Origin: a virus
Taxonomy: Duplodnaviria > Heunggongvirae > Uroviricota > Caudoviricetes
Reading direction: 5' to 3' (one strand)
DNA length: 55,334 bases
IMG/VR virus record: IMGVR_UViG_2737471838_000004
Coordinates: 1-55,334 of that record
Shown here: one piece after another, positions 1 through 55,334 of the stretch
How positions within the stretch are numbered: the first letter of the stretch is position 1
How the letters are laid out: every line of letters starts with the position of its first letter
Translations under genes and position numbers: made by a program
Notes under the pieces: model-generated
Seen by the model: the letters and a program-made list of their open reading frames with translations, nothing else
Told to the model about the DNA's origin: nothing
The model's database searches: none

Positions 1-1446
1 ATGAGTATGTCATCCATACCGTCGTCCTCCCAATCCGGGAAGCTCTATGGCTGGGTCGAAAGAATTGGTAACAAGGTTCCCCATCCTTTTTTGCTCTTTA
101 TCTATTTGATAATCGTACTCATGGTGACGACGGCAATTTTGTCAGCCTTTGGCGTCAGTGCGAAAAACCCGACCGATGGTACGCCGGTGGTGGTGAAAAA
201 CCTGCTCAGTGTGGAAGGATTACACTGGTTTTTACCCAATGTGATTAAAAACTTTAGCGGTTTTGCTCCACTTGGAGCGATCCTGGCGCTGGTTTTAGGT
301 GCCGGCCTAGCGGAGCGCGTCGGCTTACTGCCAGCGCTAATGGTTAAAATGGCATCGCATGTTAATGCCCGCTACGCCAGTTATATGGTGCTGTTTATTG
401 CTTTTTTCAGCCACATTTCTTCCGATGCGGCGTTAGTGATCATGCCACCGATGGGTGCGCTGATTTTTCTGGCGGTGGGCAGGCATCCAGTTGCAGGTTT
501 ACTGGCTGCCATTGCAGGCGTAGGTTGCGGCTTTACGGCTAATTTACTGATTGTCACAACCGACGTGTTGCTGTCGGGGATCAGCACGGAAGCGGCGGCT
601 GCGTTCAATCCGCAAATGCACGTCAGTGTAATTGATAACTGGTATTTTATGGCCAGCTCCGTAGTCGTACTGACGATTGTTGGCGGCCTGATAACCGACA
701 AAATCATCGAGCCACGATTAGGTCAATGGCAGGGAAACAGCGATGAGAAACTGCAGACATTGACCGAAAGTCAGCGTTTTGGTTTACGCATAGCAGGTGT
801 CGTATCGCTACTTTTTATTGCTGCGATCGCGCTGATGGTGATCCCGGAAAACGGGATATTGCGCGATCCGATTAATCACACCGTGATGCCATCACCCTTT
901 ATTAAAGGTATCGTGCCACTGATCATTCTTTTTTTCTTTGTTGTCTCGCTGGCTTATGGCATCGCTACCCGCACAATTCGACGTCAGGCGGATTTACCGC
1001 ATTTAATGATTGAACCGATGAAAGAGATGGCGGGATTTATCGTGATGGTTTTTCCCCTCGCCCAATTTGTCGCCATGTTTAACTGGAGCAACATGGGGAA
1101 ATTCATCGCCGTGGGGCTGACCGATATACTTGAAAGTTCAGGGCTTAGCGGCATCCCGGCGTTTGTCGGTCTGGCGTTGCTTTCCTCTTTCTTATGCATG
1201 TTTATTGCCAGCGGTTCCGCAATCTGGTCGATTCTGGCCCCCATTTTCGTACCAATGTTTATGCTACTTGGCTTTCACCCGGCATTTGCGCAAATCCTCT
1301 TTCGTATTGCCGACTCATCCGTATTGCCTTTAGCGCCGGTATCTCCTTTTGTTCCACTGTTTCTTGGATTCCTGCAACGCTACAAACCAGACGCAAAACT
1401 GGGTACTTACTATTCGTTAGTCTTGCCCTATCCGCTTATCTTTTGA
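1..1446 (+). CDS. abgT: AbgT-family p-aminobenzoyl-glutamate transporter (host gene; 481-aa ORF ending at the prophage edge)
   Basis: ORF track 1..1446; N-terminus MSMSSIPSSSQSGKLYGWVERIGNKVPHPF and a multi-TM hydrophobic profile typical of the AbgT/YdaH family; lies outside the phage module. Confidence 0.8.
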   Translation: MSMSSIPSSSQSGKLYGWVERIGNKVPHPFLLFIYLIIVLMVTTAILSAFGVSAKNPTDGTPVVVKNLLSVEGLHWFLPNVIKNFSGFAPLGAILALVLGAGLAERVGLLPALMVKMASHVNARYASYMVLFIAFFSHISSDAALVIMPPMGALIFLAVGRHPVAGLLAAIAGVGCGFTANLLIVTTDVLLSGISTEAAAAFNPQMHVSVIDNWYFMASSVVVLTIVGGLITDKIIEPRLGQWQGNSDEKLQTLTESQRFGLRIAGVVSLLFIAAIALMVIPENGILRDPINHTVMPSPFIKGIVPLIILFFFVVSLAYGIATRTIRRQADLPHLMIEPMKEMAGFIVMVFPLAQFVAMFNWSNMGKFIAVGLTDILESSGLSGIPAFVGLALLSSFLCMFIASGSAIWSILAPIFVPMFMLLGFHPAFAQILFRIADSSVLPLAPVSPFVPLFLGFLQRYKPDAKLGTYYSLVLPYPLIF

Positions 1447-1534
1447 ATGGGTAGCATGTAGAAAAACTAATTTGTATTCAACGTCTTATGCTTTGTTTTT
1501 GTTTTTGATTTACCAATTTGGTCACTATTTGGTA

Positions 1535-1564
1535 CACAAAAAGAAACGAGGCGTTAGCCTCGTT
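1535..1564 (-). terminator. rho-independent terminator downstream of the tail-fibre gene
   Basis: perfect 8-bp stem AACGAGGC/GCCTCGTT with GTTA loop, followed on the minus strand by TTTCTTTTT; sits between stf stop and abgT stop. Confidence 0.5.
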
Positions 1565-1595
1565 TCGCGCGGCGATGTTCTTCGCACATCACCTC

Positions 1596-4091
1596 TTATT
1601 CTTCGCTTTCGGTCAACTGCCGGACAAGCTCTTCAAGTTTTGTGATCCGTTCATCCATAACGGCAATGTTAGCTCGTAGGCTGGCATTCTCCTCTTCCAG
1701 TTCGGTGACGCGCTTGTCTGTTTCGCGTGCCACCTGGACAAGTAAACCAGTCACCGCAGCGTAGTCAACATTGAGGTAACGCGTTTCCTCGCGTAGCTCG
1801 TTGCCGTCAGTGGTTGGGCCTTGTAACGCTTCACCGTAATGAGTAAACGATCCAACAGCCTCCGGTAGCGCCTCCATAACCTCCTGAGCGATAACGCCAG
1901 CGTAAGGCAGGCCGTTTTCCTTAAGGGTATAGGTGTACCCGTTCATTTTGCGGATTGCTTCAGTTGCATCACCTATAACCTGAATGTTGTCTTTCAGGTC
2001 GCGATCAGATGATTGGTTTACTGCTACGCACGTAACGTTTCCAGACGCTTTAATGTTTGTCACATCAAGTCTGTCGTTTGCGAAACTATATGCAATTGCG
2101 TTACTAACGCTTCCGGCATTATCATAATCGCGCTTCTGAATAAACCAGTTGCCAGCATTAGCAGCGAGAGTATAAGTAGGTGTGTTTGCAGGGCGATCTG
2201 TTTCATCAAATCTTATTGCAGGGGTAACACTATTTATTTGTAAAGGTTTTTCAATCGTTGATTTAAGTATCGCACTGTCAACAAGCAAATTACCTTCTGA
2301 GGTAAGATTTATGTATCTAGTAGTGCTATTTGAACCACCGCATGTAAACCTTATTGTTAGTCGACCTTGCTCATTTGGGTAGGTCTGAACATACATATCA
2401 CCAGCAAGGCGCACAGTGTTATCACTTGCTAACAGTCTAGTATGTAGCATCCCGCTACTAGTGTAGTTGCTAGTAGAATCACTAGTTTTGTCGAGAAACA
2501 TACTATCAAGCTGTGGACTGTTACTTCTACCCAATCCTAGATTAGTCCTGGCATTATCAAGGCTTGTCGTACCAGTGCCGCCTTGCGCTACGCTTAATGG
2601 AACCCATCCAGATCCGTTATGGCAACCCCACAATCCAGATGTTGACACCTGAAGGCGTGGCGCATCTGATAAATATTTCGAATAAACGTAAGTGGTGGAT
2701 TCGCCTTCTTCAACTCTTTCTGTTAATGCTATTTTTTTCCATGCGCTCCAACCTTGCTCGCCATAAGACCTTCTATAAATAATTGCCATATTGTTAAACA
2801 AATAATAGGTCTGTATGCACCCCTCAGAATCTCCTGCGCCAGTTTTTTGCACCAACAATGACCCTGCGATCCGTATAGGGTAATTTAATTCAGGTTTTGC
2901 GTTTGCTGATGATACTTGATGATAAAAGCCTGATGCGCTTCCTTTTAAGTCATCAAGATTCTGGCTATCGCTAAGGGTAGTTTTTGCATCATGCATAACC
3001 ATTAGGTTTTTTCTGGCTTCTGCTGCGTTTCCAGCACCAGTGCCGCCATACATAACGCCTAACTTAATCGCCCCGCCGTTTGAATAAGCACCCCACCCAG
3101 TGTTATTAACGAAGATATAATTTTTCTTTTCTCCGTCCCACAACTGAGTTTCTTTTGCAGTGTTACTAACCTGAAGCAAGCGATCTACTTCATCTTTTCT
3201 TGCGTGTCGTAACCATTGCGGGCCTGTTGATTCACTCCATTTATAAGTGTAAGCACTGCCAGTTATCTTACCTATAAAAAGGCCAGCAAATTCTGGTACG
3301 CCGCCCAAAGTAGGGCAAATAAAGCCAGATAAATAGCGCTCACCTGAAGCAATAGAAGGCCACCCGGTAGCAGCACCTTCCATGATGCGCAGAAAGCCAA
3401 TATAACCTGATGGGTTTCCTGAAATATCTGGGCAATCTCGAGGATTTGTGGAAAGACCTATGTTGGATCCGGTAATGGCCTGAGCCTGGTTGCGATAGTT
3501 TAGCGCATCGGCTGCTGCTTTTGCCGCATTCGTTTCGCTGGTGGCTGCCGCTGTTTTGCTGTTGCTGGATGCTGTTTCGCTGGCTTTTGCTGCATCCTGT
3601 GACGCTTTTGCCGCTGTGGCTGAGTTTGCTGCCGCCGTCTTTGATGCAGCCGCCGCGTTTTTGTCTGATTCTGTTTTTTGAGCGTTGGCGGTTGATTTCG
3701 CCGTTTCTGTGCGAATGTCGGCAAGAAGCTGCTTCATCTGACCATCACCGCCGAACTCATTCCACCATTCAACGGCAGCGGCAATCTCTGTTTCCTTGCC
3801 CTGGTAGTAACGCAGCGTTTCGGCTACGTCCTGAGCAAGCCCATCAACTGAGATCGAGTCAGATAGCAGAATACTAAATTTTGTTCCCGCAGGGATTGCA
3901 GGGTTAGCCGCTGGCGTCACTGACAATTCAGTACCGCTTTTAATTTCTGTAATGGTAAAGATCTGCACCGGATTGCCGATTGCAATAAGCGTGCACCCTA
4001 CACGGATGAGAGAAAGAGGCGCGGAAAAGTTTGTTCCCGTGCCTGTAACTGTGTTGCCATTGATGGCAATTGTTCCAGTTGTGTAAATCAT
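1596..4091 (-). CDS. stf: side tail fibre protein with C-terminal intramolecular-chaperone (peptidase S74-like) domain
   Basis: 831-aa ORF; lambda Stf-like N-terminus, long Ala/Ser/Thr-rich repeat region (AAKAS/TAAA), C-terminal DLKDNIQ...GYTYTLKENG...AQEV block typical of self-cleaving tail-fibre chaperone domains, ending in a coiled coil. Confidence 0.8.
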   Translation of the reverse strand: MIYTTGTIAINGNTVTGTGTNFSAPLSLIRVGCTLIAIGNPVQIFTITEIKSGTELSVTPAANPAIPAGTKFSILLSDSISVDGLAQDVAETLRYYQGKETEIAAAVEWWNEFGGDGQMKQLLADIRTETAKSTANAQKTESDKNAAAASKTAAANSATAAKASQDAAKASETASSNSKTAAATSETNAAKAAADALNYRNQAQAITGSNIGLSTNPRDCPDISGNPSGYIGFLRIMEGAATGWPSIASGERYLSGFICPTLGGVPEFAGLFIGKITGSAYTYKWSESTGPQWLRHARKDEVDRLLQVSNTAKETQLWDGEKKNYIFVNNTGWGAYSNGGAIKLGVMYGGTGAGNAAEARKNLMVMHDAKTTLSDSQNLDDLKGSASGFYHQVSSANAKPELNYPIRIAGSLLVQKTGAGDSEGCIQTYYLFNNMAIIYRRSYGEQGWSAWKKIALTERVEEGESTTYVYSKYLSDAPRLQVSTSGLWGCHNGSGWVPLSVAQGGTGTTSLDNARTNLGLGRSNSPQLDSMFLDKTSDSTSNYTSSGMLHTRLLASDNTVRLAGDMYVQTYPNEQGRLTIRFTCGGSNSTTRYINLTSEGNLLVDSAILKSTIEKPLQINSVTPAIRFDETDRPANTPTYTLAANAGNWFIQKRDYDNAGSVSNAIAYSFANDRLDVTNIKASGNVTCVAVNQSSDRDLKDNIQVIGDATEAIRKMNGYTYTLKENGLPYAGVIAQEVMEALPEAVGSFTHYGEALQGPTTDGNELREETRYLNVDYAAVTGLLVQVARETDKRVTELEEENASLRANIAVMDERITKLEELVRQLTESEE

Positions 4092-4267
4092 CGCAATGAC
4101 TCCATTATGTTAATTAACGGAATAATTCTACCATTTTGTGATCTATGTTGCATTTTATGCTTACACAAAATGTTTTGTTGATTTATATCAATATACAAAA
4201 TGTGGTTTTGTCGGATATTTAAGCCACCGGATAAACCGGATGAACCAACAAGAATGAGGATTCAAAA

Positions 4268-4516
4268 ATGAAAAACATGTTCAAAGTGGTATTATTCGCT
4301 GCGGCTGTTGCTCTTACTGGTTGCGCTGTTGACAAAGATGCTGCATTGCACAACCTGCCAAATAGCGGAGTGATTCCGCAAGAAATTGTCTATGATGCTA
4401 ATGGTCATCTTGTCTATGACACTGAAAAACTTCCGTATACTGGACAATGGTGTCATGAACTCGATCACAACATGCGCCGCATCGGTAGCCCGTCGAATTG
4501 TGTAGCTAACTACTAA
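4268..4516 (+). CDS. small secreted lipoprotein (moron, opposite strand to tail genes)
   Basis: 82 aa; signal peptide MKNMFKVVLFAAAVALTGC with lipobox LTGC; AGGA RBS; own terminator; located between J and stf. Confidence 0.6.
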   Translation: MKNMFKVVLFAAAVALTGCAVDKDAALHNLPNSGVIPQEIVYDANGHLVYDTEKLPYTGQWCHELDHNMRRIGSPSNCVANY

Positions 4517-4520
4517 AAGA

Positions 4521-4550
4521 AAACCCCGCGCGAAGCGGGGTTATTTTTTA
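4521..4550. terminator. bidirectional rho-independent terminator (ends lipoprotein gene on + and J on -)
   Basis: stem CCCCGC/GCGGGG with GCGAA loop, T-tract TTATTTTTT on +, A-run upstream giving T-tract on -; J stop codon lies in the T-tract. Confidence 0.6.
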
Positions 4551-7500
4551 TGACCAAGAACCAGAACTCCTTGTAACAAGCGCAAGTCCAGCCCTTCTTT
4601 CTGTACCTGTACTGGTGTTGGTGTATTCTTCTGTTATTGTTATGGTTACTTTTTGCGCCGTGATCCCTGTGACGCAATGTGATACCGTAAATCCAAATTG
4701 AGGCGTAGATGCCGCCCTCACGACTGAATATGTTTTACTATTTCCATTAATGTTTATTGTCACTTTTATGGTTGTTGACTGAGAATACTGATAGTAAGTC
4801 AGGTGATAAGGAATCATCACAAAAACGGTTTTAGAAAGCGAACTCGAAGACGAATCTGTATAAGTTTTAGTAACAGAACGCGATGCACTGTCCGACTGGT
4901 TAGGGAATGATGCTTGAGGTATAAAGTTAGTTGACGCGACATCGCCTACAAAACTTGTAGCCTCTAGCGACCCTTTAAATTTACCGCTATTTGCATACAC
5001 CGCCCCCCTTACCGTTACGTTGTTAAGCTCCGCGCTACCGTTTTTATTAATCATCCAGCCAGCCGAACCGGCTTTATAGTTGGTTGACTGTATTTGCTGT
5101 GCAATTTTAGCTGTAGTGATTGCTGCATCTGCAATTTTAGCCGTTCCTATTGATGCGTTTTTAATAAACGCTTCGCGCACATACATTGCACCATTTGTAA
5201 CATAGAAAGGTGTCGTATATGTGCCGTTTGCCGCCGTCATTAGCACAAAACGGTCAACAAGGAAAATGCATTGTGATTGTGTGCTACTTCCCGATCCGGT
5301 CATACCTAACGAAATCCCGGACGCATACTTCATGCCGTTATTGTCAGTAGCGATCTTAATGCTCCACGTTGCCGACATATCTGTTTCAATACCGGCAATT
5401 GCGGTTTTGTTTTCCTCGATTGATACCGATTGCCCGTCGATTGAGGCCGTGATACTTTCGATCTGCGTGGCGGTTGATTCCTTGTAAGATGTAAACGCTT
5501 CGCCCCACTCCGTGATCGATGCTTCGTTTGCTTCCAGTGATGCGCTAATCTCCGCAAACTGTGTAGCGTTGGCCTTTTCGTGGGTAGCAAGTGCCGTTTG
5601 CATTTCGGTAATGGCTGCCGACACATCATCATCGATTTGGGCTTGCAATTGCTCCAGTTTCTGCGCGGTCGCCTCCTTCTCTGTAGCAATAACTGAATCA
5701 ATGCGCTCAATTTCTGCTTTCGTTTCCGCTTTCTGGCTCTTATATTGCGCCGTTAACGATGTGCGGGTTCTGGCGTTAGCTAATGAGTTATTCATAAGCG
5801 CAATGGCTGCGTTTTGCAGGCTGGCGCGGGTCTGCATTAGCTCGTTTTCCTGCTCCGTCAATTCTACGCTGATTTCGTTAATCTGGCTTTCGTGCTCCCC
5901 AATTCCGTCCTCATTGTTTTTTATACGTTCTTCCAGATCGGCGGTTGATTCCTTCAGGTCGGTAATAGTCTGGTTCATTTCTTCCACGTCACCCATTAAA
6001 CCTCCTGTTACTTCGTCCATGGAGTCCTTGATCATGTTCTGGAATTGTTCGCTTTCCATAACTTCATTCAGCACGGCATCCGTGATTTCTTCGAAGTTTT
6101 CGGAAGGTTTACCGCTGGCTTCGATAAAGTCAGATACACCGAAAGCGTTTTTTGTGCGCACGTAAACGTAATACGTGTGCCCCGTTGCCATCCCGCCGAA
6201 GGTCCATTGATACCCGCGCCCGGTGAATTGCGCTGATGTGGTTACTTTGGATGGATCTGTGATCTGATTTTCCCCTGAGTAGTAGAACTCGTATGCTGTA
6301 TCAGTGGTTAGGGTTGTTTTGCTGATCGGGTACACCGTTGCCTGAAAAACACCAGGCACCCAATTAACGCCGACGGGGGCCGCTGGCGCACCAATAACCA
6401 GATCCACAATACTTTCTGCGCCCTTCATGCCAGTGTCATTACGACCGCGAATACCAAGCGTGTAGCTGCCTGCGTCGAGGCCATAAAATTCATAGCGGTA
6501 ATTCGTGGTTTCATAACTTGCCACCACGCGACCGTCTGCATTATATACGCGGATTTCAAAGGTAAGACGATGCGTTGTTGTCTGTGTTTCCCATGTTGCG
6601 CGGCATTGAACCGTTTCAGAACCAGCGTTTAACACTTTCAGATTTTCAATGTTAGGTACGCGGAAGTGATTAAGCGTGTCGTTGTTGATTTCGAAGACTG
6701 CGCCTTCATCAACTACGGCCTGTTTGTTAGGGTCGTGCTGTGCGGCTTCGATAGTGTATACGCTGTTATTTTCTGTTTCCGCTACGCTGGTGATCCTACA
6801 TAAAACGGGTTTTGCTGCTTCAGTCGATACAGCAAAAACAGTGCCATTGCGAATCCATGCCGGGGCCGCAGCAAGGGTAATATTGTTTCCGTTAATTCCG
6901 GTGATCTGGTGTTTTTTAAATTTACCATCGTTATCAAGTAATCTGATGGTGTCACCAGCCGCGATATATTCAGAATCAACCTTATCGACCGTTATCACTT
7001 TGCCATTGTTCGCCACGATACGACCGCCCAAACGAGCACCAGCGCGGTTATTGTCGAGGATCTCGATAATATCCCCAGGGGTGAAGTGAATGGCGTCACG
7101 GGCCATTTTAAACGTAAATTTCGACGGCTCGCGTTTTGCTGTTTCGATCAGCCATTTACCAGCGCGGTAAGCCTGTCCGCGAGAAGTACAGCCGAACGCC
7201 TCCAGCGTGGTTTCGTTGTAGCCGTCGCGGGCGATCAGTTCATCGTCAGAGACATACTCTTTTGACTGTTCCCAACCGTTACCCGGATCAGTCCAGGATA
7301 CAATCACGGCGTTGTAGCACTCAGCGCGGGCAAGGCTCGAACGGGTGAATACACCATCTACGACATTTGCGTTCGTGATAGTTGCAATCGGATCTTGTGG
7401 CGCATCAATCATCACTGTAAGACGTTGCCCATCCCATAACGCAATACCACGGAACATGCCAGCTATATTATCAAGTAAGTCGCGGGCGCTCATTTGCTCT

Positions 7501-8504
7501 GTGATGTAAGCGTTAAGCGTCATGCGAGGCTCTTTCCCACCGTAGCCATCATCAACCAACTGATCGCAATATTGTGAAAGCGTGTATAAAGCGCCATCGT
7601 CAACATCAATATAACCAGCCTGTCGAGCAAGGCCGAAACGGTCGTTTTTGATCAGGTAGCGGAACAACCACGCGGGGTTATTGGTGTACGCCTTTTTAAA
7701 GCCACCCAGCCATAAACCGGAATAAGTGCGCTTTTCCGGGTCGTAGTTATCAGGAATATCAACAATCAGTCCGCGAAGGTGATAGGTGCGGGTGGGCGTG
7801 TCAGTGTACTGATCATGATCAATCACCACTCCAGCTACAGCGGTGTGAGGATAAGACAAATTATCGTCGATGATTTCGCTGTAACTGCTCCACCGTGTAT
7901 CATTGCTAAGTAGATCGCTGTTGCTGTCTGCCGTTACTCGGCGAACGCGAATATCAAACGGCTTTTCATCCGGCGCGTTGATAATGTGAGCTTCCAAGTA
8001 TTCACCGCTCTGTTTACCAGGCCCGATGGTAATATCCTTAACCAGCGTCCACGTAGATGATGATGATGGCTTAACATCAACCATTAACATAACTGACGTG
8101 TTGTATTGATTGCCCATATCATCTGACTGAACGAGAGCGTCAACGCCAACATTTAATCTGACGCGGGTCACGTTCGGATCTGATACCGTCCTGACCAGTG
8201 GGGTGTCATGCGTTACTTTTGCGTTGACAATAACGGTTGATTCAATGGCGTTGAAGCCGTTGATTGGTGATTGATCAGCCGTACCATTACGCCATGCCAC
8301 GCTAACACCAGGGACTGATGTGTTTCCGCTTGCGTCAGTGATGGGAGTGTCATTAAGCATCACGCTGTTTAATGGAGCGGTTTGATTGACGCAGCCAAAA
8401 ATTGGACCTTCACTTAGAATATCCAGAACCCGATAAAATTGTTTGTGATACAAATTATCATTAATCAAGGTAGGTGTTTTCGCCTTACCGCCACCACTAG
8501 ACAT
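4548..8504 (-). CDS. J: host specificity / central tail fibre protein J
   Basis: ORF 4548..8543; start moved to the internal ATG (MSSGGGKAKTP) preceded by GGAGG; lambda gpJ-like N-terminal and central regions plus a long coiled-coil segment and divergent C-terminal domain. Confidence 0.85.
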   Translation of the reverse strand: MSSGGGKAKTPTLINDNLYHKQFYRVLDILSEGPIFGCVNQTAPLNSVMLNDTPITDASGNTSVPGVSVAWRNGTADQSPINGFNAIESTVIVNAKVTHDTPLVRTVSDPNVTRVRLNVGVDALVQSDDMGNQYNTSVMLMVDVKPSSSSTWTLVKDITIGPGKQSGEYLEAHIINAPDEKPFDIRVRRVTADSNSDLLSNDTRWSSYSEIIDDNLSYPHTAVAGVVIDHDQYTDTPTRTYHLRGLIVDIPDNYDPEKRTYSGLWLGGFKKAYTNNPAWLFRYLIKNDRFGLARQAGYIDVDDGALYTLSQYCDQLVDDGYGGKEPRMTLNAYITEQMSARDLLDNIAGMFRGIALWDGQRLTVMIDAPQDPIATITNANVVDGVFTRSSLARAECYNAVIVSWTDPGNGWEQSKEYVSDDELIARDGYNETTLEAFGCTSRGQAYRAGKWLIETAKREPSKFTFKMARDAIHFTPGDIIEILDNNRAGARLGGRIVANNGKVITVDKVDSEYIAAGDTIRLLDNDGKFKKHQITGINGNNITLAAAPAWIRNGTVFAVSTEAAKPVLCRITSVAETENNSVYTIEAAQHDPNKQAVVDEGAVFEINNDTLNHFRVPNIENLKVLNAGSETVQCRATWETQTTTHRLTFEIRVYNADGRVVASYETTNYRYEFYGLDAGSYTLGIRGRNDTGMKGAESIVDLVIGAPAAPVGVNWVPGVFQATVYPISKTTLTTDTAYEFYYSGENQITDPSKVTTSAQFTGRGYQWTFGGMATGHTYYVYVRTKNAFGVSDFIEASGKPSENFEEITDAVLNEVMESEQFQNMIKDSMDEVTGGLMGDVEEMNQTITDLKESTADLEERIKNNEDGIGEHESQINEISVELTEQENELMQTRASLQNAAIALMNNSLANARTRTSLTAQYKSQKAETKAEIERIDSVIATEKEATAQKLEQLQAQIDDDVSAAITEMQTALATHEKANATQFAEISASLEANEASITEWGEAFTSYKESTATQIESITASIDGQSVSIEENKTAIAGIETDMSATWSIKIATDNNGMKYASGISLGMTGSGSSTQSQCIFLVDRFVLMTAANGTYTTPFYVTNGAMYVREAFIKNASIGTAKIADAAITTAKIAQQIQSTNYKAGSAGWMINKNGSAELNNVTVRGAVYANSGKFKGSLEATSFVGDVASTNFIPQASFPNQSDSASRSVTKTYTDSSSSSLSKTVFVMIPYHLTYYQYSQSTTIKVTININGNSKTYSVVRAASTPQFGFTVSHCVTGITAQKVTITITEEYTNTSTGTERRAGLALVTRSSGSWS

Positions 8505-9063
8505 ATAGACCTCCAGTTTCGTGTAATTTCGTGTAACCGGCACCAGCTTTGTTTAGCTCTTCAATCATAAACGACCGCCACGCAACGGCGGCGTTAATCG
8601 CCATCTCGAGACCGCCCCACGACATAACGCTAAATGATTTGCTAATTCTTTTAGCGTTATCAGTGGTAATGCGTGCTCTAATAGATCTACCTTCTGCGTG
8701 CCAACACACTCCAAAAGGCAAGCCGTTAAACCTTATTGAACGACCTACAGTCATGTTTCTGGCGTTGCCTTTTTTATCTGTTACGCGTATGTTGTTGAAT
8801 TTATTGTTAAGCCCATTACCATCAATGTGATCTATGATTTCACCGCGTTTTAATTTTCTGCCGCTGCATAATTCGAAAACAATCCGGTGTGCATAATAGC
8901 GGCGGCCCTTCCATGTAATTTTCCAATACTTATTGCCGCTTTTTGCTGCTACTATTTTCCCCGCTGCGTCGCCCGCCCGTGCCGTTCTGCTGTTAGCGGT
9001 GACCTTCCACCTTAAACATGAAGGCGAATCCTCATCATAAACAAACAATTCAGACCAGTTCAC
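8497..9063 (-). CDS. HNH homing-endonuclease-like protein (HNH + AP2-like domain) inserted between tail genes I and J
   Basis: 188 aa; YAHRIVFE...GEIIDHIDGNGLNN...NIR motif pattern of HNH_3/AP2 endonucleases; paralogous to three other ORFs in the window. Confidence 0.7.
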   Translation of the reverse strand: MNWSELFVYDEDSPSCLRWKVTANSRTARAGDAAGKIVAAKSGNKYWKITWKGRRYYAHRIVFELCSGRKLKRGEIIDHIDGNGLNNKFNNIRVTDKKGNARNMTVGRSIRFNGLPFGVCWHAEGRSIRARITTDNAKRISKSFSVMSWGGLEMAINAAVAWRSFMIEELNKAGAGYTKLHETGGLYV

Positions 9064-9076
9064 TTTAACCCTCCTG

Positions 9077-9607
9077 TTAACTTACAACGTCTAGGGCGTC
9101 TTTATTATTGGTTGTGTCAATACCCAAGGAACCAACATTCGAACCTATTTTCATTTCACCCAACAGGATCGGCACTGGTCTACCCTGGCCAACCTTGTTT
9201 TCAACGCTGGTGTATGTGTTGTTAGATATGGTGTTATCTTGTGCGCTTTCTGCTGATGTTTTTATCTTCATATTGCGTGACATGAAGATCGAGAACGCAA
9301 CGCTGACAACCGAAACACCGATCAAAATCCAGCCTACAACGCCAATCCCTGCAATACCGCCTTCCACCACTGGCGCAACAATGACGGTAGTTCCGTCCGG
9401 GTATTTACTGTTAACCGCTGCGGGCGCGGTCTTTTCGTTATAATCTTTTCCGGCAATCCTCAGGCGCAATGGGGTACTTAAAAACGCCTTTTTGAACTCA
9501 TGATTCTGCGCAACCAGTAAGTTAAGCCCTTGCGCTGGCGTATCAACGCTTAAACACACCTTGCCGTAATATCTTCGAAGATTGCCCGTAAATCTAAATT
9601 TGAGCAT
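9077..9607 (-). CDS. I: tail assembly protein I
   Basis: 176 aa; position after K; hydrophobic central segment and C-terminal LLGEMKIGSNV similar to lambda gpI (LYGEMRVGSRV). Confidence 0.7.
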   Translation of the reverse strand: MLKFRFTGNLRRYYGKVCLSVDTPAQGLNLLVAQNHEFKKAFLSTPLRLRIAGKDYNEKTAPAAVNSKYPDGTTVIVAPVVEGGIAGIGVVGWILIGVSVVSVAFSIFMSRNMKIKTSAESAQDNTISNNTYTSVENKVGQGRPVPILLGEMKIGSNVGSLGIDTTNNKDALDVVS

Positions 9608-10281
9608 TTGTCAGATCTCCATATTGAGTTGGTCTGTCGAACATACGCAGGCCGCATTTGCTCGCGGCGGCTTAATAGTCCGGCATTGTCATGATGCAAA
9701 ACAGTATTGTCTCCCAGGTAAATCATCGCGTGACATGGGTCAGCGCCTTTAAACGGCTGGCGGATAATCACATCACCTGGCTGAATGCTTTGCGCGTCAA
9801 CCTGATAAAACCCGTTTAGCGGCAAGTTTTTTAAATACAGGTTTTCCCCACGCAGCCACCACCCATCGTTGCGCTCAAAGTCCGGTAGATCCACGCCACA
9901 AAGGTGATAGGCGTCACGGAAAAGCGAGTAACAATCTGTTTTCCCGTGCTCAAATTTACGGCCCAACAGGTGAGCCACCGGGCGGAATTTTCTAACCATG
10001 CCACCGGAACACAAATACCACGGCAGGCCGGAAATAACCTGCTGTTGTCGATCCCGTGCTGACAATATCAACGAATTGTCAGTATGGGAGTGAAAAACGG
10101 CGGTTATAACGCCTAATTCGTCAGCTTTGATATAATCGTCAGGCGATATTTTAAAGCTGTTGTGCGGCGTTTCAGACACGTTTAAGCACGGGTAAAAATA
10201 ATCGTTATCTATCACCAACCCGCACACTTCCTCGCGCTGGTGGGCTGCCGCATAGCGAATCATTTTATCTTCAAGTGCCAT
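9550..10281 (-). CDS. K: tail assembly protein K (MPN/JAMM + NlpC/P60 domains)
   Basis: ORF 9550..10377 trimmed to the ATG abutting the L stop; JAMM motif HSHTD and NlpC/P60-like Cys (DCYSLF); conserved position between L and I. Confidence 0.75.
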   Translation of the reverse strand: MALEDKMIRYAAAHQREEVCGLVIDNDYFYPCLNVSETPHNSFKISPDDYIKADELGVITAVFHSHTDNSLILSARDRQQQVISGLPWYLCSGGMVRKFRPVAHLLGRKFEHGKTDCYSLFRDAYHLCGVDLPDFERNDGWWLRGENLYLKNLPLNGFYQVDAQSIQPGDVIIRQPFKGADPCHAMIYLGDNTVLHHDNAGLLSRREQMRPAYVRQTNSIWRSDKCSNLDLRAIFEDITARCV

Positions 10282-10283
10282 AA

Positions 10284-10988
10284 TTAACCGACCTTGCTTG
10301 ATCCGGGGAAACATGAAATTGGTAACGGATTGGGGCGCGGGAAACGCAAACGGCAACCGCTCAGGCGGTGGCTGCATTTATCCAGTTTTGGATCGCTGGT
10401 CGATTCGTCTTTATCTGTAGCTACAGGGCCGCCACTGTATCCGCAACCGTCGCCCCGGTATTGCCACTGGCAAACGTCAGCGAGGATTGTGCGCCCAGGG
10501 ATAACTGCCTTGTCGGCATCAATTGGCGTTGAAAGTTCATATTGCACCTGGTCGGCTGTTTCTTCGCTCATCGCCTCAACGACGTAAAAAGATACAGCCT
10601 CGATAGATGGATCTGCATCTGGATTGCCATTGGGGAAGTTGACAGCGTCCAGATATTTTACTTCCACCTGGCGGCGCGTAACCTTCATTCCTCGCAGGTC
10701 GTTGAAATCGTTGTTCATCCCGGTGATTAGCCCGCCAATGTTGGCTACTACCATTTGCGGGCGCGAGTAAACGCCTTCGTTTTTCATTTCGAAGCCAGTA
10801 GCCTCGATTGGGTAGCTGTTGTAAGCCAAGCCCTTCCAGATAACCGGGCCGTAATAGCCATTCGTGCCGGAATGGAAGCGGATAACCTCGCCACCCAGGG
10901 GCGTGAGGTCTAATTCAAACAAGTCAATTACCGCTCCGACCCCTGCATCGACGGAATCAATAATCATTTCTGTAGGTATGCTGCGCAT
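10284..10988 (-). CDS. L: minor tail protein L
   Basis: 234 aa; clear similarity to lambda gpL (FLDAVNF.NGN, RGD.CGYSG, DKCS..LSGC). Confidence 0.85.
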   Translation of the reverse strand: MRSIPTEMIIDSVDAGVGAVIDLFELDLTPLGGEVIRFHSGTNGYYGPVIWKGLAYNSYPIEATGFEMKNEGVYSRPQMVVANIGGLITGMNNDFNDLRGMKVTRRQVEVKYLDAVNFPNGNPDADPSIEAVSFYVVEAMSEETADQVQYELSTPIDADKAVIPGRTILADVCQWQYRGDGCGYSGGPVATDKDESTSDPKLDKCSHRLSGCRLRFPRPNPLPISCFPGSSKVG

Positions 10989-11041
10989 TTTATCACCTTG
11001 TCATTTTGTGATCGCCATCACGCTAAATCATACCAAAACGG

Positions 11042-11070
11042 TTGATAGCGCTTTTTACAATATGTATATT
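11042..11070 (+). promoter_or_regulatory. sigma70-like promoter of moron cassette B (TTGATA-17-TATATT), -10 overlapped by inverted repeat ACAATAT-gt-ATATTGT
   Basis: near-consensus -35/-10 with 17-bp spacer in the L/M intergenic region, upstream of plus-strand ORFs. Confidence 0.4.
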
Positions 11071-11116
11071 GTACTCAAAAGGAAGCATGGTTAACAAAAT
11101 GGCGCGGAGGTGTTAT

Positions 11117-11272
11117 ATGGCTGACAAGGTGTGGAGGTTGACGGTGTTCCTGGCTGATGGCAGGGAAATGACTGTAGCTCTGTATAAAGACGAAGGCGAG
11201 GCACTGACTGACGCGCTTTTACTTGCTGAAGATGACCGCGTTTTGGGGTACAGGATAGAACCTGTCAAATGA
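11117..11272 (+). CDS. hypothetical small protein (moron cassette B)
   Basis: ORF 11042..11272 trimmed to the ATG preceded by GGAGG (MADKVWRLTV...); alternative start at 11087. Confidence 0.4.
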   Translation: MADKVWRLTVFLADGREMTVALYKDEGEALTDALLLAEDDRVLGYRIEPVK

Positions 11273-11284
11273 GAGGTTAACAAA

Positions 11285-11638
11285 ATGCAAAAGTATCGTC
11301 TTGATGTCTGGATGGCTGGTAGTGATGATTGGGAAGGTTACGGCTTGCATGACAGTTACGAAATGGCGGTCGAGGAAGGAGAAAAACTCGTTCGATTCTT
11401 CGGTCGCGCAAGAGAATTCAAAATTACTCCAGTACAAATACCGGATAAGGTGGAAGATATGAACCCGAAAGATATTAACTTTAACGTCAATGTTGAATTT
11501 GCTGATTCTATGGATCAATCTTGCCCTGGCGAAATACACGCAAAAGGTTTCCCGGCTGACGATCCTGAAGCAAAACGTGAATACGAAAAAGCGGCAAAAG
11601 ATTTCTGTATCGACAATTTGTCTGCGTTCAATAAATAG
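11285..11638 (+). CDS. hypothetical protein (moron cassette B)
   Basis: 117-aa ORF, acidic, tightly spaced after previous ORF. Confidence 0.5.
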   Translation: MQKYRLDVWMAGSDDWEGYGLHDSYEMAVEEGEKLVRFFGRAREFKITPVQIPDKVEDMNPKDINFNVNVEFADSMDQSCPGEIHAKGFPADDPEAKREYEKAAKDFCIDNLSAFNK

Positions 11639-11647
11639 GGTGGGAGT

Positions 11648-11896
11648 ATGGCGCGGCGTAATCACGGGGATTATGTGTACACGTTGAAACAGGCCGCCCG
11701 CCTTATCGGTTATCATGAACACGAATTTATTGATTTGCTGATTGAGCGCGGGATACTGTACCAGGTCTGTTTAACACTGTACCCGAAAGCGAAATACCTA
11801 CAGGAAAAGTTATTCATCATCATGACGGATGAAAACCAGGTCAACCATTCATTCGTTACTGATAAGGGCGTTAATTATCTGCGTGATAACTTATAG
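11648..11896 (+). CDS. hypothetical protein, possible HTH (moron cassette B)
   Basis: 82-aa ORF; GGGAG RBS; segment YTLKQAARLIGYHEHEFIDLL resembles a helix-turn-helix. Confidence 0.45.
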   Translation: MARRNHGDYVYTLKQAARLIGYHEHEFIDLLIERGILYQVCLTLYPKAKYLQEKLFIIMTDENQVNHSFVTDKGVNYLRDNL

Positions 11897-12052
11897 GTGA
11901 CAGATTATGAAAAATAGAAGTTTTGGCGCTAATAATAATGGGACTGATAGTATTTGGCGTTCATGCTGCCGATTGGGACTGGGCGGCGATAGCCAATAAT
12001 ATGGCGCACGCACACCCAATGAGTTTGCTGTATATTAACTACTAAAAGAAAA

Positions 12053-12080
12053 CCCCGCACGAAGCGGGGTTGTTTTTATA
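12053..12080. terminator. bidirectional rho-independent terminator, near-identical to the one at 4521..4550
   Basis: stem CCCCGC/GCGGGG, loop ACGAA, T-tract; about 41 bp including the preceding AACTACTAA shared with the 4509..4550 site (2 mismatches). Confidence 0.6.
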
Positions 12081-12276
12081 CACCATCAACCAAAAATAAA
12101 ACCTCCTTGCCTTCCCTGGATCTGCATCCTACATACCCATCACCAACATCATGAAGATACCATGTATCGCCATTGTCAGCCTTTACAGTAAGGTCGTTGA
12201 TCTCGTAGTCGTCAAATAATGTAAAAGCGTCAGTTTTGTCCACTACACAAGTCCCGTACATAACAACCACCCCCAA
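12076..12276 (-). CDS. hypothetical small protein downstream of M
   Basis: 66-aa ORF immediately after M on the same strand. Confidence 0.35.
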   Translation of the reverse strand: MGVVVMYGTCVVDKTDAFTLFDDYEINDLTVKADNGDTWYLHDVGDGYVGCRSREGKEVLFLVDGV

Positions 12277-12630
12277 TTAGCCAACAACTTGCTCAAATGT
12301 TGCGTTTAGCGTGTATACAGGCCCGTCCTTTGTCATACTCCAGCTACGGCAAACAAAAAGCCTTTGCACGCCATCCATAGACGGCGACCAGTAAAAAGCC
12401 TCGACAGCGCCGCGCGCCCTCAAGAATGCTTCTGCCTGGATCGCCACGTTCCCACTATCACCGCATCCTGCGCTACTGCCTTTAAAAACCAGGGTGTAGC
12501 TATCAAGCAACGTGTTAATCCCTTTCGCCTGGCGCTGTTCATAACCATCACCAAGTTTAACGACCGACACATTTGGTTCCCTGGTCACGCTGTAGCTTCT
12601 TTGCGGCGTCCATCTGAAAACTTCCGGCAT
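12277..12630 (-). CDS. M: minor tail protein M
   Basis: 117 aa; lambda gpM-like motifs (FRW.P, GDGYEQR, FEQVV); GGGGGAA RBS. Confidence 0.8.
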   Translation of the reverse strand: MPEVFRWTPQRSYSVTREPNVSVVKLGDGYEQRQAKGINTLLDSYTLVFKGSSAGCGDSGNVAIQAEAFLRARGAVEAFYWSPSMDGVQRLFVCRSWSMTKDGPVYTLNATFEQVVG

Positions 12631-12729
12631 GATTCCCCCTATAAGTTACATATTGCATACATCTTTACGCGCTTCTACGCGAAAAATGATAACTTCGTCA
12701 CAAGAATTATACCCAGTTTACGAAATGGC

Positions 12730-12758
12730 TTCACACAGGACGCAACAAGATGTATACA
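12730..12758 (+). promoter_or_regulatory. candidate promoter of moron cassette C (TTCACA-17-TATACA) with upstream AAATGGC module
   Basis: 17-bp spacer; the 12-mer AAATGGCTTCAC is shared with the cassette D promoter at 15951..15962. Confidence 0.35.
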
Positions 12759-12799
12759 GAAAGCAAGAAGAGAAAGCAGTACCGACAAAGGGGGCCAAT

Positions 12800-12955
12800 A
12801 TGGAACGCTATGTAGTGGTAATGCTAAACAAAGCATTCGAACAGGTGGAAGTTGCGATTGTGAAGGGTTTTGATGATGCATTCAAATACGGTCAATTCAT
12901 GATGAATGCAAAAGAAGATGAATACCGTGATTTCTTCCTGAAAGTGGTCAACTGA
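12800..12955 (+). CDS. hypothetical small protein (moron cassette C)
   Basis: ORF 12629..12955 trimmed to the ATG with AAAGGGGG RBS (MERYVVVMLNK...). Confidence 0.4.
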   Translation: MERYVVVMLNKAFEQVEVAIVKGFDDAFKYGQFMMNAKEDEYRDFFLKVVN

Positions 12956-12975
12956 TTGATTGCGTGGGGTGAGTT

Positions 12976-13230
12976 ATGAAATTGGTGGCGATTGGCAAAA
13001 ACCTGAAAGCACAGAAAAACGCACAGGAACGGATCATCAAAAAAGGCAAGGCTTTATTAAATTCTTTCCTGAAAAAAGAGGCCAACCCCAAAAAATTACG
13101 CGATGGCTACGGCTATAAATTTGACATCAACCCCGATTGGCGGTTATTCAGCGAAGATTTAAAGATGTGGTTAATTATTGACCATCTGGAATACAACCGC
13201 CACTGTGGCGTAAAAGGGGCGCATAAATGA
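12976..13230 (+). CDS. hypothetical basic protein (moron cassette C)
   Basis: 84-aa Lys-rich ORF. Confidence 0.45.
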   Translation: MKLVAIGKNLKAQKNAQERIIKKGKALLNSFLKKEANPKKLRDGYGYKFDINPDWRLFSEDLKMWLIIDHLEYNRHCGVKGAHK

Positions 13231-13533
13231 GGTGAAATATGGATGACGATAAATTCACCTGGCGGGAGATCTGGAACATCTGGCAGGTGATGTTTGCTCG
13301 CAGCTACATAGCAAGAAACGGCAGGTTGTGATTTGCGGAGGAAAATAAAATGAAAAACCCGGCAAATAAAAGCAATGTAAAACGTATGGCATGGGTGCTA
13401 AAATATATGGATAGCAAAGGGGATACATATACATGTCCATTTTTCAGGTATACTGACGCGGTGTTTACAAGAAGTGTACACGGAGGGAAAATTGAGAGAG
13501 GATATACAAGATTTGAGAATAACTAAAAGATAA

Positions 13534-13560
13534 CCCCGGCATTGTACCGGGGTTTTGTTT
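13534..13560. terminator. bidirectional rho-independent terminator (cassette C / tape measure gene)
   Basis: stem CCCCGG/CCGGGG, loop CATTGTA, T-tract TTTTGTTTATTTG; preceded by TAAAAGATAA. Confidence 0.55.
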
Positions 13561-15907
13561 ATTTGCGGCGCGGTTGCAACATTCCTCCCGGTCGTTGCGA
13601 TTCCCTTGCCATCATTTTCATTGCTACGCGCTCCATCGTCTGCTCAAGTCTGCGGCTATCTTCGTCGCTAAATCCGTTTGTGGTCTGAACTGTGATTTGC
13701 ACAGGCATATTGATGCCGCCACCATTGAAGAGATCGCGGCCAGGAATTACCCTACCATTTTCGCCAGGAATCATATACTGACGCCCGTTGCTCGTCTGGA
13801 ATAGCTCAGGTATTCCGTGTTCCCCTACTCGATACAGGCTACCACCATTAACAGAACCACCATTATAACGCCCGCCACCAAAGATTGACGTTGCCAGCGA
13901 CATGATCGCAGAAAGCGCCGCAGCACCAGCCGCCGCCCAGCTACCACCAGTTGACGCAGCCGTAGCCGCCGCTGCCGGGGCCGCCGCCGCTGCAATCTGG
14001 CCTTGTGCCGCTACCGCGCCTGCCGTGGTACTTGCTTGCGTGGCCTTGCTTTGTGTTTCCATCATTAACTGATCTGCTATCCAGTTAGCGGCAATTTCTG
14101 ATAGTTTGTTGCCAACGGTGTTAAGTATGCTACTTCCCAGGTTGGCAAAAACCTCGCTTAATGATTGAGTACCGTTTAACAGTCCTGTAAGGGCATTGCC
14201 CATGCCACCTTTCAGGCCGCTGGCGCAAGCGCCGATCAGTCCGTTTGTTTCGCTTTGCGCCTGCCATTGCTCCCACTTCAGATCCCGGATCTGTTGTTCG
14301 TATTCCAATTGCGCCTGTCTCTGTTGCGCCTCTGTAGCGCCCAGGTCCAATAGCATTTGCTTTCTTACGGCCCATTCATTTTGCGCCTGTTTGATTGGGT
14401 CAATTTCGCCCTTAAGCTGGTCCATTGGGCTAACTATGTGGTCCCATTTGTCGCGTAGCTCATCAACAGGGATTTGCGCCAATTCGTCCTTCAGTTCCTT
14501 GCCTATACCTTTCTGCGCGGCCTTGTACTCAAGGAGGGTTATTTTTCCCTGGGCAAATGCGGCGTCAATGGCCTTGCCGTTCTCCAGTGCTTTACGCATA
14601 GCGGCGGCGTCTTTGTTGTACTGGTCAGAGACTTTTATACCTTCATCACCAAGCCGATCAGCTTCAGATTTCTTGTCTTTTTTGCCCTTTTTACCTTTTT
14701 TCGGTTTACCAACTGGCTGATCGAATCCCGTGATCTTACCATCGTCAGCCTCACCCTGTTTCTCCATGAACTCATCATAGGCGGCAGTTGCGTTTTTAAT
14801 GTCGTTTGCAAACGTCATGACCTTACCAACTGTAGGGCCAAATTTCTTCTCGTTGTTGCTATTTAGCTCTTCCTTGCGCTTGTCAATGATTTCCTTCATC
14901 CATTTGTAGCCATCCATTAGCGCCTTGATTGGCGTTACCATCCTGATAATCTCTTCCGCCACCTCGCCAGCCTTAACAGCAACATCATCAAACATGTCGA
15001 TAAATTCGCTGCCAGCCGTTTTTAGTGTATTGAAACATGTTGCGGCGAATTTTGCGCCTTTACCTAATCCCTCAACGCCACCAGTGATTAAGTCTATTGC
15101 CGACACAACGCCATCTGATATGCCGAAAAGATCGTCTAGCTGTTCGACAAGTCCCATAACCTCAACTTTAAGCTCGTTGAAGGCCATGCCGGATGTGCGC
15201 GGCAACTGTGCGAACTTCTCGTTTGTTTCCTGCGTGGCGGCCTGGATCGCGTTAAGCATCCTTTCAGCAGTGATCTTGCCGTCCAGCATTTCAGCGCGGA
15301 ACTGACCCATTGACAACCCCATCTGTCGGGCCATTTCCTGTATGATTGTTGGGGTGTTGTCACGGATTGAGTTAAATTCTTCAGCCTGCAACACGCCAGC
15401 ATCAATAGCCTGGCGGAACTGGCGCATGGAGTTTGATAGTTGTTCCGCAGACACGCCGCCCAGGTTGCCGAGTTTTTGCAGCGTGCTAACCAGGTTGAGG
15501 ACCTGGCCTTCCGTAGCGGATGTGTTTTTTAGCGATATAGCAAGACCTTGCCACAGATCGCCAGTATCCTTGAGGCTTTGGCCTGTTTCTTTTGATATTT
15601 CTTTCAGTCTATTGAAAACGCGTTCCGTGGCCTCCGCTTCACCTGTAAGCAGTTTGATTTTTACGCGAAGCATTTTTGCCTGCTCCGCCATGTCAATAAA
15701 CTGGCGAACCGCCTCCGCAGCAAGCAACAGATGAATGACCCTGGATAGTGCTTTGATTGAAGTCTTAAGCGTGTTCACCTGGCGGTCAGCGCGTTTTGCG
15801 CCACGCTCGATACTGTCAAAAGCCTGGTCCGCCTGTCGCTGAGCGACTAGAAGTTGACCAGTTTTTGCATCAACTTCGTAATAAATTGTACCTAAACTGG
15901 TGGACAT
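13559..15907 (-). CDS. tail length tape measure protein
   Basis: 782 aa; long alpha-helical protein with Gly/Ala-rich C-terminal part; positioned between tail chaperone and M. Confidence 0.85.
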   Translation of the reverse strand: MSTSLGTIYYEVDAKTGQLLVAQRQADQAFDSIERGAKRADRQVNTLKTSIKALSRVIHLLLAAEAVRQFIDMAEQAKMLRVKIKLLTGEAEATERVFNRLKEISKETGQSLKDTGDLWQGLAISLKNTSATEGQVLNLVSTLQKLGNLGGVSAEQLSNSMRQFRQAIDAGVLQAEEFNSIRDNTPTIIQEMARQMGLSMGQFRAEMLDGKITAERMLNAIQAATQETNEKFAQLPRTSGMAFNELKVEVMGLVEQLDDLFGISDGVVSAIDLITGGVEGLGKGAKFAATCFNTLKTAGSEFIDMFDDVAVKAGEVAEEIIRMVTPIKALMDGYKWMKEIIDKRKEELNSNNEKKFGPTVGKVMTFANDIKNATAAYDEFMEKQGEADDGKITGFDQPVGKPKKGKKGKKDKKSEADRLGDEGIKVSDQYNKDAAAMRKALENGKAIDAAFAQGKITLLEYKAAQKGIGKELKDELAQIPVDELRDKWDHIVSPMDQLKGEIDPIKQAQNEWAVRKQMLLDLGATEAQQRQAQLEYEQQIRDLKWEQWQAQSETNGLIGACASGLKGGMGNALTGLLNGTQSLSEVFANLGSSILNTVGNKLSEIAANWIADQLMMETQSKATQASTTAGAVAAQGQIAAAAAPAAAATAASTGGSWAAAGAAALSAIMSLATSIFGGGRYNGGSVNGGSLYRVGEHGIPELFQTSNGRQYMIPGENGRVIPGRDLFNGGGINMPVQITVQTTNGFSDEDSRRLEQTMERVAMKMMARESQRPGGMLQPRRK

Positions 15908-15940
15908 GATTTAACCTCGTAAAGTGTGATCCTGATCTCT

Positions 15941-15986
15941 ATTTTATACAAAATGGCTTCACTTCAACGAATACATTTTGTATAAA
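15941..15986 (+). promoter_or_regulatory. candidate promoter of moron cassette D (TTCACT-17-TATAAA) bracketed by a perfect 13-bp inverted repeat TTTATACAAAATG / CATTTTGTATAAA
   Basis: inverted repeat arms overlap the -35 upstream region and the -10; located just upstream of plus-strand small ORFs. Confidence 0.4.
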
Positions 15987-16280
15987 GAGGCTAAAGGAAA
16001 GGGATAGAGTAAAGGGATTTAGAAGACCGGATTAACCGGAGGAAGCAAAAGAGGATAAGAAAATGAAAAACTACTACCGACCCAACGAGCATGAGCACTA
16101 TGCCGACTTTATCGAAGAAATGCTGAAAGCACTTAAAAACAAGAAATAAGCTGGGCAGGCAAATGGACACAATCAAAACAGTTATAGATGTATATATTAC
16201 GGCATGGTTAGCATTTAATGTGATGGCTGTGCTAGTGCTGGCAATGACAACCGAAGATAAACGTAATTAGGGGGTGTATC

Positions 16281-16583
16281 ATGGAAATGGTAATTTGCTT
16301 CGTAGGATTCATCGCAACTATGGTTGTGGCTCAGAAAAAACATCTGAATATGCTATTGGCATTCTTTGGTGCGCTGATTTGCTGGCCTGCTGTATTGATT
16401 TACGCACTGTGTGTTAACAAAAAGATGTTTAAACACTACGTCGATGCATTGACTTTCGTTAACATGGAGTACCCAAACGCAACTGACGTACAGAAAACAC
16501 AGGTTGCAACTTACCTATACGATAACGTGTACGATATTCACGACCTGGATGAGGCAAGATGCAGATTTGCAGCATACAAATAA
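16281..16583 (+). CDS. small integral membrane protein (moron cassette D)
   Basis: 100 aa with two hydrophobic helices; preceded by two mini-ORFs (about 16063..16149 and 16164..16271) and followed by a terminator. Confidence 0.5.
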   Translation: MEMVICFVGFIATMVVAQKKHLNMLLAFFGALICWPAVLIYALCVNKKMFKHYVDALTFVNMEYPNATDVQKTQVATYLYDNVYDIHDLDEARCRFAAYK

Positions 16584-16591
16584 AGATAAAG

Positions 16592-16618
16592 GCCCGGTTA
16601 ATTCCGGGCTTTTTCTTG
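16592..16618. terminator. bidirectional rho-independent terminator (cassette D / tail chaperone gene)
   Basis: stem GCCCGG/CCGGGC, loop TTAATT, T-tract TTTTTCTTG; preceded by TAAAGATAAA. Confidence 0.55.
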
Positions 16619-17278
16619 CTCGCGTTTTTTCATCAATTCCAGCACCCTTTTAGCGGCCTCCATTTGCTCATCATAATCACGTTTATTTATCTGAACGTTT
16701 GGCTTACGTTTCTCGTTTCTTTCGTCTGGTGGCGTTTTAGCGCGTACAGCGGCCCTATATCCGGTCATTGTCATACCCCACGCCTCAGACTCAGACAACC
16801 CCAGGTGAGCAACGGCAGAATAAACATACTCAAGGATGTCGAATGTTGGCTTGTACTCACCCTCCTGGTTTGTGACCGTGTCTTCATCTGGTCCGTCACC
16901 AATTAAACCGTGATACATGCAGTGTTGCGCCAGTGTGATAACGTCGCTGGTGGGCATCAATCCAGGTTTTAGTCTTAACTTACCAGAAGGAGTAAAGCTG
17001 CATTCGCCCAATAACGGGCCTATTTCGTCCTCTGAGCAACATTTCAGGACGTGGATGGACGTTTGCACTAACTCACCATAACAACGCGCCAGAATGCGAT
17101 TGCGGAGGTCTGTATCCGTTGGCAAGCGTTGTGGGTATTTGCCACCATGCACCGTTGCGAAATATTCAACCAGTTCCCTGTCACTGCCGATCTTAGCCAT
17201 TGCAGCAAAGCAGGGATTGAATTCGTAACGTCTGCCATCAACCACAACCGCAAACTGTCCTGTTCGAACGTGAATCAT
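16598..17278 (-). CDS. putative tail assembly chaperone
   Basis: ORF 16598..17287; sits between major tail and tape measure genes, acidic with basic C-terminal tail; no obvious G/GT frameshift partner; start probably ATG at 17278 (GGGTGA RBS). Confidence 0.4.
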   Translation of the reverse strand: MIHVRTGQFAVVVDGRRYEFNPCFAAMAKIGSDRELVEYFATVHGGKYPQRLPTDTDLRNRILARCYGELVQTSIHVLKCCSEDEIGPLLGECSFTPSGKLRLKPGLMPTSDVITLAQHCMYHGLIGDGPDEDTVTNQEGEYKPTFDILEYVYSAVAHLGLSESEAWGMTMTGYRAAVRAKTPPDERNEKRKPNVQINKRDYDEQMEAAKRVLELMKKREQEKARN

Positions 17279-17286
17279 AGTTGTCA

Positions 17287-17315
17287 CCCTAAAAATAAAG
17301 GGGCCAAATGGCCCC
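17287..17315 (-). terminator. stem-loop terminator/attenuator after major tail gene
   Basis: GGGGCCATTTGGCCCC hairpin followed by TTTATTTTT on the minus strand. Confidence 0.45.
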
Positions 17316-17326
17316 GATGTTAATAT

Positions 17327-17809
17327 TTACTGTTGCACTGACGGAACGTCACCTACTGTGACCTTGCCAGCGCTTTCGCACTCAATTGACCATGTTGATA
17401 CATCGTCGTGCGGATCTTCTTCTTTAAAGGAGGTGCAAAGGAACGGGCCTTCTGTTACGTCGAGCGGAGAAACGAGTTTAAGCCAGACGTAAGGCTGCGC
17501 ACCAGTTGTTTCGCCAGGGTTAATAACGTGGCGTTTAAGTACTTTCTGGTTGTGGATTTCTTCGGTGCGGGATACGCCGTCACCTGAGAAGGCAACAGAT
17601 TTGTAAGTTACCAGTGATTCTTTGGTGTAGTCTGCTGATTTATCAGCGGTGGCGTCTGCGGTTTCCCATTCTACGGAAAGAGATTTGCCACGCATCATGC
17701 CTAACGCTTTATAAGCGCCTTCTTCAGGTTTCGCATTAGGGCAAGCGATAGCGTAAAATACGGCAACGTCGCGGCCTAAGAACGAACCTTTATCACAAGT
17801 CTGAGACAT
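17327..17809 (-). CDS. major tail (tube) protein
   Basis: 160 aa; position and composition typical of siphovirus major tail subunits; followed by an attenuator hairpin. Confidence 0.7.
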   Translation of the reverse strand: MSQTCDKGSFLGRDVAVFYAIACPNAKPEEGAYKALGMMRGKSLSVEWETADATADKSADYTKESLVTYKSVAFSGDGVSRTEEIHNQKVLKRHVINPGETTGAQPYVWLKLVSPLDVTEGPFLCTSFKEEDPHDDVSTWSIECESAGKVTVGDVPSVQQ

Positions 17810-17822
17810 GTTTAGTTACCTC

Positions 17823-18209
17823 TTATCTAGATATGATGGTTTGGAAAGCTACGGTGAAAATAAAGCGCCCTTCTCTCGTCTGCATTGCAGGAATAGCGCC
17901 AATTGGTTTCATGTGAGTAATTTTATCAGTTTTGTATTCGGTTATCATACTCTGGCGTATTGCGTCGGCGAGGTCTTCCACTTCACTGATATTTGCGTCA
18001 TTGCGTGCTGAAATTACCAGGATGCGGAAATAATCACGGGTTACTGCTTCTTCACCAGCCGCGCCACCGTTTTGCTGTATGACAATGTACCTGTCGTTAT
18101 TCGAATTGGATCGCTCATTCCAGAAACGGGCCTGCAAAATATAACCTTCGTCGTACCCGTGGGACTTAATCCAATCCCTTATTTCGTCATATACTTCGCT
18201 GCGTTTCAT
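17823..18209 (-). CDS. tail completion / head-tail joining protein
   Basis: 128 aa; conserved position in head-tail joining block. Confidence 0.5.
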   Translation of the reverse strand: MKRSEVYDEIRDWIKSHGYDEGYILQARFWNERSNSNNDRYIVIQQNGGAAGEEAVTRDYFRILVISARNDANISEVEDLADAIRQSMITEYKTDKITHMKPIGAIPAMQTREGRFIFTVAFQTIISR

Positions 18210-18679
18210 GATTGTTTCGTCCAGTACCCAAGTTTTATCGTGTTCCAGATTTCATTGAAATTGTCTGGTTCCTCGAACGCCTTGCGCAAAAATTCCGGTT
18301 CAGCGTTAGGATCCCAGTAATAACCTTTCCCAGTACCTCCGCCGAACTCAACTACCTGTTTCGGGCCGAAATCAGAAAGGTTGTTGGTTTTACCAAAATG
18401 CTCGCGAGGCTGCCCCATTAATGTCCCCGGCATGTCATGCACCCATTCAGCATAGCGGGCGGTATATCCAACCCTTAGGCAAAGGCCGTTGCCGTTTTTC
18501 TCGACAGTCTGGTACATGCTGTTAATCAAAAAACCCGTATCAACTGGCGTCATTCCAGATGCAAGGCCGGACGCAACGTTTCCAACAATCCACAGCACTT
18601 CATAAGTCTTTTTGTCTGCTATATTCCTGATTTCTTCCGTCATTTTCATACGGACGCGTCTGACGCCTTTCAGTGGCAT
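18206..18679 (-). CDS. HK97 gp10-like tail component
   Basis: 157 aa; overlapping start/stop with neighbours; composition typical of HK97 gp10 family. Confidence 0.55.
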   Translation of the reverse strand: MPLKGVRRVRMKMTEEIRNIADKKTYEVLWIVGNVASGLASGMTPVDTGFLINSMYQTVEKNGNGLCLRVGYTARYAEWVHDMPGTLMGQPREHFGKTNNLSDFGPKQVVEFGGGTGKGYYWDPNAEPEFLRKAFEEPDNFNEIWNTIKLGYWTKQS

Positions 18680-18681
18680 AA

Positions 18682-19071
18682 TTAACCTCCTGTGACGATC
18701 TTATAATCCGGCGTGTCGTTAAACATACTCATGTCCCATTCAACGATCCCGGTTATAAAATTGGCCCCAGCCGCCAGCGGGTCAGCAATAGCAGTGGTGT
18801 CGCCAGTAGCAATCATCCAACCCTTTTCCGGGCGCTGCACTGGCTGCATCTTGTGAAGCAGTTCGGTATATACGGTTATTGTGTTGCTAACCTCATTCCC
18901 GTTTGCGTCTGTTGCGGTTCCGTCAGTGCGTTCCCATGCACAATCAATAAGATATGGCGTTCCGTATACATCGGAGTTTGTCCAGTCGTCACGCGTCACG
19001 GGGTAAATGGTGGCCAACGCTTTGTAGCTGAATCTCGCGATCTTACTCATAGCCATAGCTCCATTTAACAA
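18682..19071 (-). CDS. head-tail adaptor / head closure protein
   Basis: 129 aa; conserved position. Confidence 0.5.
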   Translation of the reverse strand: MLNGAMAMSKIARFSYKALATIYPVTRDDWTNSDVYGTPYLIDCAWERTDGTATDANGNEVSNTITVYTELLHKMQPVQRPEKGWMIATGDTTAIADPLAAGANFITGIVEWDMSMFNDTPDYKIVTGG

Positions 19072-19258
19072 TTTTCGGATGGGTTTTCGCCACGCGCGGG
19101 CAGAGAATTACCCATTCGCCAGCGTCATTGAGATATGCCGCCACCTGCCGCCCGGTATCAGTCTGCACCCACACGCGGGTGAACAGCTTCGGTAATAGCG
19201 GCTTCGGTAATGTAAGGTCATTCCACATTGCTACATCCTCCCGCTCTTGCCTATCCAC
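19043..19258 (-). CDS. hypothetical small protein
   Basis: 71-aa ORF overlapping neighbours in head-tail block. Confidence 0.3.
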   Translation of the reverse strand: MDRQEREDVAMWNDLTLPKPLLPKLFTRVWVQTDTGRQVAAYLNDAGEWVILCPRVAKTHPKIVKWSYGYE

Positions 19259-19617
19259 AGCCCAGCGTGCGCGGTATTCTGTGGATCTGCCGGAACCAAT
19301 TCAGCGGTGCAGTGATGTTTATCGAGGGAGTAAAGCAACGAATAGGCTGCTTTCCATTTTTGGTTGAAATCGACATATCGGTATGACTGGCTTGCGCCGT
19401 TCGTACCAGTATGCGAGGAAACGTATTTGTTAGCCTGGGTAAGTCCTAACAGGCCAATCAGGTAAAGTTGAATTAATGTTGCAGTGGAGGCCGGATAGTT
19501 GGCATCAAGGCATTCGTTAACGCTGTTTGCCTGCTCCACCAGCAAGGATAAGATAACGTCTGGCAGGTCAATACCCTGGCTTTCAAGATATTCCCGCGCC
19601 TGTTCTGTAGTGACCAT
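19231..19617 (-). CDS. head-tail connector (gp6-like) protein
   Basis: ORF 19231..19632 trimmed to MVTTEQAREY with GGAGAAG RBS; first gene after the capsid terminator. Confidence 0.5.
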   Translation of the reverse strand: MVTTEQAREYLESQGIDLPDVILSLLVEQANSVNECLDANYPASTATLIQLYLIGLLGLTQANKYVSSHTGTNGASQSYRYVDFNQKWKAAYSLLYSLDKHHCTAELVPADPQNTAHAGLWIGKSGRM

Positions 19618-19639
19618 TTGTCTTCTCCACATACAAAAA

Positions 19640-19668
19640 AAATCCCCGGCATCGCGCCGGGGAGTTAC
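19640..19668 (-). terminator. rho-independent terminator after major capsid gene
   Basis: CCCCGGC GCGAT GCCGGGG hairpin followed by TTTTTTTT on the minus strand. Confidence 0.55.
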
Positions 19669-19681
19669 AGGAAATTTATAA

Positions 19682-20734
19682 TTAAGATTGTTTGCCGTAA
19701 ACGACTCCGGAACGGCCCAACATGTCGCAGGTGATTTGTAAACCTTCGGCAGACATGATTTTGAAATTGTAGTTATCGGTAGGCATGGTGCGAGGAACAG
19801 GCACTACGCCAGTAGTCATACCGATCAGCGGGGTGATGACATCACGGCGGCGCTGATAAGCAATGATTTCGTTGCCTTTCAGTGCAAAGCTCTGACGAAT
19901 TTCACCAACAGGTGCGAACGGCATAACAGTTTTGAGCACGCTACCAACAACAGCACCGTTAACGATGTGCGGGCGGGCCAGGTTAGCCATAATTTCAGGT
20001 GACACCCACATGACATCATATTTTGCAACGAAGTTATTGCGGGCCAGAACACCGAATTCACCAATGGTGAAGAAGTTGATCAGTGCGTCAAATTGCGCAG
20101 TGGTCAGGTCAGTGGTCAGGGTCAGTTGTTGGGTGTTTTTGTGGTTTTTAATGCCCATTGCTTTATGACCATCAACAACCATTGCGTCATTACCTTCAAG
20201 GTAGAATTTAACGCGGCGTTTGTTGAATTTTTTCAGTTTCAGGCGCTGACTGTCCAGGGCAAGGTCAATGCCCACAGTGTTTAAGCCATGAGCTAAACGC
20301 CAGTTGACACCGTAACCAGCGGTAAACATCGGGATCGGGTCGCCATCGCTGCCGTATTCTGTGTGATCAAAGCCGTGCGGTGCCTGGCCATCCATAGACA
20401 TCACGACCTCATCGCTAATGTCGCCGGATACGCTGTACATTTTCAGCGTTTTACCGATAGGCAGTACGGTTTGAACACCCATCAGGTCGTTGACGATTTC
20501 GATGCCGATTTCTTCGGTGTTCAGTTCGATGATCTGGTTATCAATTTCTTTCCAGAACTCTTGAGCGAAGCCACCAACAGCGTTGCAGGCCAACATTTCA
20601 GCGGTCATGTTTGCCTTATTTGCAGTAATCATGGCGTCATGTTGAGCGTTAAAGATATTACGTTGCGCCCACAGTTCATTCCAATGGCCCTGCATACGGG
20701 CGTTGGTAGCGAGGTTTTCTTTAGTAAAGTACAT
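19682..20734 (-). CDS. major capsid protein
   Basis: 350 aa; position after decoration/scaffold genes and followed by a strong terminator. Confidence 0.8.
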   Translation of the reverse strand: MYFTKENLATNARMQGHWNELWAQRNIFNAQHDAMITANKANMTAEMLACNAVGGFAQEFWKEIDNQIIELNTEEIGIEIVNDLMGVQTVLPIGKTLKMYSVSGDISDEVVMSMDGQAPHGFDHTEYGSDGDPIPMFTAGYGVNWRLAHGLNTVGIDLALDSQRLKLKKFNKRRVKFYLEGNDAMVVDGHKAMGIKNHKNTQQLTLTTDLTTAQFDALINFFTIGEFGVLARNNFVAKYDVMWVSPEIMANLARPHIVNGAVVGSVLKTVMPFAPVGEIRQSFALKGNEIIAYQRRRDVITPLIGMTTGVVPVPRTMPTDNYNFKIMSAEGLQITCDMLGRSGVVYGKQS

Positions 20735-20751
20735 GTTTTTCCCCTTTTAAA

Positions 20752-21123
20752 TTAAGCTACGCGAACGCGGATGAAGTCTTCAGCTTCCAGTTTCACGTCT
20801 TCCTGGCAGTACGCGACAGTAACTTCGTTTACCTGGATGGCCTGATCTTTGGTGTAAGTACCAAGTGCAACGCGCATTGCGAATTCGCGGCCTGTTTCAA
20901 AGTAGTCAGCAACAACGGTTTCATTCGTTGCGATGGCATCGGCGATGGTTTTGCCTTCATGGAAAGCAGGGTTAACGATATACAAGCGGCCTTCTGCTGT
21001 GGTCGCTTTAACAAATTTACCGCCTTCCAGTTTAACCAGTTCACCAGGTTTTAATTCAGCACCAGCGAGGCGGGTTTCAGTGATGGATTTACCATCAATA
21101 TTTACACGACGAAAACGAAACAT
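20752..21123 (-). CDS. head decoration protein
   Basis: 123 aa; gpD-like size and position directly upstream of capsid gene. Confidence 0.5.
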   Translation of the reverse strand: MFRFRRVNIDGKSITETRLAGAELKPGELVKLEGGKFVKATTAEGRLYIVNPAFHEGKTIADAIATNETVVADYFETGREFAMRVALGTYTKDQAIQVNEVTVAYCQEDVKLEAEDFIRVRVA

Positions 21124-21139
21124 TGTGATCCCCTTTTAA

Positions 21140-22474
21140 TTAGAAATAGGTGTTAAAGTCTGGTACTTCGCCTTTTTTACCTTCGCTTGCTGCGTTGGTA
21201 GCCATCGGCGCGGCTTTGCCCAGGGATTTAAACATTGCATCGAGCGCATCGCCGCTTAATGCGTTAGCAACAATTTCGCCGTGAACTTTTGCTACTGCGG
21301 CGCGTTTTTCTTCGACTTCTTTATCTGCTTTGGCGGCAATTTCTTTTTTAATTGCTTTCTGGTTGGTCTGCAATTCTTCTACGCTTGCCTGTACTGGTTT
21401 TAATGCCTCTGCTACTGCATTAGCGATATTGGCTGCTAAGCCTTCGTTAATTTCTTTTACCAGTTCGGCGCGTTCTTCAGGTGTTAAAGGCATGTCGGTT
21501 TCCTCTTTCTTATTGGCCTGGATTTTTTCTTTCAGGATGAATAAATCGGATAGGTGTTCAGCGAATTGAGTAAACCAGGATTTCGATTCCTCGTTAGTTT
21601 GCAGTTCGCCATCATTGAGAATTATTTTACCAGCCTGTTTTTTGTATGTGCAAACTTGAGCAATTTCACGTTGTTGTGCTTCATGATATACACCATCGAC
21701 CAGGATGCCACCATCATAAGCACAATAAACGTAGCTTACTTGTTCGTCATTGAAGTCATGAATATAAACGTAGTCGGCGTCTTTATGTTTTTCTTGGAGC
21801 GCTGCGTAAAGCATTTTCTCTGTGGCACGATAGCTACCCTCCATCATCGCTTTTTGTGTCAGTGGTCTGGCGGTTGCGGTATTAACCATCAGGCCAACCC
21901 CCTGTTCCGGTGATGCGGCGGGCGGCTCATGCAGTAAAATAGCGTCATGGTCGATCGACATAATTTTAACAACGCTGTCAGCACCCTGGGCTTTCATCTC
22001 TTCCGTAGCTGGCATACGTTGACGATATACGGCGACGGATGACCAGATCGGATCTTTGCTTTCGCCTTTTTCCAGTGCTTCAAGTCGGCTCAATAACTCG
22101 CGGCCCTGTTCTGAATGGCTGGCGGTTTCAACATCAACCCATTTTTCCACATAAACACGATTGCCGCGTAATTCAACATTTCTGTTCCATGCGCCGCAAA
22201 AACCAATATTCAGTCCTTCCGGGCTAAATGCGGAAACGAATTCACCGTTAACCGTAGGATGGCCCAGCGGTGCGAGCGTACCTTCCAGAGATTGATAATT
22301 AGCAATGATTTCAGCTTCCGGGTAATATTCCCGATTCATAACGATATTAAAGGGCAACGTATAAGACGGGACTACAATGTGTTCGCGCCCGTTATATGTT
22401 TCCCGGCGGATGGTATTAGCGGTTAATTTGGTATTAACCTGAATCAGTTCTTTATTCACGGTTTTTACTCCCAA
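21140..22474 (-). CDS. putative scaffolding / prohead maturation protein
   Basis: 444 aa; Ala/Lys/Glu-rich helical C-terminus; located between MuF-like and decoration genes. Confidence 0.45.
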   Translation of the reverse strand: MGVKTVNKELIQVNTKLTANTIRRETYNGREHIVVPSYTLPFNIVMNREYYPEAEIIANYQSLEGTLAPLGHPTVNGEFVSAFSPEGLNIGFCGAWNRNVELRGNRVYVEKWVDVETASHSEQGRELLSRLEALEKGESKDPIWSSVAVYRQRMPATEEMKAQGADSVVKIMSIDHDAILLHEPPAASPEQGVGLMVNTATARPLTQKAMMEGSYRATEKMLYAALQEKHKDADYVYIHDFNDEQVSYVYCAYDGGILVDGVYHEAQQREIAQVCTYKKQAGKIILNDGELQTNEESKSWFTQFAEHLSDLFILKEKIQANKKEETDMPLTPEERAELVKEINEGLAANIANAVAEALKPVQASVEELQTNQKAIKKEIAAKADKEVEEKRAAVAKVHGEIVANALSGDALDAMFKSLGKAAPMATNAASEGKKGEVPDFNTYF

Positions 22475-23361
22475 TCTTCGCCATATTTAGCGTGCGCAAC
22501 CTTATAGTTTTCTTGCGCCCGATCTAATATTCGTTTGTTTAATATATTACCGTATTCGTCAACTAATACGGTAATCGTGCTACATTTGCAGTTAATTGAA
22601 TTAGGGGATTTGCTCCACCATTCGCGCTGCTCTTCTATGGTGTATGTTTTCCCGTGCCGCTGTGCGTGTGACAGCCTGGTAGTCGGTGACAATGCCGAAA
22701 TGTGCATCTGCATAGTGCGCAAGTTAAGCTCTTCAGTAGCCGCTTCTGCCTCATCCATACGCGCTGTGCGCAACGCTGTGCATATTTCAGTACGGGCAAT
22801 ACGTTTGCACCTGTATAGCGGTAATTGCGTTTCCTGCTGCAATGTGCGCGCTATTTCGAGTGGGTTTAAGCCACGGGCCATGCCTTCGGTTAATCGGCGG
22901 GCCATATCCTTCTTGATCTGTGCCGTCAGCCCGCGCATCTCTTCAAATACACGGGTACGGACCAGGGCAAGGCGCGTGCGATAGGTCTGGCTGGTTAATA
23001 CCGCCGACACTTCAGGGTAAGCCCTGGAATATGTGACTGACTGGTTAGCAAGGTTGGCATATTCCTGTGAAGTGCCGCGCTGATATGCCACTTTCACGTA
23101 TTCCTGCCAGAACCAGAAGTTCTCCGGGTCTGTTAACTCGAATATTTCATCAATCATGTCGCTGGCGTCTTCCAGCAAGTCATGTAATTCGTCAATGTAG
23201 ATCTGAAAGGTGTATTTCTTATTAACAGCCAGGCTGTATTGCATTCTGTCCAGTATGGCAATATACGGATCCGCAACTTTCTTCAGGCAGGCTTTAAAAC
23301 GCTTGATAGCGCCCGAACGTAACTTCCCTGTCATGGTCGGGTCTTCGGTGTTAGATGGCAT
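22465..23361 (-). CDS. phage head morphogenesis protein (Mu F / SPP1 gp7-like)
   Basis: ORF 22465..23409; C-terminal region typical of MuF-like minor head proteins; directly downstream of portal. Confidence 0.65.
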   Translation of the reverse strand: MPSNTEDPTMTGKLRSGAIKRFKACLKKVADPYIAILDRMQYSLAVNKKYTFQIYIDELHDLLEDASDMIDEIFELTDPENFWFWQEYVKVAYQRGTSQEYANLANQSVTYSRAYPEVSAVLTSQTYRTRLALVRTRVFEEMRGLTAQIKKDMARRLTEGMARGLNPLEIARTLQQETQLPLYRCKRIARTEICTALRTARMDEAEAATEELNLRTMQMHISALSPTTRLSHAQRHGKTYTIEEQREWWSKSPNSINCKCSTITVLVDEYGNILNKRILDRAQENYKVAHAKYGEDWE

Positions 23362-24742
23362 TATCGCGGCTGGAGGTATTCGCCTGATTATCTTCTTCAC
23401 CTTCATCATCGTTTTCCTCTTCCGTTTCCACTACACTGGCAGGGCCATCGTATCCGGCAGCCTCGCGGATCTCGTCACCGCTAAATATTTCTTCACCAGT
23501 AGCCAAACAAGCCTGATTGATTTGTGCCATTTTGTGTGCCGCTTCCAGTAGTTCGGCTTTGGTCATGGCGTTCAGGTCGTCCCATATCACTGATACGTCA
23601 ATTGGCATACTGATAAGGCGGAGATCTGCCATCTTGCTGAATAGATCCTCAAGTTCACCGCCGATTTCCTCCCTGCGGGTCATACAGCGGCTGTTGAAGT
23701 AGCGGAGGTCTTCGGTTGATGCGCGTTCGCCCTGCTGGTTCCCAACCAGGATGCGAGTCGGAATATCAATACCAGCGGCGGCGGTTTGCAGGTTGACATC
23801 ATAGGTTGCTGACGGGTCAGATACGGCAGTCACCAGCGGGCTAACTGTGGCCCCTTGTAATGCCATCATCACGTCGTTACCCTTATTCATTTCATCCGCT
23901 GCCTCGTTGAATTTTTCTCGAAGCTCTGTGACGTCGCATCCGTATGTGGCTGCCAGTGACCGGAAGTCAATATCCTTGTCGAACGAGATAGCTAACTGGC
24001 GGGCAGCGTTTTTCAGGAATGATTCACCGCTACCCCCTTCCACTTTCTCAAGCGACACAAAGGCGTTATATGACGGCTCAAGGAAGGCTATTGCATCATC
24101 AGAATAGTCACCGAAGATGAATATGCGGTCAGGGTGGATCCTTCTTGCTATGGTCTTACTGTTAATGCGTTCCTTGTACTCCCACCACGTCGGCAGGCCA
24201 TAGTTTTCATTATCCGGGTTTTCTTCGAAGTCCTTCGGCGTCAGAGCACCAGCCCATGCCGGGGTAAATTTGGCAATGCCTACGCCTTTTGTCACAGGCT
24301 GGTCCCACGCCTTACCATCTCTGACATGAATCAACAGGCCAGCATAACGACCGATGAGGCGGCGGCGGTCACATTCGGCAATGACGCGCCAAAATCTGTT
24401 GTCGAACTGTTTCTTGATTTCTCTTTCCCAGGGTGTTTCCTTTTCGGCCTTCTCGTCTTCGGTTCCCTCGATTAGCGTTGGCATGGTTCTCCAGCAGGTA
24501 GTGACAATCTTTTCTACAGCACCATGAGCGATACCACCGCGACGATACAGCTTGTATAGATCGTCATAGGTTATTTCTTCTTTGAATCCGTATTCACTCC
24601 ACGCAGCATCACGTTTGGCATCTATCCCCATAGTGAATGGGTGTGCTGCGGCATAGCGGGCGTAGGCCGCCTGGCGTTGAGACAAGGCAGCATTAACCGC
24701 CAATTCTAAATTGGATGGCATAATGTTTACTCCTGAATACAT
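23351..24742 (-). CDS. portal protein
   Basis: 463 aa; acidic C-terminus, position after TerL; start may be ATG at 24721 (AGGAG RBS) rather than 24742. Confidence 0.75.
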   Translation of the reverse strand: MYSGVNIMPSNLELAVNAALSQRQAAYARYAAAHPFTMGIDAKRDAAWSEYGFKEEITYDDLYKLYRRGGIAHGAVEKIVTTCWRTMPTLIEGTEDEKAEKETPWEREIKKQFDNRFWRVIAECDRRRLIGRYAGLLIHVRDGKAWDQPVTKGVGIAKFTPAWAGALTPKDFEENPDNENYGLPTWWEYKERINSKTIARRIHPDRIFIFGDYSDDAIAFLEPSYNAFVSLEKVEGGSGESFLKNAARQLAISFDKDIDFRSLAATYGCDVTELREKFNEAADEMNKGNDVMMALQGATVSPLVTAVSDPSATYDVNLQTAAAGIDIPTRILVGNQQGERASTEDLRYFNSRCMTRREEIGGELEDLFSKMADLRLISMPIDVSVIWDDLNAMTKAELLEAAHKMAQINQACLATGEEIFSGDEIREAAGYDGPASVVETEEENDDEGEEDNQANTSSRDNAI

Positions 24743-24799
24743 GTTTACGCGTTGCTACGCGAAAAATAGAAAAACTTGTTGGTAGTTGTGAGGCAGATT

Positions 24800-26284
24800 T
24801 TAAAATCCGCGCAGGCGCTTCGGTAACATGAGGCCCATCGCCTGTGGCTGGCTCAGTTCGGTAATGCCCCATACCATTGCGTCCATACGGTCAGGGGATT
24901 TTTTGGCGGTAGCTGGCACGTATTCCATCATTTGATTTTCCAGCGTGTACAGTTCACCAGTGTGGGCCACCCTTCCTTGTGCATACAGTGCAGATATTGG
25001 TTCGGCGCGGGCGAATTTACCCTTGCTTGCGTGTACCTTAACAATGCGGCCTTTGAATCCTGCATTGCGTAGCGTGGCCTCTGCCATTTCACCGCCCTGG
25101 TTGGTTTCGATAACCATCGCGTCAGCCTCATGAATGTCGTATGCGCTCATTGCTGCTTGCGCCCAGGCATTAGGGGACATGCGGCCTGAGTAGTCACCAT
25201 CAACAGAATACTGAGCATTTTTACCGCCACCGTAAGCGGAACATGCAACGATCCCCGTTTCGTCCGATTCTTCCGATGATGTTGTAGCCGGGTCGATAGC
25301 TATTACCGTGCGGATCTTGTCCTGCGTTATCTGCATCCGGTGCGCTGCGGTTATCATGGCTTCAGTCCACAATGCACCCTCTTCGTCGAATTTACGCGGG
25401 CGCTGCATGTACTGGGCCTCAAATGACCGCCTGTGTGCTTTCAGTCCAGCTTCATGATCGTCATTATGTTTCCTGGGCCACAGCCAGCCATCAGGCAGGT
25501 TGTGAGCAATAGGGATGGCGAACTCGTTTTCAGGGTACAAATCCCAATAGTCAACGCTGTTGTCGATCTTCACTGGCAGGTTCAGGTGATACCACTTTTC
25601 CCCGCTCCCACCGCGTAACAGGTAGCCGGACAAATCATCGTAATGGATGCGCTGCATAATGACGATAACAGGCGTCGTTTGCACTGCCAGACGTGACGCA
25701 AGCGTGTCGTTATAGTTGGTGTTTACCTGCTTTCTCACTACGTCAGAATAAGCGTCAGCAGGTTTCAATGGGTCGTCGATGATTAACGCGCCGTTAAATC
25801 CTGGTTCCATATACCCGGCACGGAACCCAGTTACCTGGCCAAGCGATGAGGTCGCGTACACGCCGCCACCGTATTCTGTCCACCACATAGATTTACTGTT
25901 GGCATCATTGCGGATCTTCATGGGCCACATTGCCTGATATTCAGGCGTGCAGATCATGTTTCTTACAGTCGAGGAATTTAGTAATGCCAGGTTGTTGGAA
26001 TAGGAAACGTGAAGGAATCGTGTGCGGGGATTTATTGCGAGGGACCGCGCCATCATGTTGATAGTTGCGATCATGGTTTTGCCGTACCCTGGAGGGATGT
26101 TAATGATGAGTCGGGTTATCTCACCATTGACAACGCGTTGCAGTGCGTCGCGGATAGCTAAATGATGGCCTGAGATTAACATCTTCGTTCCGTTCGCTTG
26201 CTTGTAAAAGTAGCGATTGAAAAACAGGCCATCGTTTTCACATTTGGACTGAATTACTCGTTCTCTGATTGTCAGCATAATCAC
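24800..26284 (-). CDS. terminase large subunit
   Basis: 494 aa; Walker A-like PPGYGKT, ATPase and nuclease regions typical of TerL. Confidence 0.9.
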   Translation of the reverse strand: MIMLTIRERVIQSKCENDGLFFNRYFYKQANGTKMLISGHHLAIRDALQRVVNGEITRLIINIPPGYGKTMIATINMMARSLAINPRTRFLHVSYSNNLALLNSSTVRNMICTPEYQAMWPMKIRNDANSKSMWWTEYGGGVYATSSLGQVTGFRAGYMEPGFNGALIIDDPLKPADAYSDVVRKQVNTNYNDTLASRLAVQTTPVIVIMQRIHYDDLSGYLLRGGSGEKWYHLNLPVKIDNSVDYWDLYPENEFAIPIAHNLPDGWLWPRKHNDDHEAGLKAHRRSFEAQYMQRPRKFDEEGALWTEAMITAAHRMQITQDKIRTVIAIDPATTSSEESDETGIVACSAYGGGKNAQYSVDGDYSGRMSPNAWAQAAMSAYDIHEADAMVIETNQGGEMAEATLRNAGFKGRIVKVHASKGKFARAEPISALYAQGRVAHTGELYTLENQMMEYVPATAKKSPDRMDAMVWGITELSQPQAMGLMLPKRLRGF

Positions 26285-26766
26285 ACCTCGTCTTCTACTT
26301 CCTGGACGATGCGGGCGATCTCTTCTTTCGTGACTTCCACCTGGACGGGCGCTTCTTCCTTGTTGCCTACGATCTCCTGTGTGACGCGCTCGCCATACTT
26401 ACGCGGTTGCAGTTTTGCTAATAGCCATTTACGAGTTTCAATCATCAAATGGTGTCTGTTCAGTTCTTCCTTTTTGATGTTCTCTGGCGCGTCAGCAAGG
26501 TCGATGATCTCATCAGCTAACACCTCGAAGCCGATCTCCTTCGCGCGCATATACATGTCCGAAAACTCCGGCACATCTCTGAACCACTTGAGGATTGTTG
26601 AACGTGCAGGCATACCAGGCATCTTCGAAATCTTGTTAATACTTTCGCCGTCCGACACAAGCTCGCAGATCTCCAATGCCTTTTCTTCTGAATAGCCATG
26701 TGGACGGCCCACCTTTTTGGCTGCTGGCTTTTTATCGTCAGCATTTGCCTTTTTAGTGCGGGCCAT
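26281..26766 (-). CDS. terminase small subunit
   Basis: 161 aa; N-terminal basic region plus HTH (ICELVSDGESINKISK), overlaps TerL start. Confidence 0.8.
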   Translation of the reverse strand: MARTKKANADDKKPAAKKVGRPHGYSEEKALEICELVSDGESINKISKMPGMPARSTILKWFRDVPEFSDMYMRAKEIGFEVLADEIIDLADAPENIKKEELNRHHLMIETRKWLLAKLQPRKYGERVTQEIVGNKEEAPVQVEVTKEEIARIVQEVEDEV

Positions 26767-26776
26767 ATTTCACCTC

Positions 26777-26860
26777 TCAATATTTATTGATGATATATAC
26801 GCAAGCAACAAAACTTGCACAGTATGTTAATACTTCCAACCAGTCGAATAGCTCTTTCAT
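26777..26860 (-). CDS. mini-protein, single hydrophobic helix (27 aa, MKELFDWLEVLTYCASFVACVYIINKY)
   Basis: hand-translated; ATGA overlap with preceding mini-gene; directly upstream of terS. Confidence 0.35.
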   Translation of the reverse strand: MKELFDWLEVLTYCASFVACVYIINKY

Positions 26861-27000
26861 TGTTTACCCTTGAATCTCTGTTTTGATTCTCTGTAAATAA
26901 GCCCGGTAATCATTACGATCACGTATACGCATAACATTAACGCGATAATAAGCACGCCAGAGCAAACTAAGAACATTAACAGATCGATAAACTCAAACAT
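26857..27000 (-). CDS. mini-protein, single hydrophobic helix (47 aa, MFEFIDLLMFLVCSGVLIIALMLCVYVIVMITGLIYRESKQRFKGKQ)
   Basis: hand-translated; AAGAGG RBS. Confidence 0.4.
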   Translation of the reverse strand: MFEFIDLLMFLVCSGVLIIALMLCVYVIVMITGLIYRESKQRFKGKQ

Positions 27001-27010
27001 GATTGCCTCT

Positions 27011-27082
27011 TTACATAATCGTAAACGCCCAGGTAATAAGGACGATAGCTAAAACCATGTATATAAAATCTGACTCTCTCAT
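27011..27082 (-). CDS. mini-protein, single hydrophobic helix (23 aa, MRESDFIYMVLAIVLITWAFTIM)
   Basis: hand-translated; AAGGTGG RBS. Confidence 0.35.
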   Translation of the reverse strand: MRESDFIYMVLAIVLITWAFTIM

Positions 27083-27097
27083 ATTGTTCCACCTTGT

Positions 27098-27142
27098 TTA
27101 CGCGAAGAAAACAATAACAACTAACAGCGTGCATATAGCCAT
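27098..27142 (-). CDS. possible micro-ORF (14 aa, MAICTLLVVIVFFA)
   Basis: hand-translated; weak RBS; may be non-coding spacer. Confidence 0.15.
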   Translation of the reverse strand: MAICTLLVVIVFFA

Positions 27143-27158
27143 GATTAAGAAATCACCG

Positions 27159-27233
27159 TCAGACATTTATAATAAACCCCACAATAACAACCGCCGCGAT
27201 ACATACGAATAATACAGCTTCGATAGTTTCCAT
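27159..27233 (-). CDS. mini-protein, single hydrophobic helix (24 aa, METIEAVLFVCIAAVVIVGFIINV)
   Basis: hand-translated; AGGTGA RBS. Confidence 0.35.
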   Translation of the reverse strand: METIEAVLFVCIAAVVIVGFIINV

Positions 27234-27241
27234 ATATTCAC

Positions 27242-27310
27242 CTATTGAGTCAGCGCGGTCATGGTAAGAACAATCGCAACGATCAGGAAAAAGAAATCAA
27301 GCCATTTCAT
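27242..27310 (-). CDS. mini-protein, single hydrophobic helix (22 aa, MKWLDFFFLIVAIVLTMTALTQ)
   Basis: hand-translated; GGGAG RBS; ATGA overlap with upstream mini-gene. Confidence 0.35.
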   Translation of the reverse strand: MKWLDFFFLIVAIVLTMTALTQ

Positions 27311-27387
27311 TTTTTAAACTCCCGGTATACGTCCACGGCAATAACTACAACTACAGCCACCAGCAATAGCATTTCATATGCGTTCAT
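27307..27387 (-). CDS. mini-protein, single hydrophobic helix (26 aa, MNAYEMLLLVAVVVVIAVDVYREFKK)
   Basis: C-terminal part of ORF-track entry 27307..27492; AGGTGA RBS before internal ATG. Confidence 0.4.
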   Translation of the reverse strand: MNAYEMLLLVAVVVVIAVDVYREFKK

Positions 27388-27395
27388 GCTTTCAC

Positions 27396-27470
27396 CTATA
27401 CAACGTTCTTCCACCAGAAATAGATAATGACGGCGACCAACGACCACCAGATGAGATCGTAAATATTCAT
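27396..27470 (-). CDS. mini-protein, single hydrophobic helix (24 aa, MNIYDLIWWSLVAVIIYFWWKNVV)
   Basis: hand-translated; GAAGG RBS. Confidence 0.35.
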   Translation of the reverse strand: MNIYDLIWWSLVAVIIYFWWKNVV

Positions 27471-27481
27471 GGTGAATACCT

Positions 27482-27568
27482 TCAGCTTTCAATGAATATC
27501 ATGATCGCCAGCCATACAGCGACGCAGGCAGAAAGGATAATGAGCGGGTCAATCATATTGTCACCCAT
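27482..27568 (-). CDS. mini-protein, single hydrophobic helix (28 aa, MGDNMIDPLIILSACVAVWLAIMIFIES)
   Basis: hand-translated; abuts previous mini-gene. Confidence 0.35.
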   Translation of the reverse strand: MGDNMIDPLIILSACVAVWLAIMIFIES

Positions 27569-27664
27569 CTAATATTTGCTCTTTACGGTTATCAGCACGG
27601 CAATAACAAAGCCAACCAGAAATACAGATATACCCATCAATCCGGCAATGGTGCTCTCGTCCAT
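27569..27664 (-). CDS. mini-protein, single hydrophobic helix (31 aa, MDESTIAGLMGISVFLVGFVIAVLITVKSKY)
   Basis: hand-translated; GGGGGTGA RBS; start 2 nt after stop of the HExxH gene. Confidence 0.4.
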   Translation of the reverse strand: MDESTIAGLMGISVFLVGFVIAVLITVKSKY

Positions 27665-27666
27665 AA

Positions 27667-28209
27667 TCACCCCCGCTTAAAGCTCATAACACGCGGTACA
27701 AGCGCTTCTTTTGCTTTAGCCTTGCGTTTCCCTTTCTTCGCTGTTTTTTCTTCTTCCTTCGGCTGTTCTGCCTGTTCTAATGCCTGCTCAACGACTTCAG
27801 CCGCCTGCATTGCCGCTACCTGTGCTTCGTTTGATTCTGCCAGGATCGGGAAGAATGCATCAAAGATGCGGCCCACCATGTAAGCGTAAGTCTCATTCGC
27901 CGGATGAGATGGATCAGTGGTAGCCACGACGCCTACATCGCTTAAAACGTGAAATGTAGTGTGCGCCGCTTCATGGACCAGTGTTCCTAACTCATTGTCG
28001 AATACTGCGATCACGTAGAAGTTACCGCCTTTCTCGCCAGTGCAAGTAAGCGTCAATCCTCCTGCCAGTTCGAAATCAGGTTCGATCGGAATTCCTGCCT
28101 TTTCGCAAAATTCATAAAACATCTCGCGGGTCGGGCAAAAGAAAACGGTTGTATGCTCAAAGAGCGGTACTTTGAATTGAGGCAATTTAATGCCTTTAGC
28201 CTTAGCCAT
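27667..28209 (-). CDS. HExxH-motif protein (putative zinc metallopeptidase-like) with Lys-rich C-terminal tail
   Basis: 180-aa ORF with AGGAGA RBS; motif LVHEAAHTTFH; C-terminus KEEEKTAKKGKRKAKAKE. Confidence 0.5.
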   Translation of the reverse strand: MAKAKGIKLPQFKVPLFEHTTVFFCPTREMFYEFCEKAGIPIEPDFELAGGLTLTCTGEKGGNFYVIAVFDNELGTLVHEAAHTTFHVLSDVGVVATTDPSHPANETYAYMVGRIFDAFFPILAESNEAQVAAMQAAEVVEQALEQAEQPKEEEKTAKKGKRKAKAKEALVPRVMSFKRG

Positions 28210-28487
28210 CAGAATAATCTCCTATTCTGAAAAATATAACCCCCGCAAAACTCGACACCGCAGGGAGTGAAAACAGCTATAAAACACTGAAAACGGCGCT
28301 TCATCAGTACCGTTTCCAGAATTTTATAAAATTGGTGAATGGCGCTTTCTTCTACCCAGGTAGCGCCATACCTGTTAATGAGGTTGTTTACCCGGTATTA
28401 CGTGTTTTTGAATTTCCGCCGTCGCTCGCGGGAAGGATTGGCCCGGTTATGGCTGGCTGACAGAAACGGCGACACGTCAACGCGCTG

Positions 28488-28976
28488 TTATTCTTTGCGT
28501 AAGCACTGCGTTTTGATGTATCCCTGAAGCGCGGTTATCTTCGCATCCTTCTCTTTCAGTTGTTCTCTGAGGGATAGATAAGCCGATTCAGCGTCGGGAG
28601 TGAGTCTACAGGCGGCTCCATCAATGGCGCTGGCGGATCCGGTGGAGTCGGACACTCGCACAGGTGTTGCGTTGACGCGCAACCGGATAGAACCGTTATC
28701 AATGCCAGTGCGCAGATCGGCAATGTCAGATCTGATAGCTTTAATTTCATCGTGATACCTCTTATCAAGTTTTGACAGTTCGGCGTTTAGCTCCTTCATC
28801 TGCTGAATAGTGTTACTTGCTGTTTTCAGTGCGCCTTGCGTGGTCGTTAATTCTTCCTGTAACCTTGTCGCCTCACTCTGGTAATAGCATGTTACGGCGG
28901 TAAGGCTGGCAATGATGCAAACAACAGCGGCGATGATTAACGCCTTCACCTTGTCCACGTTTCCCCCCATTCGCAA
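28488..28976 (-). CDS. Rz: i-spanin (Rz-like)
   Basis: 162 aa; N-terminal TM helix, coiled-coil periplasmic domain; embedded +1-frame lipoprotein ORF. Confidence 0.8.
28556..28750 (-). CDS. Rz1: o-spanin (Rz1-like lipoprotein) embedded in Rz
   Basis: ORF 28556..28768 trimmed to MKLKLSDL; lipobox LSGC, Pro-rich ([14 protein letters not shown]); entirely within Rz in another frame. Confidence 0.7.
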   Translation of the reverse strand: MKLKLSDLTLPICALALITVLSGCASTQHLCECPTPPDPPAPLMEPPVDSLPTLNRLIYPSENN

Positions 28977-29437
28977 ACGGCATATTCAACCTCGCGGCGG
29001 TTTACCAGGCCTTGCCACTTCTTACCGCCAGCGTATACCCAGCGCTTAAGCTGTGCGCACGCCTCTGATTTCTTGCCGTCATTGAGCAGTTTTAATAAGG
29101 TTGATGTTTTGAAGTTGGTCGCGCCTACGTTATAGGCGAATGAATAAAGTGCAGCGCGGGTGAAATCTGATATTTCGACTTTGATATATGGGTCAATCGC
29201 TTTTGCGGTCTTGTGTAGATCTTTATTTAACAAAGCATCGCATTCTGATTGCGTGTAAGTCTTGCCAAGCATGATGTCTTTTCCGACGTGTCCATAACAT
29301 ATCGTGTAAACACCGATGACATCTCTGTATGGCTTATACTCAACGCCTTCAAGGTCTTTTATCATCACCCCCGCAATAGCGATCGCCCCACCAGCCGCCG
29401 CCGCAACAATCTTGTTTTTCAGCGATTGGCTAATCAT
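28946..29437 (-). CDS. SAR endolysin (T4-lysozyme-like glycoside hydrolase)
   Basis: ORF 28946..29518 trimmed to [25 protein letters not shown] (signal-anchor-release segment), then lysozyme-like region; follows holin by 1 nt. Confidence 0.8.
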
Positions 29438-29438
29438 G

Positions 29439-29639
29439 TTACTTATTCCCCATTCGTGCGTCGTGTTCCTCTTGCGCCCGCTTATTCTCCTGTGATTTGA
29501 AGTAATAATTAACGGCAAATGTGCCTATGGTTGATAAGATACCCACAAAGACGGCAATGTCATTGATGGTTATCGCGCCGAAAAAAGCAGTTACGGCCCC
29601 GGTCACATACGCACACGCCTCCCGTATTCTGTCGAACAT
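29439..29639 (-). CDS. holin
   Basis: 66 aa; two hydrophobic helices and charged C-terminus; GGAGG RBS; first gene of lysis cassette. Confidence 0.7.
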
Positions 29640-29655
29640 AGATTTACCTCCAACA

Positions 29656-29682
29656 AAGCAAAAACCCGGCGCGGGGCCGGGT
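29656..29682 (-). terminator. terminator hairpin immediately upstream of holin (tR'-like)
   Basis: CCCGGC CCCGC GCCGGG hairpin followed by TTTTTGCTTTG on the minus strand. Confidence 0.5.
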
Positions 29683-29710
29683 AGTTACAGTTTCGCATTG
29701 TTAGGTAATA

Positions 29711-29739
29711 TTTTAATCTGTTTGTTTTCGACCCACAAA
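29711..29739 (-). promoter_or_regulatory. candidate late promoter (PR'-like; TTGTGG-17-TAAAAT)
   Basis: good -35/-10 with 17-bp spacer about 25 nt upstream of the terminator and about 70 nt upstream of the holin start. Confidence 0.4.
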
Positions 29740-29806
29740 TACGGCTTTACTGCTTTCTGTATATCAGGCCATTATCAAGTAGCATTTGCATGTGCCAACG
29801 ATCCAT

Positions 29807-29923
29807 CATACTTGATTCCCAGCATAGTTTTTCTGGATCCTGAATCATCACCTTGTCACCCTTAACCAGATAAGCGATGTTAAATAACATGTGCAAATAG
29901 ATGCCGTCTTCGATCTCGTTCAT
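29807..29923 (-). CDS. hypothetical small protein (38 aa), tandem paralog of next ORF
   Basis: hand-translated MNEIEDGIYLHMLFNIAYLVKGDKVMIQDPEKLCWNQV; ATGA overlap with upstream ORF. Confidence 0.3.
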
Positions 29924-30102
29924 AGCTCGCCAACCTTAAATAGTATGCCTTTATCAACGCTTAGCTTAATATCTTCCCTTGTTGTTTTGAAGAATGGCTC
30001 TGCGTATTCCTCACCATCTACGCTGATTGTTACGGTATCGCCGTCAACCATGTAAAAAACGTTTTCCATCTGGTTTACACCATAGATTCCGTCTTCAATC
30101 AT
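29920..30102 (-). CDS. hypothetical small protein
   Basis: 60-aa ORF (MIEDGIYGVNQ...) in tightly packed minus-strand array. Confidence 0.4.
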   Translation of the reverse strand: MIEDGIYGVNQMENVFYMVDGDTVTISVDGEEYAEPFFKTTREDIKLSVDKGILFKVGEL

Positions 30103-30299
30103 TTCTTGCGCTCCTTAATGGCTCGTTTGATCTGCGCCACCGTTGCAGCGAAGAAAGCGATGAAAACCAATACAGGCCAGAAAGGTATCTCAAATCCGCA
30201 ACGGTCGGCCTCGCTAACCTTAATAAAACATGACATCAGGATCGCGCCAGCGATATAAAGCAAAACAATCACAGCAATAAGGCATTCAATCATCTTCAC
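30099..30299 (-). CDS. small membrane protein
   Basis: 66 aa, two hydrophobic helices, basic C-terminus. Confidence 0.45.
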   Translation of the reverse strand: MKMIECLIAVIVLLYIAGAILMSCFIKVSEADRCGFEIPFWPVLVFIAFFAATVAQIKRAIKERKK

Positions 30300-30418
30300 C
30301 CCCCAAGATCGTGATAAATATCGTTAGGGTCTTCTCCATGTTCCTCGCAAAAACGATCAAATAGCGCCCAATTTTCAGAAAGAAACATGATTAATAAATT
30401 TTTATACCACTCTTCCAT

Positions 30419-30673
30419 TTAATCATCCTCATCGTCTTCATGTTCAGCAAGGAACTCATCAACCACGCGATAAGTTACTGGCGGGATGTATTCGAAATCA
30501 TCAGAATCGAGATCAAGCGTCCGGCGGTCGCCGTCATCATCCAGCGTATTCATCCCTAATTCACCGAAAGGGCCGTACCCCATACGGCCCAAGTATTCGC
30601 AACCAATCGTAAACCCAGGATATTCGCCTTTACACCTGATTTTGTATAGCTTACTTGATGCGCTCAATATCAA
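30419..30673 (-). CDS. hypothetical acidic protein
   Basis: 84-aa ORF, acidic C-terminus EHEDDEDD. Confidence 0.4.
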   Translation of the reverse strand: MILSASSKLYKIRCKGEYPGFTIGCEYLGRMGYGPFGELGMNTLDDDGDRRTLDLDSDDFEYIPPVTYRVVDEFLAEHEDDEDD

Positions 30674-30974
30674 TTCCCCCTGTCACACCTTCAGTCATTT
30701 TGTATTCAGCCACCAGTTCAGATCCAATCAATTCCACATCAACATCAGGGCAAGGATTAAGCACCACAGATGCAAAAACAAAATGCTTAACGTGATTTGT
30801 ATCATCAAGGTGTTTCACGTCAAAAGGCGGTTCAGGTACGTGAAAGCATTTAACGTGCGCATCGTCTTCAGTAGCTACACGGAAACATGCGCCAGGTTGC
30901 CCGGCGTACTGTCCCAATCTTTCTTCGTTCGGTAAAGTACCACGAAAAACTTTAACACTGGCAAATTTAGACAT
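30651..30974 (-). CDS. hypothetical protein
   Basis: 107-aa ORF in array. Confidence 0.4.
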   Translation of the reverse strand: MSKFASVKVFRGTLPNEERLGQYAGQPGACFRVATEDDAHVKCFHVPEPPFDVKHLDDTNHVKHFVFASVVLNPCPDVDVELIGSELVAEYKMTEGVTGGIDIERIK

Positions 30975-30997
30975 TTGTTATTCTCCTTCGTAAGAAA

Positions 30998-31297
30998 TTA
31001 AAATTCAGCACCAGGTAAGCTACGCGCTTTATTCACCGCATCGTGTTTTAACGATAAACCAGCGCGATAATTCATAATACCCATATTGCCAACAGGTATT
31101 TCATTATTTTCTGCCTTTATTCTGAACAACTGGTTTTTAGTGAAGATCCTGTCACCATCAGTGATGTATAACCAGTCTCCACGCTTACCAACAACGACAT
31201 GAGATCGGCCTAAACTGTCTTTAAATTCATAATTGCAGAAAACATCATCGTTAGGCACTTCAACAAAACAGCACGCTATGAACTTATCGCTTTTCAT
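30998..31297 (-). CDS. hypothetical protein
   Basis: 99-aa ORF in array. Confidence 0.4.
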   Translation of the reverse strand: MKSDKFIACCFVEVPNDDVFCNYEFKDSLGRSHVVVGKRGDWLYITDGDRIFTKNQLFRIKAENNEIPVGNMGIMNYRAGLSLKHDAVNKARSLPGAEF

Positions 31298-31593
31298 GAT
31301 TCAACCCTTCTGGTTTGATGGGCCATCCGGCCAGTGTTTTATTTTTCTTCGTCTCATTTAAATCCTAAACACTCAGCGTATTCGTCAATGCTTAATGCTT
31401 CTTCACCTGGTGCCAGCAATTCAAAGTAGCGGGCGTATAGTTCAAAAACCCATGCTGGATATTTAGCGTTAGCGTTCATTTTCTTGTCTCCCCTTCCGTC
31501 TTCTTTGACTTATATATAACAAAACGGCACTGCCGAAACAATGCCATTCTGTATACTTTGCGAGGTAGATCACATTTATTGATGCGAACAACA

Positions 31594-31809
31594 TTACCAC
31601 TTAACAAAACGCGCGATCGGTTCCTCGCCGAACTGGCTGGCAACGTGTCCACGCGCGTAACAATCCCAATAGCGCCAAGCGTCGCCGTGATCGTCTTTAA
31701 TGTATTGCGTGTTAAGTTCATCACCAGTAAGGTGACCTACTGTATATATTCCGCCGACCTCAAAGCATGATGTTTTTGATTCAGTGCATCTGACATACAT
31801 GATATTCAT
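31594..31809 (-). CDS. hypothetical protein
   Basis: 71-aa ORF in array. Confidence 0.35.
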   Translation of the reverse strand: MNIMYVRCTESKTSCFEVGGIYTVGHLTGDELNTQYIKDDHGDAWRYWDCYARGHVASQFGEEPIARFVKW

Positions 31810-31822
31810 TCCCTATTTGGAT

Positions 31823-32029
31823 TTATAAATAGCGCAACTGGCACACCATTACCGCCAGCGCCATCAACGAATCCGCTACCATCAAGATCGCTATAAAAAA
31901 CCACGGATCGCCGTCTTCATCATAAATGTACTGAATATCGTTAGTTCTGCTTATTAGCGTTTCTATGTCGTAAATCTCATCAACTACAAAAAGATCAGGG
32001 AAACGAGACTTTATACATTTTACAAACAT
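31823..32029 (-). CDS. hypothetical protein
   Basis: 68-aa ORF in array. Confidence 0.35.
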   Translation of the reverse strand: MFVKCIKSRFPDLFVVDEIYDIETLISRTNDIQYIYDEDGDPWFFIAILMVADSLMALAVMVCQLRYL

Positions 32030-32280
32030 CAGAAAACCCCTTTATAATCGACCGTGTATTTTGCTATCAGCTTCCATTCACAATAGCTTTCCATGTCGCG
32101 CGGTTGCCATCCTTTCATGCCTGCCGCACTTCGCGCAGCGTGACGGCGACAATTGTCGTTAAGGTCTACAACACACCACGGCTGAAGCACAAACATGTAA
32201 TTGGCCTCGTTGACCAGGATCGCCATCTGCTTTCCTGTTGCCTTATCTTTCGCCCGGAAATAGCTTACCCTTATTTTCAT
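32029..32280 (-). CDS. hypothetical protein
   Basis: 83-aa ORF in array. Confidence 0.4.
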   Translation of the reverse strand: MKIRVSYFRAKDKATGKQMAILVNEANYMFVLQPWCVVDLNDNCRRHAARSAAGMKGWQPRDMESYCEWKLIAKYTVDYKGVF

Positions 32281-32491
32281 TTTGATATACCTCGATCAAC
32301 ATTTCTTCCTCAAGGTTGGCAGGACGTTTACGGAATACCCCGGCAAAAACCAGATCGTCGAGTAGGTCTTCACGCTTAAATAACCACTCTTTCATTATCA
32401 CCCCGTCGTCACTGCGATATACGACGCCGTTTTTCAGAAAATAAAAAGTGTTGATGTCTGTCTGGAGGTATAGATCTTCGTAAACGTCCAT
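32243..32491 (-). CDS. hypothetical protein
   Basis: ORF 32243..32617 trimmed to MDVYEDLY start. Confidence 0.35.
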   Translation of the reverse strand: MDVYEDLYLQTDINTFYFLKNGVVYRSDDGVIMKEWLFKREDLLDDLVFAGVFRKRPANLEEEMLIEVYQNENKGKLFPGER

Positions 32492-32495
32492 AATG

Positions 32496-32723
32496 TTAAC
32501 TCTCGACCACTTCCAGCCCGCGCCCCTTGTCGCCAACGAAGTCGCCCAAGCTGAACGTATACGACCACGCCGGATTAATGTAGTGATCATCAGCGCCAGC
32601 GGCAATGAGGTCAGCACCGTTAATCATGCAAGTGACATTATCACTATGAACGACGTCAACCACCTTACCAACAACCTGTTTCAATGACGGATAACCGTGA
32701 TCGTGCAAGAATTTTACTTTCAT
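32496..32723 (-). CDS. hypothetical protein
   Basis: 75-aa ORF in array. Confidence 0.4.
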   Translation of the reverse strand: MKVKFLHDHGYPSLKQVVGKVVDVVHSDNVTCMINGADLIAAGADDHYINPAWSYTFSLGDFVGDKGRGLEVVES

Positions 32724-32725
32724 CT

Positions 32726-33004
32726 TTACCCCTTATAAGTAACAGCATCAGAAAGCAACAATACCGCCAACATCTCACCGTCATGTAACGGATCTGGAAT
32801 ACCAAAAAATATATCGCTTTTACTGTCAGGTACTACTACGCGCATATTGCCTTGTTTATCTTCATGTACGAACCACGGCTTTTCGTGTGGCTCAAACATG
32901 CCGAAAAGCAATTTAAGATCTATTTCTTCTCCCTTCGTGAATAACGATACATCCGTTGTTGCGATAACTAACGCTTTCTGATCTGCTGCTTTCTTTGCTT
33001 TCAT
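32726..33004 (-). CDS. hypothetical protein
   Basis: 92-aa ORF in array. Confidence 0.4.
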   Translation of the reverse strand: MKAKKAADQKALVIATTDVSLFTKGEEIDLKLLFGMFEPHEKPWFVHEDKQGNMRVVVPDSKSDIFFGIPDPLHDGEMLAVLLLSDAVTYKG

Positions 33005-33234
33005 TCCTCTGCCTCCCAGCGGTCAATGCTGATTAGAAAATCGCGGATAGCGTGGCGCTCGTCGCGCGTTGGTTTCCGCTTCCGGTAAATTTTGAAATCG
33101 AACCATTCTTTTTCTTGTTCGAAGTCCAGATCGTAAGCAAGCGCCTCAATATATCCGCAGTCGTGATACTGGTACGCCACGCCAGCACGAACAAAAAAGC
33201 GGGTTTTATCCCGCTTGTGCTCATAGATACGCAT
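33001..33234 (-). CDS. hypothetical protein
   Basis: 77-aa ORF, overlapping stop/start with neighbours. Confidence 0.4.
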   Translation of the reverse strand: MRIYEHKRDKTRFFVRAGVAYQYHDCGYIEALAYDLDFEQEKEWFDFKIYRKRKPTRDERHAIRDFLISIDRWEAEE

Positions 33235-33244
33235 ATTTCCCCCG

Positions 33245-33475
33245 CTATGCAGTTGTGTAGCTGTCTACCAGCTTTTCATCCTTCATTCTGGCAAGCTGTG
33301 CGATGTTCATCGTGTAGCCGCCATCAGAGAAAAGCCACTCCGCAGCCTTGCGACGAAAAGCGATATCATCATGGTTACGCGTCCATGTAGCGATCACCAC
33401 GCGCTTTCCGTCAGTGGCGAACATAGATAATTCGTTATCAACTACGTCGATAGCCTGCCAGATTTTTAGCTCCAT
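33245..33475 (-). CDS. hypothetical protein
   Basis: 76-aa ORF in array. Confidence 0.4.
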   Translation of the reverse strand: MELKIWQAIDVVDNELSMFATDGKRVVIATWTRNHDDIAFRRKAAEWLFSDGGYTMNIAQLARMKDEKLVDSYTTA

Positions 33476-33831
33476 GATTTATCCCCGTAAATTTTGAATA
33501 ATTCCCGTGCTTCCTGATCTTCGAATAACTTCATATGCAGATCATGCAGTCGGCGCATTGTGCGGAAGCGTGGTCTAAACTCCTGGTTTCTTTTAATGAA
33601 CTTACCACCAATTGAATAAATATGACCGTATGAATACCATCTATTCCCTACCCAAATTAGATAAATTTCACCCTCATAATTAAATTTGATTGTAAGCTCG
33701 TCAACATCCATTATTAATCCTTTGTCGAGGATGTCGTTTAGCATATCATCCCATTCTTTGAGAAACTGCTGTTGATACATGCCAAAAATTGTATTTGCAG
33801 CATGGCAAAGATAATCAATGATTATTTGCAT
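33466..33831 (-). CDS. hypothetical protein
   Basis: 121-aa ORF in array. Confidence 0.4.
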   Translation of the reverse strand: MQIIIDYLCHAANTIFGMYQQQFLKEWDDMLNDILDKGLIMDVDELTIKFNYEGEIYLIWVGNRWYSYGHIYSIGGKFIKRNQEFRPRFRTMRRLHDLHMKLFEDQEARELFKIYGDKSWS

Positions 33832-33835
33832 ATTA

Positions 33836-34048
33836 TCACCACATCATATAGTAAACGTTATCATCAGCTAATAAGTCGGCGTCATCCTGCGTCATGTGTC
33901 TGGCCTCAAGGAAAAAATCCTCATCATGCCACTCACTAACAAGCATTCGCGCCCATTTACGGCGCTGGCGTTTATTGTGTCGCAGATCATCAAAAGCCTT
34001 TAATGCTTTGTCGTATGCCCTTACAAGGCGCTTGCGGTTACTTTTCAT
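33836..34048 (-). CDS. hypothetical protein
   Basis: 70-aa ORF in array. Confidence 0.4.
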   Translation of the reverse strand: MKSNRKRLVRAYDKALKAFDDLRHNKRQRRKWARMLVSEWHDEDFFLEARHMTQDDADLLADDNVYYMMW

Positions 34049-34319
34049 CGCTATGATCCTGTAAACAGTCGTTATAGCCTTCGATGTATCCGGTTAATCC
34101 GGTATTACTTACTGACCAATCAGCAGAACGGCGTTTGATGGCCTTATCCATAGTCATTTCGTCGCCTGGTCCGCCCGACTCAATGTATTTTCTTAAATCC
34201 CTTGCTATCCACGCCCTCAATTGTTGTGTATCACGGCACAACCTCGCTGATAATGTCAGGTCATTAACCAGCTTTGCAAATAGATGTTCTTTTAATTTAG
34301 GCTTCATCATCGTCACCAC
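34038..34319 (-). CDS. hypothetical protein
   Basis: 93-aa ORF in array. Confidence 0.4.
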   Translation of the reverse strand: MVTMMKPKLKEHLFAKLVNDLTLSARLCRDTQQLRAWIARDLRKYIESGGPGDEMTMDKAIKRRSADWSVSNTGLTGYIEGYNDCLQDHSDEK

Positions 34320-34500
34320 GCTTGTAAATTTTGACAGGCTTAATAGGGATGGCAGGCAATTCGCCTTCGTTTAACGCGCTTGCCATGCCCAATATTAAAC
34401 GCGCTTCCGCACCAGTTACTTTCTTACACCATGCACCGCCTGTTTTATCTTCGAACAAGATAACGGCAAATTGATCGTTTATTTCCAGCTTATCCATCAC
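34297..34500 (-). CDS. hypothetical protein
   Basis: 67-aa ORF, ATGA overlap with the Q-like gene stop. Confidence 0.4.
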   Translation of the reverse strand: MMDKLEINDQFAVILFEDKTGGAWCKKVTGAEARLILGMASALNEGELPAIPIKPVKIYKRGDDDEA

Positions 34501-35219
34501 TCACCCCGCGTCACTCGTTTAATTTCGTTATCCGCCCGCGCCTCTTCTTTGAACAATTCAGCAATGGCGTCTTCATAGAAAGCGCGGTATTTCTTCCACC
34601 ACGTTGATCGGCTTACCGGGAAAACAAGCTGATTAACCTCCTGCCGGACAAGATCTACAGGGAAACGCGAGTACCCGCGCCCGCCGCAGTGCTGGCACGT
34701 TTTGAAAACTGGCATTTCCGCCGCTTCACTGGCTGCTTTATCCGGTACTTCGCCACGTCCCTTGCATTGTTTACAATGATTGCGAACTGTCCCATGCCCC
34801 TTGCATTTTTTGCAAAGGTGTTTTTCCCCGTATTCGTCAAACGTAAATTTATATCCGCCGCACTCCATACAAGTTTTTTCCGTCGCGGCACTCTGGCAAT
34901 AATCACGAAACGCGAAAACGGCAACAAGAATAATGAGATCATTGCGTTGTGCCTCGTCCAGTTCCATAACGTATTTATAGTCTTTTGCCATAGCTCTTAA
35001 ACGCTCTGTAAGCAAAACTACGGCCTTATGTTTTTCGGCTTGTGATAGTTCCATCTTCCCTAAAAAAGCGCTATAACCAAGCTCTACGCGCGATTGCGCC
35101 ATACCCGCAGCGGTTAGCGCATCCGTTGTATTAAGCACATCCGGGGACGTGCCCCGGCTTTCGTCTGATAATCGCGGTGATTTGGGAAAGTGGAATTTTA
35201 GAATTGATTCTAAATTCAT
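34497..35219 (-). CDS. Q: putative late-gene antiterminator Q (zinc-finger type)
   Basis: 240 aa; Cys cluster CMECGG...CKKCKGHG...CKQCKGRG...CQHCGGRG; located downstream of rusA/ninG as in lambdoid phages. Confidence 0.5.
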   Translation of the reverse strand: MNLESILKFHFPKSPRLSDESRGTSPDVLNTTDALTAAGMAQSRVELGYSAFLGKMELSQAEKHKAVVLLTERLRAMAKDYKYVMELDEAQRNDLIILVAVFAFRDYCQSAATEKTCMECGGYKFTFDEYGEKHLCKKCKGHGTVRNHCKQCKGRGEVPDKAASEAAEMPVFKTCQHCGGRGYSRFPVDLVRQEVNQLVFPVSRSTWWKKYRAFYEDAIAELFKEEARADNEIKRVTRGE

Positions 35220-35401
35220 TATTTGCCCCCGTAACGCGCTGCCAGTCGTTTACGATCAGAAATAGCTTGGACTAACTTTCTCTCAAGCTCTTTCAGTGCT
35301 AGCAATTCGCGCATGTGAAAAGCCTGGATTTGTCGTACCGTTTCTAAATCATGCTCATCACGCTGAATATCAATTTGCAGATCTTTAATTTCGTTTTTCA
35401 T
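35219..35401 (-). CDS. hypothetical small coiled-coil protein
   Basis: ORF 35219..35434 trimmed to MKNEIKDLQ. Confidence 0.3.
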   Translation of the reverse strand: MKNEIKDLQIDIQRDEHDLETVRQIQAFHMRELLALKELERKLVQAISDRKRLAARYGGK

Positions 35402-35804
35402 TGTCACCCCACATATTAGTCGCGTATTCGTCAATATCCGGTAGTAGGTCGCCGCGTTCGCGGATCTTAATAAACAATCGCCCGCCTTTTACCTTCCGGC
35501 AGCGAACAATTTTTATAGAATCGATTTGTCCGTCATCAGTCCAGAATCCGGCGTATGTAAGGCTATCAAAAAGGCATTTAGGGATATTATCCAGATCTCT
35601 GGTTCGGTTATCCGGCGGCGCGGCATGAATGGTAATTGCCAGTCGGCAAGATAGGTTAATATTTAAATTTAATAGCTCGATGATGTTTCTTACCTGTTCC
35701 CGGTATTCTTTCCCCACTTTACTGATATAATGAAAACCTCGTGAATGCCGGTAATACCTATTATTCGATGGCGGGTAAGGCAGGCTAAAAGAATATTCAT
35801 TCAT
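35385..35804 (-). CDS. rusA: Holliday junction resolvase RusA
   Basis: 139 aa; motifs PPSNNRYY, RDLDN, GFW.DD typical of RusA. Confidence 0.85.
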   Translation of the reverse strand: MNEYSFSLPYPPSNNRYYRHSRGFHYISKVGKEYREQVRNIIELLNLNINLSCRLAITIHAAPPDNRTRDLDNIPKCLFDSLTYAGFWTDDGQIDSIKIVRCRKVKGGRLFIKIRERGDLLPDIDEYATNMWGDNEKRN

Positions 35805-36289
35805 GGAGGATTTCTCATTTCATATTTGTGAAAACCGTATTTTATTTCAGCGTCACGTCTAGCGCGTATTGCGTCTTCTATATCTTTAAACCTCCCTAAA
35901 TAGATTGTTTTGCCGTTTACATGTATAAAAGCGTCATAAGCGTTTTTATGGAAGTAGACCCCGGTTATTCCTAGTTTATTATTTTTCTGCACGTTCCTAT
36001 TTTGTTGGTTTTGCTGTGGAGTAACAAGAAACAGGTTTTCTATATTATTATTTAGTCGGTTTCTATCAAAATGATCTATTTGATACCCTTCCGGGATCGG
36101 GCCGTTGTGCATCTCCCAAATAATATGATGTGCCAAATACATGTTTTGTTTGTATTTTATTAATCTGTAAGACGTTGTGCTACTCACACAACCAGCAAGA
36201 TCACCGACACAAATTTTTCCGTGTTTTGGTTTTATTTTCCAGTAAAGATCGCCATTTCTATATTCAAATATATCACCCCAATTATGCAC
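35801..36289 (-). CDS. HNH homing-endonuclease-like protein (HNH + AP2-like)
   Basis: 162 aa; IWEMHNGPIPEGYQIDHFDRNRLNN...NLFLVT; paralog of 49570..50073 and 52979..53437. Confidence 0.75.
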   Translation of the reverse strand: MHNWGDIFEYRNGDLYWKIKPKHGKICVGDLAGCVSSTTSYRLIKYKQNMYLAHHIIWEMHNGPIPEGYQIDHFDRNRLNNNIENLFLVTPQQNQQNRNVQKNNKLGITGVYFHKNAYDAFIHVNGKTIYLGRFKDIEDAIRARRDAEIKYGFHKYEMRNPP

Positions 36290-36890
36290 ACTTACCTCTC
36301 CTTAAATCATCTAATTTTTTTTGATAGTATTGAATAAGCTCTTTACACTCCTGAATGGTCCATTTATGAGTCTCGTTATTATTTTCTAATGCCTCCACCC
36401 GTTTTAAGCCAATGCGCTTAATCAAATTAATTCTGTATAGTTTGATATTCCCGTCTAATACCTGATTGCAGTGCTTACATTGACGATGAATATTGTCCTC
36501 ATTAAAACGAAGATGCCCGGCGGCGGCTACACTTCTCATATGCCCCGCGTCCCAACCGCATTGATCGCCGTAGTAAGTGCCACACGAAATACAGGGTAAA
36601 TTTGCGTCGCGCTCTCTTATATACGCATTACATACCGCCTGGCACTGTTTCAACCAATAACTACGCGGATTTAACTGTTTCCGCTTACGGTTGCGTTCTT
36701 CCCGCTGGCTATCACGGCGTTTCTTCCGTTCCATCGCCTTCATAGCCTTCTCACGGTCGCGGCATAACTGGTCAAACTTCAGTTCTTCCAGACATTCATC
36801 GCTGCACCACGTTTGATTGTGATATTTAGGCTCAAAAAAAACGCCGCAGCATTTGCAACGGCGTCGTATGGGTTTTTTAGGGTTTTGCAT
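36282..36890 (-). CDS. ninG: NinG (Rap) recombination-associated protein
   Basis: ORF 36282..37019 trimmed to MQNPKKPIRRRCKCCG with GGGGTGG RBS; Cys-rich N-terminus and LPCISCG...DAGH...RFNE..NIH.QC..CN motifs of the NinG family. Confidence 0.75.
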   Translation of the reverse strand: MQNPKKPIRRRCKCCGVFFEPKYHNQTWCSDECLEELKFDQLCRDREKAMKAMERKKRRDSQREERNRKRKQLNPRSYWLKQCQAVCNAYIRERDANLPCISCGTYYGDQCGWDAGHMRSVAAAGHLRFNEDNIHRQCKHCNQVLDGNIKLYRINLIKRIGLKRVEALENNNETHKWTIQECKELIQYYQKKLDDLRRGKCA

Positions 36891-36904
36891 AAAAACCACC
36901 CCGA

Positions 36905-37081
36905 TTATTTTTGATTCTCTGTTTCGTTCAGCCTTTCGGCGTGTCCGGCCCTTAGCCAATGATCTAAACATTCGTTGCACTCGTTGCAGTCTCCTTTCTT
37001 CGTGCTGCATACATTGCACATTGCACGCATGACGCTTTCTCGTTCATAGTCGTCATGCCATTGGTAATTATCAAAAGGCAT
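36905..37081 (-). CDS. small Cys-rich (zinc-ribbon-like) protein
   Basis: hand-translated 58 aa MPFDNYQWHDDYERESVMRAMCNVCSTKKGDCNECNECLDHW...; AAGGAGA RBS. Confidence 0.4.
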   Translation of the reverse strand: MPFDNYQWHDDYERESVMRAMCNVCSTKKGDCNECNECLDHWLRAGHAERLNETENQK

Positions 37082-37240
37082 AATGCTCTCTCCTTTTCAG
37101 GTGATTTCTACGCATTTCAGCGCTGCCGGATTTTTAAAGAGCATTTCGTTTGCTTGAAGTATACAAAATGGATACACCATAACAAGACAAAAAGCGCCAT
37201 TATGTGATCCGCATCACGCAATGACGCCATTTTGTAAATT

Positions 37241-38023
37241 TCAGTCCGGTAAAACGCGGTTAAGCGTAGTACGATTGATGGCACGGTCGTTAGCAAGGAA
37301 TACAGCACGGGCAAAGCCACGCGGCGTTAGTGAGCGGATCATCTTTGTTCGTTTCGTCCTGCCTCCGGTTTTCGCCCACCCAGGGTTATCACCAGAGTTA
37401 AGATCTACAGGTCTAAAAAGCGGCTGTTTAAATCCGTTACCGCACCATATGCAAGTTTTCTTTGTATATGCGTCGCGCGGCGGGTAAACATCCGGGAAAG
37501 CAGGATGTTTGTCATCTTCCGGCAGGTAGCCACCGTAAGCGCAAGGATTGAAGATAAAATCAGGCTTACGCCATAACGTTGACAGTGCGCCCACCGGATT
37601 TTCCACCATCCACGGCACGTTGTACATATTTGCCAGTTTTTCCACCAGTTTTGCGCTATTCGCCGCCTTCACCTGGAAGCCTGGATCTTTTTTTCGCTTG
37701 TCAGCGAACCAGCGAGCGCCAGACACGGCGAGATCGTCGCATGGCGGAAAACCCATGATAATATCAGGCTCCGGGTAAACTGATAATTCAGGCGAGAACA
37801 TCACCAGGAAATGGCTATCAATCCATACGTTAACGTATTCAATATTTGGATGAATTATTTTAACGCCTTCATAATCGCCGTGATTTGCGCCGTCATAGTT
37901 GAAGCAATAGCACTTATATCCCGCTTCAGCCCAATCTTTAACTGCGTACCCGCTGCCGTCGTACAGCGACCACACAACCCAACTTCTTAGCCAGTTATTT
38001 AACCAGTGTTTAGCCTTTCTCAT
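37241..38023 (-). CDS. divergent DNA cytosine-C5 methyltransferase-like protein
   Basis: 260 aa; motif I-like LYDGSGYA, motif IV-like GFPPCDDLAVSG (PCD rather than PCQ), motif VI-like MVENPVG. Confidence 0.5.
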   Translation of the reverse strand: MRKAKHWLNNWLRSWVVWSLYDGSGYAVKDWAEAGYKCYCFNYDGANHGDYEGVKIIHPNIEYVNVWIDSHFLVMFSPELSVYPEPDIIMGFPPCDDLAVSGARWFADKRKKDPGFQVKAANSAKLVEKLANMYNVPWMVENPVGALSTLWRKPDFIFNPCAYGGYLPEDDKHPAFPDVYPPRDAYTKKTCIWCGNGFKQPLFRPVDLNSGDNPGWAKTGGRTKRTKMIRSLTPRGFARAVFLANDRAINRTTLNRVLPD

Positions 38024-38565
38024 TTTATGCCCTCAAACGTGAAATAGCGGCGCATGATGATAGTGATCACCGTTACCGCTGCCATTTTTGAGATGAATTG
38101 CATTGCTGATATTTCAGGCATAAACGCCATGAATGATAGCGTAGGAAAAATCAACGCATCGCCAATGGCTGACGCTATATTTGCAGGCCAGCGCTTAGAA
38201 TCGAAATCACCAGGCAAAACCCGGTAAACGCCGCCAGAAATAAGCGCACCGGAAACAACCGCAACGAATGACGCTATCGCCACCATTCCGGCGTCGTAAT
38301 TTATCAGCACAGTAATTGCGCCAGCGGCGGCGCATGTAGTAGCTGACCATTTCAGGCCGCCGTCATATAACAGAAAGTCACGGATCATCATATTGACATA
38401 CACAGCGGCTACCGTGGTGATCGGAATTACCCACGGGCCACAGTGGTTAACAATAAGGTTGATGATCACGAAAACGGCGACATAAACGCAGGCTAATAAC
38501 CTGTTAATTGTCACCCTTTCCATTTTTATGATACCCCGCCGCGCGTAATAGCGATTCGTTGTCAA
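38020..38565 (-). CDS. multi-pass integral membrane protein
   Basis: 181-aa ORF with 4-5 predicted hydrophobic helices; start may be the internal MERVTINR. Confidence 0.5.
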   Translation of the reverse strand: MTTNRYYARRGIIKMERVTINRLLACVYVAVFVIINLIVNHCGPWVIPITTVAAVYVNMMIRDFLLYDGGLKWSATTCAAAGAITVLINYDAGMVAIASFVAVVSGALISGGVYRVLPGDFDSKRWPANIASAIGDALIFPTLSFMAFMPEISAMQFISKMAAVTVITIIMRRYFTFEGIK

Positions 38566-39016
38566 ACTTCACATCAAGCCGATTAGTAATCTTACCACCG
38601 TTAAACATCACAGGTGGGATTGTCCCCAGTACAATAGATGGTTCTGGTCCAGCAGGATCAGCAAAAGTTTTCTTCAATCCACCGATAGGGAGATCAAAAA
38701 CGCCCTGTTTCTTTCTTTGTTCTTCCTCCCGCTCCGTTAATATTTGCTCCGCTTTTAGCGCGTTATAAGCAATAAGGTCTATAAGAGTATCGAGCGGGTC
38801 GCTACCATTGCTTAAAACGGCCTCTAATCGCGCCTCCTTGAGACAAATTAGCAGATCCCATACATCAAGCGGGGTTAAATTTGTCCCCTTCTTAGCGTTG
38901 TAAATATTTGCTATTTTTGGCGCTGATTTTTCTTCTTTTCGATCGTATCCGTTTTGTTCCCCTCTTGCCTCAATAGTTTCAGCCGCAAGTCTTAGCAATT
39001 CAGCCGCTTTACTCAT
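38504..39016 (-). CDS. hypothetical protein
   Basis: ORF 38504..39034 trimmed to MSKAAELL; function unknown. Confidence 0.45.
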   Translation of the reverse strand: MSKAAELLRLAAETIEARGEQNGYDRKEEKSAPKIANIYNAKKGTNLTPLDVWDLLICLKEARLEAVLSNGSDPLDTLIDLIAYNALKAEQILTEREEEQRKKQGVFDLPIGGLKKTFADPAGPEPSIVLGTIPPVMFNGGKITNRLDVKFDNESLLRAAGYHKNGKGDN

Positions 39017-39548
39017 TTTCTGCACCTCTTGCATATAGCTCTTTACGTGTTATCTGCGTGAAAATACATTCATGTCTGCATCGTGGATGCCAGATCAAGA
39101 ACAAACTCCCTTTATTGTTTCCGCTTGCTGGTTTACCCGTCGCAGCATTGATAAACGCCAGCCGCCCTCGCGTAATTAATCGGCATTCGTTTGCCGTCTC
39201 CACGCCGTTCATAAACCAGTTAACAGAGATGTCGGCGGGCAACAACATTACACAGCCAATATGATTTCGGTGATGTTCCGTTGCTGCCTTATCAACGAAT
39301 GGCCCCGGATTAGAATATGGTGGATTAAGCCAGACATACTCACCAGGCATTGCCACCGCTCCCCACGGATAATGCAACGTGTCCATTTCTTCTGTTATAT
39401 ATCGCGGGATTAATGCGTTTGCCTTGTTTGCCGCCACGTCAGCGACGAATTCGAATTCACGATCCATTCCTCTAAAAACTGGTTTTGGCGTTTGCCATAA
39501 GTCCTTTATTTCTTTTGGCGTATGGCTTCCGCCGTAATCATTTTTCAT
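39009..39548 (-). CDS. dam: DNA N6-adenine methyltransferase (phage Dam-like)
   Basis: 179 aa; catalytic NPPY motif in WLNPPYSNPGPFV. Confidence 0.8.
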   Translation of the reverse strand: MKNDYGGSHTPKEIKDLWQTPKPVFRGMDREFEFVADVAANKANALIPRYITEEMDTLHYPWGAVAMPGEYVWLNPPYSNPGPFVDKAATEHHRNHIGCVMLLPADISVNWFMNGVETANECRLITRGRLAFINAATGKPASGNNKGSLFLIWHPRCRHECIFTQITRKELYARGAENE

Positions 39549-39557
39549 TACGCCCCC

Positions 39558-39791
39558 TTAGAAATAATCCTGATCAGTCCCCCAGCGGTTATTTAGATAC
39601 CCCACCAACCACACAAAACGCTCAATGCTAATTAGCGGGGCGACCTTGCGATAATGCTTGTCGAGTATCAGCCGCGTGGCTTTATCGCTGTATCCGTTCT
39701 TTTCTACCTCCGCTTTGCAGGCAGAAAGCGCCGCGCGTGCGGCAGTTTTTACGGCGTTGAATTGCGGCTCTGACAGGTTGAATAAAGCCAT
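39558..39791 (-). CDS. hypothetical protein
   Basis: 77-aa ORF in early-left operon. Confidence 0.4.
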   Translation of the reverse strand: MALFNLSEPQFNAVKTAARAALSACKAEVEKNGYSDKATRLILDKHYRKVAPLISIERFVWLVGYLNNRWGTDQDYF

Positions 39792-39793
39792 AA

Positions 39794-40045
39794 TTAAAAA
39801 GGATCATCCCAATCTGGCGCGGCAGTCCAGCAAAACCCGATAAATGCACTAACCGTTAATAAAGCGCGCCCTGCGGCAAGGATCTCGCCTATTTCGTTAA
39901 ATTCAGGCAGTGACCACGTAATAAACATTGCCCCCAGCATAATAACAACGATAACAGCCATGAACGCCAGGAAAACAAAAAGCGTAGCTAAAAGCCACGC
40001 TCCCAACCAGTTTAAAAAGCTCTTAACCATTTTAAACGTCCTCAA
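39794..40045 (-). CDS. small membrane protein
   Basis: 83 aa with two hydrophobic helices. Confidence 0.4.
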   Translation of the reverse strand: MRTFKMVKSFLNWLGAWLLATLFVFLAFMAVIVVIMLGAMFITWSLPEFNEIGEILAAGRALLTVSAFIGFCWTAAPDWDDPF

Positions 40046-40235
40046 TCACCCCGTCTTTTACACGCTCTTTAATATCCCAAACGTGAGGCTTGCATATTTC
40101 CTGATAATAGTGATCTGGCCTGCTGCCAAAATACCATTTGCCATCCATATAAAAATAAACGCCAGAAAAATTTCCTGGCGCTGCCTTTGTTGCTGATTCT
40201 GGAATTTTCCATTCTTTATAGTGTTTAAACTTCAT
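40032..40235 (-). CDS. hypothetical protein
   Basis: 67-aa ORF. Confidence 0.35.
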   Translation of the reverse strand: MKFKHYKEWKIPESATKAAPGNFSGVYFYMDGKWYFGSRPDHYYQEICKPHVWDIKERVKDGVIEDV

Positions 40236-40419
40236 GAGCTTTTAAATAACCTCTTCTGAATGCTTTGATGTAAAGTCCTAGCCTTCTTATATGCTGAACG
40301 CCATCAATGATGCGCACTAAATAAATCGCCCCGTTTGCGTCAGATACAAAACGACAACCAAAACCAATGCCGACTAACTTCAGGTTTTCAGGTATTCTAT
40401 AATCAGTTTCCTGTTCCAT
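40225..40419 (-). CDS. hypothetical protein
   Basis: 64-aa ORF. Confidence 0.35.
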   Translation of the reverse strand: MEQETDYRIPENLKLVGIGFGCRFVSDANGAIYLVRIIDGVQHIRRLGLYIKAFRRGYLKAHEV

Positions 40420-40517
40420 GCCTCACCTCATATGGTATTCAATAAACCACCTGATAAACAGGCATAAGGCAATAAAACCCCAGCAAATGCACATAAATAA
40501 CAATGTGTCGTCCATAG

Positions 40518-40736
40518 TTAAGCCTCAATTAATCCGTAGTCGAATTTACCCAAATATCTTTCAAGGCTAACGACTTCAATACCATCTACACATCTCTTCC
40601 ACACAGACACCTGGCTTTCATTTTCCCTGAAGTGCATATTAGAAAGCACTTCATCGGCTGGATAGCTTTTCCCGGCGACGTAGGCATCATGACCTACGCC
40701 ACCTTCTACGCAATAAAGCATGAATTCGCGTTCCAT
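40518..40736 (-). CDS. hypothetical protein
   Basis: 72-aa ORF. Confidence 0.4.
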   Translation of the reverse strand: MEREFMLYCVEGGVGHDAYVAGKSYPADEVLSNMHFRENESQVSVWKRCVDGIEVVSLERYLGKFDYGLIEA

Positions 40737-40835
40737 TTTGGCTTCCTCCGCACCGTAAACCTTTTGATTTCGGCTTACAAAACGGATATGCGATCACAAT
40801 ACAAAATGTATATTTATGTGATCTGAATCACTCGG

Positions 40836-41456
40836 TTAATGCAGTACACGTTTTCCCTGTTCAGGCATCGGCTGTGCGTTTTTCCGTGCATCATTAAGCA
40901 CAGCGATAGCCGCCTGTACACCGAAATCATTTGCGCGCATATCATTGCCAACCATTTCACCGTAAAACAGCGGCATAAACGCTTTTACTTCTTCTTCTTT
41001 ATGGCCTTCCTCAATGCATTTCTGTAACATCTTAACTTCAAAGATGTTTTTCATCAGTCCGCGCATAGAATGCAGTGAAACACTACCAAGCTGATCCTTG
41101 TTCAACGGGAAAATAACAGCACTTCCGAACGCGAGCGGATCAACCTCTTCCGGCACTGGTACGCGTCCGAATTCTTCCTCCATGCGCTTCACAAAAGTAA
41201 GAGAGAATACATAACGCGCTACCGATGTTTTTTCTTCCATACTTAAAGACACGTAATCGCGGATTGACGCACCCATCACAATATCAACAACCTGTAGCGC
41301 CAGATTTAAATCAGCGTCATACGCGCCAGCTTCCATATCTTTCAATACTTCGTGATAATCCTTCGTTTCCACTTCATGAAAACTTGCGTCTTCAGTGTAG
41401 CGAGTGATTAACATGCCATCGCTGCCGAGTGAATAAGCTGTTTTGATGTCGTTCAT
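40836..41456 (-). CDS. hypothetical protein
   Basis: 206-aa ORF. Confidence 0.5.
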   Translation of the reverse strand: MNDIKTAYSLGSDGMLITRYTEDASFHEVETKDYHEVLKDMEAGAYDADLNLALQVVDIVMGASIRDYVSLSMEEKTSVARYVFSLTFVKRMEEEFGRVPVPEEVDPLAFGSAVIFPLNKDQLGSVSLHSMRGLMKNIFEVKMLQKCIEEGHKEEEVKAFMPLFYGEMVGNDMRANDFGVQAAIAVLNDARKNAQPMPEQGKRVLH

Positions 41457-41469
41457 GATGTTTAGCCTT

Positions 41470-41802
41470 TTATAGTGGGTGATGCCATTTCATTTCAGTT
41501 TCTGGATTAAACGGGTTTCCTTCTCTTGAAAGGAATAAATCACGCTCCCGTTTCAGTTCTTCCGGACTTATTTCTATTTCATCAATCTGACCGAACGATC
41601 CTGGCATCATTCGTTTTAAATCAGATAGCGGACGCATAAGGCCGCAACCGCGTAACAGCATATCGACCGCGAATTGCCGCCGCCCGCCAGCGTCATTGAA
41701 GCGCCGCGCCCAGGACACAACCACGATCCGGCGTTCGAACTCAATAAATAGTGATAGCTTGTTTGATTCTGCATCATATGCTTTATGGAATTTAATTTTC
41801 AT
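41470..41802 (-). CDS. hypothetical protein
   Basis: 110-aa ORF. Confidence 0.45.
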   Translation of the reverse strand: MKIKFHKAYDAESNKLSLFIEFERRIVVVSWARRFNDAGGRRQFAVDMLLRGCGLMRPLSDLKRMMPGSFGQIDEIEISPEELKRERDLFLSREGNPFNPETEMKWHHPL

Positions 41803-41983
41803 TTAACACCTCGACGTATTGCTCAAGATGCCATTGACCCACCTCGTCGTAATCTTCATCGAATATTGTTACTTGACCGCCTGGCCCGAAATAAAAGGCA
41901 GTAGCAATAAATTCATACCCGAACCACGCGCGGAGTTTTTCACCACCGTTCAGGTGTTTAACCTTCACTAATTTTATAGCCAT
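41792..41983 (-). CDS. hypothetical protein
   Basis: 63-aa ORF. Confidence 0.35.
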   Translation of the reverse strand: MAIKLVKVKHLNGGEKLRAWFGYEFIATAFYFGPGGQVTIFDEDYDEVGQWHLEQYVEVLNEN

Positions 41984-42246
41984 ACGCCGAACATCCCATT
42001 CAGACCAGCGAACAACCGCCGCCAGTGGTTTTCAACATAAGCCCGGAACGGCTTAACGCGAACATTGCGGGCCTTCAGTTCAATCTTGTCGAAGAAACGC
42101 GGCTCTATAATTGTTCCATCCAGATATTTAACCAGGATCGGGCGCTCAAGATCGTTATATGTCTTGTTCAGCACGACCAGCCCAGGGTCACTACGATATG
42201 CTGGCAAAACAACGAGATCACCAGCTTTTGCATTCCACGGAGTCAT
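41974..42246 (-). CDS. hypothetical protein
   Basis: 90-aa ORF. Confidence 0.4.
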   Translation of the reverse strand: MTPWNAKAGDLVVLPAYRSDPGLVVLNKTYNDLERPILVKYLDGTIIEPRFFDKIELKARNVRVKPFRAYVENHWRRLFAGLNGMFGVWL

Positions 42247-42483
42247 AACATCACCCCTTTACCAATAAGGCCAATCACCGCAGCCAGTGCGCCACAAAAG
42301 ACAACCGTAAACAGGAAGCAAATAACGCAAAACGCGACCGTTACAATATCATTACTGACTTTCATAATTAGCCTCACATATTAGTAATCAGTTTTATGAT
42401 CGCCACCGTAATATAAAGCGATACGCTGAGATACAGCACCGCCACCGCTACCGCCGCAAGCAATGCGGCAATTTTTGCAAGAT

Positions 42484-42735
42484 TCATTTCCCGCCCTCCG
42501 CAATGAATTTATCAAGCCATTTGTTATTCGCCAGTCGTTCGGCATCTTCGCCAAATGATTTACGTTCGCTTAATTCCTGTAGAGTAGGGAAAGGCCATTT
42601 GTCGTGCCACCCTGCCGACGCTTCGAACTCATAGTTTCCGCCGCCGAACTCGATAAACACATCGCTATCATCAATGTTTTCCTGGTTTCTCTGAAAACAT
42701 CTGCCGTTATTTTCGCTTAATGTTGTGGCTGTCAT
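42484..42735 (-). CDS. hypothetical protein
   Basis: ORF 42484..42963 trimmed to MTATTLSENN to avoid overlap with upstream gene. Confidence 0.35.
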   Translation of the reverse strand: MTATTLSENNGRCFQRNQENIDDSDVFIEFGGGNYEFEASAGWHDKWPFPTLQELSERKSFGEDAERLANNKWLDKFIAEGGK

Positions 42736-42748
42736 GATTAACACCTCA

Positions 42749-43054
42749 TTAATCGTTAATAACCTGGCCCATACGACCGCGATATTTGCGCATACGTGGA
42801 TCGACATATTCAGGCCAGTGCATATCCGGTTTTCTTTGCAGTGGGTAAAAACTTGCTTGCCAGTTGTCGAACCATATTTGCTTTGCGTACAGGTCACTAA
42901 ATCTTTTTGCCATCCGTTCCGCTGCCGTGCCGCATAAAAAAAGCCCATGATCGATTTGATCACGGGCTTCTTTTAATACTTGCTCTTTTGTTCGCGGAAT
43001 CGGTGGCGCATTAAGATAATGCGTAGATTCTGCTTTTGCCATACTGTAAACCAA
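42749..43054 (-). CDS. hypothetical protein
   Basis: 101-aa ORF directly downstream of ssb; start uncertain. Confidence 0.4.
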   Translation of the reverse strand: MVYSMAKAESTHYLNAPPIPRTKEQVLKEARDQIDHGLFLCGTAAERMAKRFSDLYAKQIWFDNWQASFYPLQRKPDMHWPEYVDPRMRKYRGRMGQVIND

Positions 43055-43478
43055 TAGGACTGAATGGAATATCGTCGTCGAAGTCCATCGGCGGCGGATT
43101 ATTCCCGTTATTATTCTGCTGCTGCGGCGGCGCTTTCTGCTGCTGGCCTTGCTGCTGGCCTTGTTGGTTGACGTTCATGAATTCGAACTCATTAACCGCC
43201 ACTTCGACCGCCGTCCCCTTCGTGCCATCGTTCCGGTCAAACTGCCGAACATCCAGGCGACCGCTTACCACTATCTTTCCACCCTTGCGGATATGCGGCG
43301 CTAATTTTTCCGCACGCTCACCAAATACCAGACAAGTGATCCACATTACCCGCTTATTATCGCCGTAGCCATTCGTTACAGCTAACGGAAAACTACCAAT
43401 AGCTTTCCCGTTTTGCGTGTAGCGCACTTCCATATCATTACCGATATTCCCGCCCAGCGTGATTGAATTTAAACTCAT
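43011..43478 (-). CDS. ssb: single-stranded DNA-binding protein
   Basis: 155 aa; OB-fold region, Gln/Gly-rich linker and acidic C-terminal tail DFDDDIPF. Confidence 0.85.
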   Translation of the reverse strand: MSLNSITLGGNIGNDMEVRYTQNGKAIGSFPLAVTNGYGDNKRVMWITCLVFGERAEKLAPHIRKGGKIVVSGRLDVRQFDRNDGTKGTAVEVAVNEFEFMNVNQQGQQQGQQQKAPPQQQNNNGNNPPPMDFDDDIPFSPIGLQYGKSRIYALS

Positions 43479-44113
43479 TAATTGATCTCCCCGTTAAGCT
43501 CTTTTAAGCGAATGTCATAAACGTCTTTCGCTTTCTGTTGTTGTTCTGAATCCTTAGGCAATAGCTTCCAGCACTTGCCGAAGATCTCGCGTAACTTGTT
43601 AGCGTCAGGCGCTTTTGCTGCTGCATCACAGAAACGTGCTAATACTTCATCAGGATTTGGCGGCGCTTTCTGCTGCTGTTGTTTTGGCGGGTTTTTCTGC
43701 TGTCGCGGCTGTTGATTTGTCTGTTTCGCGTAAGCATCAGTATCAGGATCTTTTGCGTCATCAATGCAGAATAAGCCGTTCAAAGCATATTTTCGCGCGT
43801 AACTTGATGTCGCTCCTGTTAGCTGGCTTGCATCCATACCCTTCTTGCTTTCTTCCTCCCTGGCGTAAGCAGTTACCGCTATTACGTCTTCACCGTCGCT
43901 TAATGTTGCAGTTGCTTTCACATAATAGCGATTGCCGATCAGGACAATTTCATCACTTACAGTCAGCGTGATATTTTGAAGCAGTGGTTTAACCGCCTCT
44001 AGAATATCCTCCGCCGACCTGTAATTATACCCGCCAAAATTATTACGCTGATTTTTCGGCGCGTTCAGCGTTTGCTGAATCGTCCACAGCTTTTTGTGTA
44101 ACTCTGTTTTCAC
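43478..44113 (-). CDS. erf: Erf-family single-strand annealing protein
   Basis: 211 aa; N-terminal region with YNYRSAEDI typical of ERF recombinases; GTG start with AAGGAGA RBS; adjacent to ssb. Confidence 0.65.
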   Translation of the reverse strand: MKTELHKKLWTIQQTLNAPKNQRNNFGGYNYRSAEDILEAVKPLLQNITLTVSDEIVLIGNRYYVKATATLSDGEDVIAVTAYAREEESKKGMDASQLTGATSSYARKYALNGLFCIDDAKDPDTDAYAKQTNQQPRQQKNPPKQQQQKAPPNPDEVLARFCDAAAKAPDANKLREIFGKCWKLLPKDSEQQQKAKDVYDIRLKELNGEIN

Positions 44114-44262
44114 TATTTAATCTCCTTCGCTGTTAACACTACGTATAAGGCTTTATTCGCGGCGCTCCACATTTCGGCATCGTGAAGCATTTCCGCTACA
44201 GCCAGTTTGAATTGAAGCGCCTCGATAACCATAATGTCACCTCCTGCTGTTTACATTTTGTA

Positions 44263-44553
44263 TTAATGGTAGCGGACTTTATCCAGGGGTTTTTCCCCTA
44301 GTTGGCGTGGTTGCGTTGCGTGGTAGTAGTTGCCGCTTTCATTCTCCGTATACCATTTTACTGATCCTTTGCGACGTTCTTTAATGCTATTTGATTTGCA
44401 TCTTTCCTCGTTTGCAAAGCGAATAGCTTTATCCACATTGTCTGTTTTATTAATTGCAGGTGATGATTTTCTTTCGTTTTCTCTTTTTATTCTTCTGCGT
44501 TCCCTGGCATTCATTTTGCTATCACATTTGCCATACATAATTGTAACGGTCAT
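44263..44553 (-). CDS. N: N-like transcription antiterminator (arginine-rich motif)
   Basis: 96 aa; N-terminus MTVTIMYGK...NARERRRIKRENERK resembles the P22 N-type arginine-rich boxB-binding motif; AAGGAGA RBS; first gene downstream of pL-like promoter and nutL-like site. Confidence 0.55.
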   Translation of the reverse strand: MTVTIMYGKCDSKMNARERRRIKRENERKSSPAINKTDNVDKAIRFANEERCKSNSIKERRKGSVKWYTENESGNYYHATQPRQLGEKPLDKVRYH

Positions 44554-44608
44554 AATCTGATCTCCTTATATCCTTGATGATACTTAATAAAAATCATCTT
44601 CGTTAATT

Positions 44609-44646
44609 GCCGCACTTCCAGCGGCTGACCAGATTGTTAAAGAGCG
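44609..44646 (-). promoter_or_regulatory. nutL-like site: boxA (CGCTCTTTAACAA) + 8-nt spacer + boxB-like hairpin (GCCGC TGGAAGT GCGGC)
   Basis: read on minus strand in the leader between pL-like promoter and N; boxA matches the CGCTCTTTAACAA consensus. Confidence 0.45.
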
Positions 44647-44903
44647 GCTTAACATCTTTCAACTAATCCCGCAATCATCGCCGTTTCCGGTGTGACCCTG
44701 CTCACTCCAAGCAAGCTGACTCGTCGCCTTGCGTGCGGTTTCGTGGGGGATGTGACGCTTTAGACACCCCATGCGCCTTGTTATCAGTGCCGCTTTCGGT
44801 CCCCCAGCGGGGAGTTACTCCACGGTTGACAAGGTGTTAAGCCTGATTTTTTAAAGTGCCTGGAAGGTGCTTTTTTGTTTCCTGCCTCCTTCCTTTGATT
44901 CGC

Positions 44904-44932
44904 AATATACGCCCTGTGATATGTCGAGTCAA
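44904..44932 (-). promoter_or_regulatory. pL-like early-left promoter (TTGACT-17-TATATT)
   Basis: near-consensus sigma70 promoter downstream of the cI terminator, reading toward N; preceded by TATACAAAATGG. Confidence 0.5.
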
Positions 44933-45024
44933 TCCATTTTGTATACTTTTTTTAAAATATCTTCTATCTCATTGATTTTTAAATGATAAAAACCGTTTTT
45001 GGTTTACGTTTTGGTGCTTTCCGG

Positions 45025-45050
45025 GCAAAGAAAAGCCGCCATCCGGCGGC
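45025..45050 (-). terminator. rho-independent terminator after repressor gene
   Basis: GCCGCCGGATGGCGGC hairpin followed by TTTTCTTTG on the minus strand. Confidence 0.55.
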
Positions 45051-45056
45051 TAATGT

Positions 45057-45704
45057 TTATGGCAGGTTCACGATCTTCGCATCCACTACCACGCCTATGA
45101 TTTTAGATTCTGGATTCATAGGGATTGGCGGATACAGAGGATTGAGAGAACGTAAAAGCCTTTGACCTCCATCAATAACAAGCTGTTTAAACGTAGGCGT
45201 TTGCCCTTCCTCCAGTTGGGCTATAACCAGTTTTCCGTCAATAGCTGGCGCGTGCGGATCGACAAGTATCATCGTCCCCGCTGGTATACTCAATCCTTGC
45301 GGCGCGTTCATTGATTCGCCTTTAGCTACCAGCCAATAACTATCATCTGAACAAATAACGCTAGTCGTAACGTGTGGTAATGTTGATCGCCTTGTGTCTT
45401 CCATATTGTTTACTGCGTCCTTCCAGTCAACAACCGGGTAACTGCCTAAATCACGCGGCGGCGCACCCGGCAACGTGTTAGAAACAGAATCATCAATGAC
45501 CATTCCGTCATGAGTAACAGTGAATTGCCGACGACCAAGCGCCCGCATAATCCGCGCAATGTCTTCAAGATTTGGCTCACGGCGACCATTCAGCCAGTGT
45601 GATAAGCCGCCTTTCGTGATCCCCATGAGATCCGCCAATGAATCCTGGCTCATGCCTTGCGCACGCATAAGCTGCTTTGCTAAGTCATACCATTTTGTTT
45701 TCAT
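45057..45704 (-). CDS. cI: CI-like immunity repressor (HTH + S24 LexA-like autopeptidase domain)
   Basis: 215 aa; N-terminal HTH (QDSLADLMGITKGGLSHWLNGRR), C-terminal S24 motifs GESM and FKQL. Confidence 0.85.
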   Translation of the reverse strand: MKTKWYDLAKQLMRAQGMSQDSLADLMGITKGGLSHWLNGRREPNLEDIARIMRALGRRQFTVTHDGMVIDDSVSNTLPGAPPRDLGSYPVVDWKDAVNNMEDTRRSTLPHVTTSVICSDDSYWLVAKGESMNAPQGLSIPAGTMILVDPHAPAIDGKLVIAQLEEGQTPTFKQLVIDGGQRLLRSLNPLYPPIPMNPESKIIGVVVDAKIVNLP

Positions 45705-45870
45705 GTCGCTACCCTATAACCTCAAAAAGTTTGACGCAAGTCACAAAACGTATTTTTCAAGCCTTGATCTTAAAGCTCCATTCTGTAAACTTTCAGACAA
45801 GGTAAGACCATACTTGCAAGGATGCAAGAAAAAAGATAATGGAAAGCACAAAAAGGCACATACCTTAAAA

Positions 45871-45902
45871 GCTCTTTAAAAACCAGGTGTCGCTGCGAAG
45901 CG
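45871..45902 (+). promoter_or_regulatory. nutR-like site: boxA-like (GCTCTTTAAAAA) + 8-nt spacer + small GNRA-type hairpin
   Basis: in the cI/right-operon intergenic region upstream of the first plus-strand gene; weaker match than nutL. Confidence 0.3.
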
Positions 45903-46009
45903 AAAAACAAATATCACGCAACGGCGGGATCTGTTGAGCGGTCAGTCACTGCTATCTAATGCTAATGGGATACCCGCCCGCGCGTTCACTCTAATCATAG
46001 GAGAAAAAT

Positions 46010-46255
46010 ATGTATTACGTGCGCAAGGCTTTTGATATTCGCCTGAATAACAATGATCCGGCGCAAAAACTCATCTTAATTGCACTGGCAACAAAGGCCG
46101 GATGCAACGGTAAAAGCGAAGTAACGCCGGAAGAGATCGCTGAAATGTGCGAAATTTCGTTACGAGATACTATCTCTGCACTTCATCAACTGAAAAGAAG
46201 CGGCCTGATCAGCCAGCTGCCAGGTTTCTTCTGTGTTTATCAGTTGATGTTCTAG
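46010..46255 (+). CDS. small HTH protein, first gene of rightward operon (possible Cro-like / initiator-N-domain paralog)
   Basis: 81 aa; AGGAG RBS; resembles N-terminal HTH domain of the following O-like protein. Confidence 0.45.
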   Translation: MYYVRKAFDIRLNNNDPAQKLILIALATKAGCNGKSEVTPEEIAEMCEISLRDTISALHQLKRSGLISQLPGFFCVYQLMF

Positions 46256-46276
46256 TTTATCAGGAGGCCAATATTT

Positions 46277-47305
46277 ATGAGTATGCGGCTAATGGTCGAG
46301 GTATTCCATACTGAGGTCGGGAACCCAATGCACAAACTAGTGCTGTTGAAGTTAGCTGATAACGCTAATGATAACGGCGAGTGTTACCCTTCTTACCATC
46401 ACATAGCAAAGGAATGCGAGATCAGTAAGAGTACAGCAATGAGGGCTGTCGACGCACTTTGTGAAAAAGGTCTATTGATTAAACAACCAAGATACTTAAT
46501 CGGAGGAAAGGAGCAAACGAGTAACTTCTATGTGATAGTTCTGCCATCATTGCAGGGTAGTGTCACAGTGACACCGGGGGTAGTGTCAGAGAGACACCAG
46601 GGTAGTGTCACAGTGACACCGGGGGTAGTGTCAGAGAGACACCAGGGTAGTGTCACAGTGACACCGGGGGTAGTGTCAGAGAGACACCCTAATCAGTCAT
46701 ATATAACCAGTAAAGAGAACATTAAGAACAATACACTTCGTGTATTGGAAAAAGACGAGTCTATCAGCGAAGAAGATCGGGTGGCTGATTTGGCAGCGTC
46801 GCGCGTACTCGATCACTATAACAACAAGTTTAATAGCAAGCATAAGGAGAAAAAATACTTTGTTAACCTACTGAAGAAGACAAAAACACGAGGCGCATAT
46901 ACTGAAGAAGATTTGATCATGGTTATCGACTGGATAGCGGAAACATGGTCGTTTAAACCGGAACCGATAAAGATCGCCAGGGTAAGCCGCTTTGATGAAT
47001 ACCGGGCAAAGGCTGAACAATGGCGAAGAGTTACAGCTACTGTAAACGCTGCCGATGTGGTGGAAGAGTTTAACATCACGTTTGATGGACTGTTGCCACC
47101 TGCCGAACTTGATCGTGATCTTGAACGCAAGATCTATGCGTTCACTGACTACCTGAAAGACAAAAGCATTAACGGCTTTATCGCCTACTTTGAAGCGTTC
47201 AAAAACACGGCTTCAGATTTTTACTTCGGCAATGGCTTCACTGCGACACTTGATTTCCTGCTTAAACCAAAAACGCTACGTGATACACGCGCTGGCGCTC
47301 TTTGA
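46277..47305 (+). CDS. replication initiation protein (lambda O-like) containing internal iteron array
   Basis: 342 aa; N-terminal HTH domain, linker encoded by 3 x 45-bp direct repeats (QGSVTVTPGVVSERH x3), C-terminal domain. Confidence 0.7.
   Translation: MSMRLMVEVFHTEVGNPMHKLVLLKLADNANDNGECYPSYHHIAKECEISKSTAMRAVDALCEKGLLIKQPRYLIGGKEQTSNFYVIVLPSLQGSVTVTPGVVSERHQGSVTVTPGVVSERHQGSVTVTPGVVSERHPNQSYITSKENIKNNTLRVLEKDESISEEDRVADLAASRVLDHYNNKFNSKHKEKKYFVNLLKKTKTRGAYTEEDLIMVIDWIAETWSFKPEPIKIARVSRFDEYRAKAEQWRRVTATVNAADVVEEFNITFDGLLPPAELDRDLERKIYAFTDYLKDKSINGFIAYFEAFKNTASDFYFGNGFTATLDFLLKPKTLRDTRAGAL
46553..46687 (+). repeat. origin iterons: 3 tandem 45-bp repeats, each two about 22-bp sub-iterons with internal dyad GTGTCAC..GTGACAC / GTGTC..GACAC
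   Basis: perfect tandem copies of CAGGGTAGTGTCACAGTGACACCGGGGGTAGTGTCAGAGAGACAC inside the O-like gene, followed by an AT-rich stretch. Confidence 0.8.
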
Positions 47306-47438
47306 CCAACCACGATACACAAAAACCCAAAATAACCAACCAAGCAAGCTCACCAGCGAGCTAAATTGCATTGGGTGCTACACTTGCATACCTTTAGATG
47401 TTTATCTCGTTAGAGAGCGTTTTAGAGAGGATTTTAAA

Positions 47439-47540
47439 ATGGACGGTAAACACATTTTCGCCCTGGCTTTTGCCATCGCTGCTGCAATCGCTGTTAACGT
47501 AGCGTTGTTCGGCGGTTTGTTCCTTCTTGTCAATCCATAA
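47439..47540 (+). CDS. possible small membrane peptide (33 aa)
   Basis: hand-identified MDGKHIFALAFAIAAAIAVNVALFGGLFLLVNP with GAGAGG RBS. Confidence 0.3.
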   Translation: MDGKHIFALAFAIAAAIAVNVALFGGLFLLVNP

Positions 47541-47672
47541 CCTTCATACCAGTCTGTAAGTCAAAAATTAGCCACCTGAAAGCGCCTCTGACGCAATAAG
47601 ACACTGCAACCTGTGCAATCGGGTTACGCGGTGGGATTTTTGCGTTGTAGCGCGTTTTACGGAGAAATTACA

Positions 47673-48416
47673 ATGTCTGAGTTGATGAGTTTTAATTTTG
47701 ATAACAATAAAATCACTGCTGTAATTTATGACGGTAAACCTGCTTTCGTTGCAATGGATGTGGCGCGGGCGTTAGGGTACGCAACTCCGCAAAAAGCAAT
47801 TAGTGACCACTGTAAGTCATTGATAAAAATAAAATGTTCTGAAATGGAACATTTGGGATTCACTCCAATCCCGCAAGGAGTAACGCTAATCCATGAATCA
47901 GATGTTTACCGTCTGGTGATGCGTTCAAAAATAGAATCGGCTGAGCGCTTCCAGGATTGGGTGTGTGAGGAGGTTCTCCCTGCTTTGCGTGAAAATGGAC
48001 ATTACGGTTTTAAACCAGCTTTGCCGGATTTCACTGACCCAGTCGCTGCGGCTCGCGCATGGGCGGATGAGGTGGAGAAAAAACGATTAGCACAGAAAGA
48101 AGTTGATCGTCTGGCGCTGGAAAACAAGGAATTAGCGCCAAAAGCGGCTGTCTGTGATGCGATTGTAAAAAATAAACAGCATCGCAATGCTACACAGGTT
48201 GCCAAGCCTTTGGGTATGACTGCTACGCAACTCAACAAAAAACTTGAACAGGTTGACGTGTACGATACTCGAATTAAGCGCGGCGGGCGTATGTTCAAAC
48301 AGTGGTTCGTAGATGAAGGCTATGGAGTGGTAAAATGTTCGGCTGATGGTTACGTCCAATCACTATTTACTGCTAAGGGCCAGATTTGGGTATCTGAACT
48401 TTTTGCTTGTAAGTAG
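47673..48416 (+). CDS. Bro-N domain antirepressor-like protein
   Basis: ORF 47613..48416 trimmed to MSELMSFNF with GGAGAAA RBS; N-terminal Bro-N-like region (FNFDNNKITAV...AMDVARALGY). Confidence 0.65.
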   Translation: MSELMSFNFDNNKITAVIYDGKPAFVAMDVARALGYATPQKAISDHCKSLIKIKCSEMEHLGFTPIPQGVTLIHESDVYRLVMRSKIESAERFQDWVCEEVLPALRENGHYGFKPALPDFTDPVAAARAWADEVEKKRLAQKEVDRLALENKELAPKAAVCDAIVKNKQHRNATQVAKPLGMTATQLNKKLEQVDVYDTRIKRGGRMFKQWFVDEGYGVVKCSADGYVQSLFTAKGQIWVSELFACK

Positions 48417-48449
48417 GTATACATTTTGTTAACTGGAGGAATTAACATT

Positions 48450-49580
48450 ATGTCGCAAAGAAAAATCAGCGATGAACAATTGATCGCTGAATACAACAAC
48501 GGTTTAACGTACAAACAGATCGCTGAAAAGTACGGCATGTCTAAACGCAATGTCGAACGCCTGGGCGCAAAACTGGCAAAACGCGGTTTAATATCAACAC
48601 GCCGCGCGCCTGGTTTTAGCGTTACTGGCGAGTCAGTGCTTGTTGACAATAACGGGAATACAGTCATGCGCTGGATTAAAACAGCCCGTGACCGCGACGA
48701 AATGGAAATGCTAATGGAAGCTGCACGCGACGCTTTCACGGATGAAATACCACGCGCGGAGGCCGTGCCAGTTCCGGAAATTGATTTTCAAAAAAGCCTG
48801 GCTCTTTATCCGGTATTTGATCTGCATATCGGGGCGCTTGCTCATAAAGCTGAATGCGGCGAGAGCTACGACACTGGGATCGCTGAGCGCGTGTTGAATG
48901 ACTTCTTTGACTACGCCGTTGGCGCTGCGCCGATGTCTGAAAAAGCTGTATTGCTTCTCGGTGGCGATCTGCTTCACTCTGACGGTATGGTCCCGGTGAC
49001 GCCAACAAGCGGGCACATTCTTGATCAAGATAGTCGCTACGCAAAACTTGTTTATGTGGCGATCCGGTCTGTCCGTCGTGCGGTAGGGAAGATGTTGCTA
49101 AATCATAAGGATGTGGAAATCCAGGTGTTATCAGGGAATCATGACCAGTCTGGTATGATTTGGCTACGTGCGGCGCTGGCGGCTTTTTACGAAGATGAAC
49201 CGCGCGTGACGGTTGATGTGTCCCCTGCCATCGTCCACCACACACAGTACGGAAAAACGTTCCTTGCTTACCACCACGGGCACACTATCAAAAAGCCTGA
49301 AAATTTATTGTCTGCTTGCGTCTCTGACTGGCGGGAAGACTTTGGCAAGTCAAAATATGTTTACGTACATGTGGGCCATTTGCACCATAAATCAGTGACA
49401 GAATCATCTATAGGCATAGTTGAACATCATGGCACGTTAGCGGGAAAAGACGCTTATTCAACTAATGGAGGATGGAGATCGCAACGTTGCGCTGCGGTTA
49501 TCATTTACAGTCCTGACTATGGCGAAATTGGTCGCTTTGTATATAGGCCTGAAATGGTGGAGTGTCATAATGTGGGATGA
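48450..49580 (+). CDS. HTH-domain protein fused to calcineurin-like metallophosphoesterase domain
   Basis: ORF 48426..49580 trimmed to MSQRKISDE (GGAGG RBS); N-terminal HTH (LTYKQIAEKYGMSKRNVERL); phosphoesterase motifs DLHIG, GGDLLHSD, GNHD, GHLHH. Confidence 0.55.
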   Translation: MSQRKISDEQLIAEYNNGLTYKQIAEKYGMSKRNVERLGAKLAKRGLISTRRAPGFSVTGESVLVDNNGNTVMRWIKTARDRDEMEMLMEAARDAFTDEIPRAEAVPVPEIDFQKSLALYPVFDLHIGALAHKAECGESYDTGIAERVLNDFFDYAVGAAPMSEKAVLLLGGDLLHSDGMVPVTPTSGHILDQDSRYAKLVYVAIRSVRRAVGKMLLNHKDVEIQVLSGNHDQSGMIWLRAALAAFYEDEPRVTVDVSPAIVHHTQYGKTFLAYHHGHTIKKPENLLSACVSDWREDFGKSKYVYVHVGHLHHKSVTESSIGIVEHHGTLAGKDAYSTNGGWRSQRCAAVIIYSPDYGEIGRFVYRPEMVECHNVG

Positions 49581-50073
49581 TTTATTTACCTATAGTGACG
49601 GCGTTCTATATTGGTCTTGTAATCGTGCAAACAACAAAATAAAAGCAGGTAGCGTGGCTGGATGTAAACATTATCGCGGATATTGGACTGTACGCGTTAA
49701 TGGTATTTGTTGCACATGGCGTCACCGCATTATCTGGGAAATGTTTAACGGCCCTATTCCTGATGGAATGGAAATAGATCACATAAATCATGTACCTGGT
49801 GATGATAGAATCGAAAACTTAAGGATGGTGACAAGGAAGGAGAATAACAGAAACAAAACAATGCCATCAAGTAACACTAGCGGATGCGTTGGCGTTACGT
49901 GGAACAAGAAAACCAATAAATGGCGTGCGCAAATAGGTATAAGGGGGTCTGATGGGAAAAAGAAAACAATATACGTTTATTACGGTGACTCATTTGATGA
50001 TGCCGTAAAAGCAAGAAAAGAAGCTGAAAGAATGTATAACTTTCATAGCAATCACGGCATTTCTTTACCATGA
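49570..50073 (+). CDS. HNH homing-endonuclease-like protein (HNH + AP2-like)
   Basis: ORF 49465..50073 trimmed to MWDDLFTYSDGVLYW; IIWEMFNGPIPDGMEIDHINH...NLRMVT. Confidence 0.75.
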   Translation: MWDDLFTYSDGVLYWSCNRANNKIKAGSVAGCKHYRGYWTVRVNGICCTWRHRIIWEMFNGPIPDGMEIDHINHVPGDDRIENLRMVTRKENNRNKTMPSSNTSGCVGVTWNKKTNKWRAQIGIRGSDGKKKTIYVYYGDSFDDAVKARKEAERMYNFHSNHGISLP

Positions 50074-50107
50074 ATATTCCATTTTGTAAACCGGAGGCAA
50101 TAACATA

Positions 50108-51523
50108 ATGGTAACTGAGCAAATAAACTCGCTACGGCAGGAACGTGAGGCGTCAGTTATCGGCGGGCTACTGTTAGGTGGCCTTACTCCTAACGCGCAA
50201 GATGTTCTCGCCACACTTGATCCTGAAGTGTTCACGATCCCGCTTTATAAACGTGCGTTTGAAGTTATCCGGGCACAAGCCAGAAACAGGAATCTCATCG
50301 ATGCATTGCTGGTCGGTGATGAGATTGGTAATGAAAATTTCGTACCGCTGATGCAAACGGCGCGATCGTGCCCTTCTGCTGCCAACCTGAAGGGATACGC
50401 ACAGTTACTACGTGAAGAGCACCAGCGGCGGCAGATGTTGGAACTTATCGACGATATACGCTACAAGCTGGAGACGGGGACGCTAGAGGTCGTCAAAGAG
50501 ACGATGAAAGATTTTGATTCCCGGTATTCAAAATTAAAGGTAACGAAAGACAAGATTATCCCCGTTCTGTTGCGCGATGCGGTCCAGGAGTACACAGAAG
50601 TTTTAAGTAAGCGCATGGAATGCGGTGTCAATTCTGACAACATCAAAACAGGGATAGAACCACTCGACGAAATGTTAGGCGGCATTAACGCTACTGATTT
50701 AGTGCTTCTCGCCGGACGCCCTGGGTCTGGTAAATCTGCGTTGGCGCTGACAATTGCACGCGCTGCTGCTGAACGCCCTTACCCTGGAAGCAAGGATCAG
50801 CGGGTTGGCGTTTTGTTCTTCACGCTTGAAATGTCACTCGATCAGATGACTGAACGCGCTATCGCTGGCGCTGGCAATTTATCAACTGACTGCCTGCGCA
50901 ATCCGGTAAAACTTGATGATGAGGGGTGGGCGCATGTAGGCCAGGGGATGAGCGCACTTGCTAACCTTGAGGTGTGGATCGTTGACGCATCGCAGTTAAC
51001 GGTTGAGGAAATACGCGCAACAACGGAACGCATGAAGCAGGATCACCCGAACTTGGGTATGGTAATGATTGATTATATCGGTTTAATGCAGCTTGCTAAG
51101 GCAGAACGTCACGATCTCGCCGTGGGGCAATTATCGTGGTCGTTAAAGATGATGGCGAAAGAATTGCGTGTACCAGTGTTGGCGCTGGCGCAACTGTCAC
51201 GCCGCGTTGAGGAACGACCGAACAAGCGCCCTAACAATTCTGATCTTCGTGATTCTGGCAACCTTGAGCAAGATGCCGACAGGATCATCATGGTTTACCG
51301 CGATGGGTATTACGACGAGCAGTCTGTTGCCCGCGAATACATGGAAATCATTGTGTCAAAAAACCGTCATGGTAAGTCTGGAACTGTTTACCAGCGGTTT
51401 GATGACAACGGTAATATCTTGCCATGCGACCAGGCGCGCGCAGCCGCAGCGTGTATTCAGTCAATGAATCATCGCACAAGCCGTTTTAACCAACGAAACA
51501 ATCAGAATAACACATCTTTTTAA
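50108..51523 (+). CDS. dnaB: replicative DNA helicase (DnaB-like)
   Basis: 471 aa; DnaB N-terminal domain, Walker A GRPGSGKSA, RecA-like C-terminal domain. Confidence 0.85.
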   Translation: MVTEQINSLRQEREASVIGGLLLGGLTPNAQDVLATLDPEVFTIPLYKRAFEVIRAQARNRNLIDALLVGDEIGNENFVPLMQTARSCPSAANLKGYAQLLREEHQRRQMLELIDDIRYKLETGTLEVVKETMKDFDSRYSKLKVTKDKIIPVLLRDAVQEYTEVLSKRMECGVNSDNIKTGIEPLDEMLGGINATDLVLLAGRPGSGKSALALTIARAAAERPYPGSKDQRVGVLFFTLEMSLDQMTERAIAGAGNLSTDCLRNPVKLDDEGWAHVGQGMSALANLEVWIVDASQLTVEEIRATTERMKQDHPNLGMVMIDYIGLMQLAKAERHDLAVGQLSWSLKMMAKELRVPVLALAQLSRRVEERPNKRPNNSDLRDSGNLEQDADRIIMVYRDGYYDEQSVAREYMEIIVSKNRHGKSGTVYQRFDDNGNILPCDQARAAAACIQSMNHRTSRFNQRNNQNNTSF

Positions 51524-51602
51524 TCAATATGAGCAAACGGCTTACCGGAAAGTTTACCGCTTTCTGGTGGCTGTTATCGCGTTTTAAATGAGGCTAAAAA
51601 CA

Positions 51603-52160
51603 ATGAGCGCTGAACTTGAAACAAAAGTTATCAATATCCTTGAACTTGATGGCATCGCAACAATGCACCAGTTACGCAATAAAACGGGGTTATTGGCTGG
51701 ATATGACAAAAACGGGTTACTTCCTGAGGCAATTAAACACTTAATAAAAAACGGTATCGTCGAGCGCGTATATACATGTTTTGGACGCCGCCGCCGTCTG
51801 CTGGGCTATCGTATTAAACAGTTATATGCTGAACGTCGTGAGAGTGTTGCGTCGTTATTTAGTGACTACAGCGTTAAAAAGCGTATGCGCGACATTAGCG
51901 CTGAAACGGGAATACCGTGGAATTATCTATCTCGTACTCTGCGTTTAATGGTTATTGATGAAACGCTTTGCGTTGACCCTAACCGACACGGGGTAAATTT
52001 TTACTCATTGTTTAAACCTGGGCGCTTCGGTCACGCTAATGATTTGGCGTTTGACTTTGACAGCCGCCTGAACGAATACCGGAAAAATAACGGCCTGCTA
52101 CCGGATAAACCAGTATTTGAGATTGAAAAACTTAACGGTGAAACGGGGTTGGAATTATGA
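51603..52160 (+). CDS. hypothetical protein
   Basis: ORF 51588..52160 trimmed to MSAELETKV. Confidence 0.45.
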   Translation: MSAELETKVINILELDGIATMHQLRNKTGLLAGYDKNGLLPEAIKHLIKNGIVERVYTCFGRRRRLLGYRIKQLYAERRESVASLFSDYSVKKRMRDISAETGIPWNYLSRTLRLMVIDETLCVDPNRHGVNFYSLFKPGRFGHANDLAFDFDSRLNEYRKNNGLLPDKPVFEIEKLNGETGLEL

Positions 52161-52363
52161 GACGTGTAATTTTTTATTCAGTTGAAACATTCATTGACGA
52201 ATCTCACTTTAAATTTCCATGCAATTCTTGCGGCGCGATGGTTTATACACCTCCACTAATGCGCAAGTACAGGCACGTAAAATTTAACCGGGCTTTTGTG
52301 CCGATTCGTTACGCTTTGCAGGCGTTGCGCGGTGAATTACGGAACACAATGCGGATTGTGTAA
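52157..52363 (+). CDS. hypothetical small protein
   Basis: 68-aa ORF overlapping stop of previous gene. Confidence 0.4.
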   Translation: MRRVIFYSVETFIDESHFKFPCNSCGAMVYTPPLMRKYRHVKFNRAFVPIRYALQALRGELRNTMRIV

Positions 52364-52372
52364 GGTGAGATC

Positions 52373-52570
52373 ATGAATAAAGAGTTAGATTTAACAGTTG
52401 AAGACTTGAGCACGATTGCGGAATACATGCGAGGTGACGATCCTGATAAGCCTGTTGTTGTTGATATGAGGTACTTAAAAAGCGCTTTTATGACAAGCTC
52501 GCGCCTAATTTCTTTGCGGGCGATCATGTATGCGCGGGCGCAGTGGAAAAATAGTAACGGTGTATCATGA
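52373..52570 (+). CDS. hypothetical small protein
   Basis: 65-aa ORF. Confidence 0.4.
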   Translation: MNKELDLTVEDLSTIAEYMRGDDPDKPVVVDMRYLKSAFMTSSRLISLRAIMYARAQWKNSNGVS

Positions 52571-52986
52571 GGCAAATTAGATTTGAGATAGTAAACGACG
52601 CCGTGAAAGAAAATGCTGTCAGGCAGATAAGAGAGATCCAGCCTGATAGCAAAAGCCCGCTGATAATTACCATCCAGGAGAAAACCCGCTCGCTAAGTCA
52701 AAATGCGAGACTGCACGCCATGCTATCTGATATAGCAAGGCAAGCTGAGTATTTAGGCAAAAAAAGAACCATTGATTTTTGGAAGGGTTTATTTGTTTCT
52801 GGATGGATGATTGCTACTGGGTATAAAGCTGAAATAATTCCAGGGCTTGAAGGTGAGTTTATCAATATAAGGGTAAGCACTACAACTTTAAGCAAACGAG
52901 ATTTAAACGAATTAATGGAATATATCGAAGCATGGTGCGTCGCCAATGGTGTAAGATTATCAACGTGGAGAGTATATAATGGTTGA
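52567..52986 (+). CDS. ninB: NinB (Orf) recombination mediator
   Basis: 139 aa; NinB-family signature (ITIQEKTRSLSQNARLHAMLSDIARQ). Confidence 0.8.
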   Translation: MRQIRFEIVNDAVKENAVRQIREIQPDSKSPLIITIQEKTRSLSQNARLHAMLSDIARQAEYLGKKRTIDFWKGLFVSGWMIATGYKAEIIPGLEGEFINIRVSTTTLSKRDLNELMEYIEAWCVANGVRLSTWRVYNG

Positions 52987-53437
52987 TTGGCATTATTACT
53001 TTGAATATAGGGAAGGATTTTTGTATTGGAAGGTGAATCCTTCATGCAAAATAAAGGCTGGAGCATTGGCTGGAAGTTTCAGCCATCGCGGATACATGAA
53101 GGTAAGCATAAATAAAAGGCGTTATTATGTTCATCGGATTGTTTGGGAAATGCACAACGGCCCAATCCCTGTTGGGTATGAGGTGGATCATATAGATAGG
53201 AATCCATCCAATAATTTAATTCAGAATTTACGCCTTGTTACTCATAGGGTTAATATGAGGAACCAACCTCCTAAGACTAATAGCGGATGCATGGGTGTAT
53301 CATGGTATAAAGCATATAATAAATGGCAGGTTAGAATTAAAGTTGATGGTGTTACTTTATTTATAGGGTATTTTGAAAAATTAAGTGACGCAATAAATGC
53401 GAGAAAGGAAGCTGAATCTAAGTATTGGGGGCAATAA
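52979..53437 (+). CDS. HNH homing-endonuclease-like protein (HNH + AP2-like)
   Basis: 152 aa; YVHRIVWEMHNGPIPVGYEVDHIDRNPSNN...NLRLVT. Confidence 0.75.
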   Translation: MVDWHYYFEYREGFLYWKVNPSCKIKAGALAGSFSHRGYMKVSINKRRYYVHRIVWEMHNGPIPVGYEVDHIDRNPSNNLIQNLRLVTHRVNMRNQPPKTNSGCMGVSWYKAYNKWQVRIKVDGVTLFIGYFEKLSDAINARKEAESKYWGQ

Positions 53438-53613
53438 TGGTTAGTTACTACATGGCTAAACCTACTGGAATTTTGTATAAGATTGATGGCGAATACGTTT
53501 ACTATTTTCACAACCAGGCGCGCGAGTGGCGATTGTGTCACGCGCACTTTCAACACGAAATAGAAAACCATCCTGAATACTTTATCAAAGTTGACAATGT
53601 AACGGTGGCGTAA
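53437..53613 (+). CDS. hypothetical small protein
   Basis: ORF 53425..53613 trimmed to ATG overlapping HNH stop (TAATG). Confidence 0.35.
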   Translation: MVSYYMAKPTGILYKIDGEYVYYFHNQAREWRLCHAHFQHEIENHPEYFIKVDNVTVA

Positions 53614-53614
53614 C

Positions 53615-54265
53615 ATGGCAATTAAAACACCTCATGCGATAGGCAAAATGATCCACAGATTCCGCGCTGATATTCCGTCTTTCGAAGTGGCAACGTTTTT
53701 AAGTTATTACGATTTTGGTATGGAGTATTACGCAGGATCTAAGGTTGGCGGCGAATCTTATACATTGATGGCTAATACGTGGCGCTTTATACGTTTCTCT
53801 GAAAAGGATGATGACGGTATGAATAAAGAAAGTGAAGTTATTGATGAATTAATCGAAGATGAACGCTGCGACTGCGAAACGCAACCAGAAAAAACGGAAT
53901 GGAAGCAAGGAGAAAAGCCGCCATGCGGCGTGTGGTTGGAGTGTTATTATCCTGATGGTTATCTAGTTGGGATTGTAATGTTTAAATTTGTCGGTGATAA
54001 ATTCGGCGTGTACACTGAAAAAGGCAGTAAACAGCAAGAACATACCATTGATTGGGGTTTTTGTAATTATTTTTTATACGTTGATCCTAAAGAAAAAGCA
54101 CTTGCTGAAATCGCGTTTGCGCTGGCTACTAAGGTGATTGGTGAAGACGCGGCAAAAGAGATTGACTTTAACCATGACAATGATTTTTCGTGCGATTATC
54201 GCAATATGGCGCAAGCTATTATTGATGGATGTATCGGACACGTTGAATACACGGGGAAAAGATAA
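53615..54265 (+). CDS. hypothetical protein
   Basis: 216-aa ORF. Confidence 0.45.
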   Translation: MAIKTPHAIGKMIHRFRADIPSFEVATFLSYYDFGMEYYAGSKVGGESYTLMANTWRFIRFSEKDDDGMNKESEVIDELIEDERCDCETQPEKTEWKQGEKPPCGVWLECYYPDGYLVGIVMFKFVGDKFGVYTEKGSKQQEHTIDWGFCNYFLYVDPKEKALAEIAFALATKVIGEDAAKEIDFNHDNDFSCDYRNMAQAIIDGCIGHVEYTGKR

Positions 54266-54483
54266 TGGATAAGATCGGCACAATACTTATTAATCGCGAG
54301 CAAGTGCAAAAAATGTTAGGCGGGCTTAGTAAGTCCGCCTTTTTTAAGCTCGTTAAAAAATGGAAAGATGCGGGAACTCCTTTCCCTGAACCTGTTAAGG
54401 GGATGCCAGCATTAAAGCGCGGCGGATCTCTTTACCGTTATCAGGATGTTATTTCATTTTGTAAATCAATGGGCTTCATGTAG
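54265..54483 (+). CDS. putative excisionase / AlpA-like HTH regulator
   Basis: 72 aa; small HTH protein convergent with and overlapping the integrase 3' end. Confidence 0.45.
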   Translation: MDKIGTILINREQVQKMLGGLSKSAFFKLVKKWKDAGTPFPEPVKGMPALKRGGSLYRYQDVISFCKSMGFM

Positions 54484-55334
54484 TAATCAGCCAGTTTATT
54501 CATCGCCTCTATTTGCTCCTTCACGTAATCATACTGATCATATATAGCCATCATTCCCGCCAGTTTATGACCTAAAACCTTTTCTGCTACGTGCGGCGCA
54601 ATGCCAAGCGCTGAAAGGTTTGTCCTTACAGTGCGGCGCAAGTCGTGACACGACCACGGCTCGCCGCCCATCCTTAGCATCAAATCCCTTGCGGCTGTTT
54701 TCGGCACGCTCCTGTCTACCGCTTCATCCCTTCCAGAAAGCACGGGAACGAAGATAAAATTAAAGCCGTGCAAATCCATAGCTTCACGCAATAAATCAAC
54801 GCTAACGTCGGATAAACCGCGCTTAAACTCATTTCTGTTCTTACTCAATGCACCCGGCACGGTCCACACGCAGTTATCAAGATCGAAATGTTCGCGCCTT
54901 GCGTTTGTTAGTTCGCTTGTTCTGCATCCGGTGAATATAATCAGCTTCATCAATATCTGATTTAGCCGCGCCATTTTTGAACTGTCTATAATGCTGATTA
55001 GATGGTGAATCTCTTGTATTGATAAGACGCGTTTCCTTTGCGCCGGGTTTTTGCCTACGTCTTTCACGCGTAGCAATGATATGTCGTCACGCTCCACGCG
55101 GCGGCGGCGCATGGCATATTTTATAACCGCCTTCATCCTGTTTAAGACTATCCCGGCCTGAACGGGCGCGCCACCATTAGCTACCTTTCTAAAAATTCCC
55201 TCCCACATCATAGCGTCCATATCATCGACTATATAGCCACCGTATGGTTTTATGACGTGCTTATCTAGCATGGCCTCAACCTGCTTATAATTGACCATGT
55301 TCCTTGCCTGCGGCGATTCCATGTACTCACTCAC
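54441..55334 (-). CDS. int: tyrosine integrase (C-terminal 297 aa; N-terminus beyond window end)
   Basis: catalytic region HDLRRT...LGHK...Y at C-terminus; ORF runs off the right edge. Confidence 0.85.
   Translation of the reverse strand: MSEYMESPQARNMVNYKQVEAMLDKHVIKPYGGYIVDDMDAMMWEGIFRKVANGGAPVQAGIVLNRMKAVIKYAMRRRRVERDDISLLRVKDVGKNPAQRKRVLSIQEIHHLISIIDSSKMARLNQILMKLIIFTGCRTSELTNARREHFDLDNCVWTVPGALSKNRNEFKRGLSDVSVDLLREAMDLHGFNFIFVPVLSGRDEAVDRSVPKTAARDLMLRMGGEPWSCHDLRRTVRTNLSALGIAPHVAEKVLGHKLAGMMAIYDQYDYVKEQIEAMNKLADYYMKPIDLQNEITS

Follow-up and report, generated by a model that had tools for sequence, protein, structure and literature searches.

Separation of the antiterminator gene Q from its probable site of action by an array of small genes in a mEp021-like coliphage

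In the phage DNA analyzed here (the window, 55,334 nt in full length), the gene for the antiterminator Q lies 4.8 kb away from the most likely site of Q action. We consider it likely that the array of small genes following Q forms the distal part of an early operon that is antiterminated by Gp17 and that Q acts at a holin-proximal cassette. Judged by its sequence, the source phage is a gut coliphage and a new member of the mEpimmI (mEp021-like) group, which has been described previously. Its closest match was mEp554 (83% of the region aligned, with 91% identity), and the arginine-rich motif of its N-like Gp17 has R17, R19, R20, and R24, the same residues as published (PMC11893012). The lambdoid framing of an earlier note on this DNA was corrected, as the phage was classed as non-lambdoid in that study. 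Related loci were used for comparison if they were long enough to be judged (51 loci for the holin-proximal block, 52 for the hairpins tA and tB, and 53 for the Q junction).

All genes of the region are located on the minus strand. ORF calling with inspection of starts and Shine-Dalgarno (SD) sequences revealed 20 tightly packed ORFs of 40 to 121 aa between Q and the holin gene (29747..34497); the array itself had been recognized before, with about 19 ORFs of 38 to 121 aa. The overlapping stops and starts noted at that time were found at 10 junctions. Only three internal gaps are larger than 20 nt (114, 56, and 23 nt), and a 107-nt gap lies ahead of the holin ATG at 29639. Q and the array comprise the following genes:

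34497..35219 (-): Q antiterminator gene, 240 aa (Pfam PF03589, E=1e-28; PDB 7ubm [lambda Q], E=2.8e-38)
34297..34497 (-): ORF1, 66 aa, ATG overlaps the Q stop (phrog_35000; pN/pS 0.24)
34038..34310 (-): ORF2, 90 aa (phrog_29262; pN/pS 0.26)
33836..34048 (-): ORF3, 70 aa (phrog_8758; pN/pS 0.22)
33466..33831 (-): ORF4, 121 aa, invariant motif RPRFRTMRRL in the alignment (phrog_16975; pN/pS 0.14)
33245..33475 (-): ORF5, 76 aa (phrog_38280; pN/pS 0.16)
33001..33234 (-): ORF6, 77 aa, contains hairpin tA, paralog of ORF7, with which it clusters (phrog_30442; pN/pS 0.07)
32726..33004 (-): ORF7, 92 aa (phrog_33175; pN/pS 0.11)
32496..32723 (-): ORF8, 75 aa (phrog_5009; pN/pS 0.14)
32243..32491 (-): ORF9, 82 aa, ortholog of mEp021 gp41 (pN/pS 0.21)
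32029..32280 (-): ORF10, 83 aa (phrog_38609; pN/pS 0.16)
31823..32029 (-): ORF11, 68 aa, truncated or chimeric ORF12 paralog, hydrophobic C terminus by hydropathy (phrog_31142, residues 1 to 45 only)
31594..31809 (-): ORF12, 71 aa (phrog_31142; pN/pS 0.15)
31354..31479 (-): ORF13, 41 aa (phrog_22232; pN/pS 0.07)
30998..31297 (-): ORF14, 99 aa (no match in the PHROG search; pN/pS 0.29, 31 loci)
30651..30974 (-): ORF15, 107 aa (phrog_23107; pN/pS 0.44)
30419..30667 (-): ORF16, 82 aa, TTG start, very acidic (phrog_25234; pN/pS 0.17; pI 4.1)
30296..30418 (-): ORF17, 40 aa, acidic (phrog_15754; pN/pS 0.36)
30099..30293 (-): ORF18, 64 aa, small membrane protein (phrog_10061; pN/pS 0.34; maximal 19-aa hydropathy 2.76)
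29920..30102 (-): ORF19, 60 aa, tandem paralog of ORF20 (phrog_15318; pN/pS 0.43)
29747..29923 (-): ORF20, 58 aa, final array gene (phrog_15318; pN/pS 0.34)

Purifying selection was detected for 19 of the 20 ORFs (pN/pS 0.07 to 0.44), and PHROG families of unknown function cover 18 of them, whereas none matched in the Pfam and NCBIfam searches. The reported lack of recognizable homology thus holds for the latter two databases but not for PHROG. At the level of their sequences, the array ORFs are genuine accessory genes that encode proteins of unknown function. In the group as a whole, the array genes form about 32 families, which show a fixed order, presence/absence variation, and tandem duplication. 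Known anti-defense families were not detected among the array ORFs, which the earlier note had proposed as a possible reservoir of host-takeover or anti-defense functions. The small membrane and acidic proteins mentioned previously were recovered as the strongly hydrophobic ORF18 and as ORF16, ORF17, and ORF19 (pI near 4.1). No full-length ortholog of ORF11 was found among the related loci. An AF2 model of ORF4 (pLDDT of 81) gave no match in the fold search, and the ORF9 model (pLDDT of 52) was uninformative. An ORF at 31476..31724 that competes with ORF12 was judged spurious (pN/pS 0.80).

Based on its Pfam and PDB matches, Q is a true lambda-family Q. BLASTP alignment to lambda Q gave 34% identity with a 31-aa insert, and the protein carries four CxxCxGxG motifs compared to two in lambda Q. 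In 53/53 loci, the Q stop codon and the following ATG overlap without any intergenic space (TGATG at the Q/ORF1 junction in this phage), and thus no promoter fits directly after Q. Together with the conserved PR'-like block described below, this overlap supports the previous placement of the late control cassette at the holin rather than at Q. A look-alike is nevertheless present at the Q stop:

about 34520..34474 (-): GTGAC(G/A), 16 to 17 nt, TAAGCT, 7 nt, AACGAT, extending from the 3' end of Q into the 5' end of ORF1

If this were the true late promoter, Q would load there, the array would be late and Q dependent, and Q would override tA, tB, and t5. We regard this as very unlikely. The TAnnnT/6-to-7-nt/AACRAT pattern at 34492..34474 includes exactly the AACGAT of lambda; however, it had three matches in the window compared to 2.6 expected by chance. 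Synonymous variation is zero in ORF1 codons 5 to 9, which hold the look-alike, but synonymous changes in its -10 are unrestricted (TAAGCT, TAAGTT, CAAGTT, TAAACT, and TAAGAT), and no additional constraint was seen at the 3' end of Q. In the mEp021 record, the ORF9 ortholog gp41 is annotated as a virion structural protein, which would agree with a late array, and a series of three terminators would be in keeping with a Q-modified polymerase. Yet mEp021, which is viable, lacks the look-alike, as do the loci in which the first ORF differs or is missing (L025, L027, L028, L031, L035, L036, L049, L032-34, and L006), and a promoter at the Q stop leaves the conserved block at the holin unexplained.

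This near-invariant noncoding block of about 95 nt directly precedes the holin and was found in one copy, 1.9 to 7.1 kb after Q, in 51/51 loci. It is the only universally conserved noncoding block between Q and the lysis genes. The block and the gene following it contain these elements:

29733..29738 (-): weak -35-like hexamer TTGTGG (column counts: T1 and G3 alone invariant across loci)
29716..29727 (-): conserved spacer segment AAACAAACAGAT, putative Q-binding element (pairwise diversity 0.063)
29710..29715 (-): -10 hexamer TAAAAT (invariant in 51/51 loci)
29697..29702 (-): invariant -10-like AACAAT, 7 nt past the -10, predicted sigma-dependent pause element
29660..29682 (-): terminator hairpin ACCCGGC-CCCGC-GCCGGGU with U-tract, predicted +21 to +43 (scan, fold)
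29439..29651 (-): holin gene with RBS, first gene after the cassette (coding span 29439..29639; Pfam PF16080, E=1.8e-14; GGAGG 29651..29647, ATG 29639)

Endolysin and Rz were likewise confirmed by Pfam. The pairwise diversity of the block is 0.059 and falls to zero in the -10, AACAAT, and stem; the synonymous divergence of the flanking genes is 0.27 to 0.56, and the flanks themselves vary, with different last ORFs upstream and different holin alleles downstream. In IMG/VR, the block was found in 46 contigs only, all of which are mEpimmI-group members or fragments thereof.

The promoter-like element had previously been placed at 29711..29739; it is present, although shifted by one base, and the -35 hexamer named for it is not conserved. 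TTGTGG matches the consensus at only three of six positions, which is why a generic promoter scan missed it, and is replaced by TCGCGC (two of six) in 15/51 loci. As a bare consensus match, the element is no better than chance. TTGTGG and TAAAAT are 17 nt apart (the AAACAAAYRGAT spacer), and the conserved segment within the spacer, by its position, is a putative Q-binding element (the position of the lambda element is described in PMC9388147). No co-variation was observed between the two -35-region variants and the 240-aa and 242-aa Q classes. Transcription is predicted to start at the A at 29702. The PR' promoters of lambda (AACGAT), SfV, and SF6 show a layout of -10, 6 to 7 nt, and AACRAT, which the cassette matches with 7 nt and AACAAT; SfV also has a terminator near the promoter, as found here.

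Within the 8.8 kb scanned, the hairpin at 29682..29660 ranked first among the terminator-like sites (-25.4 kcal/mol, z = -3.5), and with its U-tract it lies about 45 nt from the predicted start. Scan, fold, and conservation thus confirmed the terminator that had been noticed just before the holin. Its stem is invariant and its loop variable; the stem lacks compensatory changes, and the structure therefore rests on invariance and folding energy, not on covariation. TERM_5 is annotated at this position in the mEp021 record and, from the numbering, is probably the t5 listed as experimentally demonstrated in PMC11893012 (Fig. 7 legend). The block lacks the boxA sequence GCTCTTTA and is therefore not a nut site.

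The weak or absent -35 could mean that no separate late promoter exists at the holin and that the block acts as the t5 terminator or attenuator plus a leader controlling holin translation. The lysis and structural genes would then be reached by PR read-through, after modification of the polymerase by Gp17 or by Q that had loaded at another site. The block indeed folds into an extended helix in which CUAACAAUGCGAAA pairs with UUUUUGCUUUGUUGG beside the holin SD, and t5 is shown beside the Gp17 antitermination system in the map of PMC11893012. However, a pure terminator or leader would not explain why TAAAAT and AACAAT are invariant at 7-nt spacing, and this spacing reproduces three known PR' promoters of lambda-family Q (lambda, SfV, and SF6). 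Moreover, lambda-family Q proteins require, for loading, a paused complex that is promoter proximal and contains sigma (PMC9388147), and none of the other candidate sites is conserved across the group. A pure terminator or leader thus appears unlikely.

Upstream of Q, nut sites were located in the window by repeat search and folding:

44932..44904: PR-like promoter, putative start of early transcription
37228..37180 (-): t4 hairpin, upstream context (fold)
37146..37106 (-): nutR2, directly after t4, with boxA TGCTCTTTAAAAA and boxB (repeat pair I1, folds; nutR2 is described in PMC11893012)

The array is co-directional with Q, translationally coupled to it, and located downstream of the Gp17 nutR2 site, which points to early rather than late expression. 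The earlier note had assigned it to an early-left operon, and "early" can be retained; the operon corresponds to the rightward PR operon of lambda, and "left" applies just to the window coordinates.

Two conserved terminator-like hairpins within the array, tA and tB, had been overlooked in the earlier note:

33188..33216 (-): tA hairpin AAGCGGG-ATAAAA-CCCGCTT, then UUUUUUGUU, within ORF6 codons 7 to 17 (terminator scan)
31509..31577 (-): tB composite block, in the 114-nt gap (fold; motif statistics)
31574..31559 (-): CRP-consensus-like TGTGA-N6-TCGCA of the tB block
31556..31544 (-): 13-nt motif GTATACAGAATGG of the tB block
31545..31526 (-): tB hairpin GGCATTG-UUUCGG-CAGUGCC, U-tract to 31518

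tA (-20.4 kcal/mol, z = -4.2) is kept in 52/52 loci and corresponds to T9 in the mEp554 record; synonymous heterozygosity in ORF6 is about 0.02 at codons 6 to 18, which cover tA, compared to about 0.2 elsewhere. The tB block is conserved in 40/52 loci, and its equivalent is T10 of mEp554. The array is thus more than a simple read-through stretch, as it contains these terminator-like elements and a composite regulatory block. The conserved tA and tB fit an operon needing processive antitermination, as does the lambda nin region.

The tB block might also be an internal, PR-like regulated promoter, so that ORF13 to ORF20 would be expressed apart from Q and ORF1 to ORF12, possibly under immunity or host (CRP-like) control. 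Its layout, GTATACAGAATGG-CA-TTGTTT-17-TATATA-TAAGTCAAAGAAG, parallels that of PR, GTATACAAAATGG-A-TTGACT-17-TATATT-GCGAATCAAAGGAAG. The 13-nt motif CCATTYTGTAWAC had 10 matches compared to 0.34 expected and occurs at PR, PL, t4, and tB, and relatives carry a TGTGA-N6-TCACA palindrome upstream. We nevertheless consider such a split improbable: the conserved T at the end of a -10 is missing from the putative hexamer, which also differs between relatives (TATATA, TATAAA, and ACATAT); on the coding strand, the promoter-like sequence adopts a canonical terminator fold; and the block is missing from 12/52 loci. An internal promoter would in any case be compatible with Q acting at the holin, and both can coexist.

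According to the reading that we favor, early transcription would start at the PR-like promoter, and Gp17 would modify the polymerase at nutR1 and nutR2. Transcription would cross the nin-type genes and Q and continue unbroken into the 20 Q-coupled small genes, passing first tA within ORF6 and then tB in the single large gap, so that the array would constitute an antitermination-dependent delayed-early block. At the compact PR'-like cassette (weak -35, putative Q-binding spacer, TAAAAT, 7 nt, AACAAT at +1 to +6, and hairpin at +21 to +43), polymerase starting without Q would terminate after about 45 nt. Q provided in trans from the upstream operon would load at the paused complex and enable the polymerase to pass the hairpin and transcribe the lysis and structural genes. 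Gp17-modified polymerase may read through t5 on its own, and late genes thus need not depend strictly on Q. Stx phages already provide examples of gaps of several kilobases separating Q and the holin, with the cargo located after PR'; in the mEpimmI phage, the small-gene array lies between Q and the PR'-like cassette.

The virion annotation of gp41, which is based on mass spectrometry of purified mEp021 virions (PMC11893012, discussion), could mean late expression of ORF9; it is ambiguous regarding timing, since the early protein Ssb is listed in the same way (PMC11893012). ORF4 homologs are located within the early operon of P2-like prophages, which supports an early-type context of the array. 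Homologs of ORF3 (53% identity) were found in Sasha-like Salmonella siphoviruses, and those of ORF8 (about 40% identity) in rV5-like virulent myoviruses.

In textbook Q-dependent late control, the Q gene and the promoter adjoin each other. The Q gene of the window (34497..35219, minus strand, 240 amino acids [aa]) encodes a lambda-family late antiterminator that matched Pfam PF03589 (E = 1e-28), the solved structure of lambda Q (PDB 7ubm, E = 2.8e-38) and lambda Q itself in BLASTP (E = 2e-47). The two proteins share 34% identity overall, and the N-terminal 114 residues, the best-conserved part, align without gaps. Four CxxCxGxG motifs (residues about 115 to 183) correspond to a DnaJ-type two-zinc module, whereas lambda Q has two such motifs, so the window Q carries a second zinc module. 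The arm of lambda Q contacts DNA and sigma region 4, and the 31-aa insert of the window Q falls in that arm. Long-armed Q proteins were also seen in SfV, SF6, HK225 and mEp460. The long lambda-family Q proteins of SfV and SF6 are among the closest relatives of the window Q outside mEpimmI, the phage group that includes mEp021 and mEp554. A scan of GTDB species genomes with Q gave no matches. The holin (29439..29639), endolysin and Rz genes were confirmed by Pfam. Every gene of this region lies on the minus strand.

The region was compared with 52 related loci (2 phage records, 5 Escherichia coli prophages and 45 IMG/VR contigs), the window making 53 sequences. The Q stop codon overlaps the ATG of the next open reading frame (ORF) as TAATG or TGATG in 53/53 sequences, window included; therefore, no PR'-tR' unit fits intergenic DNA after Q. 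No conserved promoter was found directly after Q across the related loci. A PR' look-alike (GTGACR, 16 to 17 nt, TAAGCT, 7 nt, AACGAT; GTGACG and 17 nt in the window) extends across the Q stop and the start of ORF1 (34474..34520, minus strand). However, its pattern matched three times in the window versus 2.6 times expected by chance, neither mEp021 nor about a dozen further loci carry the look-alike, and its -10 hexamer varies synonymously. We attribute it to chance or coding, although an ancestral PR' adjacent to Q could have left it as a relic.

The earlier note had placed the late cassette at the holin, away from Q, and a single conserved block was indeed found there in 51/51 loci, with none directly after Q. 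The block comprises the following elements.

Elements of the PR'-like cassette directly before the holin gene
29738..29733, minus strand: -35-like hexamer TTGTGG, matching 3/6 consensus positions
Between TTGTGG and TAAAAT, minus strand: spacer of 17 nt in the window sequence
29715..29710, minus strand: -10 hexamer TAAAAT, with zero diversity across loci
29682..29660, minus strand: t5 hairpin ACCCGGC-CCCGC-GCCGGGU followed by a U-tract, found by scan and folding

The promoter element thus exists, although the coordinates first assigned to it (29711..29739) were one base off and its -35 hexamer is poor; the hairpin expected before the holin (29656..29682) was recovered together with its U-tract. 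Judged on the window sequence alone, the promoter was unconvincing. The generic consensus scan did not list the TTGTGG site because of its 3/6 match, and the overall counts of the generic promoter and terminator scan were not above those of shuffled controls (chance level). A better-scoring promoter, TTGGCA-16-GATAAT (29798..29771), was rejected; it lies inside the coding sequence of ORF20 and is not present in loci that end in a different last ORF.

Comparison across loci singled out the block. Its core, TAAAATATTACCTAACAATGCGAAA, occurs exactly once in each of the 51 loci that extend far enough, 1.9 to 7.1 kb downstream of Q and immediately ahead of the holin gene, and a scan of IMG/VR found it in 46 contigs only, all belonging to this group or fragments of such. 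The aligned block reads AAACAAAYRGAT - TAAAAT - AYTWCCT - AACAAT - GCGAAAYTGTAAYTA - CCCGGC - variable loop - GCCGGG - UUUUU - holin ribosome-binding site. Pairwise diversity over the block was 0.059, with no variation at all in TAAAAT, AACAAT or the stem (51 loci), compared to a synonymous divergence of 0.27 to 0.56 in Q, holin and array genes. The block is bordered by at least four unrelated last ORFs upstream and two holin alleles downstream. Conservation of the -35 region is only partial, with T1 and G3 fixed and TCGCGC in 15/51 loci. The two -35-region variants were checked for covariation with the 240- and 242-aa classes of Q, and none was found. The conserved 12-bp segment AAACAAAYRGAT between -35 and -10 occupies the position of the lambda Q-binding element, with no clear likeness to the lambda spacer. 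Rfam gave no match in 28400..38200 at E values up to 1, and covariation in the t5 stem provides no test, since the stem does not vary.

At the t5 hairpin, the mEp021 record carries the annotation TERM_5. The searchable text of PMC11893012 names t5 among the experimentally demonstrated terminators, which we infer to be TERM_5 from the order of TERM_1 to TERM_5 along the mEp021 record. Read as a pure terminator or leader, the block would leave its invariant tandem -10-like hexamers unexplained. A reading as a nut site was rejected, since the block lacks boxA GCTCTTTA, which is present at all three nut sites of the window. The tandem hexamers are laid out as in PR' of phages with Q proteins of the same family.

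Layout of PR' in lambda, SfV and SF6 and of the window cassette
Lambda PR': -35 TTGACT, spacer 17, -10 TAAATT, gap tgactc (6 nt), AACGAT
SfV PR': -35 TTGCAT, spacer 17, -10 TAAGAT, gap ttttcc (6 nt), AACGAT
SF6 (P22-like) PR': -35 TTTACA, spacer 17, -10 TAATCT, gap ctattct (7 nt), AACGAT
Window cassette: -35 TTGTGG, spacer 17, -10 TAAAAT, gap attacct (7 nt), AACAAT

In lambda, a second, -10-like element causes the sigma-dependent pause where Q loads, and the Q-binding element sits between -35 and -10 (PMC9388147). TAAAAT, 7 nt and AACAAT are invariant in 51 loci, a layout that fits a sigma-dependent pause element (putative pause). By analogy, transcription would start at the A at 29702, with the hairpin at +21 to +39 and the end of the U-tract at +43, giving a terminated RNA of about 45 nt. 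The window thus shares with lambda, SfV and SF6 a Q of family PF03589, the arrangement of a -10 hexamer, 6 to 7 nt and AACRAT, an intrinsic terminator before the late genes (here at 29682..29660, between the putative pause site and these genes) and a lysis cassette as the first late unit. In SfV, promoter and terminator are no more than about 65 nt apart. In contrast to lambda, where the cassette adjoins Q, that of the window lies 4.8 kb away, its -35 is weak, and its terminator follows the expected pause site by only about 20 nt, the lambda counterpart of the short RNA being the 194-nt 6S RNA. We regard the window cassette as a variant form of the lambda-type Q cassette in a phage group that had been described before. 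It offers a handy natural variant for Q loading, with its weak -35 and very short predicted terminated RNA. We also observed that the leader (29640..29705, minus strand) is predicted to fold as an extended helix in which CUAACAAUGCGAAA pairs with UUUUUGCUUUGUUGG across the terminator, ending at the holin Shine-Dalgarno (SD) sequence. Through this helix, read-through could be coupled to translation of the holin; neither arm varies, so that covariation gives no test.

Between Q and the cassette, inspection of starts and SD sequences gave 20 minus-strand ORFs of 40 to 121 aa (34497 to 29747). The dense, overlapping array of the earlier note was therefore retained with a revised count and size range (about 19 ORFs of 38 to 121 aa before). 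Ten junctions overlap, the internal gaps above 20 nt measure 114, 56 and 23 nt, and 107 nt precede the holin gene. A competing ORF (31476..31724) was judged spurious (pN/pS 0.80). For 19/20 ORFs, pN/pS ranged from 0.07 to 0.44, and ORF11 has no full-length ortholog. Judged by sequence comparison, the array genes are real and under purifying selection. While none of the 20 matched Pfam or NCBIfam, in keeping with the lack of recognizable homology noted before, 18/20 do belong to PHROG families, all of unknown function. Homology of the array proteins to described anti-defense or host-takeover families was not found. Across 51 loci, arrays hold 8 to 29 ORFs in 1.9 to 7.0 kb (median, 21 ORFs in 5.4 kb), drawn from about 32 families in fixed order; loci differ by presence or absence of genes and by tandem paralogs. 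The window has three paralog pairs, ORF6/7 (32726..33234), ORF11/12 (31594..31809 and 31823..32029; phrog_31142) and ORF19/20 (29747..30102; phrog_15318), and ORF11 looks like a chimeric, truncated copy. In relatives, tandem paralogs reach three to five copies. The idea of a single superfamily of array proteins was dropped, as an all-against-all hhalign comparison gave only fam17~25~28 and weak fam2 links.

Outside the group, homologs were found for ORF8 in rV5-like virulent myoviruses, for ORF3 in Sasha-like Salmonella siphoviruses and for ORF4 (40% identical) in P2-like Salmonella prophages, where they sit in the early operon between cox and gene A, beside DNA methyltransferases; some array families are thus common to virulent rV5-like phages and P2-like early operons. 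The ORF4 family (33466..33831, minus strand) has an invariant RPRFRTMRRL, plus DYLCH..NT and W..NRWY, and its AF2 model (pLDDT 81) matched no known fold. The structure prediction for ORF9 (pLDDT 52) gave no lead. The ORF9 ortholog, mEp021 gp41, is annotated as a virion structural protein in the mEp021 record; according to the searchable text of PMC11893012, this call came from mass spectrometry of CsCl-purified virions, where the early protein Ssb was found too. The only array family with a recognizable domain, a 274-aa PAPS-reductase-like protein (L037, 13520..14344), occurs in three loci and not in the window. The roughly 32 small-protein families provide a concrete list for toxicity, host-takeover and anti-defense screens.

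Two further conserved terminator-like elements, overlooked in the earlier note, lie within the array.

Terminator-like elements inside the array
33216..33188, minus strand: tA, hairpin AAGCGGG-AUAAAA-CCCGCUU then UUUUUUGUU, in codons 7 to 17 of ORF6 (33001..33234)
31545..31518, minus strand: tB, hairpin GGCAUUG-UUUCGG-CAGUGCC plus U-tract, in the 114-nt gap (block 31509..31577)

Present in 52/52 loci, tA comprises about 41 nt that are essentially invariant across the related loci. Synonymous heterozygosity was about 0.02 over ORF6 codons 6 to 18 versus about 0.2 over its remaining codons, which indicates that a nucleic acid signal is superimposed on the coding sequence; this hairpin is a clear example of such an overlay. 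tB is conserved in 40/52 loci. Upstream of its hairpin lie the 13-nt motif GTATACAGAATGG and a CRP-consensus-like TGTGA-N6-TCRCA palindrome. This motif, which reads CCATTYTGTAWAC on the opposite strand, was matched 10 times in the window versus 0.34 expected, with copies of CCATTYTGTAWAC at, among others, 31544, 37159, 37227, 44934, 45778 and 50079. Exact copies adjoin PR, overlap with the PL-like -10 and flank t4, the terminator beside nutR2. The layout of the tB block resembles PR, and an internal promoter at tB is possible and would be compatible with the main model.

Seven phage records (mEp554, mEp044, mEp010, mEp013, mEp021, mEp515 and MagusPhagus) matched the region at 87 to 91% nucleotide identity; 35 E. 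coli prophages and 45 IMG/VR contigs matched it as well. Synteny and high identity with mEp021-type genomes place the window in mEpimmI, described in 2025, in the available text, as non-lambdoid, Nus-dependent coliphages (Negrete-Mendez et al. 2025, PMC11893012). Its searchable text does not discuss the position of the late promoter, the array as a unit or a gene-embedded terminator. The window shares the genome architecture of these phages, and terminators are already in GenBank (TERM_5 in mEp021; T9 and T10, predicted in mEp554, which equal tA and tB). It differs in having its own combination of array genes, 20 in number; mEp021 has 8, and other arrays reach 29. Gp17/nut early antitermination is present as well: translation of gp17 (44263..44553), which encodes the N-like early antiterminator, gave NARERRRIKR with R17, R19, R20 and R24 conserved, as in the published arginine pattern, and three nut sites (boxA/boxB) were found at 44645, 37146 and 45871.

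The transcription map that we infer would run from PR (44932..44904) through nutR1, gp17, further genes, the methyltransferase gene and t4 to nutR2 (37146), then through ninF, ninG, HNH, rusA, Q, ORF1 to -5, tA, ORF6 to -12, tB and ORF13 to -20, and finally through the PR'-like cassette with t5 into holin, endolysin, Rz and the structural genes. The array would best be read as the distal, antitermination-dependent stretch of an early operon, as previously proposed, but of the rightward rather than the early-left one, and Q would act in trans on the holin-proximal cassette. The HNH endonuclease gene (PF13392; 35801..36289, minus strand), between ninG and rusA, is not at that position in mEp021 or mEp554 but is in the E21845/O/A prophage (L006) and is therefore probably a mobile insertion.

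The lambda nin region consists of small overlapping ORFs with terminators tR2 to tR4, between P and Q. The window array would resemble it as dense, small, overlapping accessory ORFs of an N-dependent rightward operon with intrinsic terminators between them, and NinF, NinG and RusA are also encoded upstream of Q in the window. However, the array comes after Q, which means that Q synthesis is not gated by the array terminators, and its gene families are unrelated to nin genes. Stx phages likewise have several kilobases of accessory genes (stx and other cargo) between Q and holin S. There, the available text of PMC6266700 leaves PR' and tR' beside Q, so that the cargo is late and Q dependent, whereas the window has its cargo ahead of the PR'-like cassette.

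Overall, the earlier note was largely right: the anatomy of array and cassette is genuine and characteristic of the entire family, and the interpretation given in the note was incomplete. A prevalent human-gut coliphage family keeps a lambda-type Q, yet 8 to 29 small genes and up to two terminators separate the Q gene from the probable site of Q. We consider it rather unlikely that the 2 to 7 kb between Q and its loading site form a staged operon of accessory genes from about 30 families and not passive cargo, with three sub-blocks released in sequence by processive antitermination via tA and the PR-like node tB, which carries the 13-nt motif of PR, PL and t4. If so, host-takeover or anti-defense functions would be timed to fall after Q synthesis and before Q-dependent lysis, and some of the array would answer to immunity or host regulators acting at PR.

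Elsewhere in the window, positions 46553..46688 (plus strand), within a 342-aa ORF (46277..47305), hold a 45-nt unit, CAGGGTAGTGTCACAGTGACACCGGGGGTAGTGTCAGAGAGACACC, repeated perfectly three times in tandem. Inverted repeats (GTGTCAC/GTGACAC) within every unit suggest iterons or an array resembling an origin.

Follow-up and report, generated by a model that had tools for sequence, protein, structure and literature searches.

Free-standing phage nucleases that join an HNH(HNN) domain to an AP2 domain were grouped into one family by Magnani et al. 2004 (cited in PMC2248197 and PMC10448857). Multi-copy HNH-AP2 homing endonuclease genes (HEGs) are on record in phages (PMC2248197, PMC10448857), with Xanthomonas phages carrying 6–8 HNH-AP2 copies each (PMC2248197). 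In Xp10, OP1 and Xop411, the proteins have an N-terminal HNH/HNN domain without Cys dyads and a C-terminal AP2 domain, and are encoded by stand-alone intergenic ORFs that occur as several divergent copies, variably present among related phages. I-HmuI of Bacillus phage SPO1 (PDB 1U3E) is intron-encoded, ends in a helix-turn-helix rather than AP2, and nicks one strand. The Seg and Mob HEGs of T4 are intergenic stand-alone genes, MobE being an HNH enzyme; for intronless homing, PMC2988022 describes co-conversion and cut sites located hundreds of bp from the HEG. Barth, Dunham and Seed 2023 (PMC10448857) described "nuclease genes at boundaries of genetic exchange" and HEG islands, and I-HmuI-like HNHs with a phylogeny tracking insertion site and with marker exclusion were reported for Skunavirus (PMC12724721). 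HNH-AP2 HEGs, multi-copy loads and HEG-marked exchange boundaries have already been described.

We analyzed a 55,334-nt stretch of DNA, hereafter the window, which is a prophage of the mEp021 (mEpimmI) family residing between abgT and ogt of Escherichia coli, and found that it carries four intact, separately acquired selfish homing endonuclease genes between conserved phage genes. These share the domain order, stand-alone intergenic location, divergence between copies and variable presence of the Xp10, OP1 and Xop411 genes and, as in T4, their targets presumably lie in a neighboring gene at a distance of hundreds of bp, with the flank being co-converted and markers excluded locally. As with the HEG islands and the Skunavirus HNHs, they lie at sharp identity boundaries between related phages, one locus is reused by distinct HEGs, HNH phylogeny tracks site and the adjacent core genes are less identical. 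In contrast to T4 and to the Vibrio, E. coli and Lactococcus phages of those two studies, which are lytic, and to Xp10, OP1 and Xop411, the host is here a temperate prophage from a newly described coliphage family. The enzymes differ as well: Seg proteins are of the GIY-YIG type, Mob C-termini are Zn-finger-type instead of AP2, and the IPA-HNH domains of ICP1 have diverged too far to be recognized by Pfam HNH_3, of which the four proteins studied here are canonical members. Moreover, the activity of T4 HEGs has been shown experimentally, while that of the present genes is a prediction. The Xanthomonas (Xoo) paper concluded that transmission seemed sequence-independent; insertion here is site-specific, with different alleles reusing the same junctions.

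The four ORFs reported in an earlier note on this DNA are all present, with the correction that A and B lie on the minus strand. HNH_A (8497..9063, minus strand, 188 aa) separates the genes for tail assembly protein I and tip attachment protein J, and falls outside the range of 35801–53437 given for the set. HNH_B (35801..36289, minus strand, 162 aa) lies between NinG and RusA, HNH_C (49570..50073, plus strand, 167 aa) interrupts the final codons of the gene preceding dnaB, and HNH_D (52979..53437, plus strand, 152 aa) lies downstream of NinB. For HNH_C, the best start is the ATG at 49570, as in the mEp021 annotation; a longer ORF opens at 49465. All four are stand-alone genes with their own start and stop codons, overlapping or abutting their neighbors, without intron or intein, and in relatives the two flanking genes stand unbroken side by side. 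Searching six-frame ORFs of at least 30 aa from the window with a four-member HMM (--max) returned no further or degenerate copies below E = 1, and no truncated HNH or AP2 remnants. The neighbor labels hold for J, NinG, RusA and NinB (Pfam, window proteins) and for DnaB (precomputed Pfam, source contig). The "phosphoesterase" (48426–49580) and tail protein I had no Pfam match at E ≤ 0.001; the former label, which derives from motifs and from a homologue in a Klebsiella phage annotated as "DNA repair exonuclease", is therefore unconfirmed.

All four proteins matched Pfam HNH_3 (PF13392; A 41.5, B 79.3, C 76.3 and D 79.5 bits, gathering cut-off 24.8 bits) and phrog_99, "HNH endonuclease" (E 1e-34 to 1e-61), and a profile built from them matched I-HmuI (E 4e-6), to which they are only ~23–25% identical. 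The residues equivalent to I-HmuI D74, H75, N87 and N96 (D-H...N...N) are invariant in all four and across family alignments of 119 and 120 sequences. Accordingly, no copy lacks the catalytic His and Asn, and the set can be treated, as proposed, as one HNH-AP2 endonuclease family with intact catalytic residues. The shared signature HRI[VI]WEM.NGPIP...IDHI...NLR.VT is found in B, C and D, and only loosely in A (HRIVFELCSGRKLKRGEIIDHIDGNGLNNKFNNIRVT). AlphaFold models of A and D revealed an I-HmuI-like nuclease, with a beta-beta-alpha-metal fold and an N-terminal beta-sheet DNA-binding module, followed by a C-terminal AP2/ERF fold in which a three-stranded sheet packs on a helix; B and C can be aligned with D from end to end. 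The AP2-like C-terminus is thus supported by models and alignment but not by Pfam AP2 (PF00847), which matched C below its 33.3-bit cut-off (23.1 bits, E 9.5e-5) and A, B and D not at all, leaving an above-threshold match in none of the four; some database homologues have a precomputed PF00847 match.

Comparison with relatives showed that sites A–D are almost always empty, with the flanking genes abutting (~35–45 close relatives per site), and that homology breaks within a few nt of the HNH ORF ends, in keeping with the suggested behavior as selfish elements. Among IMG/VR relatives, site A was occupied in 0/42 (mEp021 being the sole occupied close relative), site B in 1/36 (relative L047, with a different allele), site C in 2/42, or 3/~44 including mEp021, and site D in 0/42, or 0/44 in total. 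All four sites are empty in mEp044, and mEp021 carries only A and C. Across 5,426 complete E. coli genomes, the B allele occurred once and the A, C and D alleles not at all. A load of four is therefore high, as had been claimed, for the mEp021/mEpimmI family, in which relatives carry 0–2 HNH genes at these sites, but not for phages generally: Xanthomonas phages have 6–8, and our own query gave 3–4 matches in some coliphages and Klebsiella phages. In short, the kind of element is well known and the load is unusually heavy for this family, whose describing paper makes no mention of HNH or homing endonucleases.

At site B, the inserted segment spans ~35820–36296. HNH_B has a GC content of 35.6% compared to 46.1% for the window, its GTG start overlaps the NinG stop and its TGA overlaps the RusA ATG. 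NinG is directly coupled to RusA in 35/36 close IMG/VR relatives as well as in mEp021 and mEp044. An identical HNH_B protein was found on 14 contigs, and in all eight places listed it sat between NinG and RusA. Linked to HNH_B is a divergent allele of the NinG 3' ~400 nt (36290..36700, minus strand), a candidate co-conversion tract, and the same ~400 nt in HNH-less alleles are a candidate target region. This tract is 98–100% identical in seven other HNH_B carriers versus 59–78% in HNH-less relatives, whereas NinG upstream of it is ~92–100% identical in most relatives of both groups, a few empties dipping to 70–85% in one or two bins. Against L046, for example, distal NinG is 96% (nt) and 100% (aa) identical, while the 399-nt tract reaches only 69% (nt) and 80% (aa). 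Since HNH_B plus tract is 98–100% identical in seven other backgrounds, in which the RusA side varies from 60 to 100%, recent spread of the cassette is implied. We also considered variable tract lengths as proof of repeated homing; this is suggestive rather than decisive, because six of the seven carriers share the left boundary and L208 alone extends further. The shared boundary would also fit one old recombination joint with ordinary recombination around it, instead of repeated homing.

At site C, vacant in ~40 relatives, the inserted segment (~49554–50064) alters the C-terminus of the upstream protein from ...PEFSIL* to ...PEMVECHNVG*. HNH_C is 98% (aa) identical to its counterpart in mEp021 and 99% to that in L006; L007 has another allele (60% aa) at the same site. 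Here, the linked divergent allele is the 3' ~300 nt (49270..49569, plus strand) of the putative metallophosphoesterase/exonuclease gene, which is 91–96% identical to other HNH_C carriers (group means 92–95%) and 70–88% to empties (group means 73–83%). Compared to L004 and L043, the distal part of the gene is 90–93% identical (nt) and the proximal 300 nt 76–78%.

At site D, a foreign allele of the NinB 3' ~280 nt (52708..52978, plus strand) accompanies HNH_D, the two together forming a 718-bp replacement (52708–53425) of ~280 bp in relatives. Homology to all relatives ends at 52707 and restarts at 53426 with the native NinB end "TGGGGGCAATAATGG". The distal 123 nt of NinB are 91% identical and the proximal 279 nt 48% (35% aa); Pfam NinB nevertheless matches the protein as a whole with 148 bits. 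The only known occurrences of HNH_D are the source genome and one read set, possibly of the same strain. Searches for the donor of NinB 3' end and HNH_D revealed none: they returned a match confined to the native NinB 5' end (first 148 nt) in 5,426 complete E. coli genomes (megablast), only 69% identity to Stx-phage ninB in 50,697 phage records (blastn), a best protein identity of 48% in IMG/VR, and a single 36% match among GTDB species representatives.

At site A, the inserted segment (~8500–9070) takes the place of a 12-nt spacer, and the first codons of J (8487..8504, minus strand) are synonymously recoded in HNH_A carriers, reading ATGTCTAGTGGTGGCGGT in the window, ATGTCTAGTGGCGGCGGT in mEp021 and ATGAGTAGCGGCGGCGGC in empties, all encoding MSSGGG; the recoding creates the HNH_A stop codon. 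J is divergent throughout (5' end 79–83% identical to empties, further in 83–84%), and our search for a linked tract found none that was clear, the 5' end not being distinctly more divergent than the rest. In the comparison set, the nearest non-self relatives of HNH_A are the HNH genes at the I|J sites of L169, L170 and L171, phages whose I protein is only ~57% identical, and the HNH_A lineage therefore tracks the site.

Taken together, B, C and D each lie directly downstream of a divergent stretch linked to the HEG (400, 300 and 280 nt), located at the 3' end of the gene before it. The proposal that the copies sit at exchange joints thus stands for three of the four, with the reservation that exchange is sub-genic: what is exchanged is the endonuclease gene together with ~0.3–0.4 kb from the 3' end of its upstream neighbor, rather than entire modules. 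The "module junctions" themselves proved to be borders between genes of one and the same conserved, syntenic module (I|J of the tail module, NinG|RusA of the nin region, and the border upstream of DnaB in the replication module). Across the four empty sites, the search for a common target motif yielded only generic features, namely a stop codon and the following gene's ribosome-binding site; enzymes that are 27–46% identical would not be expected to share a target.

These data probably reflect free-standing HNH-AP2 HEGs, consisting of an I-HmuI-like His-Me finger nuclease and a C-terminal AP2 domain, that were each acquired independently and spread by intronless homing with one-sided co-conversion. 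During lytic growth, each HEG would be translated within the surrounding operon, given its overlap or abutment with neighboring stop and start codons. In a co-resident related phage genome, the enzyme would nick or cut the HEG-less allele, in the case of B, C and D somewhere in the last few hundred nt of the upstream gene and in the case of A near the I-J junction. Recombinational repair would then copy the donor from the cut up to and including the HEG. The outcome should be a cassette of upstream gene 3' end and HEG whose different sequence protects it from being cut again. Site-specific cleavage, the target positions and current activity of the four enzymes are what we infer. Two general points count against this reading. 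I-HmuI is a nicking enzyme, and nicks may not suffice for homing here. In addition, mosaic temperate phages can acquire divergent tracts beside accessory genes through ordinary recombination, illegitimate or homologous.

Alternatively, the nucleases may be domesticated, kept because they benefit the phage by cutting competitors or aiding neighboring recombination and replication genes. The dN/dS values of 0.03–0.16 (listed for HNH_C) indicate strong purifying selection and functional constraint on the HNH genes, which also agrees with the homing reading. A benefit is conceivable, as all four are intact and three adjoin DNA-metabolism genes (NinG/RusA, DnaB, NinB). Phage HNHs are moreover documented to cause marker exclusion (PMC2988022, PMC12724721), and PMC12724721 cites an intron endonuclease that acts in interference competition. 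Nearly all close relatives, however, manage without the HNH genes, which are therefore not needed for neighboring functions, and the idea overlaps with homing rather than excluding it; we regard domestication in place of selfishness as improbable. Still less credible, and very unlikely overall, is that the genes are once-mobile, now inactive passengers heading for loss. Models of the HEG life cycle do predict degeneration after fixation (PMC2248197), and HNH_D has no known second host background, but the full-length ORFs with invariant catalytic residues, dN/dS well below 1, the near-identical HNH_B cassette in seven other backgrounds and the lack of remnants in the window all speak against decay.

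The term "paralogous", used in the earlier note, would imply that one gene was duplicated or transposed to four places within the prophage. A single domain architecture and a single PHROG family fit this notion, and the copies are by no means unrelated: amino acid identities in BLASTP were 46% for B-D, 45% for C-D, 37% for B-C and 27–34% for A against the others (E 7e-12 to 3e-17), and homology is therefore far beyond chance. Yet we detected no DNA similarity between the copies, they form no clade in the phylogeny, co-residents rank 16th–128th of 129, and each has many nearer homologues in other phages. Furthermore, A, B and C are each found singly at the same sites in other phages, and three of the four are AT-rich (GC of B, C and D 36–40% vs 46% for the window). 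In-genome duplication is rejected by the phylogeny, and the four genes are independent acquisitions. A role as terminase-associated HNH of the HK97 gp74 type, required for DNA packaging and common as a cofactor in siphophages (discussed in PMC10448857), can be dismissed, as the terminase genes lie at 24800–26766 and the HNH genes at ~8.5, 36, 49.6 and 53 kb, the four are HNH_3 proteins with an AP2 domain that are not conserved across the phage group, and relatives package without them.

For a temperate coliphage family that was defined only recently, the window offers a clean set of natural data. Its four exact insertion sites with many empty alleles represent ready pairs of cut and immune sequences for target mapping, and the HNH_B cassette with 400 nt of NinG is near-identical in seven other prophage backgrounds. 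The enzymes could provide new rare-cutting nickases and a tractable homing system for temperate phages of the human gut. For annotation, the finding accounts for the chimeric 3' ends of NinG, NinB and the gene upstream of DnaB in this prophage. More tentatively, and with doubts prevailing, homing may be active now in temperate, gut-prevalent coliphages, with the HNH_B cassette sweeping prophage backgrounds, one-sided cassettes of 3' gene end plus HEG being a principal source of sub-genic mosaicism in these three genes, and polylysogeny or superinfection of lysogens providing the arena. If so, HNH_D and the foreign C-terminal half of NinB would represent a cross-family transfer from an unsampled donor phage.

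The window carries four HNH-AP2 endonuclease genes: HNH_A (8497-9063, minus strand, 188 aa), HNH_B (35801-36289, minus strand, 162 aa), HNH_C (49570-50073, plus strand, 167 aa) and HNH_D (52979-53437, plus strand, 152 aa). An earlier note had recognised these four open reading frames correctly and at the right coordinates, although it gave no strands and its overall start-end range left out HNH_A. All four proteins matched Pfam HNH_3 above threshold as well as PHROG 99 'HNH endonuclease', and their pairwise amino-acid identities (46% for B-D, 45% for C-D, 37% for B-C and 27-34% for A against the other three) were all significant. Searching every frame of the window with an HMM of the four revealed no fifth copy or remnant. 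Only one solved structure, that of the homing endonuclease I-HmuI (1U3E), was matched significantly by the four-protein profile (E 4e-6), and the match covered the N-terminal 100 residues. The counterparts of I-HmuI D74, H75, N87 and N96 were invariant in the four proteins and 119 family members, and thus the catalytic His and Asn, whose loss had been named as speaking against the assignment, are kept. The sequence signature proposed for the group fitted HNH_B, HNH_C and HNH_D well but HNH_A only loosely. Pfam AP2 was matched by HNH_C alone, under threshold; the predicted HNH-AP2 architecture was confirmed by fold for HNH_A and HNH_D and via full-length homology for HNH_B and HNH_C. With dN/dS values of 0.07 for HNH_A and 0.03-0.16 for HNH_C, the genes are under purifying selection.

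The four genes had been regarded as paralogues, a view that proved wrong. For each copy, many homologues from other phages were closer than the co-resident copies, which ranked 16th-128th among 129 comparators, and the four formed no clade in a neighbour-joining tree. HNH_B, HNH_C and HNH_D are AT-rich (GC 35.6-39.5% vs 46.1% for the window). The family is large, comprising 1,525 clusters at E<=1e-10, with tblastn matches in 2,288 of 50,697 phage records and a few genomes having matches in 3-4 places. Within our comparison set, the nearest non-self relatives of HNH_A were HNH proteins encoded at the same I|J junction (51% identity in the relative L169, 37% in L170). The I proteins of these phages are only ~57% identical to that of the window. 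The enzyme lineage thus tracks the insertion site, in agreement with I-HmuI-like HNH enzymes whose phylogeny follows insertion site (PMC12724721).

The host prophage fills nearly all of the 55.3-kb window. Its integration site (compare L207 6918-8380) lies in the E. coli chromosome, with abgT on one side (1-1446, 99.4% identity to E. coli genomes) and ogt/fnr on the other: the opposite window end stops within a tyrosine integrase gene (54441-55334, minus strand), beyond which the source contig (GCA_000798435.1, JUDG01000015.1) carries ogt and fnr-like genes. The early half of the prophage showed 88-91% identity over 72-84% to mEp044, mEp013, mEp515 and mEp021, and some 50 E. coli chromosomal prophages are related at a similar level. 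The mEp phages constitute the 'mEpimmI' group, for which the rank of a new family was recently proposed in a paper silent on HNH and homing endonucleases (PMC11893012). Window, mEp021 and mEp044 share a non-lambdoid gene order with two divergent arms, a right arm (45057-55334) formed by a rightward early operon with replication genes and NinB and ending at the integrase, and a long leftward left arm (1596-44113) that starts with recombination genes, continues with NinG/RusA/Q and the lysis, terminase and head genes, and finishes with the tail genes. A replication-initiator-like gene (46277-47305) contains a perfect tandem array (46553-46688, plus strand; three 45-bp units or, alternatively, 5.9 units of 23 bp) encoding the repeated peptide GSVTVTPGVVSERHQ, which looks like origin iterons inside an O-like (HTH_36) initiator gene, in a lambda-like manner. 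Between the J and tail-fibre genes, a small opposite-strand ORF (4268-4516, plus strand) encodes a lipoprotein signal and lipobox (MKNMFKVVLFAAAVALTGC...) and is probably the Lpp-type superinfection-exclusion lipoprotein of mEpimmI phages (PMC11893012).

Occupancy of the four sites varied among relatives. In mEp044 all four are empty and the flanking genes adjoin; mEp021 has only HNH_A and HNH_C, annotated there as 'putative HNH endonuclease'. Among IMG/VR relatives collected around DnaB, RusA and I, site C was filled in 2 of 42 (L006 with the same allele, L007 with a 60%-identical one), site B in 1 of 36 (L047, a different allele), and sites A and D in 0 of 42 each. The B allele was encountered once among 5,426 complete E. 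coli genomes, all of which lacked HNH_A, HNH_C and HNH_D. An identical HNH_B protein is present on 14 contigs, located between NinG and RusA in 8 of 8 places among the matches listed, and apart from one read set HNH_D is known from the source genome alone. The load of four, which had been called high, is indeed the highest observed in the mEpimmI family but is not unusual across phages at large, given the 6-8 copies of Xanthomonas phages (PMC2248197).

Further HNH genes were seen in these comparisons. The site-B allele of L047 shares ~89% nt identity with HNH_B only in its 3'-terminal ~110 nt, corresponding to the C-terminal helix region of AP2 (L047 2886-3000 vs window 35801-35911), which suggests recombination between the HEG (homing endonuclease gene) alleles themselves. 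Several relatives carry an extra HNH_3 gene upstream of NinG (175-192 aa, ~38% identical to HNH_C; L209 2422-3000, L213 2422-2949, L214 1532-2059, L048 and L060 1427-1942), where the window and other relatives have a putative cytosine methyltransferase gene (252-262 aa; window 37241-38023); the family thus apparently has a fifth polymorphic HEG site at this position. A sixth site is found in L148 (530-967, minus strand): ahead of tail gene K, the accessory-gene region between tail genes contains an opposite-strand HNH gene whose product is 46% identical to HNH_D. A putative fusion ORF, that of the database protein P0042 (298 aa, 19 member sequences), joins an HNH-AP2 endonuclease in frame to a full RusA resolvase, and thus an HNH gene lies directly ahead of RusA in other phages too.

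Comparison with empty relatives resolved the insertion junctions. At site A, ~571 bp stand in place of a 12-nt spacer; the former ribosome-binding site of J serves HNH_A, the insert brings a new one for J, the HNH_A TAG overlaps the ATG of J, and the first J codons are synonymously recoded in carriers. At site B, the GTG start of HNH_B overlaps the NinG stop and its TGA overlaps the RusA ATG, reproducing the NinG-RusA coupling of empty genomes. HNH_C is inserted into the final codons of the preceding gene, altering the C-terminus of its product. At site D, 718 bp replace ~280 bp, with one crossover within NinB (window 52707) and the other at the native end of NinB; the former NinB terminus thus supplies the last residues of HNH_D (WGQ*). 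As none of these sites leaves room for an own promoter, the genes ride the phage operons. Concerning the neighbours, Pfam gave no match at E<=0.001 for either the 'phosphoesterase' upstream of HNH_C (48426-49580, plus strand) or tail assembly protein I (9077-9607, minus strand); the 'phosphoesterase' contains the metallophosphoesterase-like motifs GDLLH, GNHD and GHLHH, and a homologue from a Klebsiella phage bears the annotation 'DNA repair exonuclease'.

Identity profiles revealed that the genes upstream of HNH_B, HNH_C and HNH_D each end in a sharply divergent 3' tract, spanning window positions 36290-36700, 49270-49569 and 52708-52978, respectively. At site B, this tract covers the last ~400 nt of NinG (98-100% identity to carriers, 59-78% to empties; further upstream 96-97% nt and 100% aa). 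At site C, it covers the last ~300 nt of the upstream gene (carriers 91-96%, means 92-95%; empties 70-88%, means 73-83%; further upstream 90-93% nt), and at site D, which has no other carrier, the last ~280 nt of NinB (empties 48% nt and 35% aa; further upstream 91% nt). No distinct tract appeared in the profiles at site A. The segment formed by tract and gene ends downstream at the HNH stop codon. Seven other prophages carry HNH_B and its NinG tract at 98-100% identity, with identities between 60 and 100% on their RusA side. The proposed link to mosaicism is borne out at sites B, C and D, but 'module junction' is too coarse a scale: the sites are gene boundaries within conserved modules and the exchange is sub-genic.

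These features match free-standing HEGs spreading through intronless homing, in which cleavage takes place hundreds of bp away from the HEG, flanks are co-converted and the converted allele becomes immune (PMC2988022); they also agree with recent work that places HEGs where exchanged segments meet (PMC10448857). The targets of HNH_B, HNH_C and HNH_D would lie within the exchanged 3' portions of NinG, of the gene preceding dnaB and of NinB, respectively, and that of HNH_A near the I-J junction. The genes may also have a beneficial or competitive role, which overlaps with homing. The intact motifs and low dN/dS are at odds with decay, and the phylogeny is at odds with in-genome duplication. Position and dispensability contradict a role in packaging. 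The description of the four as selfish HNH-AP2 endonucleases at mosaic joints was thus right in essence; this kind of element is already well known, and the present case adds one new instance.

What the first reader, a model, noticed from the sequence alone, without database searches (positions are those of the whole stretch)
37241..39548. DNA-modification cluster: atypical C5-methyltransferase-like protein (PCD motif), multi-pass membrane protein, unknown protein and Dam-like N6-adenine methyltransferase
A Dam-type MTase (NPPY motif) lies in one operon with a small 260-aa protein carrying C5-MTase motifs I, IV and VI, but with the catalytic-loop sequence PPCDD instead of the canonical PCQ. 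Between them are a 4-5-helix membrane protein and a 170-aa protein of unknown function. Two DNA-modifying enzymes together suggest an anti-restriction or epigenetic module. The PCD variant and the embedded membrane protein are unusual and could mean a modification other than plain 5mC, or a transport step. The membrane protein weakly resembles YhhQ/VUT-family transporters, but that is speculative.
Basis: partly seen in the sequence, partly recalled or inferred. Interest (0 to 1): 0.65.

Follow-up and report, generated by a model that had tools for sequence, protein, structure and literature searches.

The report
Two phage methylases plus orphan transporter
This stretch of an mEp021-type temperate E. 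coli phage encodes two ordinary stand-alone DNA methylases (adenine and cytosine) with a small YhhQ-like membrane transporter between them; the transporter is the one mildly puzzling part, because its usual partner enzyme for 7-deazaguanine DNA modification is missing.

Summary
The four minus-strand genes are real, overlap end to end and are under purifying selection (dN/dS 0.05-0.30). The window is an mEp021-like coliphage, and the published mEp021 record already annotates the same genes.

- **Dam (39548..39009):** a textbook phage Dam (TIGR01712, NPPY).
- **Membrane protein:** In 74 of 80 other viral loci this family sits directly beside a DpdA-like transglycosylase. This phage has none, and its clade has replaced two aspartates shared by YhhQ and the DpdA-linked clade.
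- **DUF6378:** unresolved.

The four-gene order is confined to the mEp021 lineage. In three relatives the Dcm-like gene is replaced by an HNH endonuclease gene.

Verdict: two known orphan methylases placed next to an orphan transporter, not a hypermodification pathway. Interest is low to moderate.

The parts
39009..39548 (-). Phage Dam-type N6-adenine DNA methyltransferase (179 aa; NPPY at residues 75-78)
   Evidence: Pfam PF05869 E=2.9e-51 over 1-167/169. NCBIfam TIGR01712 phage_N6A_met, an equivalog model, 140.8 bits against a cut-off of 97.05. phrog_111. dN/dS 0.06. NPPY position.
38504..39034 (-). DUF6378 protein (176 aa from the first ATG; probably 170 aa starting at 39016). It has a conserved helical N-terminal domain of about 95 aa and a variable, probably disordered C-terminal tail. 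Function unknown.
   Evidence: Pfam PF19905 DUF6378 at 29.9 bits against a cut-off of 27.1. phrog_9871 and phrog_474. Alignment A3 shows a conserved N-terminus and a variable C-terminus. A 99-aa version with the N-domain only occurs in the divergent relative L088. The AF2 model predicts four helices but at pLDDT 46, so it is unusable. dN/dS 0.30.
38020..38565 (-). Miniature Vut_1/YhhQ-family inner-membrane protein (probably 167 aa starting at 38523; about 6 TM segments). It belongs to a branch without DpdA.
   Evidence: Pfam Vut_1 only E=0.41 but over the full length. phrog_4899. The profile search finds 276 representatives, and distant ones pass the Vut_1 cut-off. hhalign to E. coli YhhQ gives E=6.3e-5. 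Related phage proteins are annotated 'VUT family protein'. dN/dS 0.05. Hydropathy.
37241..38023 (-). Small Dcm-like C5-cytosine DNA methyltransferase (260 aa). Catalytic C95 lies in GFPPCDD, E141 in ENPV, and K188/K189 occupy the motif VIII position. The TRD is reduced to about 35 residues.

Best explanation
This is part of the delayed-early rightward operon of an mEp021-like temperate coliphage. Upstream (in the direction of transcription) lie the recombination and small early genes; downstream lie the NinG/RusA/Q-like genes. The stretch carries two independent orphan DNA methyltransferases and two accessory genes that happen to sit between them.

1. The Dam homologue methylates adenine N6. 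GATC is inferred from the equivalog family.
2. The 260-aa protein is a miniature Dcm-like C5-cytosine methyltransferase. Cys95 attacks C6 of a flipped-out cytosine, Glu141 (ENPV) protonates N3, and a methyl group is taken from SAM to give 5-methylcytosine. The probable target is CCWGG, as reported for the K42 homologue. Together the two enzymes fully methylate replicating phage DNA whatever the host's own Dam/Dcm status. This protects progeny from GATC- and CCWGG-type restriction. As a side effect such enzymes are what retrons Eco1/Ec86 (Dcm) and Sen2 (Dam) sense.
3. The membrane protein is a six-helix YhhQ/VUT-type permease for a small nucleobase-like solute. By homology this is a 7-deazaguanine precursor such as preQ0 or preQ1. 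Its branch of the family has lost the DpdA partner and two conserved aspartates, so its substrate or role has probably shifted.
4. DUF6378 is a small helical protein of unknown function that is often found in phage nucleotide/DNA-metabolism regions.

Shown here: the folds, family memberships, gene order, selection, absence of DpdA, and distribution. Inferred: the target sites, the anti-restriction benefit, and the transporter's substrate.
For: - Origin and existing annotation.
- Dam.
- C5-MTase fold. Family alignment with invariant P93 P94 C95, E141 N142 P143 V144 and K188.
- Link to an experimentally tested enzyme: K42 Dcm is a 711-bp gene with C82/E128/K175/K176, produces 5mC by LC-MS, needs a CCWGG site in the msDNA, and 34 of 35 Ec86-sensitive phages sequenced (Drexlerviridae, Siphoviridae, Demerecviridae) encode a Dcm (bioRxiv 10.1101/2023.08.16.553469). 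The 711-bp JakobBernoulli gene has exactly those residues and is 61% identical to the window protein.
- VUT homology.
- VUT normally paired with a DpdA-like gene: 74 of 80 viral loci and 3 of 3 E. coli Drexlerviridae examined.
- No DpdA in the window: HMM against the six-frame translation gives no hit even at E<=10. No tgt/que genes are named in the PGAP annotation of a 92.8%-identical prophage or in a Pfam scan of the unassigned mid-size ORFs.
- Independence of the genes.
- Purifying selection on all four genes.
- No avoidance of GATC (266 observed, 260 expected) or CCWGG (132 observed, 138 expected).
Against: - No biochemical data exist for this protein or for any mEp021-group member.
- The CCWGG specificity of the K42 enzyme rests on msDNA mutants, not on methylome mapping, and how a TRD of about 35 residues reads five bases is unexplained.
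- The window protein has no Pfam PF00145 hit. It lacks a recognisable GN(A/S)V motif X and has K-K instead of R-x-R in motif VIII.
- K42's sequence itself was not available. Family membership of K42 Dcm is inferred from identical gene length and four matching residue numbers.
- Dam-DUF6378-VUT are always together and translationally coupled in this lineage, including a relative with only 52% VUT identity. A functional link among these three cannot be excluded.
- Strong constraint on the orphan VUT (dN/dS 0.05) shows it does something, and that role is unexplained.
Confidence: 0.72

Rival explanations
1. Integrated hypermodification module. The transporter imports a precursor that one of the enzymes, or an unrecognised partner such as DUF6378, installs in phage DNA, giving a base other than 5mC or m6A, for example a 7-deazaguanine.
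For: - The VUT family is otherwise tightly coupled to DpdA-type 7-deazaguanine DNA modification (PMC6884629 and PMC7544227).
- Dam-DUF6378-VUT are invariably linked, with overlapping reading frames, throughout the mEp021 lineage.
- VUT is under strong purifying selection.
- Other DpdA-less relatives also sit beside nucleotide or DNA enzymes: MazG-like protein and ligase in L003, and an N6_N4 MTase in L089.
Against: - No DpdA/TGT-like gene or preQ0 biosynthesis gene was found anywhere in the 55-kb window or in related annotated phages and prophages.
- Neither MTase fold performs base exchange.
- DUF6378 is a helical domain of about 95 aa.
- The Dcm-like gene can be swapped for an HNH gene without loss of VUT.
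- The orphan clade has lost D44 and D96, which are conserved in YhhQ and in the DpdA-linked clade.
Confidence: 0.1
2. The 260-aa enzyme is a carboxymethyl- or other alkyl-transferase. It would use host carboxy-SAM (E. coli makes it with CmoA) to form 5-carboxymethylcytosine, as phage CmoX does.
For: - Like CmoX, the family has a PPC rather than a PCQ motif IV.
- The K42 study assayed only 5mC.
Against: - The CmoX signature is SPPC plus Arg350 in motif X, with a phage cmoA nearby. The window has FPPC, no recognisable motif X and no annotated cmoA.
- The K42 homologue raised 5mC on msDNA in a catalytic-residue-dependent way.
Confidence: 0.05
3. The VUT gene is only a leftover of a lost dpdA-vut pair and has no present function, so the cluster is simply two MTases plus junk.
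For: - DpdA is absent.
- Two family-conserved aspartates are lost.
- In phage CAjan, deleting yhhQ has no effect on modification.
Against: - dN/dS is 0.05 across 48 comparisons at dS of about 0.30, the strongest constraint of the four genes.
- Protein identity is 95-97% while the DNA is 88-91% identical.
- The DpdA-less clade persists in at least three unrelated phage backbones.
- N22, R48, D122 and K146 are retained.
Confidence: 0.08

Closest known systems
Phage K42 Dcm / Drexlerviridae 'Dcm-like C5 cytosine methyltransferase' (e.g. JakobBernoulli bas07_0054; phrog_757), the trigger of retron Ec86/Eco1
   Same: Same family: 61% identity over 234 residues. Both have the catalytic Cys in FPPC, ENPV, the KK pair, the RSLTPRGFA C-terminal motif and a minimal TRD. 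DNMT3-like enzymes are the nearest solved folds.
   Different: PCD instead of PCT after the catalytic Cys. There are a 13-15-residue N-terminal helix and a C-terminal tail of about 15 residues that are specific to the mEp021 lineage. It resides in a temperate phage's early operon next to VUT rather than as a lone gene in a lytic phage. It has not been tested biochemically.
Phage Dam of the PF05869/TIGR01712 family (T1-type and prophage Dam methylases)
   Same: Full-length match above the curated equivalog cut-off, with the NPPY catalytic motif and the same size.
   Different: Nothing notable. Target specificity (GATC) is assumed, not tested.
E. coli YhhQ (COG1738, Vut_1), the preQ0/preQ1 transporter, and phage 'VUT family proteins' paired with DpdA (CAjan cluster, PEAT2, AB3P2, LHE71, Opt-719)
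   Same: Six-TM architecture and shared motifs (A/S-N-L, L-R-D, IAxAS, SN..A.VDS.xFPxxAF, K in TM6). N22, R48, D122 and K146 are retained.
   Different: About 55 residues shorter than YhhQ, and below the Pfam threshold itself. There is no adjacent or distant DpdA. The two aspartates conserved in YhhQ and in the DpdA-linked phage clade are replaced (D44N, D96S/A), along with N36T, H52 to hydrophobic and GG149-150 to A/V.
CmoX DNA cytosine C5-carboxymethyltransferase (Synechococcus phage S-B43; PDB 8yf3)
   Different: Lacks the SPPC serine, has no recognisable motif X Arg350 equivalent and no cmoA/cmoY neighbours. It is 90 residues shorter.

Membership tests
C5-cytosine DNA methyltransferases (small phage Dcm-like subfamily, phrog_757) | Class I Rossmann-like MTase fold with C5-MTase topology | tested here: met
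C5-cytosine DNA methyltransferases (small phage Dcm-like subfamily, phrog_757) | Motif I (FxGxG SAM loop), motif IV Pro-Cys nucleophile, motif VI ENV glutamate | tested here: met
   LYDGSG (G23, S24 invariant), FPPC (P93 P94 C95 invariant) and ENPV (E141-V144 invariant) in 27 sequences. Motifs I and IV align to M.HaeIII and DNMT3B.
C5-cytosine DNA methyltransferases (small phage Dcm-like subfamily, phrog_757) | Canonical motif VIII (QxRxR), motif X (GN[AS]V) and a target-recognition domain; Pfam PF00145 match | tested here: not met
   No PF00145 hit at E<=1. K188-K189-T190 replace R-x-R. No GN(A/S)V is present: the protein ends 10-25 residues after RSLTPRGFA. The TRD region is about 35 residues. 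hhalign to E. coli Dcm aligns only motif IV. Two of the 120 listed homologues carry a precomputed PF00145 hit.
C5-cytosine DNA methyltransferases (small phage Dcm-like subfamily, phrog_757) | Close homology to a member with demonstrated 5mC formation | tested here: met
   61% identity, E=6e-106, to the 711-bp Hanrivervirus gene whose C82/E128/K175/K176 equal the residues mutated in K42 Dcm. The identity of K42 with that gene is inferred; its sequence was not checked.
C5-cytosine DNA methyltransferases (small phage Dcm-like subfamily, phrog_757) | SAM-dependent formation of 5-methylcytosine in DNA by this protein | not testable with these tools
   Needs enzymology or methylome sequencing.
Phage Dam N6-adenine methyltransferase (PF05869 / TIGR01712) | Score above the curated family cut-offs over the full length; (D/N)PPY motif | tested here: met
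   173.9 bits against 28.1 (Pfam) and 140.8 against 97.05 (TIGR01712 equivalog). NPPY at residues 75-78.
Vut_1 / YhhQ (COG1738) queuosine-precursor transporters | Pfam Vut_1 match above the gathering score | tested here: not met
   The window protein scores 11.4 bits against 27.2, E=0.41, although the match covers 28-171 against 7-149/152.
Vut_1 / YhhQ (COG1738) queuosine-precursor transporters | Homology by profile or transitive search; multi-pass membrane architecture; conserved polar residues | tested here: met
   The family profile retrieves proteins that pass Vut_1 at 31-58 bits. hhalign to E. coli YhhQ gives E=6.3e-5, probability 65%, 143 columns. About 6 hydrophobic segments. N22, R48, D122 and K146 are shared with YhhQ, but D44 and D96 are lost.
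Vut_1 / YhhQ (COG1738) queuosine-precursor transporters | Transport of preQ0/preQ1 | not testable with these tools
   Would need complementation of an E. coli queD yhhQ double mutant, or uptake assays.
Phage 7-deazaguanine DNA modification systems (DpdA with or without FolE/QueD/QueE/QueC/YhhQ) | A DpdA/TGT-family DNA transglycosylase encoded by the phage | tested here: not met
   An HMM built from 53 DpdA-like neighbours of VUT genes (phrog_887, E=7e-69) finds nothing in the six-frame translation of the window at E<=10. None is annotated in mEp021 or the related prophage. A Pfam scan of 10 unassigned ORFs found none.
Phage 7-deazaguanine DNA modification systems (DpdA with or without FolE/QueD/QueE/QueC/YhhQ) | preQ0 biosynthesis genes in the phage | tested here: not met
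   None appear in the PGAP annotation of the related prophage L007, which covers about 37 kb of the roughly 54-kb prophage, or in the mEp021 record over the region shown. No dedicated HMM search was run for each Que protein.
CmoX-type DNA cytosine C5-carboxymethyltransferases | SPPC motif plus the motif X arginine (R350); cmoA in the genome | tested here: not met
   The window has FPPC and the family has F/Y at that position. No motif X is present and no cmoA is annotated in relatives. Criteria taken from PMC12783734. The structural equivalent of R350 could not be examined.
DUF6378 (PF19905) | Pfam match above the gathering score | tested here: met
   29.9 bits against 27.1, residues 13-96. 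All 120 listed homologues carry PF19905.

The most novel reading that the evidence does not exclude
The DpdA-less branch of the phage mini-VUT family has acquired a new substrate or role. This branch comprises the mEp021-like phages, a 95-kb ligase/MazG-encoding phage and a Succinivibrio-type phage. The new role might be import of a different nucleobase or cofactor-related metabolite used together with DUF6378/MazG-like proteins, or manipulation of the host queuosine/preQ pool during infection. In that case the invariant Dam-DUF6378-VUT trio of mEp021-like phages would be a functional unit that is not yet recognised.
Probability: 0.15. Interest if true: 0.6.

Novelty: new member of a known kind. 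Interest (0 to 1): 0.3.

Why it matters
For the main claim it matters little. The phage carries two orphan methylases of well-known types, and the 'atypical' one belongs to a very large phage family (over 7,600 sequence clusters) that has an experimentally studied member.

Three points have practical value:
- The window protein can now be named a Dcm-like 5mC methyltransferase, and it is predicted to trigger retron Eco1/Ec86.
- The mEp021 'putative membrane protein' can be re-annotated as a VUT/YhhQ-family protein.
- The survey shows that phage mini-VUT genes are an almost perfect marker for an adjacent short DpdA-like transglycosylase, which several deposited phage genomes still label 'hypothetical'.

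The orphan, strongly constrained VUT clade is a small, well-defined open question about what a preQ-type permease does in a phage that cannot put deazaguanine into DNA.

Tried and rejected
- **DUF6378.** A PDB profile search found no meaningful hit. AF2 with a shallow, closely related alignment gave pLDDT 46, so no fold search was run. The idea that DUF6378 is a MazG-like all-alpha pyrophosphohydrolase came from the MazG-like gene next to VUT in L003. Only four predicted helices and a trivial BLAST match support it, so I leave it as a lead.
- **Pfam scan of the DpdA-like neighbour.** No hit; PHROGs identified it.
- **Genome-contig scan.** The first attempt, with a 7-sequence alignment of the orphan VUT clade, failed for lack of a conserved stretch. 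The second returned a single Succinivibrio MAG locus, the same type as L089.
- **Site-frequency test.** GATC and CCWGG counts are uninformative (ratios 1.02 and 0.96).
- **Promoter/terminator scan of 36900-40300.** Promoter-like hits were at the background level, while terminator-like hits were about 2.4 sd above the shuffles (8 found against a mean of 3.4, sd 1.9); nothing in the scan was usable for the argument. I did not verify the nutR2/terminator that the mEp021 paper describes downstream of the MTase gene.
- **Rejected: PCD as a sign of new chemistry.**
- **Rejected: the four genes as a general module.**
Full report
**Origin and observation**

The window (55,334 bp) is an mEp021-like, Nus-dependent, non-lambdoid temperate coliphage genome or prophage. 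The 2.8-kb region around the finding is 87-91% identical to phages mEp554, mEp010, mEp044, mEp515, mEp021, mEp013 and MagusPhagus. It is 88-93% identical to prophages in 35 of 5,426 complete E. coli genomes.

- Dam, 39548..39009.
- A DUF6378 protein, 39034/39016..38504.
- A membrane protein, 38565/38523..38020.
- A 260-aa C5-MTase-like protein, 38023..37241.

With the starts used by PGAP in relatives, the genes overlap by 8, 20 and 4 nt. The GenBank record of mEp021 already annotates the same genes as gp30 'putative DNA N-6 adenine methyltransferase', gp31 hypothetical, gp32 'putative membrane protein (6 TM)' and gp33 'putative DNA cytosine methyltransferase'. The mEpimmI paper mentions the MTase only as a landmark next to nutR2 (PMC11893012).

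All four are real genes. Nei-Gojobori dN/dS against 31-48 related phages is 0.06 (Dam), 0.30 (DUF6378), 0.05 (membrane protein) and 0.10 (MTase-like).

**Dam**

The 179-aa protein matches Pfam Dam (PF05869, E=2.9e-51, full length). It also matches the NCBIfam equivalog TIGR01712 'phage N-6-adenine-methyltransferase' well above its cut-off. NPPY lies at residues 75-78. Nothing about it is unusual.

**The 260-aa protein**

It has no Pfam, NCBIfam or PDB sequence hit, but it matches phrog_757 'DNA methyltransferase' at E=6e-88. It has more than 7,600 homologous clusters, nearly all 227-260 aa and phage-borne.

An alignment of 27 members shows these invariant features:
- G23-S24 in the F/Y-D-G-S-G loop (motif I).
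- P93-P94-C95 (motif IV).
- E141-N142-P143-V144 (motif VI).
- Y186, K188, T190, C191 and W193 at the motif VIII position.
- A C-terminal I-R-S-L-T-P-R-G-F-A helix.

The family consensus after the catalytic Cys is Thr (PPCTD). In 79 viral loci I counted PPCTD 40, PPCDD 24, PPCDN 7, PPCDH 5 and PPCTQ 2. Both D and T occur within the mEp021 group. The profile aligns motif IV to DNMT3B's SPC-N-DLS, so a non-Gln residue at this position is normal in bona fide C5-MTases.

**Link to experiment**

A preprint on retron Ec86/Eco1 (bioRxiv 10.1101/2023.08.16.553469) identified the trigger as a phage K42 'Dcm' encoded by a 711-bp gene.
- The authors mutated C82, E128, K175 and K176, chosen by superposition on DNMT3A.
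- Expression raised 5mC on msDNA by LC-MS in a way that depended on these residues.
- A CCWGG site in the msDNA was required.
- 34 of the 35 Ec86-sensitive phages they sequenced, from the Drexlerviridae, Siphoviridae and Demerecviridae, encode such a Dcm.

The Hanrivervirus JakobBernoulli gene annotated 'Dcm-like C5 cytosine methyltransferase' is also 711 bp, and its product has C82, E128, K175 and K176 exactly. It is 61% identical to the window protein over 234 residues (E=6e-106). The equivalent residues in the window protein are C95, E141, K188 and K189.

The window protein is therefore a member of an experimentally characterised family of miniature 5mC methyltransferases.

It departs from textbook C5-MTases in three ways: it lacks R-x-R in motif VIII, it lacks a recognisable GN(A/S)V motif X, and its TRD is only about 35 residues. 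These are family traits, not peculiarities of this phage.

A carboxymethyltransferase reading is unlikely. CmoX is defined by SPPC plus Arg350 and a neighbouring cmoA (PMC12783734), whereas the window has FPPC and no cmoA. It is not formally excluded, because the K42 study looked only for 5mC.

**The membrane protein**

Its own Pfam hit to Vut_1 is insignificant (E=0.41), though it is collinear over the full length. A profile of six close homologues searched against 1.84 billion representatives found 276 relatives. Distant ones, including versions of about 300 aa with an unknown C-terminal extension, pass the Vut_1 gathering score. A 26-sequence alignment shows YhhQ-like motifs. hhalign against E. 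coli YhhQ, which RefSeq annotates as 'queuosine precursor transporter', gives E=6.3e-5 over 143 columns. Related proteins in deposited phages are annotated 'VUT family protein'.

**What the VUT family normally does in phages**

I fetched 80 viral contigs encoding relatives that are 31-38% identical and clustered all neighbouring ORFs.
- In 74 of the 80 loci the adjacent gene on the same strand is a protein of about 245 aa that matches phrog_887 'queuine tRNA-ribosyltransferase' at E=7e-69. This is a short DpdA-like transglycosylase. It is usually immediately upstream and overlaps the VUT gene by 3-42 nt.
- The E. coli Drexlerviridae phages LHE71, Opt-719 and RCIP0319 have the same pair in the reverse order, with the DpdA-like gene labelled 'hypothetical'.
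- PEAT2 and AB3P2 also show the pair.

This fits the known role of YhhQ homologues in phage 7-deazaguanine clusters (PMC6884629, PMC7544227).

**The partner is missing here**

An HMM of the DpdA-like neighbours finds nothing in the six-frame translation of the window, mEp021 or a related prophage, even at E<=10. PGAP names no tgt or que genes in the related prophage. A Pfam scan of ten unassigned ORFs found only Bro-N/ANT, HTH, HNH and lysozyme domains.

The closest VUT relatives outside the mEp021 group also lack DpdA nearby:
- A divergent mEp021-like contig has the same Dam-DUF6378-VUT-Dcm order (L088).
- A 95-kb phage has the order DNA ligase-VUT-MazG-like pyrophosphohydrolase (L003).
- A Succinivibrio-type phage has an N6_N4 MTase two genes downstream (L089, L144).

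I compared this orphan clade with 59 DpdA-linked sequences and with YhhQ. It keeps N22, R48, D122 and K146. It has replaced two aspartates that are conserved in both the linked clade and YhhQ (D44 to N, D96 to S/A). It has also changed N36, H52 and the G149-G150 pair.

Together with dN/dS of 0.05, this points to a functional protein whose substrate or coupling has probably shifted. What it transports cannot be decided computationally.

**DUF6378**

The N-terminal 95 residues or so match PF19905 just above threshold. The C-terminal 70 residues are variable and are absent in L088. There is no PDB relative, and the AF2 model is unreliable (pLDDT 46).

A published gene table for a Faecalibacterium phage lists a 225-aa cytosine MTase, a PF05869 Dam, ThyX and a DUF6378 protein as near neighbours (PMC13432834). 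DUF6378 therefore tends to sit in nucleotide/DNA-metabolism regions. Its function remains unknown.

**Is it a module?**

- In 47 viral loci retrieved with DUF6378, 42 carry all four genes. Three carry Dam-DUF6378-VUT but have a 175-aa HNH endonuclease gene in place of the Dcm-like gene. Two distant loci have DUF6378 alone.
- In 43 non-mEp021 viral loci carrying the Dcm-like gene, none has Dam, DUF6378, VUT or DpdA within 4 kb.
- Among the 80 VUT loci, two have a distant Dcm-like gene and none has Dam.

The four-gene arrangement is therefore a lineage-specific juxtaposition, and the Dcm-like gene is separable. Only the Dam-DUF6378-VUT trio is invariably linked, and only within one closely related lineage, which is weak evidence of function.

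GATC and CCWGG are neither avoided nor enriched in the window.

**Verdict**

It is wrong where it made the finding exciting: PCD is not unusual chemistry, and the genes are not one pathway.

The most likely mechanism is plain self-methylation by two orphan MTases expressed from the early operon: m6A by Dam and 5mC by the mini-Dcm. This protects progeny DNA from restriction and can be sensed by retrons. An orphan YhhQ-type permease and a DUF6378 protein of unknown role are embedded between them.

Novelty is that of a new member of known kinds. The residual puzzle is the strongly conserved VUT branch that lacks DpdA.

Noticed in passing
L008-L087 (viral contigs); L093:3549-4292, L094:3492-4319, L095:3474-4301: Phage mini-VUT genes are almost always (74 of 80 loci) directly adjacent to, and often overlap, a DpdA-like transglycosylase of about 245-275 aa (phrog_887). 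That protein has no Pfam hit. In the deposited E. coli phages LHE71, Opt-719 and RCIP0319 it is annotated only as 'hypothetical protein', so these T1-like phages probably modify their DNA with a 7-deazaguanine.
   Followed up: partly
window 35801-36289 (-) and 49465-50073 (+): There are two HNH_3 homing-endonuclease-like ORFs. One lies between the NinG-like and RusA genes, where mEp021 and related prophages have no gene. The other carries an added AP2 domain. A related 175-aa HNH gene replaces the Dcm-like gene in relatives L116, L124 and L135, so HNH genes appear to move around this early region.
   Followed up: partly
whole window: CTGCAG (PstI-type site) occurs once against 10.8 expected from a maximal-order Markov model. 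GGCC is at 0.70 of expectation, whereas GATC and CCWGG are at expectation. This suggests selection against particular restriction sites.
   Followed up: no
P0157, P0180-P0182, P0187, P0200, P0207, P0239, P0268 (relatives of window 38020-38523): Many VUT-family representatives are about 300-340 aa, with the VUT domain at the N-terminus and an uncharacterised C-terminal extension of about 150 aa. Two of them carry DUF5020. The extension was not analysed.
   Followed up: no
L003:8001-9198 and L004:2729-3924: In an unrelated 95-kb phage contig the DpdA-less VUT gene lies between a DNA ligase gene and a MazG/PRA-PH-like nucleotide pyrophosphohydrolase gene, overlapping the latter by 8 nt in L003. 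This may parallel the DUF6378-VUT pairing in the window.
   Followed up: partly
L094:187-920 (-) (Escherichia phage LHE71): The Dcm-like gene of LHE71 matches the family HMM as two overlapping ORFs (187-627 and 498-920). This suggests a frameshift or pseudogene in that record.
   Followed up: no
Faecalibacterium phage vB_Fpr_FP01 gene table (PMC13432834): A phage of a Firmicutes host lists a 225-aa DNA cytosine MTase, a PF05869 Dam fragment, ThyX and a DUF6378 protein within five consecutive genes. This echoes the Dam/Dcm-like/DUF6378 neighbourhood seen here.
   Followed up: no
L007:5826-7205 (prophage related to the window): PGAP names a 459-aa gene in the head-morphogenesis region of the related prophage 'anti-CBASS protein Acb1 family protein'. 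The corresponding window ORF (about 23351-24742) was not examined.
   Followed up: no

Follow-up and report, generated by a model that had tools for sequence, protein, structure and literature searches.

What controls the early operon that leads away from the repressor gene of this phage, and why is the leader of that operon so long? A preliminary description of the window (the whole stretch of 55,334 nucleotides that we analysed) had read the region downstream of the repressor gene as a promoter, a nut site and an N-like antiterminator. Our comparisons support that reading, which appears to be right and is already known: the region almost certainly controls the early operon of a temperate coliphage of the mEp021-like (mEpimmI) type and would work in the manner of the N systems of lambda and P22. 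As the main finding this adds nothing new, and the window is one more member of the Gp17/nut system characterised in 2023. Nevertheless, recognition of the whole promoter-nut-N module from raw sequence is a useful positive control. The only part of the system that is undescribed is a 217-nt block within the leader. All the features given below lie on the minus strand unless stated otherwise.

Early promoter and nut sites

The repressor gene (45704..45057) lies directly upstream of the control region and encodes a cI-like protein of 215 aa with HTH_3 and Peptidase_S24 domains. It is the homologue of Rep021/gp15 of mEp021, which confers immunity according to section 3.3 of PMC11893012. The transcript of this gene would end at an intrinsic terminator (45025..45051), AGCCGCC-GGAT-GGCGGCT followed by TTTTCTTTG, where the hairpin (45051..45034) precedes a T-run. 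This terminator is kept in 12 relatives and it is annotated as such in mEp021 and in other mEp records.

Just past the terminator we found, as the preliminary description had claimed, a near-consensus sigma-70 promoter, TTGACT-17-TATATT (44932..44904), with 10 of the 12 consensus positions matched. The match alone is not significant, with 7 promoter-like sites in 3 kb against 4.6 expected. Actually, the call is supported because of its conservation pattern and not because of its match score: the -35 and -10 hexamers hardly change, around a spacer that varies, in 28 distinct sequences with the long leader and in the short forms. The exceptions are CTGACT in locus L028, TTGACA-17-TATAGT in L012 and TTGACA-17-TATATT in L013. 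Transcription is predicted to start near 44897, which gives a leader of about 344 nt up to the ATG at 44553. The repressor may control this promoter, to judge from its position only; inspection by eye and a repeat search gave no convincing shared palindrome as a repressor operator.

Within the leader, the boxA of the first nut site (nutR1; 44646..44634) reads CGCTCTTTAACAA, an exact match to the consensus, and GCTCTTTAACAA has its single exact occurrence in the window there. It is followed after an 8-nt spacer by the boxB hairpin GCCGC-UGGAAGU-GCGGC (44625..44609), whose stem has a pairing probability of 1.0, so the exact boxA and the hairpin of the preliminary description were both confirmed. 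That description had made its nut site depend on conservation in relatives. A boxA is present in all lineages, as CGCTCATTAACAA in mEp021 and the majority of the long-leader forms and otherwise as CATTCTTTAACAA, or as TGCTCTTTAA(C/T)AA in all the short forms, and the boxB stem covaries. Besides the stem of the window we found GCUAC/GUAGC, GCACU/AGUGC, UCGC/GCGA and UGCAC/GUGCA, that is, five stem types, each of them paired, and the loop U-GNRA-U/A is retained.

Two other nut sites are present. The equivalent of the published nutL lies on the plus strand (45871..45903), in the rightward early transcript, with boxA GCTCTTTAAAAA and boxB UCGCU-GCGA-AGCGA, and it is invariant in 15 relatives. The equivalent of nutR2 (37142..37110) is 7.5 kb downstream of the first site and on the same strand, with boxA GCTCTTTAAAAA and boxB GCGC-UGAAAU-GCGU. 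Allowing at most one mismatch, there were 3 boxA matches (44634, 37131 and 45871) against about 0.24 expected by a hand calculation. Each of the three is on an early-transcribed strand and has a GNRA-type hairpin 7-8 nt later, so that each site shows a GCTCTTTAACAA-like boxA and then a short GNRA-like boxB within about 10 nt. Furthermore, the operon holds two strong hairpins resembling intrinsic terminators, predicted at 40182..40158 and 40004..39978, with 11 and 12 stem pairs respectively and a T-run each, which are candidate targets of antitermination.

Regarding the nomenclature, the terms "early-left", pL and nutL of the preliminary description hold as lambda analogies only. In the mEp literature the site of the leader is named nutR1 and the operon is drawn rightward.

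The Gp17-like protein and its known relatives

The window sequence identifies the phage as an mEpimmI-type (mEp021-like) temperate coliphage, and about 80 related loci were used for comparison. The control region is 94% identical in nucleotides to that of mEp021 and 92-96% identical to those of other mEpimmI phages and E. coli prophages, while at the genome scale the identity is around 89.5% across 72-84% of 25 kb of the window. The gene order is that of mEp021: repressor, terminator, promoter, leader, nut, gp17, erf and ssb.

The first open reading frame after the promoter (44553..44263) encodes a small, basic protein of 96 aa with the arginine-rich motif NARERRRIKRENERK at residues 15-29, and it is preceded by a Shine-Dalgarno AAGGAG (44562..44567), read from the sequence and annotated also in mEp021. 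The protein is 95.8% identical to mEp021 Gp17, which together with the synteny repressor-gp17-erf-ssb places it in the mEpimmI Gp17 family, and it matches PHROG 271, 'anti-termination protein N-like', over residues 2-95 (E=1.8e-11, 45.2 bits). Its identification as an N-like antiterminator, proposed in the preliminary description, is thus borne out. Of the more specific label, a P22 N-type motif, the arginine-rich motif stood and the likeness to P22 turned out to be weak: BLASTP gave E=0.006 over the first 20 residues, hhalign gave a probability of 37%, and the Pfam family N_peptide (PF25694) scored 17.0 bits (E=0.0086), below its gathering threshold of 27.9 bits. No sequence match was found in the PDB. 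Across the family R17, R20 and R24 are invariant and R19 and R21 nearly so, in agreement with PMC11893012. A wider search for relatives gave 52 proteins in a large database, all of them from E. coli or gut metagenomes, and there were none among 185,579 species-representative genomes.

Both N and Nun have an arginine-rich motif and are encoded at the N position. As the similarity to classical N proteins is weak, the 96-aa protein could be thought of as an exclusion or termination factor acting against other phages, as Nun of HK022 does. This is hardly credible, because the phage has three cognate boxA-boxB sites on its own early transcripts and because the boxB differs between lineages that also bear divergent Gp17 arginine-rich motifs. 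Moreover, PMC11893012 reports Gp17 as responsible for the early antitermination of mEp021.

Actually, the system of the window is that of mEp021, down to the three nut sites and the 217-nt block (97.8% identical). It differs in its consensus boxA and by a small number of substitutions, located in the promoter spacer and Gp17. In section 3.5 and the discussion of PMC11893012, Gp17 is described as a lambda N-like early antiterminator that acts on nutR1 (upstream of gp17), nutL and nutR2, citing Valencia-Toxqui et al. 2023 (Arch Virol 168:92). The same source (Negrete-Mendez et al. 2025) presents the Gp17/nut system as conserved across 48 genomes and the mEp phage group as needing host Nus factors. 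The activity of the Gp17-like protein on the nut sites of the window would be expected by analogy with these reports on mEp021, whose control region is 94% identical.

By the same analogy, the promoter past the repressor terminator would start the leader, which contains the nut site 55 nt before gp17. The N-terminal arginine-rich motif of the Gp17-like protein would bind the GNRA-type boxB loop, and the protein, together with the host Nus factors recruited at boxA, would make RNA polymerase resistant to terminators. The modified polymerase could then pass terminators further down the operon, for example those near 40.0-40.2 kb, and of the two additional nut sites one would act in the other early transcript and one in the distal part of the gp17 operon.

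This arrangement resembles lambda N-nutL and P22 gene 24-nutL in having, as the first gene of the operon leading away from the repressor gene, one for a small basic protein whose N-terminus bears an arginine-rich motif, in the boxA, the short spacer and the 5-bp boxB hairpin with a GNRA-like loop, and in the Nus-factor dependence reported for the mEp group. The N-terminus of Gp17, MTV.I.YGK...NA[KR]..RR, is also like that of P22-type N. However, there are three nut sites instead of two, the Gp17-like protein is not a recognisable member of N_peptide, and the boxB loop is U-GNRA(N)-U, whereas lambda and P22 have a pentaloop closed by U-A. The boxA matches the rrn consensus, while that of lambda is CGCTCTTA. 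In a P22-type phage nutL comes shortly after pL and about 165 nt separate nut from the ATG; in contrast, the leader of the window has about 250 nt before nut and only 55 nt after boxB.

The optional 217-nt block of the leader

The leader is unusually long because a block of 217 nt (44877..44661), predicted to be a closed multi-hairpin RNA domain, is inserted between its promoter-proximal part and boxA. Upstream of the block there is a purine-rich segment (44878..44897), which is common to the short-leader relatives and lies in a variable stretch (pi 0.045 over 44851-44903). Between boxB and the ribosome-binding site there is an AU-rich hairpin, GAUGAU-N11-AUCAUC (44576..44598), absent in the RM9245-type and divergent lineages. 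The preliminary description had called the leader long and rich in GC hairpins, which is true of the inserted block (56% GC against 40% in gp17), although the thermodynamic support is modest, with z = -2.55 against shuffles for the whole leader.

The block is present in around two thirds of the relatives and cleanly absent in the rest. Leaders with the block have 347-351 or 322-325 nt between the -10 hexamer and the ATG, those without it 134-136 nt, and a scan of metagenomes added no third leader state. Both states occur in isolated phages, with long leaders in mEp021 and mEp010 and short ones in mEp044, mEp554 and mEp013, and the block assorts independently of the flanking alleles. In the available portions of the published mEp021 work there is no mention of this dimorphism, nor of the nature of 'gp16', an open reading frame annotated within the block.

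Phages, plasmids and 5,426 E. coli genomes were searched for the block with blastn (distant mode), and IMG/VR with two exact-pattern scans. All the genuine matches came from mEpimmI phages and prophages, with a single copy in each genome; there was no second copy in the window and no similarity to any other phage. The 18-mer matches of loci L093 and L094 were discarded as chance matches inside unrelated coding sequence. A scan with Rfam 15 of positions 43000-47500, and then of 44540-44910 alone, gave nothing significant. The best match inside the block was CRISPR-DR18 at E=1.6 (17.5 bits, where the gathering score is 50), and a weak match to StyR-44 reflects only the rrn-like boxA. The tRNA/tmRNA scan was also negative. 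The idea of a CsrA sponge was dropped, as a hand count gave 11 GGA motifs in the leader with about 8 expected.

Regarding its diversity, the block has a conserved core of 190 nt (44850..44661) with pi 0.0097 and 13 segregating sites. This is far fewer than at codon position 3 of gp17 (47/96, p=8e-16) and fewer than in the adjacent 5' leader (11/53, p=0.007). The core is also less variable than codon positions 1+2 of gp17 and comparable to positions 1+2 of cI. The first 27 nt or so of the block vary, unlike the core.

One way to account for these data is a selectively neutral and fairly recent insertion, spread by recombination, whose low diversity reflects youth. We consider this a serious possibility, somewhat short of an even chance. 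The block is dispensable, since the third of the relatives that lack it includes the plaque-forming phages mEp044, mEp554 and mEp013; it has no homologue elsewhere in the searches described above; it has been shuffled between backgrounds; and taken alone it folds no better than its shuffles (z = -1.22), with nearly all its helices invariant, so that covariation does not probe the structure. However, a neutral insertion does not sit well with the uneven diversity, where a variable stretch of about 27 nt adjoins the conserved core, nor with the pattern of changes within the helices.

Only one helix of the block has compensatory changes, the hairpin CUUGCUU-GGAGU-GAGCAGG (44697..44715). In the RM9245 lineage it reads AUCACU...AGUGGU, where both partners of three pairs have changed and pairing is retained throughout, as part of a patch of 7 substitutions that keeps the hairpin fully paired. 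This suggests that the copy of this lineage is older and more diverged, and that pairing has been under selection. In nine sequences the same hairpin has U-G for U-A. Another hairpin, CCG-GAAA-CGG (44681..44690), has a GNRA tetraloop that is retained in the majority variant, CGCCG-GGAA-CGGCG, where an A-to-G change adds a pair. The other common changes lie in loops or preserve pairing, and every pair-breaking change is a singleton or a doubleton, which also speaks against neutrality. Covariation is thus confined to one lineage and one helix, with all the others invariant, and for the rest of the fold it is uninformative because the block hardly varies.

The block would be closed by a 9-bp helix between GGCUUAACA (44835..44843) and UGUUAAGCC (44654..44646), which adjoins boxA. 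This helix appears in both the single-sequence and the consensus folds and is invariant save for one breaking change, and because of this invariance covariation is uninformative on it. The predicted fold leaves boxA largely unpaired and has boxB folded. Most likely, according to these predictions, the block is a self-contained folded RNA domain next to which boxA is single-stranded and boxB folded, and our best guess is that it acts in cis as a modulator of nut use or of gp17 expression. The preliminary description had suggested that the leader leaves room for additional RNA-based regulation. The extra length proves to be a discrete, optional and conserved block, which sharpens the suggestion of regulation and does not prove it.

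A more specific model, possible though less likely than not, is that the block is a new cis-regulatory RNA domain, particular to these phages, by which the nut site is gated or which, alternatively, is excised as a stable trans-acting phage sRNA. The predicted closing helix uses UGUUAAG, just 5' of boxA, which could pair either with GGCUUAACA, which leaves boxA free, or with boxA itself (CUUUAACA). Were gating true, boxA would become hidden, and the N-type antitermination of the early operon turned off, whenever some factor or condition disturbed the domain. Since this immunity group includes natural phages with either leader, existing strains would allow a direct test of whether an RNA domain placed before nut modulates N-type antitermination.

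In HK022, the put RNAs are structured, cis-acting elements of the early leaders, located just downstream of the early promoters in transcripts whose elongation is regulated. The block is alike in concept, being a predicted structured RNA element just past an early promoter. Nevertheless, its length is roughly threefold that of a put site, and it is dispensable and occurs alongside an N/nut system that depends on a protein.

Antisense RNA and 'gp16'

The sRNA that the preliminary description had suggested for the leader could also be encoded on the plus strand of the block. Such an antisense RNA would have its start either close to the gp17 start codon or inside the block, end at a hairpin (44853..44873) followed by TTTTTTGTTT, and repress gp17 or nut by pairing with the leader. 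There are promoter-like sites on that strand at 44528..44556 (10/12) and 44649..44678 (9/12), and the terminator-like hairpin is, in the window, more stable on the plus strand (-8.1 against -2.9 kcal/mol). However, the majority variant and others do not have this hairpin (about -3 kcal/mol, with no stem), the candidate -10 becomes CATGAT in many relatives, and the G-U pairs of the conserved helices are compatible with the sense strand, whereas an antisense RNA would have C-A mismatches in their place. We therefore rejected this version, as its terminator hairpin is not conserved, and regard it as improbable.

Finally, an open reading frame of 37 aa (44772..44659) is annotated as 'gp16' in mEp021, mEp010 and relatives, which would make the block a small protein gene and the leader a two-gene transcript. 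Its 37 codons, starting with ATG, are intact in nearly all the long-leader relatives and a putative RBS is annotated in mEp021. Nevertheless, the substitutions do not show the synonymous excess of a coding gene, with 12 nonsynonymous against 4 synonymous codon changes, and the frame is not intact in all carriers, as one relative (L052) has lost the stop codon. The compensatory patch that keeps the RNA hairpin paired alters 5 residues of the protein, the nucleotide conservation runs well past the reading frame on its 5' side, the protein has no Pfam or PHROG match, and it is missing from all the short-leader phages. The protein reading was thus rejected on the substitution pattern and is very improbable; the annotation is corrected in that 'gp16' is most likely not a gene.

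The control region and the Gp17 system of phage mEp021

All the sequence features described previously for the control region were found in the window. On the minus strand, a cI-like ORF (45704..45057; HTH_3 and Peptidase_S24) is followed by a terminator hairpin with a T-run (45051..45034), a promoter TTGACT-17-TATATT (44932..44904), a roughly 344-nt leader, boxA CGCTCTTTAACAA (44646..44634), an 8-nt spacer, the boxB hairpin GCCGC-TGGAAGT-GCGGC (44625..44609), a Shine-Dalgarno AAGGAG and a gp17-like ORF of 96 aa (44553..44263) whose residues 15-29 read NARERRRIKRENERK. By itself, the promoter match is within chance, because a promoter scan gave 7 such sites in 3 kb against 4.6 expected. The boxA matches, in contrast, exceed chance: the window contains a single copy of the exact 12-mer and, with up to one mismatch allowed, three matches (44634 and 37131 on the minus strand, 45871 on the plus strand) where our own calculation expects about 0.24. 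A short hairpin with a GNRA-type loop lies 7-8 nt beyond each of the three.

The 900 bp around this region were 94.4% identical to phage mEp021 and 91-96% identical to mEp010, mEp515, mEp554, mEp013, mEp044, MagusPhagus and 35 E. coli prophages, and 25 kb of the window aligned with mEp044 and mEp021 at about 89.5% identity across 72-84% of the length. Judged by this identity, the window is an mEpimmI-type temperate coliphage. Passages of Negrete-Mendez et al. 2025 (PMC11893012) place the action of Gp17, the N-like early antiterminator of mEp021, at three nut sites (boxA plus boxB), of which nutR1 precedes gp17, nutL precedes the repressor gene and nutR2 follows gp32; they describe gp17 and the nut sites as conserved across 48 genomes, with arginines 17, 19, 20 and 24 of Gp17 fully conserved, and cite Valencia-Toxqui et al. 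2023 (Arch Virol 168:92) for the early antitermination by Gp17.

The window ORF is 95.8% identical to mEp021 gp17 and matched PHROG 271 'anti-termination protein N-like' in a profile search (E=1.8e-11); thus, by homology, the boxA/boxB at 44646..44609 is the published nutR1. The nutL equivalent lies at 45871..45903 (plus strand) and the nutR2 equivalent at 37142..37110 (minus strand), 7.5 kb downstream of nutR1 on the same strand, with strong terminator-like hairpins predicted between the two at 40182..40158 and 40004..39978. That the Gp17-like protein would be a Nun-like exclusion factor is unlikely, because the early transcripts of the phage itself carry three cognate nut sites and the passages of PMC11893012 report antitermination activity for Gp17. 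The system itself is not new, having been described in a 94%-identical relative and in the 48-genome comparison.

Conservation of the nut site and of Gp17

We compared around 80 loci from relatives, comprising annotated phages and prophages (L001-L011), contigs with divergent Gp17 homologues (L012-L014), 44 loci from IMG/VR and 24 from metagenomes. The promoter hexamers were near-invariant and 8-9 of the 17 spacer positions were variable; divergent lineages carried TTGACA-17-TATAGT or TTGACA-17-TATATT, and a single locus (L028) had CTGACT. BoxA was retained in every lineage with limited variation, as CGCTCATTAACAA in 29 of the 59 tabulated loci and as TGCTCTTTAA(C/T)AA in all the relatives with a short leader; among the tabulated loci, only this window combined the exact consensus with a long leader. 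The boxB stem varied but stayed paired (GCCGC/GCGGC, GCUAC/GUAGC, GCACU/AGUGC, UCGC/GCGA or UGCAC/GUGCA) around a constant U-GNRA-U/A loop, and a different boxB was accompanied by a divergent Gp17 arginine-rich motif in the same lineages. Both elements are thus conserved in the relatives and, therefore, the interpretation as a nut site with its antiterminator is supported.

Mosaic breakpoints among the relatives fall at boxA and its spacer (about 44627-44645): in one set of prophages the match covers the repressor gene and stops at boxA, in another it starts at boxA and runs into gp17 (query positions 456-474). Recombination seems to join modules at the conserved nut site.

The Gp17 family is narrow. 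Its 52 homologues all came from E. coli or gut metagenomes, none was found in species-representative genomes of other taxa, and tblastn with Gp17 retrieved only the mEp group. The protein stayed below the Pfam N_peptide threshold (17 bits vs 27.9) and had no sequence match in the PDB. As for the P22-type arginine-rich motif proposed in the preliminary description, BLASTP against the P22-type N of Salmonella phage SE21 (L095) aligned only the first 20 residues (MTV-I-YGK...NA[KR].RR, E=0.006) and hhalign gave 37% probability over 46 columns; thus the resemblance is fair and homology falls short of being demonstrated. The layout also differs, as the P22-type phage has nutL soon after pL and about 165 nt from nutL to the ATG, whereas the window has about 250 nt before boxA and only 55 nt after boxB.

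An optional block in the leader

The relatives showed two discrete leader states in the alignment. The distance from the -10 to the ATG was 134-136 nt in short forms, mEp044, mEp554 and mEp013 among them, 347-351 nt in long forms and 322-325 nt in the RM9245 lineage, where the stretch following boxB is shorter. Long and short forms differ by a single block of 217 nt (44877..44661) with GAAA on both flanks, which the RM9245 lineage also carries; short forms have a distinct 16-nt sequence right before boxA. In searches of phages, E. coli genomes, plasmids and IMG/VR the block appeared once per genome and exclusively in mEpimmI phages and prophages. It matched no Rfam family, and its GC content is 56% against 40% in the surroundings. 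The same gp17 alleles and the same repressor 3' ends recur in long and short forms, and 16 or 17 of 75 sequences had a nearest neighbour of the opposite leader type, which indicates that the block assorts as an independent module. Thus the length that had been taken to leave room for further RNA-based regulation is due to a discrete, highly conserved block upstream of nutR1, the one undescribed element here, mis-annotated as gp16 in relatives; a regulatory role is a live reading beside that of a tolerated insertion.

In 36 long-leader sequences the 190-nt core of the block (44850..44661) had pi=0.0097 and 13 segregating sites, well below the third codon positions of gp17 (47/96, p=8e-16) and of the repressor (82/158), and also below gp17 positions 1+2 (26/192, p=0.04) and the adjacent 5' leader (11/53, p=0.007). 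A tolerated insertion that spread recently would have low diversity too, but the first ~27 nt of the insert are variable, which argues against youth alone. The annotated 37-aa gp16 ORF (44772..44659) had 12 codon changes that were nonsynonymous and 4 that were synonymous, and its stop codon was lost once; therefore, the constraint is not on a gp16 protein.

Single-sequence and consensus folds predict an RNA domain closed by a 9-bp helix, GGCUUAACA (44843..44835) with UGUUAAGCC (44654..44646), around five or six hairpins. In the hairpin at 44715..44697, both partners of three pairs differ in the RM9245 lineage, which counts against mere tolerance, and U-A/U-G alternated in nine sequences. Other common substitutions affect loops, convert a G-U pair to G-C, create an extra pair or preserve a GNRA loop (GAAA to GGAA); changes that break a pair were singletons or doubletons only, and the G-U pairs favour the leader-sense strand. 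However, all the other helices are invariant and so offer no covariation to probe the pairing, the fold of the isolated block is no more stable than those of shuffled sequences (z=-1.22), and plaque-forming phages dispense with it, as a tolerated insertion would predict. On balance, a functional sense-strand RNA domain has a modest edge. An antisense sRNA, suggested by a plus-strand terminator-like hairpin (44853..44873), was rejected, since the majority variant lacks the hairpin, whose stability is limited to the window and two other variants.

The predicted fold leaves boxA mostly unpaired and forms boxB in full, so the domain might be a self-contained insert that leaves nut undisturbed. The 3' strand of the closing helix adjoins boxA and could pair with boxA instead (UGUUAAG with CUUUAACA); when the 5' strand was made unavailable in silico, the best fold hid boxA at a cost of 12.3 kcal/mol. 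This complementarity would allow a hypothetical switch gating nut function. A regulatory RNA of this kind would be of moderate interest and could be tested with existing long- and short-leader isolates.

Other elements near the control region

A boxA-like GCACTTTAAAAA, two mismatches from the consensus, lies at the 5' end of the block core (44848-44859, minus strand); at that stringency the window has 11 matches against 6.1 expected, no excess over chance. The boxA-boxB spacer AAUCUGGUC (44626-44634, minus strand) can pair with GAUCAGAUU (44554-44562, minus strand) directly 5' of the gp17 AUG, as a 9-bp helix in the MFE fold and possibly as a shorter AAUC/GAUU in divergent lineages, with no compensatory change among relatives. 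Such a helix could couple nut occupancy to gp17 translation, a coupling also proposed for lambda N.

The motif TCCATTTTGTATAC and its variants CCATT[TC]TGTA[AT]AC occur at 44933-44946 (plus), 37159-37172 (minus), 45778-45791 (plus) and about 30 more sites; 32 matches with at most 3 mismatches compare with 6.65 expected, and none of 100 shuffles had as many. An exact copy adjoins, on the other strand, the -35 of the gp17 promoter; a second supplies both the spacer and the -10 of a promoter-like site; and a variant near the rightward early promoter shows no change across 15 relatives. The motif may be part of phage-specific promoters or a site for a regulator. A promoter-like TTGTTA-16-TATACT (37158-37185, minus) precedes the boxA of the nutR2 equivalent by about 15 nt; read-through from 7.5 kb upstream may therefore not be the sole route to this nut site, which may have a promoter of its own.

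Three perfect 45-nt tandem repeats, or about six 23-nt units (46553-46688, plus), encode GSVTVTPGVVSERHQ three times within a putative replication initiator gene (46277..47305) and look like an iteron-type origin inside the initiator gene, as in lambda O. Right after gp17, a 39-aa ORF (44116-44232, minus) matched PHROG 34942, which has no assigned function (E=4e-28), and weakly the Kil-like phrog_2055 (E=0.0015). Finally, downstream of the nutL equivalent, GGCGGGAT...ATACCCGCC (45923-45975, plus) could form, within the rightward early operon's leader, an 8-bp stem closing a loop of some 40 nt; it is conserved in 15 relatives.
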